Origin: a virus
Length of the DNA stretch: 13,220 nt
Virus record (IMG/VR): IMGVR_UViG_3300045988_070639
Span: 1-13,220 of that record
Direction: 5' to 3' (one strand)
Shown: piece after piece, positions 1-13,220 of the stretch
Position numbering within the stretch: the first letter of the stretch is position 1
Layout of the letters: each line of letters starts with the position of its first letter
Notes under the pieces: generated by a model
Seen by the model: the letters and a program-made list of their open reading frames with translations, nothing else
Told to the model about the DNA's origin: nothing
Database searches by the model: none
Made by a program: the position numbers and the translations under genes

Positions 1-119
1 AAAGTGTATCACTTGATTTTCGCGGACATTTGTTTACCCCACACGGATATTCTTTCTGTCTCTTGTGCGTGGACAGTGTTCATATGACATGGGCAATAGG
101 TATGATATATTTACGTTAT

Positions 120-137
120 ATGTTTCACGTGAAACAT
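120..137. repeat. 18-bp perfect palindrome ATGTTTCACGTGAAACAT inside ITR-L; candidate dimeric protein-binding site
   Basis: Read directly: ATGTTTCAC|GTGAAACAT is its own reverse complement. A120 pairs with T137; the symmetry breaks at 119/138. A second copy lies at 13084-13101. Confidence 0.9.
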
Positions 138-337
138 CACATAGTTAGTCAAGCCTAACACGTCCGGCGTAGTGTCCACGGCTCATGCACAAAACAGGGC
201 ATTGTTTTCGAACATTTGACAGTTTTTGACGAACAGAACCGCCGGGTGTAATTATAGCCCCGGCAAAAATCGTTGTGTAGGGCCGTCCAGGGCCTCACAG
301 AGGTATTGGCATATTGCACAAAACAGAGGGCGAATAA

Positions 338-357
338 TTGGGTAATTCTTGGGTAAT
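338..357 (+). promoter_or_regulatory. Tandem direct repeat TTGGGTAAT x2 with 11-bp phasing, just upstream of the ITR promoter -35; candidate operator or activator site
   Basis: TTGGGTAAT occurs at 338-346 and 349-357. The second copy ends 9 nt before the -35 hexamer at 366-371. Confidence 0.5.
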
Positions 358-365
358 ATTCCAAC

Positions 366-393
366 TTGAACTTTCCGGAAAGTGTGGTATAAT
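366..393 (+). promoter_or_regulatory. Inward-facing sigma-70/sigma-A-type promoter in ITR-L (extended -10)
   Basis: TTGAAC (366-371), a 16-nt spacer, TG at 385-386, and TATAAT (388-393). It is followed by a purine-rich leader and the first + strand gene. Confidence 0.65.
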
Positions 394-449
394 ATAATCA
401 CAAAGGGAAAGGAAGTTCCGATGAAATAATGAAAGGACGGTAATTAAAA

Positions 450-668
450 ATGACGTACGGCGAATTTTTTAAGGCTTGCGAAGATGGGAAAATTGTGGCG
501 TATGATAAGAAAAGTGTACGGGGCTACGTGTCCCGCCGCTTGAAAGACAGCGACCCCTTAACAATGGGCGTTGCCGGTGGTTGTAGAGCCGGTGAAAAAT
601 ATGTGTTGCTCCCCCGTTGGGACAGCACAAGTTATTGCTACCGGGTATACTTTAGGGAGGTTCTGTGA
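450..668 (+). CDS. Hypothetical early protein (72 aa)
   Basis: This is the first ORF downstream of the ITR promoter and leader. Its stop is 2 nt before the next start, fitting the tight gene packing. No recognisable motif. Confidence 0.6.
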   Translation: MTYGEFFKACEDGKIVAYDKKSVRGYVSRRLKDSDPLTMGVAGGCRAGEKYVLLPRWDSTSYCYRVYFREVL

Positions 669-669
669 A

Positions 670-984
670 ATGAATCTATTGTTGGAGACTCTCGACAGCC
701 TACATTGCAATGGGAAAAATCCTAGTGATGTCGAATGGGTAGGGCGTAGAAGTACTAGTGCGGTATGCAGTTGGGATGAGTTTGAAAAACAGGCTAGATA
801 TATCGAATATGATAATGGTTATGGCATTCCTGAGGTACCGGAGGATTTGGTCATAGTTGGTGCCAATTGGTGGTTGGAGCGCTATGAATATAACGGGTCA
901 GAGTGGTGGGAGTATAAAGCACTCCCGAAGAAGTGGGATAAATATACAACTGAGTTAGGGTTAAAATATATTAGGAGGTGGTAA
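670..984 (+). CDS. Hypothetical early protein (104 aa), Trp-rich (..GANWWLERYEYNGSEWWEY..)
   Basis: An in-frame ATG at 670 is preceded by AGGGAGG (654-660). The longer 571 start would overlap the upstream gene by about 100 nt and has no SD. Confidence 0.7.
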   Translation: MNLLLETLDSLHCNGKNPSDVEWVGRRSTSAVCSWDEFEKQARYIEYDNGYGIPEVPEDLVIVGANWWLERYEYNGSEWWEYKALPKKWDKYTTELGLKYIRRW

Positions 985-986
985 CA

Positions 987-1349
987 ATGAGTAAAATTTA
1001 TACAGACGGATGGCATTTGGTCAAGGGCCACAATGACGCAATCTTAGTAAAAGATGGCAAGTTTGCGGCGGCAATCATTCGGGGCGTACATTGCGCCCCT
1101 ATTGCCGTGGACAAATTAACCGGTAAATATATCCCGTATGCTCCTACGGCATATTACGGGGAGGTATATACTACCACTTGGGCAACGGTCAAAGAGATAG
1201 ATCTCTGTTCTTATATCCGTAAACTGCCGTGGAAAATCCGGGACCGTATCGTCCCAAATTGTAAAACGTGCCAACGGTATGTCAATACCTGCGCCGGAAT
1301 GTACGGTTACATTACAGACGAGATTGCAGAAGTATGTGAGGGGCGATGA
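987..1349 (+). CDS. Hypothetical early protein (120 aa) with C-terminal Cys cluster (CKTC..C..C), possibly metal-binding
   Basis: ATG at 987 lies 8 nt after AGGAGG (973-978). The CxxC-x6-C-x15-C pattern was read from the translation. Function unknown. Confidence 0.7.
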   Translation: MSKIYTDGWHLVKGHNDAILVKDGKFAAAIIRGVHCAPIAVDKLTGKYIPYAPTAYYGEVYTTTWATVKEIDLCSYIRKLPWKIRDRIVPNCKTCQRYVNTCAGMYGYITDEIAEVCEGR

Positions 1350-1350
1350 A

Positions 1351-1509
1351 GTGAAAGTTGTAAATAGATGTAACCGGATTTTGTCCATGCCGGACAGCCT
1401 CACCAAGATGTTAAAGGTGTGGAACTTTGTTGGGGAGTGTCTACCGTATGGGAATTGGTGGACCCTTGCAATGCGAGAGTTTAACCGGCTCTACAATTTG
1501 GGGTATTGA
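1351..1509 (+). CDS. Hypothetical small protein (52 aa, GTG start)
   Basis: GTG at 1351 lies 7 nt after GAGGGG (1338-1343) and 2 nt after the upstream stop. This matches the 2-3 nt inter-gene spacing of its neighbours. The start is uncertain, since the ORF track begins at 1279. Confidence 0.4.
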   Translation: MKVVNRCNRILSMPDSLTKMLKVWNFVGECLPYGNWWTLAMREFNRLYNLGY

Positions 1510-1510
1510 A

Positions 1511-2191
1511 ATGGCAAGACGAAAGCAAACAAAATGGTTAAAACCGGAGGGGAGCCGCTACCGGCTCCCGGACTATTATTATGACCCGACAAAAGTCTAT
1601 GACTGGGCGGGGGATCCTGAGGACGTCCGCAGTGCGAAGGACGAGTATATAAGACTCCGCAAAACCGCTATGCAACGGCTCAGGAGCATTAAAAAGGCTG
1701 GCTTTGCATGGACAGACGGCTATAAAACGTTTGATGAATATCTTCGTCCGGCTAGCAAGTTGACCACCTTCGCAGACCTTGCCGTGGGCTTGCAGAATTT
1801 GGTGGAATTTTTCGAAACGCCACAAAAAACTACTATAACAGGCATTAGGGAAAATATAAATAAGCATATTAAAGCATTTCAGGCGAGGGGTATTGACTTT
1901 ATCAGCACGAACGAAGATTTTCATTTATTCACAGAATTTTTACAATTACGAATACAGATGGGGCTAGCAGAAATGTATGACAGCGAACAGATTATTGATC
2001 TAGTTAAAGACATGAAGGATCTGAACATTGACTCAGAAACGATAAAGGCGAATTTTGCAGAATTTCTAAAGTCCTCCGCCGGTGGCACGTTGCGGAAGGA
2101 ATACAGGGAGGCGGCGAACGATGGAGTTGAAAAGTATAGCCGCCGAAAGCGCAATCCCGTACCTGCAAGCGGCGAAACCTCTGGAAAGTAA
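1511..2191 (+). CDS. Candidate terminal protein (TP) for protein-primed replication (226 aa)
   Basis: The gene sits immediately upstream of, and overlapping, the protein-primed polB gene, as phi29 gene 3 does with gene 2. It has a basic N-terminus, MARRKQTKW (phi29 TP starts MARSPRIRI, from memory). The segment AKDEYIRLRKTAMQRLRSIKKAGF (nt 1634-1705) resembles phi29 TP DKAEYARLVKNTKAKIARTKKKYG. ATG at 1511 lies 2 nt after the previous stop. Confidence 0.6.
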   Translation: MARRKQTKWLKPEGSRYRLPDYYYDPTKVYDWAGDPEDVRSAKDEYIRLRKTAMQRLRSIKKAGFAWTDGYKTFDEYLRPASKLTTFADLAVGLQNLVEFFETPQKTTITGIRENINKHIKAFQARGIDFISTNEDFHLFTEFLQLRIQMGLAEMYDSEQIIDLVKDMKDLNIDSETIKANFAEFLKSSAGGTLRKEYREAANDGVEKYSRRKRNPVPASGETSGK

Positions 2192-4220
2192 GGGTGGAAG
2201 AAGAAAACAAAGTGCAAGAAATGACATAGTTACACTAGACCAAATCGCCGCTTTTGACATTGAGACCACTCGGCTAAAGCCGGAAGATTTTCCCGAATTA
2301 TCAGCCCCGGAGAAAATCCGGGGCGAATGGGTAGAAACCCGCCGCAACGAACAGTCTATCATGTATATCTGGACCTTATGTCTCCATGAAAAGTGCATGA
2401 TAATCGGCAGAACATGGGACGAATTTACAGCCATGATTGACGGTTGGAACGAATATCTTGTGCAAAATGATTACCGTCTTGTGATATGGGTTCATAATCT
2501 GTCATACGAATTTCAGTTTCTGTCCGGAATCCACAGATTTTCCAGGGAAGATGTTATGGCGGTAAAGTCCCGGAAAGTCCTTGCGTGTACATGGGGTAAC
2601 ATTGAATTTAGATGTTCATATCTTCATTCCAATATGAATTTGGACACGTTCACGAACAAAATGCACGCAGAACACACAAAATTATCCGGAAAAGAGTTTG
2701 ATTATACAAAAATCCGTTTCCCGTGGACAGAAATGACACAAAACGAACTTGCATATTGTACAAACGATACTCAGGGACTATGCGAAGCCTTGGCAAATGA
2801 AATGCAAGCGGACGGCGACACATTGGATACAATTCCCCGCACGTCAACCGGATATGTACGGCGGGACGTGCGAAATGCAATCCGAAGCAACAAAGAGTTG
2901 GTTTATAAAATTCGTGCGATCTTTCCCGATATGGACGTATATACCTATTTGCGGGAGGCTTTTAGGGGCGGTAACACCCACGCTAATCGTCACTATGCCG
3001 GAAAAGTGTTACACAATGTAGTATCGGCGGACCGGTCCAGCAGTTATCCGGATGTGCAGTGCAATAACTTGTTTCCAATGGGCGAGTTCAAGAGGCTGGG
3101 TCGGTCCACCGTGGAAAGACTTCTGTCCATGCATGACAGAGGAACCGCCACGCTTGCACGGATTGCTATAGCAAACTGTCACTTGCGGCATATATCGGAC
3201 GGATGCCCCTATATCCCCCGGGACAAATGCCGCCAAATTGTGAATGGGGTCTATGATAACGGGCGAGTTATAGCGGCGGATTATCTTGAAATAACAGTGA
3301 CGGATATTGATCTACAGATTATCGTTGACCACTACAACGGCACATATATAGTTATCGGCGGTTTTTACTCTACTTATGGCAAGTTGCCGCCGGAAATGGT
3401 GGGGGTTTTGTGTGACCTTTATCGCAAAAAGACCGAATTAAAAAACGTAGGAGGACAGGAATTGATATATGCAAAAAGTAAAGCAAAGTTGAATAGCGTG
3501 TATGGTATGACAGCCCAAAACCCCGCAAAGCCTGAGGTCTATTTTGATGGCGAATGGGGGGAAGATGCTCTAAATATTGGGGAAGCCCTGGCAGATGCTC
3601 AGCGCAATGCCTTTTTGTCATATGCGTGGGGCGTGTGGACAACTGCGTGGGCAAGATACCACTTGCAAAGCGCTATTGATTTGGTCGGGACTAGATTTGT
3701 GTATTGTGATACCGATTCTGTCAAATATCTGGAAACAAATGTTCCCCCCGACTGGACATCGTACAACAATGACCGTATAGCGGCAAGCAAACAGTCCGGG
3801 GCGTGGGCGATTGACCCGTCAGGGGAAGCCCACTACATGGGCGTATTTGAACCGGATGGAAAATACCCCGCTTTTGCAACTCTAGGGGCGAAAAAGTACG
3901 CATATTCGGACGAAAATGGGAAAACACACGTCACAATAGCAGGAGTGAGCAAAAAAGAGGGCGGTCCCGAACTGGATGCCGGGGACGAGTACGGAAAGGG
4001 GCTGGACCGATTTGTAAACACAAATCCGGGGTTTCTTTTTCGAAAAGCTGGCGGGGCCGAACTGATGTACAATGACCACCCGGCTATCACGTCTTTAACG
4101 GTTGACGGTCATGTATTGCCGATAACCGCTAACGTGGTTATTAGAGATAGTACGTATCAGCTTGGCATTACCGCAGAATATAACAAAATTTTACAGGAAA
4201 TTACAAAAGAAAAACATTGA
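2121..4220 (+). CDS. Family-B DNA polymerase, protein-primed type (phi29-like, DNA_pol_B_2 / PF03175-like), 699 aa
   Basis: Motifs read from the translation:
- ExoI FDIETT (2253-2270)
- ExoII HNLSYEFQF (2493-2519)
- ExoIII YCTND (2754-2768)
- motif A DRSSSYP (3030-3050)
- motif B KLNSVYG (3486-3506)
- motif C YCDTDS (3702-3719)
- KxY KKY (3891-3899)
The start is set at ATG 2121, 9 nt after AGGGAGG (2105-2111). Confidence 0.95.
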   Translation: MELKSIAAESAIPYLQAAKPLESKGGRRKQSARNDIVTLDQIAAFDIETTRLKPEDFPELSAPEKIRGEWVETRRNEQSIMYIWTLCLHEKCMIIGRTWDEFTAMIDGWNEYLVQNDYRLVIWVHNLSYEFQFLSGIHRFSREDVMAVKSRKVLACTWGNIEFRCSYLHSNMNLDTFTNKMHAEHTKLSGKEFDYTKIRFPWTEMTQNELAYCTNDTQGLCEALANEMQADGDTLDTIPRTSTGYVRRDVRNAIRSNKELVYKIRAIFPDMDVYTYLREAFRGGNTHANRHYAGKVLHNVVSADRSSSYPDVQCNNLFPMGEFKRLGRSTVERLLSMHDRGTATLARIAIANCHLRHISDGCPYIPRDKCRQIVNGVYDNGRVIAADYLEITVTDIDLQIIVDHYNGTYIVIGGFYSTYGKLPPEMVGVLCDLYRKKTELKNVGGQELIYAKSKAKLNSVYGMTAQNPAKPEVYFDGEWGEDALNIGEALADAQRNAFLSYAWGVWTTAWARYHLQSAIDLVGTRFVYCDTDSVKYLETNVPPDWTSYNNDRIAASKQSGAWAIDPSGEAHYMGVFEPDGKYPAFATLGAKKYAYSDENGKTHVTIAGVSKKEGGPELDAGDEYGKGLDRFVNTNPGFLFRKAGGAELMYNDHPAITSLTVDGHVLPITANVVIRDSTYQLGITAEYNKILQEITKEKH

Positions 4221-4245
4221 CAAATTGAAAAGGCTCTGATATAAT
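4217..4245 (+). promoter_or_regulatory. Consensus sigma-A-type promoter with extended -10
   Basis: TTGACA (4217-4222), a 17-nt spacer, TG (4237-4238), and TATAAT (4240-4245). The -35 hexamer contains the polymerase TGA stop (4218-4220). A 5-bp hairpin, GTTGG-AAAA-CCAAC (4253-4266), lies at the predicted transcript 5' end. Confidence 0.75.
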
Positions 4246-4303
4246 ATAGACAGTTGGAAAACCAACACAAAATAAAATCAAAAACTGAAAGGAAGCAACA
4301 ACA

Positions 4304-4648
4304 ATGGAAATTATCAAAATGAGTAAGAACGTGGAGGGTGCCGACCTGTATTTTCTCACCACGTCCCCGGAGATTGAGAAAATGACTACCGTAAAGGGTG
4401 AAACCCTGGCTCTTGACAAGTGGGCGCTGTTTGCCGATGCCGACCGTAAAACCGGAGAGATGCGGCGAATCCTCTCCATCAAGTCCGGCAATAAGATGTA
4501 CGCCACCAACTCCGCAACGTTTATCGACAGCTTTGTAGCAATGATGGAGTGTTTTGACACGATGGGCATCGATGTCCACCATATCCGGGTTACTACCGGC
4601 AATAGCAAGGGCGGTAGGGAGTTTATCAATTGCGTGTATGCCGACTGA
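4304..4648 (+). CDS. Candidate single-stranded DNA-binding protein (phi29 p5-like), 114 aa
   Basis: Its size is close to phi29 p5 (124 aa). The C-terminal pattern ..KMYATNSATFIDSF...HHIRVTTGNSKGGREFINCVY resembles p5 ..SLYSAISKTVAEAA...FKVKVVQGTSSKGNVFFSLQL, recalled from memory and not aligned. It forms a stand-alone unit with a consensus promoter, SD GAAAGGAAG and its own terminator, consistent with very high expression. Confidence 0.5.
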   Translation: MEIIKMSKNVEGADLYFLTTSPEIEKMTTVKGETLALDKWALFADADRKTGEMRRILSIKSGNKMYATNSATFIDSFVAMMECFDTMGIDVHHIRVTTGNSKGGREFINCVYAD

Positions 4649-4655
4649 TCGCACA

Positions 4656-4685
4656 AACAAAGGCCCGGGAAACCGGGCTTTTGTT
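4656..4685 (+). terminator. Rho-independent terminator
   Basis: Stem GCCCGG (4663-4668) pairs with CCGGGC (4673-4678) around a GAAA tetraloop, followed by TTTTGTT. Flanking A and T runs extend the stem. Confidence 0.8.
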
Positions 4686-4699
4686 ATATGGAGGAAAAC

Positions 4700-5743
4700 A
4701 TGGAAAATATTTATACTCCGGACGGTTGGCTGGACGTACCGAAAATTGTTGCAAAGCCATACCCCTTTATTTTTTGCACCGGGGCTCGGGGTGTCGGTAA
4801 GACCTATGGCGCATTGAAGTATGTTATTGAAAACGGCATACCTTTTATATATTTGCGCCGGACCCTAACGGAAACCGAATTTCTGGCGGCGAATGAAAGC
4901 AATAACCCTTTTGCCCGGCTGAATGAAGATACCGGGGAATGCGTGGGCCTGTCAAAATCGGGCAAATATACAACGGAAATTGTGCGCCGGGTCCCGGACG
5001 GTGATAAGCTGATACCGGACGGCCCACCGGTTGGGATGATGCTGGCGTTATCTACAATTAGCAATTTGCGTGGTTTTAACGGCGAACAATACAGTATAAT
5101 TGTATATGACGAATTTATACCGGAACCACACGCACGGCCCATCCGGGAGGAATGTATGGCCTTGATGAACGCATATGAAACCATCAACCGAAACCGGGAA
5201 TTATTGGGCAAGCCGCCAGTTAAGTTGCTCTGTCTCTCCAACTCTAACCGGCTGGATAATGCTATCTATATGGGTCTGGGTCTGGTGAATAAAGTTGTGC
5301 AGATGCAACGCAAGCACCAGCAACTCAGCTATATGCCGGACCGGGGTATCATGATGGTTAATATCATGGACAGTCCCATTTCAGCCGCTAAAAGTAAAAC
5401 CGCCCTCTATCGTATGACAGCCGGAACGGAATTTGGCGCAATGGCGTTAGATAACAAGTATATCGGCGAGGACCTTGCAATGCCGAACAAATCGGAAGAT
5501 TTGCGGAATTATGACCCACTTGTAAACATTGGGGAGTTGTGTATTTACCGCCGAAAGGGCGGCGAAAACCTCTATATTACCACCCACGTTTCCGGCGGTC
5601 CAACACGGTTCGGTCTGTCGGATGCGGAATTAACAAATTTCCGCAGGAAATATAATTGGATATGGGCGAAGTATATAACCGGCAGAATTATTTTTGAAGA
5701 ACGTTTGTGCGAAATACTGCTTAATCGGTATTTTGGTGCTTGA
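4700..5743 (+). CDS. DNA packaging (encapsidation) ATPase, phi29 gp16-like, 347 aa
   Basis: Walker A is GARGVGKT (4781-4804) and Walker B is IIVYDEF (5096-5116). Further matches to remembered phi29 gp16 segments:
- PFIYLRRT vs QFIYVRRY
- CLSNS vs CLSNA
- GTEFGAMALDNKYIGED vs GTEYGEMSLDNQFIGD
ATG at 4700 follows GGAGGA (4689-4694). ATG at 4688 is an alternative start. Confidence 0.93.
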   Translation: MENIYTPDGWLDVPKIVAKPYPFIFCTGARGVGKTYGALKYVIENGIPFIYLRRTLTETEFLAANESNNPFARLNEDTGECVGLSKSGKYTTEIVRRVPDGDKLIPDGPPVGMMLALSTISNLRGFNGEQYSIIVYDEFIPEPHARPIREECMALMNAYETINRNRELLGKPPVKLLCLSNSNRLDNAIYMGLGLVNKVVQMQRKHQQLSYMPDRGIMMVNIMDSPISAAKSKTALYRMTAGTEFGAMALDNKYIGEDLAMPNKSEDLRNYDPLVNIGELCIYRRKGGENLYITTHVSGGPTRFGLSDAELTNFRRKYNWIWAKYITGRIIFEERLCEILLNRYFGA

Positions 5744-5767
5744 CAAAAGCAAACATTTGTGCTATAT
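5739..5767 (+). promoter_or_regulatory. Near-consensus sigma-A-type promoter with extended -10, upstream of the structured leader and the lysis and morphogenesis genes
   Basis: TTGACA (5739-5744), a 17-nt spacer, TG (5759-5760), and TATATT (5762-5767). The -35 hexamer contains the ATPase TGA stop (5741-5743), the same arrangement as the promoter at 4217. Confidence 0.7.
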
Positions 5768-5773
5768 TGTGTG

Positions 5774-5937
5774 TAGTGACCCCGTGGGCAAGGACACTCC
5801 CGGAAGGAGGCCCGTGCGGCTGTCCACCGCAGGAACGGGGTCGCGTTATGTGGGAGCGAGTGGCGGCGAGAATGGCGAGCGGTGGGTGCAACTCCCCCGG
5901 CCCACAACCACAAAACGAACATGAAAGGGGCAGAAAT
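5774..5937 (+). ncRNA. Candidate structured RNA or 5' leader with a pRNA-like three-way junction (core 5777-5841)
   Basis: This is a non-coding gap of about 165 nt after a consensus promoter. Hand count gives 96/140 G+C for 5771-5910. Pairings found by hand:
- P1: 5777-5783 with 5835-5841 (7 bp)
- P2: 5785-5788 with 5809-5812
- P3: 5796-5799 with 5805-5808
- P4: 5814-5818 with 5826-5830
- bulge GGACA (5791-5795) is complementary to hairpin loop UGUCC (5820-5824).
No folding program was run. Confidence 0.35.
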
Positions 5938-6141
5938 ATGAATGAAGTTGTGCAGTTGATTACCACATTGATTAGCAATGTGGGATTCCCTATCGCTTGC
6001 GTCTGCTATTTGTTCTATTCCCAGCAAAAGGAACGTGAAGCCCACGCAATCGAAAGCAAGGCATGGGTGGATGCTCTGGACCGGAATACGCAGGTCATGG
6101 AGCGGCTGGAAGGCAAGCTGTCCACCCACAAGGAGGGCTAA
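5938..6141 (+). CDS. Small single-pass membrane protein, YvrJ-like; putative holin or lysis accessory (67 aa)
   Basis: ATG at 5938 follows AAAGGGG (5923-5929). There is one hydrophobic segment, VVQLITTLISNVGFPIACVCYLFY, followed by a charged tail. The N.GFPI...YL pattern recalls the YvrJ family. The gene sits directly upstream of the endolysin. Confidence 0.7.
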   Translation: MNEVVQLITTLISNVGFPIACVCYLFYSQQKEREAHAIESKAWVDALDRNTQVMERLEGKLSTHKEG

Positions 6142-6144
6142 TGT

Positions 6145-6816
6145 ATGCCTAGTATATACATTAGTCCGTCTGACCAAGATAGGAATTACGGATGCGGAAC
6201 CTATGGTAGCGAGATGGAGCAGATGGAGTTGCTGGCGGCAGAAGTCGGCAAGGCTCTGGACCGGTGCGGCGTAAAACACAAAATCTGTTATCATACGGAG
6301 ATGGGCATTGACGGCAGACCCGCCGACTGCGATAAGCTAGGCTATGATTATTATCTGGCCTTACATAGCAACGCAGGTGGGGCGGGAGTTGCCCGTGGAT
6401 GTGTCGCATACTACTATGAGGCCGGGAAGAACCTGGCGAACACGCTTGCATATGCCCTTAGAAAAATCGGTCAGCCGTCTGACCGGTGGGCAAGTGTCCA
6501 GCAGAATAAGACATTTTACGAGTGCCGCATGATGGCGGCAACGTCCGTCCTTTTTGAGGTCGATTTTCACGACACACCCGCCGGGGCCGCTTTTATCATG
6601 GCCCGCCGGGTGGATATTGCGGAAGCTATTGCCGAAAGCATTTGTGCAGAGTTTGGCGTGGACTATGTTCCCCCCAAACAGGAAACGATCAAGGATGTTC
6701 TTTATTGTGTGCAGATGGGCGCATTTAAGAACAAAGCGAACGCCAAAAAGCTGGCGGCGAAAATGAAAAAGGCCGGTTATGACGTTTATATTACCGAAAA
6801 GGAGCGAAATGTATGA
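6145..6816 (+). CDS. Endolysin: N-acetylmuramoyl-L-alanine amidase (Amidase_3 / PF01520-like) with C-terminal SPOR domain (PF05036-like), 223 aa
   Basis: The motifs YISPSDQ..N, GSEMEQ, LALHSNAG and LFEVDFHD match the Amidase_3-like pattern. The C-terminus YCVQMGAFKNKANAKKLAAKMKKAGYDVYI (about 6697-6795) is a typical SPOR signature. SD AAGGAGGG (6130-6137). Confidence 0.85.
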   Translation: MPSIYISPSDQDRNYGCGTYGSEMEQMELLAAEVGKALDRCGVKHKICYHTEMGIDGRPADCDKLGYDYYLALHSNAGGAGVARGCVAYYYEAGKNLANTLAYALRKIGQPSDRWASVQQNKTFYECRMMAATSVLFEVDFHDTPAGAAFIMARRVDIAEAIAESICAEFGVDYVPPKQETIKDVLYCVQMGAFKNKANAKKLAAKMKKAGYDVYITEKERNV

Positions 6817-7136
6817 AAATCGAACAGATTACCGCCCTGAAAGATGCTGGTTTCACCGCTGAACAGATTGTAGCGTTGGCCCCCATTTTGACGGAGGAAC
6901 CCCCGAAGCCGGAACCCCCGAAGCCGGAACCCCCGAAGCCGGAACCCCCGAAGCCGGAGCCGGAGAAGTCCCCCATGGAGGAAATGATGGTTGCCATGCA
7001 TAAACAATTTGAAGATATGTTGAAAGCGGTACAGGGGGCCATGATTAACGGCTCCCGGCAGGCTGAAACCGAAATGACGGCGGCAGACGTTGCCGCTAGT
7101 ATCCTGGACCCCGGCAGAAACCGGGGCAAGAAGTGA
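6813..7136 (+). CDS. Candidate scaffolding protein (107 aa) with (EPPKP)x4 linker
   Basis: A small, acidic protein that looks helical, immediately upstream of the capsid gene, the position of phi29 gp7. ATGA start/stop overlap with the endolysin gene. SD AAAGGAG. Function assigned by synteny only. Confidence 0.55.
   Translation: MKIEQITALKDAGFTAEQIVALAPILTEEPPKPEPPKPEPPKPEPPKPEPEKSPMEEMMVAMHKQFEDMLKAVQGAMINGSRQAETEMTAADVAASILDPGRNRGKK
6896..6958 (+). repeat. Perfect 15-bp tandem repeat, 4.2 copies (GAACCCCCGAAGCCG), encoding EPPKP x4
   Basis: Read directly: units in codon register lie at 6897-6911, 6912-6926, 6927-6941 and 6942-6956, with no substitutions. A degenerate GAGCCGGAGAAG follows. 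Confidence 0.95.
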
Positions 7137-7151
7137 AAGGAGTAAACAGAA

Positions 7152-8321
7152 ATGGCACAGAATGAACTCAATTTCGAACAGGTTAGCACCCTGTTGAAAG
7201 CTACCCTGGCGCAGGTCAGAGGAGCGGAAGCTGTTGGCGAAATTACCACCGCCAACTTTGCAAGCGTCGGCACGACTGCCCTTAAATGTGGGTATGATAA
7301 TTTGCTCAACGCTGTCAGTCAGGTGTTGTCCGCCACATATTTCTCCATTCGACCCTATCGGGGCAAGTTCGGCGGTCTGTATGTGGACAGCCAAAAGTGG
7401 GGCGGTTATACCCGTAAAGTGCAGGTGGTTGACAAGGATCCCGAGAACAATGCGGAGTACACGCTGGCGGACGGTCAGTCCGTAGACATGTACGAAATTC
7501 ATAAGCCCAAGGTTCTCCAGCTTAATTTCTACGGCGGTAACACCTATTCCCGGGATCTGCCCATTTTCAAGGACCAGCTGGACGTGGCATTTTCCAGCCC
7601 CGCCGAACTTGGCCGGTTCTGGGCGATGCTCTACCAGAATCTGGACGATATGGTCCAGCAGGATAAGGAGACGGAGGCACGGCTGGCGGTGCTAAACTTT
7701 ATTGGCGGCAAGATTCAGGGTGATACGGACAACGTTGTCCATCTTGTTACTAAGTATAACGATATTACCGGCAAGACCCTAGACGCCAACACGGTGAGAC
7801 AGCCCGAAAACTGGACGGACTTTTGCCGCTGGATGCTGGGTTATATTCGCACCCTGTCTGAGAAGCTGACGAACCGGACCGTCAAATATCATATCAATGT
7901 AACCGGCAAGCCCATTACCCGGCACACCCCGCTGGACCGACAGAAGGTCTATCTACTCTCCGACGATGCCAACATGATTGACACGACGGTCATGTCCACG
8001 ACCTACAACGAAGACTATCTCAAAGTTGTCGATTATGAGACGGTCAGTTTTTGGCAGAGCATTGACAACCCCGCCGCCATCAATGTTACCCCGTCTTATT
8101 TGGCTCCCGATGGCACTATCGCCACCGCAACTAAGGCAGTCACCGCCGACGTTTTTGGCGTTATCTTTGACGAGGAGGCAATCCGGGCAAGCCTCATCAA
8201 TGAGTGGAGCGGCACGACCCCGCTTAACGCACGTGGCGGTTACAGTGTTCGGTGGGATCATTACACCGTGCGGTGGATGAACGATTTCACAGAAAATGGT
8301 CTGGTCTTGTGTCTGAACTGA
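7152..8321 (+). CDS. Major capsid protein (HK97-fold, phi29 gp8-like without the C-terminal Ig-like domain), 389 aa
   Basis: The gene lies after the scaffold candidate, has a strong SD (AAAGGAG) and is followed by a hairpin. The N-terminal GEITTANFASVGTTAL and C-terminal LNARGGYSVRWDHY..F.EN resemble remembered phi29 gp8 segments (PLATANNVAEVGAGIL; RNPRGLYWNYYYHV..FANA). Confidence 0.78.
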   Translation: MAQNELNFEQVSTLLKATLAQVRGAEAVGEITTANFASVGTTALKCGYDNLLNAVSQVLSATYFSIRPYRGKFGGLYVDSQKWGGYTRKVQVVDKDPENNAEYTLADGQSVDMYEIHKPKVLQLNFYGGNTYSRDLPIFKDQLDVAFSSPAELGRFWAMLYQNLDDMVQQDKETEARLAVLNFIGGKIQGDTDNVVHLVTKYNDITGKTLDANTVRQPENWTDFCRWMLGYIRTLSEKLTNRTVKYHINVTGKPITRHTPLDRQKVYLLSDDANMIDTTVMSTTYNEDYLKVVDYETVSFWQSIDNPAAINVTPSYLAPDGTIATATKAVTADVFGVIFDEEAIRASLINEWSGTTPLNARGGYSVRWDHYTVRWMNDFTENGLVLCLN

Positions 8322-8326
8322 TTGAA

Positions 8327-8351
8327 ATAAGCCCCCTTTATGGGGGCTTAT
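8327..8351 (+). terminator. Strong hairpin after the capsid gene; possible attenuator or partial terminator without a U-tract
   Basis: ATAAGCCCCC (8327-8336) pairs with GGGGGCTTAT (8342-8351) around a TTTAT loop, giving a 10-bp perfect stem. It is followed by AAACAA rather than a T-run. Confidence 0.5.
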
Positions 8352-8367
8352 AAACAAGGGTGATTAT

Positions 8368-9795
8368 ATGGTCAATTTGGTGTTCGAAACTACCGGAAAA
8401 GCGTACAACTCTACACAAATTAAAGACTTCTCGCAATCCACCTGGAGATATGAGGGCGAATTTGTTGAACCTTTTGACATATTGCACCCTGTCGTGAAAT
8501 TGTGGTTGGGAGCCAATGAAGCCGGTGTGTCATATATACCCCGTAATATCAACTATGCGTTCATCCCGGAAACATCCCGGTATTACTGGGTGAGACGTTG
8601 GGAGTATGATTCCGGCATGTGGTTATGCTATCTTGACGTGGACGTATTGGCTACATATCGTAGCACAATTTTGACTTTTAACGCTTATGTCAATCGCTCT
8701 TCCAAATCCACAACCACCAGCATACCCGACTATATCACGCCGGTGCAAGCCGTTGGAGACCAGACCACCACCACATTATTGCCCACATTGGCGGGTAACA
8801 TGGCATACAATCTCAAGGATGGATATTATGTAGTCGGCATACTCAACAGCGATGCGAATAGTGTGGGGTGTGTATCGTACTATGCTTTTGACAACGCAAA
8901 TTTTCGGGCATTTTGCAAAAAGCTGATGGAGTCTCCCAACTGGGCGTTCTCCGGCATTACGGACATTTCTGAAAGTTTGTTCAAAGCCCTATTCAATCCG
9001 CTACAATATATTACAAGTTGCATGTGGTTCCCAACTTTTCCGCAGGGGTTCGCAAATTCAACGTTTTCTATGCCTTTCGGCTGGTGGAATTTCACCGTTA
9101 CCGGATTCCGAATTGGTACAACAACTAGAACGTTTGAATTTGAGTGTACAATGCCACTGCACCCGCAGTTTACTGACCGGGGGCTGTTTGTTGAGACTGC
9201 ACCGTTCACCCTGCGGGATGTGTACTGGGCACCGATTGGGACAATCCCGCTTGACATGAGTTGCAATTACAATACCGATTTGCGATTGCAAGTGCTGATT
9301 GATTTTTGCACCGGTGCTTCCCCCTACAAAATCTACACCGTTGCGGCAAGTGGAGCGACAACGGACCTGTCCGCCGGTAGTGTGCAAATCGGTGTACCGC
9401 TACAGATTGGGCAAATCGTCAATGATTATATTGGAGCCGCTAAAAATGTGCTATCCGCTGTTGGTTCGGGTTTTTCCCTCGACATTGGCGGGGCTGTCAA
9501 CGGCGTTCTCAACGCCGCTGAATCGCTAATCCCCGCACCGTCCACCAGCGGCACAAACGGAAGTGTTGCCGGATTCGCCGAAAATCCCGTACTGCATAGC
9601 CGGTTTTACACTTCTCAAGCCCCGGTGGCTAACGTGGTGGGTTTGCCGTTTGGCGGGTTTGCACAGTTGAGGACACACGCCGGAGGGTATGTACAATGCG
9701 GCACCGTACTAGCTGTTGACAACGGTGTGGGAATGTTCCCGGAGGAAAAACAGGAAATTGTTGCACAGCTTCAAAGCGGGGTGTATTTGGACTAA
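8368..9795 (+). CDS. Tail knob / distal tail tube protein, phi29 gp9-like, 475 aa
   Basis: Three segments resemble remembered phi29 gp9:
- N-terminal RYYWVRRWEYDSGMWLCYLDVDVLATY vs NKWFYAFVTELEF...VHFEIDVLQTW
- an internal Gly/Ala-rich segment, IGAAKNVLSAVGSGFSLDIGGAVNGVLNAA
- C-terminal GYVQCG...EEKQEIVAQLQSGVYL vs NYVQTKD...NDLQEIRTIFDNGITLW
The position after the capsid gene matches phi29. Confidence 0.65.
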   Translation: MVNLVFETTGKAYNSTQIKDFSQSTWRYEGEFVEPFDILHPVVKLWLGANEAGVSYIPRNINYAFIPETSRYYWVRRWEYDSGMWLCYLDVDVLATYRSTILTFNAYVNRSSKSTTTSIPDYITPVQAVGDQTTTTLLPTLAGNMAYNLKDGYYVVGILNSDANSVGCVSYYAFDNANFRAFCKKLMESPNWAFSGITDISESLFKALFNPLQYITSCMWFPTFPQGFANSTFSMPFGWWNFTVTGFRIGTTTRTFEFECTMPLHPQFTDRGLFVETAPFTLRDVYWAPIGTIPLDMSCNYNTDLRLQVLIDFCTGASPYKIYTVAASGATTDLSAGSVQIGVPLQIGQIVNDYIGAAKNVLSAVGSGFSLDIGGAVNGVLNAAESLIPAPSTSGTNGSVAGFAENPVLHSRFYTSQAPVANVVGLPFGGFAQLRTHAGGYVQCGTVLAVDNGVGMFPEEKQEIVAQLQSGVYLD

Positions 9796-10355
9796 TGGCT
9801 ACATTTATCCCACGTCTGGATTCTGACGGAATGTGGCAAAATCCGAAATGGTACGCCGATAATGTGTTTTATACATCCGGCTACGGTTTGCCTAACTGTA
9901 CCTGTTACGCATGGGGCCGCTTTTGGGAAATTGGTGGGGGCCGTCCGGCCCTGCCAACTTCTAACGGCGGCGAGTGGTGGGCAGATGCTCAGGCGAGTGG
10001 CGCATACCGGACCGGACAGGTTGCACAGGTGGGGGCCGTTGCCTGTTATGAGGACCTGGACGGCGGGGCCGGTCATGTGGCAGTCGTTGAGCGGATAAAC
10101 ACGGATGGAACTCTGCTAATTTCGCAATCCGCATGGCGCAGACCCTTGACCGATTATCCCCCGGATATGGAGGGCTATTTCTGGACTAATACCACGGTAG
10201 GGTCTACTAATATGGCGCAATGGTTAATCAATGGCAACTATGCTTTTCAGGGGTTTATATACCACCCCGATTTTCCGCCCGGGCCTACCCCAACGCCCAC
10301 GGGGATTCCGGCGTGGTTGCTTTTCAAGTTTAAGCCGTATATGGTCAAGAGGTGA
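9795..10355 (+). CDS. CHAP-domain peptidoglycan hydrolase (PF05257-like), probably virion/tail-associated, 186 aa
   Basis: The catalytic Cys lies in the context PNCTCYAWGR (Cys codon 9897-9899) and the His in GHVAVVE (10074-10076). The gene is embedded between the tail knob and portal genes, with a TAATG stop/start overlap with the knob gene. Confidence 0.85.
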   Translation: MATFIPRLDSDGMWQNPKWYADNVFYTSGYGLPNCTCYAWGRFWEIGGGRPALPTSNGGEWWADAQASGAYRTGQVAQVGAVACYEDLDGGAGHVAVVERINTDGTLLISQSAWRRPLTDYPPDMEGYFWTNTTVGSTNMAQWLINGNYAFQGFIYHPDFPPGPTPTPTGIPAWLLFKFKPYMVKR

Positions 10356-10362
10356 TACAAAA

Positions 10363-11274
10363 TTGGATTTACCATATTATTACAACTATTCAAACGTCAT
10401 TGACGCAAAAACGTCTCCGTCTGGCGTACACGTTACAAACACCGCCACCGCAACTTTTTTCCGGCGGTACTTGCTTCAAAAGGCTATGAGCGTTTTTGAG
10501 TGGACCATGCCCAAATTTTGGAGCAAAGACTATTTTTTGTATAGTCTATATATCGGTGGTTCCGTTGCGATTATCGAGACGGATAAATATGGAGTGATTC
10601 CACAGGGCGGACAGCCATCCGGCTACAACGTGTTCTATCAGCCCCGGCAGTATTACATTGCAAACCCGCTATTACAGGGCATCAAGTACCCAATTATCAA
10701 CGAGCAATGCACCGTGTTCAAATGTACCCGGGATTGGGGCGGCATTATGGACCTAGTTAGCTTTTACGGGGACTATATGGCACTGGCGGCGCAGGCGATG
10801 GGGGTCAACCTTTTCAATTCCCGTCTAGCCTATGTTTTCGGGGCCAAAAATCAAGCAACTGCCGAAAGTTTTAAAAAGGCTTTTGACCGTGTGGCAAGCG
10901 GTGACCCCGCCGTGGTGGTTGACAAGTCCATGTTCACGGATGACGGCGAGTTTGCCACCCCGTTTTTTGAACAAAATGTTGGACAAAATTACATTTCCGA
11001 CAGGCTGATTGAGGCTCTACTAAATATCGATAATATGTTCTGTACCACGGTTGGGATTCCCAACGCCAACTATAACAAGAGAGAGCGCACGGCTAGTGGT
11101 GAAATTGGTATTAACAATTTTGAAACCCGGTGCATGGCTGACAGTTGGTTGGAGGGCTGGATGGAAAGTTGCGAGAAAACCAAACAGATGTTCGGGATTG
11201 ACATTTCCGTGGATTGGCGGGAAAATAAGGAGGAGTTTGCAAATGTGCTGGAACAGGATGCGCCCAACGGTTAG
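10363..11274 (+). CDS. Portal (upper collar / connector) protein, phi29 gp10-like, 303 aa, TTG start
   Basis: YLLQKAMSVFEWTMPKF resembles YLQSLAYQLFEWENLP. GIPNANYNKRERTASGEIG...SCEKTKQMFGIDISVDWR resembles GIKNANLEKKERMVTDEV...ACEKINELYGLNVKVKFR (phi29 gp10, from memory). TTG at 10363 lies 7 nt after AAGAGGTGA (10346-10354). The resulting length is close to gp10 (309 aa). Confidence 0.85.
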   Translation: MDLPYYYNYSNVIDAKTSPSGVHVTNTATATFFRRYLLQKAMSVFEWTMPKFWSKDYFLYSLYIGGSVAIIETDKYGVIPQGGQPSGYNVFYQPRQYYIANPLLQGIKYPIINEQCTVFKCTRDWGGIMDLVSFYGDYMALAAQAMGVNLFNSRLAYVFGAKNQATAESFKKAFDRVASGDPAVVVDKSMFTDDGEFATPFFEQNVGQNYISDRLIEALLNIDNMFCTTVGIPNANYNKRERTASGEIGINNFETRCMADSWLEGWMESCEKTKQMFGIDISVDWRENKEEFANVLEQDAPNG

Positions 11275-11899
11275 CTATCTGGGTCTGTATAACTACGACC
11301 CTTCACTTTTTGATGATTTTGACCTACCGGACAGCATTCTGGACCGGGGGCTGGATGTATTTGTTGTTGACCTTCTGTCCGAAATTGGACAGCTTGAAGC
11401 CCTCTATCCCAACGCCATCGTATTCAAAAAAATCCTAAAAGCATGGAGCAAAACCCGGATGCCGGAGTGGCAAAGGGTGGAAACCGCTTTAACGGCGGAA
11501 TATAACCCCATTCACAATTTTGACCGCAATGAAGATTATACAGACACAAATACCGAAAAAGAAACAGGAACGAGCAACAGCACGAGCAGTACCGAAAGCA
11601 CAGCGAACGGAACGAACGAAAATAGTGAATCTGTAACGGCATTTAATACGGAAAGTTTTAAGAACCGAACAAAAAATGCCGGGACGGATACCGCCACCAG
11701 CAATGCAAGCGCGACTAACAAAAGTGACAATACGGTAACGAGGGAAACAAACGTGCAACACACGGCGCACCTATACGGCAATATCGGCGTTACCACGTCG
11801 CAACAGATGATCAACGAAGAGTTAGCCATGCGGCGGGGTGATTTGGAGTCGTATATCATTGACGATTTCAAGCACCGGTTTTGTCTGATGGTATATTAG
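11243..11899 (+). CDS. Candidate lower collar / head-tail adaptor (218 aa) with S/T/N-rich central segment
   Basis: The gene follows the portal gene, as phi29 gp11 does. ATG at 11243 lies 8 nt after AAGGAGG (11228-11234) and overlaps the portal gene by 32 nt. The central region of about 74 residues (nt 11537-11758) is dominated by T, S, N and E. Function assigned by synteny only. Confidence 0.5.
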   Translation: MCWNRMRPTVSYLGLYNYDPSLFDDFDLPDSILDRGLDVFVVDLLSEIGQLEALYPNAIVFKKILKAWSKTRMPEWQRVETALTAEYNPIHNFDRNEDYTDTNTEKETGTSNSTSSTESTANGTNENSESVTAFNTESFKNRTKNAGTDTATSNASATNKSDNTVTRETNVQHTAHLYGNIGVTTSQQMINEELAMRRGDLESYIIDDFKHRFCLMVY

Positions 11900-11911
11900 G
11901 AGGTGTAATAA

Positions 11912-12469
11912 ATGGGACTTTTTAATCATTTCCCCTACCCGGACACACACCAGCTTAACCTTGACTGGATTCTTGAGACGGTCAAAGGTTGCATGGATAA
12001 AGTCACAGAGTTATGGACCTACGTCAAGGAGCCGGGATCCGGCATTCAAAAAGCATTGACGGATGCCCAGGCGGCGGCGACTACTGCCCAAACTAGCGCC
12101 GCAGATGCCCAGACGTCTGTAACAAATGCACAAAAGTTTGCTACTGACGCACAGAATCATGCGAACAATGCCGGAGAATCCGCTGATTTGTGCGCCGAAT
12201 ATCTGAACGGTATGCAAGCCATGATGGGCAAGCTATACCCGGTTGGGGCCGTGTATGTCAATTACCGTAACCAAGCGATGCCGGTAGAAAGTGACACCAC
12301 CGTGATTGCAAGGCTCAAAGCGCTGACCGGCGGCACGTGGACAAGAGCCGGGAGCCATGGACAGCCGGTAACAGCGTCCGGGCAAATGGGTTGGGCTACC
12401 GTCATTCTAGGCAATGCGGCTGGCGATGCTGTCGATACCAATTTCAATATTTACGTCCGCACGGCGTAA
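11912..12469 (+). CDS. Short tail fibre / appendage (receptor-binding protein candidate), 185 aa
   Basis: The N-terminus FNHFPYPDTHQLNLDWIL matches a motif I recall at the N-termini of tail-fibre proteins from Gram-positive phages. Six exact heptads ending in AQ (nt 12050-12175) suggest a coiled coil. A small C-terminal domain reads YPVGAVYVNY...GGTW. SD AGGAGGTG (11898-11905). Confidence 0.65.
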   Translation: MGLFNHFPYPDTHQLNLDWILETVKGCMDKVTELWTYVKEPGSGIQKALTDAQAAATTAQTSAADAQTSVTNAQKFATDAQNHANNAGESADLCAEYLNGMQAMMGKLYPVGAVYVNYRNQAMPVESDTTVIARLKALTGGTWTRAGSHGQPVTASGQMGWATVILGNAAGDAVDTNFNIYVRTA

Positions 12470-12505
12470 TAATTGCCCCCGGCCAGAAACCGGGGGCTAT
12501 TATTA
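12467..12505. terminator. Bidirectional intrinsic terminator between convergent genes
   Basis: GCCCCCGG (12475-12482) pairs with CCGGGGGC (12490-12497) around a 7-nt loop. The stem is extended by TAATAAT / ATTATTA arms, which contain the stop codons of both convergent genes. Confidence 0.75.
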
Positions 12506-12769
12506 TGCATGATATTCAGCGTCAGGCGTGTACTTCCACACCGTCCGCCCCTTAAGATTTTCAATAGACGTTCCGTCCCGGATACAATCGCCAGCTGTAT
12601 CATAATACCAGCCTCGGCACTGCTCGAAAAATTTGCTCCACGTTTTAAAACTGATAAAGCCCATATTAGTCATTCGATAAAAACTATCCCATATTTTATC
12701 AAATTCTTCACGACTTCTAGAATAATTCACCAACGTTTCTTTCATATTCGTTACGTTTAACGCTTTCAT
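12503..12769 (-). CDS. Hypothetical right-end protein (88 aa); the only leftward gene
   Basis: The ATG (complement of 12767-12769) lies 8 nt outside the ITR-R boundary, downstream of the ITR-R copy of the promoter and leader. The stop lies in the bidirectional terminator. No recognisable motif. Confidence 0.65.
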   Translation of the reverse strand: MKALNVTNMKETLVNYSRSREEFDKIWDSFYRMTNMGFISFKTWSKFFEQCRGWYYDTAGDCIRDGTSIENLKGRTVWKYTPDAEYHA

Positions 12770-12827
12770 TGTTTTTGTTACCGTCCTTTCATTATTTCAT
12801 CGGGACTTCCTTTCCCTTTGTGATTAT

Positions 12828-12855
12828 ATTATACCACACTTTCCGGAAAGTTCAA
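12828..12855 (-). promoter_or_regulatory. Inward-facing promoter in ITR-R (mirror copy of 366-393)
   Basis: This is the reverse complement of the ITR-L promoter and is identical to it. It drives the - strand gene 12769..12503. Confidence 0.65.
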
Positions 12856-13083
12856 GTTGGAATATTACCCAAGAATTACCCAATTATTCGCCCTCTGTTT
12901 TGTGCAATATGCCAATACCTCTGTGAGGCCCTGGACGGCCCTACACAACGATTTTTGCCGGGGCTATAATTACACCCGGCGGTTCTGTTCGTCAAAAACT
13001 GTCAAATGTTCGAAAACAATGCCCTGTTTTGTGCATGAGCCGTGGACACTACGCCGGACGTGTTAGGCTTGACTAACTATGTG

Positions 13084-13101
13084 ATGTTTCACGTGAAACA
13101 T
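13084..13101. repeat. ITR-R copy of the 18-bp palindrome ATGTTTCACGTGAAACAT
   Basis: Mirror position of 120-137; read directly. Confidence 0.9.
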
Positions 13102-13220
13102 ATAACGTAAATATATCATACCTATTGCCCATGTCATATGAACACTGTCCACGCACAAGAGACAGAAAGAATATCCGTGTGGGGTAAACAAATGTCCGCG
13201 AAAATCAAGTGATACACTTT

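What the first reader, a model, noticed from the sequence alone, without database searches (positions are those of the whole stretch)
1..13220. The window is a complete, very small protein-primed podophage genome
The ITRs coincide exactly with both window ends, so the sequence runs from terminus to terminus. Inside is a full phi29-type gene set: a TP candidate, polB, an SSB candidate, a gp16-like ATPase, a scaffold candidate, the capsid protein, the tail knob, the portal, a collar candidate, a fibre, and lysis genes.

At 13.2 kb it is about two-thirds the size of phi29 (about 19.3 kb) and near the lower bound for tailed phages. Its long ITRs and unidirectional gene layout also differ from the classical phi29 map. 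It probably represents a divergent lineage of the protein-primed podophages.
Basis: partly seen in the sequence, partly recalled or inferred. Interest (0 to 1): 0.75.

Follow-up and report, generated by a model that had tools for sequence, protein, structure and literature searches.

The report
Complete small phi29-like gut phage genome
The window is a complete 13.2-kb linear genome of a phi29-type (protein-primed) short-tailed phage from the human gut; the genome is an ordinary member of a large, already sequenced clade, but it carries a previously undescribed structured RNA built like the phi29 packaging RNA.

Summary
A 449-nt inverted terminal repeat (3 mismatches) runs to both window ends. 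An independent assembly reproduces the unique region and the same three arm differences. A second species (about 85% identical) ends on the same decamer, AAAGTGTATC (phi29 ends AAAGTA).

The phi29 gene set is real: PolB, SSB, gp16-type ATPase, capsid, tail knob (Foldseek hits only phi29 gp9), connector, lower collar, CHAP lysin, holin and amidase. The terminal-protein candidate has no detectable similarity to phi29 TP. It rests on strict synteny (directly upstream of PolB in 81/81 loci) and an invariant serine.

Three corrections:
- The layout is not strictly unidirectional. An 88-aa gene on the minus strand is driven by the right ITR's promoter.
- 13.2 kb is not the lower bound; isolates of 10.4-12.3 kb exist.
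- The lineage is not new. More than 200 relatives of 12-15 kb are public, including cultured Amedibacillus phage AD70P2.

New here: a roughly 70-nt RNA (5776-5845) behind its own promoter, present across the family and absent from Rfam. It has phi29 pRNA topology and strong covariation, including bulge/loop complementarity (27 different duplexes, p<=2e-4). The genome is a new member of a known kind. The RNA is the interesting part.

The parts
1..449 (.). Left inverted terminal repeat, non-coding. It starts AAAGTGTATC (3'-TTT on the template strand, as in phi29).
   Evidence: phi29 terminus 5'AAAGTA from PMC11476376
12772..13220 (.). Right inverted terminal repeat (3 differences from the left copy, at mirror positions 417, 444 and 445).
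   Evidence: the same differences appear in independent assembly L081
122..135 (.). 14-bp palindrome GTTTCACGTGAAAC inside the ITR (mirror copy at 13086-13099). Operator-like site found across the family.
   Evidence: 2 matches, 0.09 expected; GTTTCAYRTGAAAC is in 65 of 87 loci
366..393 (+). Inward-facing promoter-like site in the ITR (TTGAAC-16-TATAAT with TG). Its mirror at 12855-12828 is on the minus strand. It is followed by an RBS and an ATG at the ITR boundary at both ends.
   Evidence: conserved in L002 and L004 ITRs
450..668 (+). Early gene, 72 aa, unknown function.
   Evidence: conserved at 82-93% in L001, L002 and L004; called as a gene in L081; no Pfam or PHROG hit
670..984 (+). Early gene, 104 aa, PHROG 3972 (unknown function).
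   Evidence: E 4e-20; gene call in L081
987..1349 (+). Early gene, 120 aa, unknown function.
   Evidence: 90-95% conserved in close relatives; gene call; no family
1448..2191 (+). Terminal-protein candidate. The conserved core starts at ATG 1511 (226 aa). It is all-helical, with an invariant Ser (residue 158 of the 226-aa form, nt 1982-1984) in a YDSE motif.
   Evidence: directly upstream of PolB on the same strand in 81/81 loci; 266 homologs, mostly 170-260 aa; invariant S158; AF2 pLDDT 87.8; no Pfam, PDB or Foldseek link to phi29 TP
2121..4220 (+). Family-B DNA polymerase of the protein-primed type. The ORF opens at 2082. The start is probably ATG 2121, overlapping the TP gene end.
   Evidence: PF03175 E 1.3e-13; phrog_1907 E 1.6e-61; the only PDB hit is phi29 DNAP 1xhx/2ex3, E 1.4e-15
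4217..4245 (+). Perfect sigma-70 consensus (TTGACA-17-TATAAT, with TG) ahead of the SSB gene.
   Evidence: 12/12 matches
4304..4648 (+). phi29-type single-stranded DNA-binding protein, 114 aa.
   Evidence: PF17427 is weak for the window protein (E 0.059), but 9 of 12 family members hit it, best E 1.6e-6
4663..4678 (.). GC hairpin GCCCGGGAAACCGGGC followed by TTTTGTTAT. Terminator-like, between the SSB and ATPase genes.
   Evidence: the scanner lists it on the minus strand; the plus-strand reading is from the sequence
4700..5743 (+). gp16-type DNA packaging ATPase, 347 aa (first in-frame ATG at 4688).
   Evidence: PF05894 E 7.5e-19; phrog_2150 E 1e-28; gene call
5740..5768 (+). Promoter-like site TTGACA-17-TATATT (with TG). 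Its -35 box overlaps the ATPase stop codon. The predicted start is about 5775-5776, the first base of the RNA's closing helix.
   Evidence: 11/12; invariant in 5 genomes; equivalent promoters in L017 and L026
5776..5845 (+). Core of a conserved structured RNA with phi29-pRNA topology. A helix 5776-5785/5835-5844. C helix 5786-5789/5810-5813. 5' bulge AAGGACA 5790-5796. E helix 5797-5800/5806-5809. E loop CGGAA 5801-5805. D helix 5815-5819/5827-5831. D loop CUGUCCA 5820-5826. Bulge GGACA is complementary to loop UGUCC.
5849..5910 (+). Second, clade-specific structured segment downstream of the RNA core (predicted only).
   Evidence: RNAalifold on 5 close genomes with 1 compensatory pair; absent from clades with 112-125 nt gaps
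5938..6141 (+). Holin, 67 aa.
   Evidence: phrog_4898 E 4.6e-10 on residues 72-129 of the longer ORF; homology and gene calls begin at 5938
6145..6816 (+). Endolysin: N-acetylmuramoyl-L-alanine amidase plus a SPOR domain.
   Evidence: PF01520 E 6e-11 and PF05036 E 1.7e-11; phrog_435
6813..7136 (+). Scaffold candidate, 107 aa, directly upstream of the capsid gene. It contains a 15-nt tandem repeat (PEPPK x4, 6896-6970) whose copy number varies between isolates.
   Evidence: position only; repeat; 97 aa in L081 and indels; no family hit
7152..8321 (+). phi29-type major capsid protein, 389 aa.
   Evidence: PF25622 E 3.3e-14; phrog_2006
8368..9795 (+). Tail knob (phi29 gp9 homolog), 475 aa. The disordered stretch at residues 351-396 may correspond to the gp9 lumenal loop.
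   Evidence: the top PDB profile hit is 5fb4, E 0.022, in two co-linear stretches; AF2 pLDDT 78; the Foldseek top 7 are all phi29 gp9, E 1e-12, prob 1.00
9795..10355 (+). CHAP-domain peptidoglycan hydrolase, placed between the knob and portal genes (probable tail-associated lysin, gp13-like role).
   Evidence: PF05257 E 2e-16; the role is inferred from position
10363..11274 (+). Portal/connector (phi29 gp10 type), 303 aa.
   Evidence: PF05352 E 3.7e-16; phrog_2038 E 9e-24; start from gene calls and homology
11243..11899 (+). Lower collar / proximal tail-tube connector (phi29 gp11 type), 218 aa.
   Evidence: the top PDB profile hit is 6qz9 'Proximal tail tube connector protein', E 0.012; phrog_3225 adaptor in 8/12 members, best E 5e-11, and phrog_5472 lower collar in 1
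11912..12469 (+). Tail fibre / receptor-binding candidate, 185 aa. It is the most variable structural gene.
   Evidence: weak tail-fibre PHROG hits, E 1e-4; 62-83% identity in genomes that are otherwise 92-97% identical
12475..12497 (.). 8-bp all-GC hairpin between the convergent fibre gene and the minus-strand gene. Terminator-like.
12503..12769 (-). 88-aa gene of unknown function on the minus strand. It starts 3 nt inside the right ITR boundary and is driven by the ITR promoter.
   Evidence: 62.5% identity over its full length in L004, against 44.6% for the overlapping plus-strand ORF; called on the minus strand in L081 and L082; no family

Best explanation
The window is the complete (or complete to within a few terminal bases) linear dsDNA genome of a virulent phi29-type podophage from the human gut, most likely infecting a Gram-positive Clostridia host.

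Replication (inferred from the phi29 model). A terminal protein is encoded directly upstream of a phi29-type family-B polymerase. It primes synthesis at the 3'-TTT ends, and each 5' end stays covalently capped. The 449-nt ITRs provide identical origins at both ends.

Transcription (shown by sequence, not by experiment). Each ITR carries an inward-facing promoter, an RBS and an adjoining start codon. The left ITR drives the early genes: three small ORFs, TP and PolB. The right ITR drives one 88-aa gene on the opposite strand. Internal promoters sit before the SSB gene and after the ATPase gene.

Virion and lysis. A gp16-type ATPase packages unit-length DNA into a capsid built from phi29-type MCP and portal. 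The tail has a lower collar, a gp9-type knob, a CHAP lysin and a short fibre. Lysis uses a holin and an amidase-SPOR endolysin.

The RNA. Behind the promoter that overlaps the ATPase stop codon lies a covariation-supported RNA of about 70 nt. It has the same element order as the phi29 prohead RNA: closing helix, three-way junction, an arm with a 5' bulge, and a hairpin arm whose loop is complementary to that bulge. My favoured reading (inferred, about 0.5-0.6) is that it is this lineage's packaging RNA, docking the ATPase onto the portal through ring formation by bulge/loop pairing.
For: Termini and completeness:.

Free molecule of about 13 kb:
- TP and knob homologs lie only on contigs of at most 15.6 kb.
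- The listed capsid-cluster members lie on contigs of at most 13.5 kb.
- All 80 relatives found in 185,579 species genomes are stand-alone MAG contigs of at most 15.06 kb.
- No close relative sits inside any genome.
- No integrase or tRNA was found.

Gene set:
- PolB.
- SSB.
- ATPase, MCP, connector.
- Knob.
- Collar.
- Lysins and holin.

TP candidate:
- Synteny in 81/81 loci.
- 266 homologs.
- Invariant Ser.
- Confident helical model.

Source and host:
- A human gut metagenome sample.
- MAG bins are mostly Clostridia.
- Amidase, SPOR and CHAP lysins.

RNA:
- 94% identity across genomes that are about 85% identical overall.
- One hit per locus in 29 IMG/VR loci and in 42 independent MAG contigs, plus GenBank MT835998.
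- 91% of cells paired against 56% in shuffles.
- 25 of 28 pairs show double-sided changes.
- Covariation score 0.81, against 0.09-0.18 in controls.
- The large clade has a 105-nt version that is 97.8% paired.
- Bulge/loop test: cognate pairs average 4.2 Watson-Crick bp against 2.5 for non-cognate pairs, with 27 distinct duplex sequences and p<=2e-4.
- The element order is the same as the Rfam consensus structure of phi29 pRNA.
- CE/D-loop pairing is what assembles pRNA rings (PMC5066667).
- A promoter-RNA-terminator unit in L017, and separate promoters for the RNA and the late genes in L026.
Against: - No read-level data, so abrupt coverage ends and the absence of end-joining reads were not checked.
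- A few terminal bases could be missing. The related contig L004 lacks about 75 nt at both ends.
- The TP candidate has no sequence or fold similarity to phi29 TP, so protein priming is inferred from the polymerase type, synteny and the ITRs.
- Host assignment from MAG binning is weak. Some bins are Bacteroidales or Spirochaetia.
- For the RNA, the curated pRNA model RF00044 does not match even at E<=10, and my model does not detect phi29 pRNA.
- In the window's own clade no terminator separates the RNA from the holin gene, so the RNA may be part of the late mRNA leader.
- In L005 the RNA travels with the late genes, not with the ATPase gene.
- Whether the bulge/loop pairing is in cis or in trans cannot be told from sequence.
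- Single-sequence folding energy is not unusual (z = +0.28).
Confidence: 0.9

Rival explanations
1. The conserved RNA at 5776-5845 is not a packaging RNA. It is a cis-acting 5' leader of the late (lysis and structural) operon, for example a put-like RNA that modifies RNA polymerase for antitermination, or a translational or timing control of the holin. In this reading the bulge/loop pairing is an intramolecular pseudoknot.
For: - In the window's clade no terminator lies between the RNA and the holin start codon.
- In clades with 112-125 nt gaps the RNA ends 25-30 nt before the next RBS.
- In L005 the RNA sits at the head of the inverted late module, next to the holin gene and far from the ATPase gene.
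- The C and D arms are of similar length (4-5 bp), so the bulge and the loop could meet in cis (inference).
- No match to Rfam pRNA.
Against: - In L017 the RNA is followed at once by an intrinsic terminator.
- In the largest clade it is followed by a 10-bp hairpin plus TTTTGTTT (sequence), and the late genes have a second promoter. In those clades it is therefore a separate small transcript.
- The element-by-element match to pRNA, including a 5'-side-only bulge that pairs with the other arm's loop by 3-6 nt (mostly 4-5), is specific.
- These phages keep a gp16-type ATPase, which in phi29 needs pRNA to dock (PMC5066667). No other RNA candidate was found.
Confidence: 0.35
2. The terminal inverted repeat is an assembly artefact (fold-back or duplicated end). 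The real genome would then be circular, circularly permuted or incomplete.
For: - Metagenome assemblers can create inverted-repeat ends, and a survey of gut phage contigs warns of such artefacts (PMC9610469).
- Several related contigs are cut symmetrically inside their ITRs, for example L004 and L081.
Against: - The two arms differ at 3 positions, and an independent assembly from another sample reproduces those differences.
- The inner ITR boundaries abut two different genes.
- A species about 15% diverged ends at the same homologous base with the same decamer.
- ITRs are found across the family, at least 313 nt in L068 and at least 222 nt in L005, and in cultured AD70P2 (55 nt perfect).
- The terminus resembles that of phi29.
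Confidence: 0.03
3. It is a prophage, or a linear plasmid or phage-plasmid, and not a free virulent phage genome.
For: Phage-plasmids with phi29-like features exist among the more than 2000 database entries surveyed in PMC11476376. Relatives are binned into bacterial MAGs.
Against: - There are no integrase, partition or plasmid-replication genes.
- Every relative is a stand-alone contig of 12-15 kb and none is flanked by host DNA.
- The MCP scan of 185,579 genomes found no close relative.
- A full virion and lysis gene set fills the genome.
Confidence: 0.02
4. It is a helper-dependent mini-phage, like Acinetobacter phage Phanie, which needs the tail of an unrelated myophage to be infectious.
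For: - The genome is very small.
- The receptor-binding candidate is only 185 aa and there is no phi29 gp12-type appendage.
- PMC11476376 reports that Phanie (11.9 kb) depends on a helper.
Against: - The genome encodes a full-length gp9-type knob with the disordered internal segment, a lower collar, a CHAP tail lysin and a fibre.
- The review ties the Phanie-type strategy to the Gram-negative-infecting clade, which has altered knob and collar proteins.
- Cultured Amedibacillus relatives were isolated on a single host strain.
Confidence: 0.04

Closest known systems
Bacillus phage phi29 (Salasmaviridae, Picovirinae)
   Same: - Linear genome with ITRs that start AAAGT.
- TP-candidate gene directly upstream of a protein-primed family-B polymerase. 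phi29 DNAP is the only PDB match.
- phi29-type SSB, gp16 ATPase, MCP, connector, lower collar and tail knob.
- Core order of scaffold, MCP, knob, connector, collar and fibre.
- An RNA with the same helix/bulge/loop grammar as pRNA.
   Different: - 13.2 kb against 19.3 kb.
- ITR of 449 nt against 6 nt, carrying promoters.
- Genes are almost all on one strand instead of divergent early and late blocks.
- ATPase, holin and endolysin precede the structural genes instead of following them.
- A CHAP lysin sits between the knob and portal genes.
- No head fibre, no gp12 appendage and no recognisable p4 or p6.
- The TP is unrelated in sequence and fold.
- The RNA core is about 70 nt against 117-174 nt. 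It lies mid-genome at the head of the late genes, not at the left end, and is not recognised by RF00044.
- No nucleotide similarity.
Uncultivated human-gut relatives: IMG/VR UViGs of set 3300045988 (L001-L004), GenBank MT835998 and related MT83xxxx records, and the TPA 'Caudoviricetes sp.' record holding DAH13601.1
   Same: L001-L004 share 84-87% nucleotide identity, the same gene order, homologous ITRs and 87-93% identical PolB. An MCP from the same >=90%-identity cluster is in GenBank as DAH13601.1, on a 13,081-nt contig. MT835998 has 51% PolB identity and carries the RNA.
   Different: These are different species by nucleotide identity. The fibre gene and the right-end small gene are swapped or diverged. 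L005 (53% PolB identity) has the whole late module inverted.
Amedibacillus phages AD70P2 and AD70P3 (cultured; filed under Guelinviridae in GenBank)
   Same: - 12.3 kb.
- 14 genes on one strand plus one small opposing gene at the far end.
- ITRs.
- PolB at 36% and MCP at 30% identity.
- A 123-nt gap after the packaging ATPase gene that by eye folds into the same RNA design.
   Different: - 26.7% GC against 48%.
- ITR of only 55 nt (perfect).
- The RNA is not detected by my covariance model.
- The review notes that its taxonomy needs clarification.
phi29 prohead RNA (Rfam RF00044, Phage_pRNA)
   Same: - A closing A helix formed by the 5' and 3' ends.
- A three-way junction.
- A C-E arm with a bulge on the 5' side only.
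- A D hairpin.
- Watson-Crick complementarity between that bulge and the D loop, kept through covariation.
- Its own promoter, and size in the range of the 71-nt prohead-binding core of pRNA.
   Different: - No detectable sequence or profile similarity in either direction.
- Shorter helices.
- A near-invariant CGGAA E loop.
- A different genomic position and orientation.
- In some clades there is no terminator before the next gene.
- Function untested.
Astrithrvirus (Salmonella phage astrithr), Acinetobacter phage Phanie, Vibrio phage K58 g2
   Same: Genomes of 10.4-11.9 kb with phi29-type PolB (about 32-34% identity) and MCP (22-26%), with a mostly one-directional layout.
   Different: They infect Gram-negative hosts and have short ITRs (18 nt perfect in astrithr). 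No hit with the RNA model in astrithr. Phanie depends on a helper phage.

Membership tests
phi29-like protein-primed podophages (the broad group surveyed in PMC11476376) | Family-B DNA polymerase of the protein-primed (PF03175) type | tested here: met
   PF03175 E 1.3e-13. phrog_1907 E 1.6e-61. The sole PDB match is phi29 DNAP, E 1.4e-15, with Kx3NSxYG and YCDTDS aligned.
phi29-like protein-primed podophages (the broad group surveyed in PMC11476376) | Linear genome with inverted terminal repeats at the physical ends | tested here: met
   A 449-nt ITR at both contig ends. The same terminal decamer appears in a second species. Arm differences are reproduced in an independent assembly. Physical ends were not shown by reads.
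phi29-like protein-primed podophages (the broad group surveyed in PMC11476376) | Terminal protein gene adjacent to the polymerase gene | tested here: inconclusive
   A conserved helical protein of 226-247 aa lies directly upstream of PolB in 81/81 loci and has an invariant Ser. It has no sequence or fold similarity to phi29 TP. The review reports that TP homology is detectable only within Salasmaviridae.
phi29-like protein-primed podophages (the broad group surveyed in PMC11476376) | Protein covalently bound to the 5' ends of virion DNA | not testable with these tools
   This needs virion DNA, with a protease-dependent gel entry or exonuclease protection assay.
phi29-like protein-primed podophages (the broad group surveyed in PMC11476376) | gp16-type packaging ATPase, phi29-type MCP and gp10-type connector | tested here: met
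   PF05894 E 7.5e-19, PF25622 E 3.3e-14 and PF05352 E 3.7e-16, all above the Pfam cut-offs.
phi29-like protein-primed podophages (the broad group surveyed in PMC11476376) | gp9-type tail knob and gp11-type lower collar | tested here: met
   Knob: the Foldseek top 7 hits are all phi29 gp9, E 1e-12, and the PDB profile hit is 5fb4. Collar: the PDB profile top hit is 6qz9, E 0.012 (weak), supported by PHROG adaptor hits in 8/12 members.
Salasmaviridae / Guelinviridae / Rountreeviridae (ICTV families) | Genome-wide or proteome-wide clustering with family members (VIRIDIC or vConTACT-type criteria) | not tested
   No such tool was available. Indirect evidence: no megablast hit to any GenBank phage. 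The best cultured relative is AD70P2 (Guelinviridae in GenBank), at 36% PolB and 30% MCP identity. I therefore do not file the genome in any ICTV family.
Rfam RF00044 Phage_pRNA | Match to the curated covariance model at the gathering score (100 bits) | tested here: not met
   No hit in the whole window at E<=1, nor in 5740-5940 at E<=10. phi29 itself scores 145 bits.
Rfam RF00044 Phage_pRNA | Secondary-structure grammar: A helix, three-way junction, C-E arm with a 5' bulge, D hairpin | tested here: met
   The consensus structure line of RF00044 on phi29 has the same order of elements as the structure supported by covariation here.
Rfam RF00044 Phage_pRNA | Watson-Crick complementarity between the CE bulge and the D loop, maintained by covariation | tested here: met
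   Columns left out of the model are 80% paired, with compensatory changes. Cognate 4.2 bp against non-cognate 2.5 bp, 27 duplex sequences, p<=2e-4. Whether the pairing is intermolecular could not be tested.
Rfam RF00044 Phage_pRNA | Binds the prohead/connector and is required for ATPase docking and DNA packaging | not testable with these tools
   This needs biochemistry on a cultured relative.

The most novel reading that the evidence does not exclude
The roughly 70-nt RNA at 5776-5845, and its relatives in at least 120 related genomes from human and animal guts, is a miniature prohead (packaging) RNA. If so, pRNA-dependent packaging is not a peculiarity of phi29 and its Bacillus relatives, as current reviews state. 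It would instead be a widespread, probably ancestral, feature of phi29-type phages that has diverged beyond sequence recognition. The family would supply dozens of natural variants of the three-way junction and the self-assembling loop pair (27 different duplexes seen here).
Probability: 0.5. Interest if true: 0.8.

Novelty: new member of a known kind. Interest (0 to 1): 0.55.

Why it matters
As a genome it adds little. It is one more complete member of an abundant, uncultivated clade of 12-15 kb phi29-type phages in human and animal guts. It is useful as a reference with true termini, long promoter-bearing ITRs and a nearly one-directional map.

The value is in the RNA. phi29's pRNA is the only known RNA component of a viral DNA-packaging motor. 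It is a workhorse of RNA nanotechnology and a long-standing evolutionary puzzle: is it a relic or a late recruit? Reviews describe it as confined to phi29 and related Bacillus phages (PMC5066667, PMC11476376).

An RNA with the same architecture and co-varying self-complementary loops now turns up across a distant branch of the same phage group, including a probable copy in a cultured phage. That makes the question of how widespread pRNA is, and what its minimal form looks like, directly testable. If the RNA instead proves to be a late-operon leader, it is still a new, very well supported structured RNA family of gut phages that is missing from Rfam.

Tried and rejected
- **Terminal protein by homology.** I tried phmmer and a 52-sequence profile against the PDB, Pfam on all 52 members, and an AF2 model (pLDDT 87.8) with Foldseek against the PDB. 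Nothing links it to phi29 TP. The designer-PPR hits are repeat artefacts, since no stretch passes on its own.
- **pRNA in the ITR.** I looked for one near the left end, as in phi29. The ITR strand towards the terminus folds no better than shuffles (z = -0.35) and gives no Rfam hit, so I dropped the idea.
- **Single-sequence folding of the 5744-5945 gap.** It is also unremarkable (z = +0.28). Only comparative analysis revealed the RNA.
- **Long holin ORF.** The 133-aa ORF from TTG 5740 was rejected. Its N-terminal 66 residues overlie the RNA, are Cys/Pro/Gly-rich, and are broken by indels in relatives.
- **Plus-strand ORF 12473-12760.** Rejected in favour of the minus-strand ORF.
- **ORF 1279-1509.** Poorly conserved. 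At most its last 40 codons might be a gene, and it has no family hit.
- **PolB start.** The automatic 595-aa call was rejected because it would remove the N-terminal exonuclease region, which relatives align to from residue 30-55 of the 712-aa ORF.
- **Host and integration search.** The MCP scan found nothing. The knob alignment was too diverse to search with. An ATPase profile worked.
- **RNA model on isolates.** R1 does not detect an RNA in AD70P2, astrithr, Clostridium phage HM2 or phi29.
- **Weak Rfam hits.** IMES-4, SAM_alpha, Rev39 and Tymo_tRNA-like are all far below their gathering scores, so I dismissed them as chance.

Full report
**1. The observation**

The window has a 449-nt inverted repeat, with arms at 1-449 and 12772-13220. 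A base-by-base comparison finds mismatches only at positions 417, 444 and 445, and complete divergence from 450 onward. The repeat therefore reaches both window ends exactly. The window is a whole contig: its exact capsid and knob proteins are recorded on a 13,220-nt JGI/IMG contig. One sample that holds the same capsid protein is labelled a human gut metagenome.

**2. Are these real ends?**

Three results argue against an assembly artefact.
- ENA contig L081, from a different sample, equals window 298-12923 with no mismatches. It shows the same three differences between the left and right arms. The arms are therefore two separately assembled genomic copies.
- L002 (13,309 nt, about 85% nucleotide identity over the unique region) has a homologous ITR and starts at both ends with the same decamer, AAAGTGTATC.
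- In an alignment of the ITRs of three species, the two copies within a genome are nearly identical, but copies from different genomes differ by 15-19%. This concerted evolution is expected if each end is regenerated from the other during replication.

The first five bases match the phi29 terminus, 5'-AAAGTA (PMC11476376). The terminal AAA is what the phi29 sliding-back initiation mechanism requires (established knowledge of phi29, not tested here). ITRs occur across the wider family, though most contigs are cut short inside them. I could not examine reads.

**3. Free genome or integrated element?**

- Homologs of the TP candidate and the knob protein lie only on contigs of at most 15.6 kb.
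- Listed capsid-cluster members lie on contigs of at most 13.5 kb.
- A scan of one genome from each of 185,579 species found no close relative of the capsid.
- With an ATPase profile, the same scan found 80 distant relatives. Every one is a stand-alone MAG contig of at most 15.06 kb.
- No integrase, partition gene or tRNA is present.

Most of the MAG bins are Clostridia (Eubacteriales, Acutalibacteraceae, Oscillospiraceae, Lachnospiraceae, Christensenellaceae). They come from human, ruminant, horse and rabbit guts. This is only a weak host clue, because some bins are Bacteroidales or Spirochaetia.

**4. Gene content**

Above the Pfam cut-offs:
- PolB (PF03175).
- gp16 ATPase (PF05894).
- Amidase_3 plus SPOR.
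- Phi29_MCP (PF25622).
- CHAP.
- The connector (PF05352). PHROGs agree and add a holin.

Polymerase: its only PDB match is phi29 DNA polymerase (E 1.4e-15).

SSB: the candidate is weak on its own (E 0.059). However, 9 of 12 family members hit Phi29_Phage_SSB, with a best E of 1.6e-6.

Tail knob: the 475-aa protein had no hit as a single sequence.
- A 37-sequence profile gave phi29 gp9 (5fb4) as its top PDB hit.
- An AlphaFold model (pLDDT 78) matched only phi29 gp9 in Foldseek, which took the top seven hits at E 1e-12.

Lower collar: the profile's top PDB hit is the phi29 proximal tail-tube connector (6qz9, E 0.012). Eight of 12 members hit a PHROG adaptor family.

The scaffold and fibre assignments rest on position and weak hits. 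Gene starts were refined from homology and from independent gene calls on L081.

**5. The terminal protein**

The candidate lies immediately upstream of PolB on the same strand in all 81 related loci that hold both genes. This mirrors phi29 genes 3 and 2. A full-library search found 266 homologs, mostly of 170-260 aa. In a 52-sequence alignment the only invariant residues are Met1 and Ser158, the latter in a YDSE motif. The model is confident and all-helical.

No search links it to phi29 TP, neither by sequence nor by fold. This fits the review's statement that TP homology is detectable only within Salasmaviridae. Protein priming is therefore inferred, not shown.

**6. Layout and transcription signals**

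All large genes are on the plus strand, but the map is not strictly unidirectional. The ITR carries an inward-facing promoter-like site with an extended -10 (366-393) and an RBS. At both ends, a start codon follows at the ITR boundary.
- On the left this opens the 72-aa ORF.
- On the right it opens an 88-aa ORF on the minus strand, 12769 to 12503.

The minus-strand ORF is 62.5% identical over its full length in L004, against 44.6% for the overlapping plus-strand ORF. It is also called as a gene in L081 and L082. A GC hairpin at 12475-12497 separates it from the fibre gene.

Cultured Amedibacillus phage AD70P2 has the same plan: 14 genes one way and one small gene the other way at the far end. 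In L005 the whole late module is inverted relative to PolB, so orientation is variable in this group.

**7. Where it belongs**

No GenBank phage matches at the nucleotide level. By protein, the nearest records are:
- Unannotated human-faecal contigs (MT835998, 51% PolB identity).
- Amedibacillus phages AD70P2 and AD70P3 (36%).
- The Gram-negative-infecting Astrithrvirus group (about 32%).

IMG/VR holds 123 related loci, four of them at 87-93% PolB identity. A capsid protein from the same 90%-identity cluster is in GenBank as a TPA 'Caudoviricetes sp.' record. A 2024 survey found over 2,000 phi29-like entries, including many human-metagenome genomes of 12-14 kb (PMC11476376). Phages of 10.4-12.3 kb have been isolated. 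So the genome is small but not record-breaking, and its lineage is known though unclassified.

**8. A conserved structured RNA**

*How it was found.* Rfam found no pRNA. Across the family there is always a gap of 112-277 nt between the ATPase and holin genes. In the window, a near-consensus promoter (5740-5768) overlaps the ATPase stop codon. The 150 nt that follow are GC-rich and 94% identical in five genomes that are only about 85% identical overall.

*The fold.* RNAalifold gave the following structure, already with three compensatory pairs:
- A 10-bp closing helix.
- A three-way junction.
- An arm with a 7-nt bulge on the 5' side only.
- A hairpin arm.

The bulge (GGACA) is complementary to the hairpin loop (UGUCC). 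Gaps from distant clades fold the same way with different sequences.

*Covariance model.* I built it from ten sequences, using only the nested helices. It found:
- One hit per locus in 29 IMG/VR loci.
- One hit per locus in 42 of 80 independent MAG contigs.
- One strong hit (E 9e-11) in GenBank MT835998.

The hits are on the strand of the late genes and mostly lie just downstream of the ATPase gene.

*Covariation on the first set.*
- 91% of cells pair, against 56% in shuffles.
- 25 of 28 pairs change on both sides.
- The covariation score is 0.81, against 0.18 for shuffles and 0.09-0.16 for slid controls.
- The bulge/loop helix was not in the model. It is 80% paired, with compensatory changes at three of its five positions.

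*The largest clade.* It has a 105-nt version with one extra hairpin. On a plain MAFFT alignment it is 97.8% paired, against 22-46% for slid controls. It has six compensatory pairs, one of them in the bulge/loop contact.

*Cognate test.* Among 44 distinct bulge/loop combinations, each bulge forms on average 4.2 contiguous Watson-Crick pairs with its own loop. With the loops of other RNAs the average is 2.5. There are 27 different duplex sequences, and permutation gives p<=2e-4.

**9. What the RNA resembles**

The curated consensus structure of phi29 pRNA (RF00044, which scores 145 bits on phi29) has the same order of elements:
- The A helix.
- The C helix, a 5'-side bulge, the E helix and the E loop.
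- A short junction.
- The D hairpin.
- The A helix 3' strand.

In phi29, pairing between the CE bulge and the D loop of neighbouring molecules builds the pRNA ring on the prohead. The A helices contact the ATPase, and a 71-nt core has been crystallised (PMC5066667).

Membership of the Rfam family fails, however. RF00044 does not match the element even at E<=10, and my model does not detect phi29 pRNA. The likeness is architectural only.

Reviews state that pRNA is unique to phi29-like Bacillus phages. One preprint mentions a predicted pRNA in an archaeal ampullavirus. Six full-text searches found no report of such an RNA in gut or metagenomic phi29-like phages. The library does not cover most subscription journals.

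**10. Packaging RNA or leader?**

For a stand-alone RNA:
- In L017, a promoter, the RNA and an intrinsic terminator follow one another within about 130 nt.
- In the largest clade, the RNA is followed by a 10-bp hairpin plus TTTTGTTT (sequence).
- There the late genes have a second promoter.

For a leader:
- In the window's clade and in the short-gap clades, no terminator precedes the next gene.
- In L005 the RNA heads the inverted late module instead of following the ATPase gene.

These phages keep a gp16-type ATPase, which in phi29 needs pRNA to dock. I therefore favour the packaging-RNA reading at about 0.5-0.6, and give the cis-acting leader about 0.35. Sequence alone cannot decide between them.

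**11. Verdict**

The genome is a new member of a known and well-sampled kind, and scores low on novelty by itself. The interest comes from the RNA. It is certainly a real, family-wide structured element that is absent from Rfam, and it may extend pRNA-dependent packaging well beyond the Bacillus phages.

Noticed in passing
window 5776-5845 (+), promoter 5740-5768; also L001-L025, L079, L085 1046-1123, L088-L150: A conserved structured RNA with phi29-pRNA topology and co-varying bulge/loop complementarity lies between the ATPase and holin genes. It is absent from Rfam 15.
   Followed up: yes
window 122-135 and 13086-13099; 65 of 87 loci (e.g. L026 5571-5584, L017 4799-4812, L084 8621-8634): The 14-bp palindrome GTTTCAYRTGAAAC recurs across the whole family. 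It often appears twice, just upstream of the late genes. In the window's clade it occurs only inside the ITRs. It is probably the operator of a conserved phage DNA-binding protein.
   Followed up: partly
window 12503-12769 (-): A conserved 88-aa gene on the minus strand starts 3 nt inside the right ITR boundary, so the ITR acts as a promoter cassette at both ends. The left-end 72-aa protein has a 39%-identical homolog at the right end, on the minus strand, of L003. This suggests that ITR-proximal genes swap ends.
   Followed up: partly
window 6896-6970: A 15-nt tandem repeat encodes PEPPK x4 inside the scaffold candidate. Copy number differs between near-identical isolates: 107 aa here and 97 aa in L081.
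   Followed up: partly
L005 (IMGVR_UViG_3300045988_079297), 6600-12850: A sister lineage (53% PolB, 75% MCP identity) has the entire late module inverted relative to the replication genes, from the RNA and holin to the fibre. It starts just inside the right ITR.
   Followed up: partly
window 1982-1984 (Ser158 of the TP candidate, counted from ATG 1511): This is the only invariant residue besides Met1 in 52 diverse homologs. It sits in a YDSE motif at the start of a helix after an 8-residue loop. It is a candidate priming residue.
   Followed up: partly
window 4217-4245 and 4663-4685: A perfect 12/12 sigma-70 consensus promoter sits directly after PolB. A GC hairpin plus U-run sits directly after the SSB gene. 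The SSB gene may therefore be its own highly expressed transcription unit.
   Followed up: no
protein P0182: A 4,799-aa representative protein contains nine stretches similar to residues 40-110 of the TP candidate. Nothing else is known about it.
   Followed up: no
L003 start, L018 end, L058 start, L014 and L074 starts: Several IMG/VR contigs of this family begin or end with Illumina or Nextera adapter sequence (for example AGACGTGTGCTCTTCCGATCT and TCGTCGGCAGCGT). Their ends are library artefacts, not genome termini.
   Followed up: no
L084 (Amedibacillus phage AD70P2) 6384-6506 (-): A cultured relative has a 123-nt gap after its packaging ATPase gene. It holds a TTGACA promoter and an RNA that by eye has the same design (bulge UAUCC, second arm GGAUA). 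The covariance model does not detect it.
   Followed up: partly

Follow-up and report, generated by a model that had tools for sequence, protein, structure and literature searches.

The stretch of DNA analysed here over its full 13,220 nt (the window) is, judging by its sequence, a complete linear podovirus genome, phi29-like and of human-gut origin. We consider it highly probable that this genome is of the protein-primed kind, that its inverted terminal repeats (ITRs) are composites of a replication origin, regulatory blocks and a promoter, and that the two copies are homogenised. Direct reading of the ends and an ungapped comparison show that positions 1-443 (plus strand, non-coding) are the reverse complement of 12778-13220 (minus strand), with a single mismatch. 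This position, 27 nt inside the inner boundary, is T at 417 and, on the minus strand, C at 12804. Chance cannot account for a match of 443 nt with only one difference. Both 5′ ends read AAAGTGTATCAC, beginning AAAGTG, and the two copies make up 886 of the 13,220 nt (6.7%). The length, the 417/12804 mismatch, the AAAGTG ends and the 6.7% share had all been claimed in the original prediction, and the comparison of the ends bears them out. A repeat search lengthens the arms to 1-449 and 12772-13220 at 99% identity, once a second mismatch, at 444, and an indel of 1 nt are allowed. The inner limit lies 6 nt before the ATG at 450 on the left and 8 nt before the ATG at 12769 on the right. The ITRs are the only long non-coding stretches of the genome; the small ORFs within them are not conserved and are unlikely to be genes, since relatives show 1-2-nt indels there.

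A diverged relative bears on whether the contig stops where the DNA stops. Genome L006, whose ITR is just 82% identical to that of the window, terminates at the same AAAGTGTATC, which argues that AAAGTG marks the true end of the DNA. The repeat marks the window as a complete genome and its tips as the probable ends, which aids annotation of a widespread, uncultivated lineage of very small gut phages.

ORF and domain searches describe a compact genome with nearly all genes on the plus strand and a G+C content that ranges along it from 41% to 55%. The early genes span 450-4220, from a 72-aa gene of unknown function (450-668, +), whose orthologues occupy the equivalent place in relatives, to the polymerase gene, which comes last. 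This gene (2082-4220, +) encodes a family-B DNA polymerase of the protein-primed type (Pfam DNA_pol_B_2, E = 1.3e-13, 51 bits against a cut-off of 25.8), and its sole PDB relative is the phi29 DNA polymerase (1XHX/2EX3, E = 1.4e-15). Downstream lie genes for a gp16-type packaging ATPase, a holin, an amidase with a SPOR domain and a phi29-type major capsid protein, and, further along, genes for a CHAP-domain protein, a gp10 connector and tail proteins (Pfam, PHROGs). Pfam Phi29_MCP, Phage_connector and Podovirus_Gp16 each score above their cut-offs, such that a phi29-type morphogenesis module is present. Moreover, the ATPase matches the phi29 gp16 structure 7JQQ, and the gp16-type ATPase of asccphi28 is also among its PDB matches. 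The polymerase, ATPase, capsid protein and connector together back the earlier assignment to the phi29-like, protein-primed kind, and protein priming is the most likely mode of replication to be read from this gene set.

The right end carries a single gene of 88 aa and unknown function (12503-12769, −), which reads inward. Between it and the converging last plus-strand gene is an 8-bp all-GC hairpin (12475-12497), likely a bidirectional terminator that would also end transcription of the right-end gene. Several further features of the genome were observed. A perfect consensus promoter, TTGACA-17-TATAAT with a TG extension, overlaps the end of the polymerase gene (4217-4245); the packaging, structural and lysis genes are probably expressed from it. 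A 107-aa gene (6813-7136) contains, at 6896-6958, 4.2 copies of a perfect 15-nt tandem repeat, GGAACCCCCGAAGCC, which encode PEPPK units; since the otherwise identical assembly L102 has two units fewer, its copy number either varies or is collapsed by assemblers. In the close relative L093 the early genes include a 294-aa gene with a PAPS_reduct domain (398-1282) that the window lacks.

An ORF directly upstream of the polymerase gene (1511-2191, +; 226 aa) is a candidate for the terminal protein. In about 100 relatives, Amedibacillus phage AD70P2 among them, a member of the same protein family directly precedes the polymerase. The N-terminus is basic, as in the terminal proteins of phi29 and Cp-1, and Y156 and S158 are at least 90% conserved, in a shallow alignment whose database homologues are all at least 69% identical. 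The protein has no Pfam or PHROG match, its hhalign comparisons with the terminal proteins of phi29, Cp-1 and asccphi28 gave probabilities below 1%, and its AlphaFold2 model (pLDDT 44) is unusable. Profile matches in the PDB to designed PPR proteins were rejected as repeat artefacts, with no qualifying stretch. The homologues have a longer Lys/Arg-rich tail (237-280 aa in all), whilst the window copy ends in ...SGETSGK and overlaps the polymerase ORF.

Variable stretches alternate with highly conserved ones along the ITR: among relatives with a genome-wide identity of about 85%, blocks 1-30, 121-150 and 181-300 reach 90-98%. At the tip, a terminal AAA reiteration (1-3, +, mirrored at 13218-13220) gives a template 3′ end of TTT, is identical at the L006 terminus, and is the presumed site of terminal-protein-primed initiation with sliding-back. 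A conserved sub-terminal box, GGACATTTGTTTACCCCACACGGATAT, follows at 24-50 (+, mirrored at 13171-13197). The same box lies 18-26 nt from the contig ends in L006, L009, L025, L027 and L107-L110 and is never internal, and the outermost ~20 nt outside it vary between lineages. We regard the box as a candidate origin or auxiliary-factor site. The pentamer GGACA is about twofold commoner in the window ITR than in the rest of the genome, a figure that derives from two to three copies, and weight can be given only to the conserved sites of the pentamer within the terminal box.

Further in, a perfect 16-bp palindrome, TGTTTCACGTGAAACA, occupies 121-136 (mirrored at 13085-13100) and is found in the ITR only. 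The block that contains it (121-150) is the most conserved of the ITR, with 98% identity to the window across L006, L008 and L092. The TGTT-N8-AACA operator family was searched for elsewhere in the genome and not found. A TTTCGAACAT box is located at 206-215 (+, mirrored at 13006-13015), where 205-215 reads TTTTCGAACAT; the motif recurs in the ITRs of distant relatives, often inside 53-54-bp tandem units. These units were observed in a clade whose polymerases are ~45% identical to that of the window, two to three per ITR (L042 1-166, L072 177-300, L049 1-110). Each bears TTTTCGAACAT and GTGTCCGTGT, whilst the window has one TTTTCGAACAT only, and the units look like iterons or operators.

The inner part of the repeat resembles an expression signal. 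An inward sigma-70-type promoter, TTGAAC-16-TATAAT with a TG extension, is located at 366-393 (+, mirrored at 12855-12828), and the sole invariant columns of alignment A1, which spans 354-448, fall in its -10 region and in the 5′UTR. A leader of ~50 nt separates the promoter from a ribosome-binding region common to both ends, GAAAGGACGG, at the inner ITR edge (431-440, +, mirrored at 12790-12781). Promoter and ribosome-binding site are predicted from their motifs to be active. The shared leader also contains, at 404-429, a second Shine-Dalgarno-like stretch, AAAGGGAAAGGAAG, followed by ATG AAA TAA, and the mismatch at 417 falls inside it. In L005, L006 and L095 a real gene of 63 aa starts at the corresponding ATG, between the promoter and the first gene, so the leader of the window may keep the remnant of a deleted gene.

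Whole-window megablast against GenBank phages returned no match, and relatives were found through proteins. Those in GenBank are distant (polymerase at most 51% identical) and comprise unannotated human-faecal contigs and the Amedibacillus phages AD70P2/P3 (Guelinviridae). Closer relatives, with polymerases 87-93% identical, came from IMG/VR and ENA, the closest being L005-L008. Independently assembled terminal repeats measured 378-383 bp in L006, 403 bp in L008 and 302 bp in L072 (the latter two contigs being truncated at their tips), 211-222 bp in L009 and 126 bp in L010, and shorter repeats were found in L025 (74 bp), L110 (38 bp) and L027 (28 bp). The 443 bp of the window is the longest ITR among the relatives sampled. 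A comparison of the ITR with relatives had been proposed with the original prediction; it gave repeats of 28 to 403 bp, concerted identity of the copies, and in L006 the same terminus.

Within a genome, the two ITR copies are 99.8% (window), 99.7% (L006) and 100% (L008) identical. Between genomes, ITRs are 82-91% identical, about equal to the rest of the genome. This pattern indicates that the ITR copies evolve in concert, because independent drift since the genomes diverged would give tens of differences, which an assembler would resolve. The active homogenisation envisaged in the original prediction is backed by this contrast in three genomes. Its alternative, a very recent duplication, is unlikely given that terminal repeats occur across the clade.

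That alternative can be put more strictly: the near-identity would go back to a single, very recent event in which one end was duplicated at the other, and homogenisation would not be ongoing. We judge this quite improbable. Three genomes whose ITRs are 9-18% apart each carry internally identical copies, which on such a reading would call for an independent recent duplication in each lineage, in effect recurrent homogenisation. Moreover, the T/C difference at 417 is also present in two other assemblies, one of which (L102) is a slightly different genome variant. In favour of the duplication, the inner boundary varies between close relatives: the right copy of L006 departs upstream of the -35 element, whilst in the window and L008 the repeat reaches up to or into the start codon. 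Moreover, a paralogue of the first, 72-aa gene opens the right end of L007, and L092 has such paralogues at both ends (36-39% identity). We take these observations to mean that end-to-end copying occurs episodically. It looks, from these boundaries, like occasional copying of one end onto the other past the old boundary, followed by decay from the inside; a trace of this decay may be the T/C difference at 417, common to all three assemblies. The 72-aa family, of unknown function, has the motif GY.SR...AGG.R.G..Y.LLPR.D.T.YC, and its diverged paralogues sit just inside the ITR promoter.

The length of the repeat could instead be due to a functional RNA encoded in its conserved interior (about 121-300) and hence held in duplicate, such as a divergent prohead RNA (pRNA) for the gp16 packaging motor. 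Such an RNA would suit the ITRs as the sole long non-coding stretches of the genome, and the conservation of blocks 121-150 and 181-300 (90-98%, against about 85% genome-wide). An outward promoter-like site is found at 279-251, the phi29 pRNA is transcribed outward from promoter A1 near the left end, and the asccphi28 ITR has an annotated outward promoter and terminator. However, a pRNA gene, described so far for Bacillus relatives of phi29, was not detected by an Rfam search over the whole window at E <= 10. Folding gave z-scores of -1.8 for 100-365 (+) and -0.35 for 1-250 (−), and RNAalifold on four relatives returned a covariation term of +0.69 with one compensatory pair only. Moreover, the interior aligns neither with that of L009 nor with that of the L072 clade, the latter being made up of the 53-54-bp DNA iterons. 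We therefore find an RNA of this kind very unlikely. Outside the repeat, folding of 1350-1510 (+) gave a z-score of 0.0, with no structured-RNA signal.

The evidence for physical identity of the two copies depends on how short reads assemble. Independent contigs that encode identical proteins come from ERR911973 / PRJEB9576, a metagenome of the human gut. Two other assemblies, L102 and the pair L105 + L103, show both junctions and the T/C difference again, with each allele joined to its own unique flank. L105 and L103 are 100% identical to the window, and L102 differs from it by a 3-nt indel and two units of the 15-nt tandem repeat only. These same contigs break off at window positions 290 (k = 127) and 298 (k = 119), exactly 417 minus k. 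Since two assemblies reproduce the T/C and the breaks fall exactly k outward of it, the difference at 417/12804 is real. The same breaks indicate that the copies do not differ further at ~290-443, and that short-read graphs merge the outer parts of both copies. Identity of the copies is thus independently verified for about 290-443 only, and 1-289 is partly identical by assembly construction. The earlier claim of near-identity over 443 bp accordingly stands for about 290-443, where independent assemblies support it, but is not borne out by a short-read assembly for 1-289, which short reads do not phase.

Alternatively, the true ITR might be shorter or less identical than it appears, the assembler having put one consensus on both ends; it could then be as short as ~154 bp, or differ within 1-289. 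The positions of the two breaks (290 and 298), each one k-mer outward of the single SNP, agree with this, as does L018, where the same Nextera adapter is found at 1-47 and at the mirrored right end. These identical adapters illustrate the collapse of both ends into one path, such that the outermost sequence of L018 derives from that path. Adapters also remain on other public IMG/VR contigs (Nextera on L069 1-38, TruSeq on L062 1-13), and the adapter-genome junctions in L018, L069 and L062 mark read starts near the physical termini. However, divergence at the level seen between genomes (9-18%) would be split into separate assembler paths, and L006, L008 and L072 independently yield ITRs of 302-403 bp. 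In the short-ITR relatives L110, L027 and L025 the ends were assembled via different flanks and yet have a common terminal sequence and box, which argues that the two-ended identity is physical and not merely repeat collapse. A protein-primed genome, moreover, requires equivalent origins at both ends. A shorter or less identical repeat is therefore, in our view, a slim prospect. More generally, 'perfect ITRs' in metagenomic genomes are partly made by the assembler, as short reads cannot phase the outer repeat.

It is exceedingly unlikely that the element is a self-synthesising transposon, a hairpin-ended replicon or a linear plasmid. Terminal inverted repeats are found together with protein-primed polymerases in casposons, polintons and linear plasmids too (PMC5499653), but the window has a full phi29-type virion and lysis gene set, no integrase or protelomerase by Pfam and no protelomerase by PHROGs in any ORF, a repeat at both ends and not the one-site telomere-resolution palindrome of an N15-like hairpin telomere, and no contig that runs past the termini into host DNA, and a scan of bacterial genomes with capsid-protein peptide patterns, sensitive to close relatives only, gave no copy (nor did it identify a host).

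We compared the window with known phages, whose ITR lengths were measured directly in GenBank records. The original prediction set the 443 bp against the 6-8 bp of the phi29 group and the 236 bp of Cp-1; the length is not exceptional for the group, given asccphi28 (577 bp, 6.2%), Mycoplasma phage P1 (350 bp, 6.0%) and Cp-1 (236 bp). All three have annotated promoters within the ITR or at its inner edge. The window shares this long-ITR design, of at least 200 bp, near-perfect and with promoters reading into the terminal genes, in having 443 bp, a mirrored TTGAAC-16-TATAAT and a common ribosome-binding site. A 443-bp repeat that unites origin and early promoter is thus a known design. Long ITRs have also been described for staphylococcal and related phages of the Rountreeviridae (PMC9045211).

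Lactococcus phage asccphi28 (Salasmaviridae) resembles the window in being linear with perfect ITRs (6.2% of 18.8 kb) that carry annotated promoters, in having a gp16-type ATPase and in its terminal protein gene directly upstream of a family-B polymerase, the layout proposed here for the candidate. It differs in having no nucleotide similarity, a GACTTAG and not an AAAGTG terminus, an outward promoter and terminator annotated in the ITR, a larger genome and structural genes on the opposite strand. Mycoplasma phage P1 (Delislevirus; 11.7 kb) likewise has perfect ITRs with one inward promoter per end driving the first gene, but its polymerase comes first after the ITR, its terminus is GAGAGTAG and its host is unrelated. 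The terminus of the Streptococcus phage Cp-1 (Cepunavirus), AAAGC, also starts with AAA, and promoter elements are annotated in its ITR. Its weaker repeat runs on to 344 bp and resembles the eroding inner boundary of the window's clade. Cp-1 is unlike the window in its shorter ITR, its 19.3-kb genome and a terminal protein without sequence similarity to the candidate. Bacillus phage phi29 (Salasvirus) shares the AAAGT terminus (AAAGTA; PMC11476376), the polymerase family, the capsid protein, the connector and the gp16 ATPase, but has a 6-bp ITR, with the early promoters and the pRNA gene outside it in unique sequence. The window also resembles uncultivated human-gut phi29-like phages of 12-14 kb (IMG/VR 3300045988; MT835998, MT836263; AD70P2/P3), which have the same gene order, the sub-terminal box and the candidate terminal protein family upstream of the polymerase, and differ in their right-end gene. 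A survey has reported over 2000 phi29-like genomes, many of them human-gut ones of 12-15 kb (PMC11476376).

On the reading that we favour, of a protein-primed genome with composite and homogenised ITRs, the outermost ~50 bp would be the replication origin, made up of the AAA reiteration and the conserved sub-terminal box. By analogy with phi29, Nf and Cp-1, where a heterodimer of terminal protein and polymerase employs sliding-back (PMC5175343, PMC3480470), such a heterodimer would initiate opposite an internal T of the 3′-TTT and then slide back. Sliding-back on terminal reiterations has been described, and on 3′-TTT it is established for Cp-1 (PMC5175343). The AAA terminus fits an origin of this type because polymerase, ATPase, capsid protein and connector are all phi29-type. 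In some lineages, contigs that extend about as far beyond the box begin with GGAGCC, GTGGAA or CGATAG and not with AAA, and so either the homopolymer reiteration is not clade-wide or these contigs are short of a few bases. We infer a covalently attached terminal protein, initiation with dAMP and a mechanism of homogenisation. The ITR interior would carry the conserved regulatory blocks and the inner ~80 bp a strong inward promoter, 5′UTR and ribosome-binding site. The left copy of this promoter would drive the early operon of first gene, terminal protein and polymerase, and the right copy the one small gene at 12503-12769. Copying linked to replication, in which one end serves as model for the other, would keep the copies alike. 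Either the ends of displaced single strands would anneal into a panhandle or the template would be switched, and the inner boundary of the copied tract would move over evolutionary time. For adenovirus and PRD1, panhandles have been put forward as a route to initiation and as a way to restore end homology, but direct evidence is still lacking, as it is for whatever keeps terminal repeats identical in protein-primed replicons (PMC11886824).

What is of modest interest, then, is the range of ITR length in collinear relatives, the box at a fixed distance from the end and the signs of a moving boundary that would carry terminal genes from end to end. It is possible, if rather doubtful, that the repeat is a homogenised expression cassette whose moving inner boundary transplants terminal genes, that its interior encodes a two-copy non-coding RNA (a divergent pRNA), or both. 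If true, copying of the cassette would give genomes such as L092 a 72-aa paralogue at each end and bring new genes under the common early promoter, and either reading, cassette or RNA, would explain why phages of identical architecture have ITRs of 28-443 bp. Close genomes with ITRs over this range, together with the T/C difference near the boundary, form a natural series that could map the reach of end-to-end correction.

Follow-up and report, generated by a model that had tools for sequence, protein, structure and literature searches.

A family of small three-way-junction RNAs at the head of the late operon of phi29-like phages, with the architecture of the phi29 packaging RNA

The segment 5776–5844 of the window (the whole 13,220-nt stretch of DNA that was analyzed, IMG/VR record IMGVR_UViG_3300045988_070639) is, on comparative evidence, a member of a large, previously unnamed family of 63–81-nt phage RNAs. 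We put at roughly 50% the probability that this family is the counterpart of the phi29 prohead (packaging) RNA, or pRNA, in small phi29-like phages, mostly from the gut. To our knowledge, no RNA other than the phi29 prohead RNA is known to belong to the structure of a viral DNA-packaging motor. There is debate over where this RNA came from, and RNA nanotechnology makes wide use of it as a building block. The features of the window used in the analysis are listed below.

4688–5743, plus strand: gp16-type packaging ATPase (Pfam Podovirus_Gp16, E = 7.5e-19), putative protein partner of the RNA
5740–5768, plus strand: sigma-70-type promoter of the RNA and the late operon (score 11/12, extended -10)
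5776–5844, plus strand: core structured RNA, a three-way junction of 69 nt (descriptor scan, covariance model R1, covariation counts)
5776–5785 with 5835–5844, plus strand: P1, closing helix of 10 bp
5786–5789 with 5810–5813, plus strand: P2, GGGC/GCCC
5790–5796, plus strand: bulge of 7 nt, AAGGACA
5792–5796, plus strand: bulge strand of pairing K, GGACA, at the 3' end of the bulge and adjoining the E helix; covaries
5797–5809, plus strand: E hairpin, CUCC-CGGAA-GGAG, with the loop CGGAA at 5801–5805
5814, plus strand: junction J2/3, G
5815–5831, plus strand: P3 hairpin, UGCGG-CUGUCCA-CCGCA, with its loop at 5820–5826
5821–5825, plus strand: P3-loop strand of pairing K, UGUCC; covaries with the bulge
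5832–5834, plus strand: junction J3/1, GGA
5849–5905, plus strand: GC-rich extension with three (A/G)GCGAG repeats and a hairpin; clade-specific
5927–5930, plus strand: ribosome-binding site (RBS) of the first late gene, GGGG (read directly from the sequence)
5938–6141, plus strand: holin, first gene of the lysis and structural operon 3' of the RNA (PHROG 4898, E = 6e-11)
10231–11274, plus strand: gp10-type portal (connector), putative docking site (Pfam Phage_connector, E = 3.7e-16; PHROG 2038); the start codon, annotated at 10231, is uncertain

The genome is that of a phi29-like gut phage of ~13 kb. Both protein partners of a pRNA named in the preliminary description of this DNA, a gp16-type ATPase and a gp10-type portal, were recovered by Pfam, PHROG, and profile matching. 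The ATPase family profile matched phi29 gp16 (7jqq_A) with E = 4e-24 over profile positions 11–306, in an alignment that reaches into the C-terminal part of gp16, whereas the same profile covers only the N-terminal domain of the ATPase of asccphi28, reported to be a phage without a pRNA. Pfam also identified a protein-primed-type DNA polymerase B (DNA_pol_B_2) and Phi29_MCP, and the terminal inverted repeats of the genome are 449 nt long. The combination that would mark the carrier of a pRNA, namely gp16-type ATPase, gp10-type portal, and protein-primed replication, is therefore complete in this genome.

The near-consensus promoter previously read upstream of the element was verified: TTGACA (5740–5745) and TATATT (5763–5768) are separated by a 17-nt spacer, and TG at 5760–5761 completes an extended -10 box (TG-n-TATATT). 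The stop codon of the ATPase gene (TGA, 5741–5743) falls within the -35 hexamer, and the core begins a few nucleotides 3' of the promoter. A promoter was found throughout the relatives, in which the equivalent -10 box lies 3–12 nt 5' of the start of the covariance model. The segment 5771–5910 has a G+C fraction of 0.686 (96/140, exactly as had been counted by hand) against 0.482 for the whole genome, and 14 of 13,080 segments of 140 nt are equally GC-rich. The region had also been described as noncoding. An ATG at 5848 lies in the frame of the holin, but it is TTG in close relatives, and indels of 2–3 nt break the frame, which rules out a coding capacity for this region. All the sequence features named in the preliminary description are present, although the coordinates given for each were 1 nt too low.

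In the window, P1 contains the complementary stretches GACCCCG (5778–5784) and CGGGGUC (5836–5842). Fold energy was rejected as support for the structure, since neither z-score was significant (+1.46 against shuffles for 5768–5940 and -1.70 for the 69-nt core), and the nested minimum-energy structure predicted for the window gives up P2 and P3 in favor of a cis pairing of GGACA and UGUCC. The predicted structure is nevertheless more than a chance arrangement, being backed by comparative data where the fold energy is unremarkable.

Relatives were gathered by means of the ATPase protein; a near-identity DNA search against GenBank phages gave no match. A covariance model built from the sequences of the relatives (R1) had exactly one match per locus or genome, in 80/80 loci and 65/65 genomes, always at the same genomic place, and no other match at E <= 1 in 491 kb plus 1,037 kb (~1.5 Mb) searched on both strands. 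The match in the window covers 5777–5843 (64.3 bits, E = 1.4e-14). A pure descriptor scan found the element in 79 of 85 sources with zero false positives; four more genomes matched R1 with the filters off, and the remaining variants were readable by eye. No element was detected by R1 in asccphi28 or in the Eggerthella phage LE1-1. The family is carried by hundreds of related phages, mostly from gut metagenomes and belonging to the Guelinviridae where classified; Amedibacillus phages AD70P2 and AD70P3 are cultured carriers, and in record OP172638 the element occupies ~6412–6475 on the minus strand.

That the relatives keep the region, and that compensatory changes occur in every helix as well as in the bulge/loop pair, sustains the three-way junction previously folded by hand. 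In the alignment, 90.3% of helix cells are paired, compared with 57% in shuffles and at most 45% when the partners are slid, and changes on both sides were seen in 25 of 27 pairs, with all four helices covarying. Among 57 unique members, P1 measures 6–14 bp; P2 has 4–5 bp, and the linkers are 0 nt (J1/2), 1–2 nt (J2/3), and 3–5 nt (J3/1). The longest variants of P1, of ~11–16 bp with an internal loop, are those of L155, L157, and the L158 clade. The core is otherwise almost devoid of conserved nucleotides, the exceptions being the CGGAA loop (53 of the 57 unique sequences), the AA of the bulge, and the purine-rich J3/1, in phages whose proteins have diverged to 24–57% identity.

The complementarity between the bulge and the P3 loop (GGACA:UGUCC in the window), which had been noticed in the single sequence, likewise covaries among the relatives. 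Every bulge ends in 3–6 nt with complementarity to the P3 loop, in ~20 distinct versions that include GCACA:UGUGC, GGUCA:UGACC, UUGCA:UGCAA, ACAGC:GCUGU, GUAUCA:UGAUAC, and AACCA:UGGUU. Complementarity averages 4.5 nt for matched bulge/loop pairs and 2.4 nt for mismatched ones. Pairing holds in 85% of the K helix, and 25–34 double changes as well as all four Watson-Crick pair types were seen at three of the five pairs. The pairing also covaries within the L158 clade (GUAC:GUAC to GUGC:GCAC), and L038 differs from L039 at four pairing positions and at only one other. Faster evolution of the K columns, a sign of selection for specificity, was not seen overall: they differ at 0.10 per site, the same as P1 and no more than an ordinary helix, a point against a packaging RNA.

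Covariation alone does not discriminate between pairing in cis and in trans. In three-way junctions, by the Lescoute-Westhof rules, helices that lie side by side are joined by a long strand. The strand between P2 and P3 is short (J2/3), which disfavors an intramolecular contact between bulge and loop, and the linker lengths thus weakly favor K pairing between molecules. On the other hand, P2 is only about half as long as its 9-bp equivalent in phi29, which places the bulge and the P3 loop at similar heights and makes an intramolecular pseudoknot possible.

The phi29 topology that had been claimed for the element was found to equal the consensus of the phi29 pRNA (Rfam RF00044, Phage_pRNA). The order is A helix, C helix, 5' bulge, E hairpin, and D hairpin, with P1, P2, and P3 in the places of the A, C, and D helices, respectively. 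As in phi29, the bulge ends on its 3' side, beside E, with 3–6 nt that can form Watson-Crick pairs with the D loop and that covary with it, and in one subgroup the pairing AACCA:UGGUU, in a UUGGUUG loop, comes close to the AACC:GGUU of phi29. Also shared with phi29 are the kind of phage that encodes the RNA (a protein-primed, phi29-like podovirus whose ATPase is of the gp16 type and whose portal is of the gp10 type), a sigma-70-type promoter for the RNA itself, and a closing helix that begins close to the 5' terminus of the transcript.

The differences from phi29 are also substantial. The core has 63–81 nt instead of 117–120 nt, the C helix 4–5 bp instead of 9 bp, and the three linkers 0, 1–2, and 3–5 nt instead of 1, 3, and 0 nt; the E loop is CGGAA rather than UUGAGU. 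The RNA lies at the head of the late operon, usually without a terminator, whereas that of phi29 is a separate early gene at the left end of the genome, and many members have a complementary segment in the mRNA leader (anti-E, described below) for which phi29 pRNA has nothing alike. The shortness of the closing helix had been conceded from the outset: it has 10 bp in the window and 6–14 bp in the family, against ~24 bp, with bulges, in the A helix that carries the ATPase in phi29. The long A helix of a pRNA is therefore not found, and this argues against the assignment to packaging. Nor did the proposed kinship extend to the Rfam pRNA model, which does not match the element: neither the gathering score nor a threshold relaxed to E = 10 gave an RF00044 match in the window, and five diverse relatives had none at E up to 5, while the same search scored phi29 itself at 145 bits. 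Conversely, R1 had no match in phi29. As neither covariance model detects the other family, the resemblance could reflect convergence as well as homology. No other Rfam family matched the element in the window or the five relatives, at gathering or permissive E thresholds. The sole match that reached the gathering score in these scans was a tRNA.

In most relatives, an AU-rich linker of 20–35 nt leads from the RNA to the start codon with no terminator between them, an arrangement that favors a leader and counts against a packaging RNA. The 3' end is defined in two clades only. In the MT836587-like clade, a tRNA-Gln starts 3–5 nt 3' of the RNA in 79 of 80 loci; in the L158 clade, the only one with a terminator-like hairpin downstream, a larger RNA is followed by this hairpin, which covaries and has a U-tract, and then by a possible second promoter. 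Both contexts suggest that the RNA may be separable from the mRNA. The first downstream gene among the relatives encodes one of two holin types, a lysin, or a scaffold-like protein, and this variation rules out a holin-specific regulation. In L090 and in the L119 group, a terminator follows the ATPase gene, and the RNA begins an inverted late operon on the opposite strand, at a distance of ~8 kb, so that a tie to the ATPase gene or its 3' UTR was also ruled out. That the RNA keeps to the late operon, and not to the ATPase gene, in rearranged genomes weighs against a part in packaging.

A second long-range complementarity was found between the E hairpin and the mRNA leader. Just 5' of the RBS, 36 of 128 unique variants have a covarying segment of 6–9 nt (anti-E) that can pair with the 5' strand and loop of E, where ~2 would be expected by chance. 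Its place beside the RBS links the element in cis to its mRNA, which again speaks against a packaging RNA. Many clades, that of the window among them, lack the segment or give no support for it. The preliminary description had considered a regulatory leader as a weaker alternative; the covarying complementarity between E and the 5' UTR lends that alternative some support in many relatives, although not in the clade of the window.

By position, the late transcript is predicted to begin with this RNA, at its own strong promoter, and the RNA folds into P1, P2 with a 5' bulge and the E cap (bearing the near-invariant CGGAA loop), and P3. If the family are packaging RNAs, bulges and loops would pair between molecules, head to tail as in phi29, and the resulting ring would sit on the portal vertex of the prohead and dock the gp16-type ATPase. 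Processing would release the RNA from the late transcript, probably by cleavage in the AU-rich linker in most relatives; RNase P would cut at the adjacent tRNA in one clade, and in another the terminator-like hairpin would take the place of cleavage. In many lineages, anti-E may mask the E loop until release. The stronger proposition, that these are true prohead RNAs, that is, processed ~67-nt minimal pRNAs of late-transcript origin that form the portal ring through bulge/loop pairing of 3–6 bp, would have, in our estimate, slightly less than even odds.

A different explanation, which we regard as possible but rather doubtful, is that the element acts in cis as a leader of the late operon. Bulge and loop would then form an intramolecular pseudoknot, to which the like lengths of P2 and P3 would be suited, and the late transcript would start with a compactly folded 5' end. 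Such a leader could mediate processive antitermination, like the HK022 put RNA or the Bacillus EAR element, protect the 5' end from decay, or alternate between the E hairpin and E:anti-E pairing to tune the expression of the first late gene. The position of the element agrees with all of this: without exception it opens the late unit, even where an inversion has parted that unit from the ATPase gene, and P1 starts only a few nucleotides from the predicted transcription start. The put and EAR RNAs are similarly compact (~70–120 nt) and promoter-proximal in a long operon, and such an RNA could act without a dedicated downstream expression platform. The put RNA, however, consists of two simple hairpins without bulge/loop pairing, a form not found here, and the element has no match to such RNAs in Rfam. 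No strong internal terminator is evident in the late operon of the window, nor is a need for antitermination; the terminator-like hairpin that follows the RNA in the L158 clade recalls attenuator designs. A simple stabilizer would need neither a covarying three-way junction nor a near-invariant loop, and the tRNA that intervenes in one clade would sever a stabilizer or translational regulator from its mRNA. As for a switch, the excess of anti-E segments over chance is in its favor, but the RBS is visibly sequestered in neither state, anti-E has the patchy distribution described above, and the gene to be regulated is not constant. The detailed match to pRNA topology would, moreover, have to be a coincidence.

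The same objections bear on a riboswitch or translational leader, for which a constant downstream gene, a terminator, or a sequestered RBS would be expected; here the gene varies, a terminator is mostly absent, and sequestration is not visible. Purine riboswitches and hammerhead ribozymes are also three-way junctions, and there too Watson-Crick pairs may bring two arms into contact. In those RNAs, however, the touching arms are joined by the longest junction strand, whereas here the strand between the two arms has 1–2 nt. Their core contains many invariant nucleotides, almost absent in this family, for which an expression platform is not apparent either. It appears very improbable that the element is a new ribozyme, a hammerhead-like junction with a loop/bulge contact that would trim the late mRNA at its 5' end by self-cleavage. 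Small ribozymes are abundant in phage metagenomes, and the general shape of the RNA and its few conserved unpaired nucleotides (CGGAA, the bulge AA, and J3/1) would agree with one; yet the ribozyme families of Rfam gave no match even with E allowed up to 10, the ~6 unpaired nucleotides of the junction are too few for known catalytic cores, and self-cleavage would be redundant next to a tRNA or a terminator.

It is also unlikely, though less so, that the element is a small RNA acting in trans outside packaging. It might assemble into homo-oligomers through bulge and loop, in the manner of the ROOL and GOLLD RNA-only assemblies, or bind a conserved host factor or a late mRNA leader through the CGGAA loop, as a decoy or regulator. 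A loop that is near-invariant amid strongly diverged phage proteins fits a conserved host or RNA partner, anti-E could be a target site in trans, and the neighboring tRNA or terminator-like hairpin suggests that the RNA can be separated. Against this, no target or partner was identified, and the occurrence of a pRNA-like architecture specifically in phages with phi29-type motors would be left unexplained. Natural RNA-only homo-oligomers are known: ROOL, GOLLD, and OLE are associated with phages or prophages and assemble by intermolecular RNA-RNA contacts (PMC12286853). They differ from this family in being several hundred nucleotides long, structurally unrelated, and unlinked to phi29-type motors.

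In line with the preliminary description, the literature consulted reports pRNAs from Bacillus phages only (PMC11476376; PMC12670572; PMC7823558), and we found no report of one outside these phages in the literature. A 2024 review of 2,115 phi29-like sequences treated the pRNA as confined to Bacillus (PMC11476376), and a 2025 search for new pRNAs with covariance models took the same view (PMC12670572). In asccphi28, a 2020 study found no evidence of a pRNA; this phage shows that gp16-type motors can work without one, which speaks against a packaging role for the family (PMC7823558). Should that role be correct, RNA-dependent packaging would be no oddity of Bacillus phages but widespread, and possibly ancestral, in the phi29-like lineage. 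A smaller RNA of the same architecture makes the question of whether the pRNA is ancestral or a late addition directly testable, and the cultured Amedibacillus phages would allow tests of the element. The family would also supply a natural minimal version of the pRNA and ~20 natural orthogonal pairing sequences. Even if regulatory, it is a well-supported new RNA family with two covarying long-range interactions, located where the late operon begins in an abundant group of gut phages. A catalog of candidate phage RNAs contains 10,006 unnamed candidates; among its entries, two gut candidates with high expression, 64 and 81 nt long and found in phages with Blautia and Ruminococcus as assigned hosts, are a lead only (PMC10690425).

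Downstream of the core, the three repeats (at 5855, 5865, and 5874) and the second hairpin (GUGGGU, 5882–5887, with GCCCAC, 5900–5905) that had been pointed out previously are indeed present. The structure proposed for this second domain is unsupported, and it lies outside the conserved element. The extension is conserved in four close relatives only, without convincing covariation, and is absent from all relatives whose ATPase is at most 57% identical. GGGAG (5852–5856) was considered as a weak anti-E and rejected, as it does not track the change of the E stem in L001 and L003. Across the five close sequences, one change in the extension is compensatory (U5851–A5904 to C–G, in L002) and several are disruptive. 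A second domain on the 3' side, present in some clades of this family, is shared with the phi29 pRNA.

The window represents a complete linear phage genome (13,220 bp), with 449-nt inverted terminal repeats at positions 1–449 and 12772–13220 that are 99% complementary and carry mirrored promoter-like sites. All of its major genes are on the plus strand, and the 69-nt three-way junction at 5776–5844, proposed as the counterpart of the phi29 packaging RNA (pRNA), sits in the 194-nt gap between the ATPase and holin genes.

Major genes of the window
2082–4220, plus strand, protein-primed-type DNA polymerase B
4688–5743, plus strand, gp16-type packaging ATPase
5938–6141, plus strand, holin
6145–6816, plus strand, amidase/SPOR endolysin
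6813–7136, plus strand, scaffold-like protein
7152–8321, plus strand, phi29-type major capsid protein
9795–10355, plus strand, CHAP-domain protein
10231–11274, plus strand, gp10-type portal

All the sequence features named in the preliminary description of this region are present, although each lies one base to the right of where it had been placed. The near-consensus promoter (TTGACA, 17 nt, TATATT, with an extended −10 TG; score 11/12) is at 5740–5768, and the G+C count of 96/140 is exact, a richness found in 14 of the 13,080 windows of 140 nt. The region also lacks coding capacity, as had been claimed: close relatives have TTG in place of the ATG at 5848, as well as indels of 2–3 nt that break the frame. 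For the same reasons, this ATG was rejected as a start of the dual-start-holin type, in frame with the holin and adding 30 residues. The stop codon of the ATPase gene (TGA) is within the −35 hexamer TTGACA (5740–5745), and in many relatives the −35 box is encoded by conserved C-terminal ATPase codons (LLTKYF), so that the 3′ end of the ATPase gene merges with the beginning of the late unit. Folding energy gave no support to the structure, either for 5768–5940 (z = +1.46) or for the 69-nt core (z = −1.70); in the nested minimum-energy fold, the bulge is paired with the loop in cis. The Rfam pRNA covariance model, run on the window as suggested earlier, had no match there, and neither another Rfam family nor a tRNA was found in the window.

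At the DNA level, the closest relatives are four contigs from IMG/VR. Their ATPases are 93%–97% identical to that of the window; they retain the element at 89%–95% identity, already with one compensatory change in its E stem (U-A to A-U). In total, 2,810 relatives of the ATPase were found at E ≤ 1e-5. Our sample comprised 80 loci with ATPases 39%–57% identical, 80 whole genomes, three further clades, and several GenBank records; nearly all of these relatives (L-numbers below denote sampled loci or genomes) have, a few nucleotides past the −10 box, an element of 63–81 nt with the design of 5776–5844.

Parts of the conserved element
P1 (closing helix): 6–14 bp
P2 (branch helix): 4–6 bp
Bulge, on the 5′ side of P2: 7–9 nt
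E (hairpin capping P2): 4–5 bp; loop CGGAA in 53 of 57 unique sequences, CUGAA in the other four
P2–P3 linker: 1–2 nt
P3 (second branch hairpin): 4–7 bp, loop of 4–9 nt
J3/1 (linker from P3 to P1): 3–5 nt, purine-rich

Scanning both strands with a hand-written descriptor, we obtained a single instance in each of 79 of the 85 sources and no others. The covariance model built from the relatives (R1) matched 80 of 84 sources (491 kb) and 65 of 80 genomes (1,037 kb), each once, with E-values from 3e-18 to 7e-5 and no further match at E ≤ 1 in these sequences. With filters off, L065, L088, L089, L139, L152, L155, L157, and MT835998 were added, while R1 had no match in phi29, asccphi28, or Eggerthella phage LE1-1. 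In the alignment of 57 distinct elements, 90.3% of the cells are standard pairs (vs. 57.1% when shuffled and 30%–45% with slid partners), 25 of the 27 pairs have changed on both sides, and the covariation score is 0.83 vs. 0.19.

The central structural prediction of the preliminary description, complementarity between the bulge and the P3 loop (the pairing K; GGACA 5792–5796 with UGUCC 5821–5825), was confirmed by covariation. In all lineages, the bulge ends in 3–6 nt complementary to the P3 loop, and the sequences involved vary. Besides GGACA:UGUCC of the window, we observed GCACA:UGUGC, GGUCA:UGACC, AGUCA:UGACU, UUGCA:UGCAA, ACAGC:GCUGU, UGUCA:UGACA, UAGCA:UGCUA, GUAUCA:UGAUAC, GUGCA:UGCAC, AACCA:UGGUU, and CGC:GCG vs. 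CAC:GUG. Complementarity averaged 4.5 nt for matched bulges and loops vs. 2.4 nt for mismatched ones, and three K pairs show 25–34 double changes, with four Watson-Crick pair types each. Because the K columns evolve no faster than P1, there is no signature of selection for new specificities.

The covariation of K fits pairing in cis or in trans alike. P2 and P3 are joined by 1–2 nt and a long linker lies between P3 and P1; in the Lescoute-Westhof families of three-way junctions, side-by-side helices are those joined by the long strand, which would place P3 along P1 or end-to-end with P2, and not beside P2. These linker lengths would favor K in trans, and the similar lengths of P2 and P3 may leave room for an intramolecular contact.

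In the Rfam consensus on phi29, on which our comparison is based, the pRNA has an A helix of ∼24 bp (equivalent to P1), 1 linker nucleotide, a C helix of 9 bp (P2), a 9-nt bulge GAUUAAACC whose last four nucleotides form the intermolecular pairing, the E hairpin CUGA-UUGAGU-UCAG, a UUU linker, and a D hairpin (P3) with loop UGGUU and no linker back to the A helix. The order of the parts is common to both RNAs, as is the position of the pairing nucleotides at the 3′ end of the bulge, adjoining E, and the D loops of the new family have a similar format, typically UU-NNNN-G. The new family differs in size, E loop, and junction linkers (0, 1–2, and 3–5 nt), and the two could not be aligned by either covariance model. 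The ATPase family of the window was aligned with phi29 gp16 over profile positions 11–306 and with the asccphi28 ATPase over the N-terminal domain only; a study of the latter ATPase reported finding no evidence that asccphi28 has a pRNA (PMC7823558).

Minimum free energy folding predicted the same three-way junction in three phages with much more divergent ATPases (only 24%–34% identity to that of the window).

Distant variants
OP172638, ∼6412–6475, minus strand, cultured Amedibacillus phage AD70P2 (Guelinviridae): bulge AUAUCCAAU, P3 loop GGGA
MT836155: E loop CAGAA, K GUCG:CGAC
MT836587: bulge UAUCCAA, loop GGGA

P1 is lengthened to ∼15 bp, with an internal loop, in L155 and L157. The L158 clade has a larger version, in which P1 has ∼11 bp, E and P2 are separated by an additional hairpin, and the E loop is UUGGGAG. 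Among the 67 unique sequences of this clade, all helices show compensatory changes, as does K (GUAC:GUAC to GUGC:GCAC).

The RNA is always first in the transcription unit of the lysis and structural genes. The gene that follows it varies: a YvrJ-like holin in most genomes, another holin type in L053, the lysin in L077, and the scaffold-like protein in L020, MT836155, and AD70P2. In two groups of relatives, L090 (10395–12831, minus strand) and the L119 group (L119, L124, L126, L128, L138, L139, L141, and MT835998), all the lysis and structural genes are inverted as a block with respect to the replication and ATPase genes. In both groups, the RNA is near the other genome end, on the strand opposite to the ATPase gene, and is followed by the holin, lysin, scaffold, and capsid genes; a strong terminator closes the ATPase gene. 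The RNA thus has no fixed link to the ATPase gene; since any viable rearrangement must keep promoter, RNA, and genes together, the inversions are neutral as to a cis or trans role.

In the MT836587-like clade, a tRNA-Gln(UUG), the sole standard tRNA in the first 249 loci scanned, begins 3–5 nt past the RNA in 79 of 80 loci (L250–L329; also L089, 8489–8564, minus strand). Processing by RNase P would free the RNA from the downstream mRNA in this clade. In the L158 clade (L158, 5537–5660; relatives L165–L249), the RNA is followed by a hairpin with a covarying stem and a conserved 11-nt loop, GUGUCA(A/C)AGC, then by UUUUGUUUC, two copies of TTTCACGTGAAA, a weak promoter-like site, and the holin. 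There the element resembles a small-RNA unit of its own, ∼150 nt long and made of two domains, reminiscent of the phi29 pRNA (174 nt). The TTTCACGTGAAA copies are perfect palindromes, spaced ∼35 bp apart ahead of the holin, and resemble operator sites of a dimeric regulator.

A separable pRNA-like RNA, to which we assign a probability of roughly 0.5, is favored by the tRNA and terminator contexts and by how closely the element reproduces the pRNA design in phages that have a phi29-type motor. That the element is instead a cis-acting leader of the late operon is a less likely reading, to which its short P1 and its tight coupling to the first late gene lend weight: in most lineages just 20–35 AU-rich nucleotides, without a terminator, separate P1 from the start codon (the clade of the window has ∼60 extra nucleotides, 5849–5905, between P1 and the holin).

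A leader is also favored by a segment of the 5′ UTR, anti-E, in which 6–9 nt are complementary to the E-stem 5′ strand and loop in 36 of 128 unique sequences (L021, L018, L092, L097–L099, L105, L111, L119–L141, and others), compared with approximately two cases in shuffled or reversed sequences. Located 8–16 nt past P1, just 5′ of the ribosome-binding site, it covaries with E (CAGCCGGA:UCCGGCU, GGCCGGA:UCCGGCC, CGGACGGAA:UUCCGUCCG, CUCGGAA:UUCCGAG, UCUCGGA:UCCGAGA, and CCUGA:UCAGG) and has no counterpart in phi29 pRNA. In the clade of the window anti-E is unsupported, as GGGAG (5852–5856) does not track the E-stem change of L001 and L003. The E:anti-E helix is pseudoknotted with respect to P1 and incompatible with the E stem, which implies either that the E loop is hidden as long as the transcript is unprocessed or that the RNA, once free, is able to bind the leader of the late mRNA. 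A trans-acting RNA with a role other than packaging seems unlikely, and a new ribozyme highly improbable.

A 2024 review of 2,115 phi29-like sequences (PMC11476376) described the pRNA as "a unique feature inherent in" phi29 and its Bacillus phage relatives, and in the results section of a 2025 covariance-model search all the phages named belong to the Bacillus group (PMC12670572). The element is absent from Rfam 15 and may be one of the 10,006 unnamed candidates that mining of IMG/VR has yielded (PMC10690425).

The portal ORF, if read from the ATG at 10231, would have an arginine-rich N-terminus and overlap the CHAP gene by 125 nt (10231–10355); a TTG near 10357, preceded by AGAGGTGA, looks more likely as its start. 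The true start matters because the phi29 portal binds pRNA via its basic N-terminus. The scaffold-like protein (6813–7136) contains five tandem PKPEP repeats, and its homologs in L020, L090, and L158 have other proline-rich repeats in the same place. A perfect consensus promoter (4217–4245; TTGACA, 17 nt, TATAAT with TG; 12/12) precedes a 114-aa ORF (4304–4648), for which no family match was found, and then the ATPase gene. A strong terminator (GCCCCCGG..CCGGGGGC, 12475–12497) closes the plus-strand genes, and between it and the right terminal repeat lies an 88-aa ORF on the minus strand (12503–12769).
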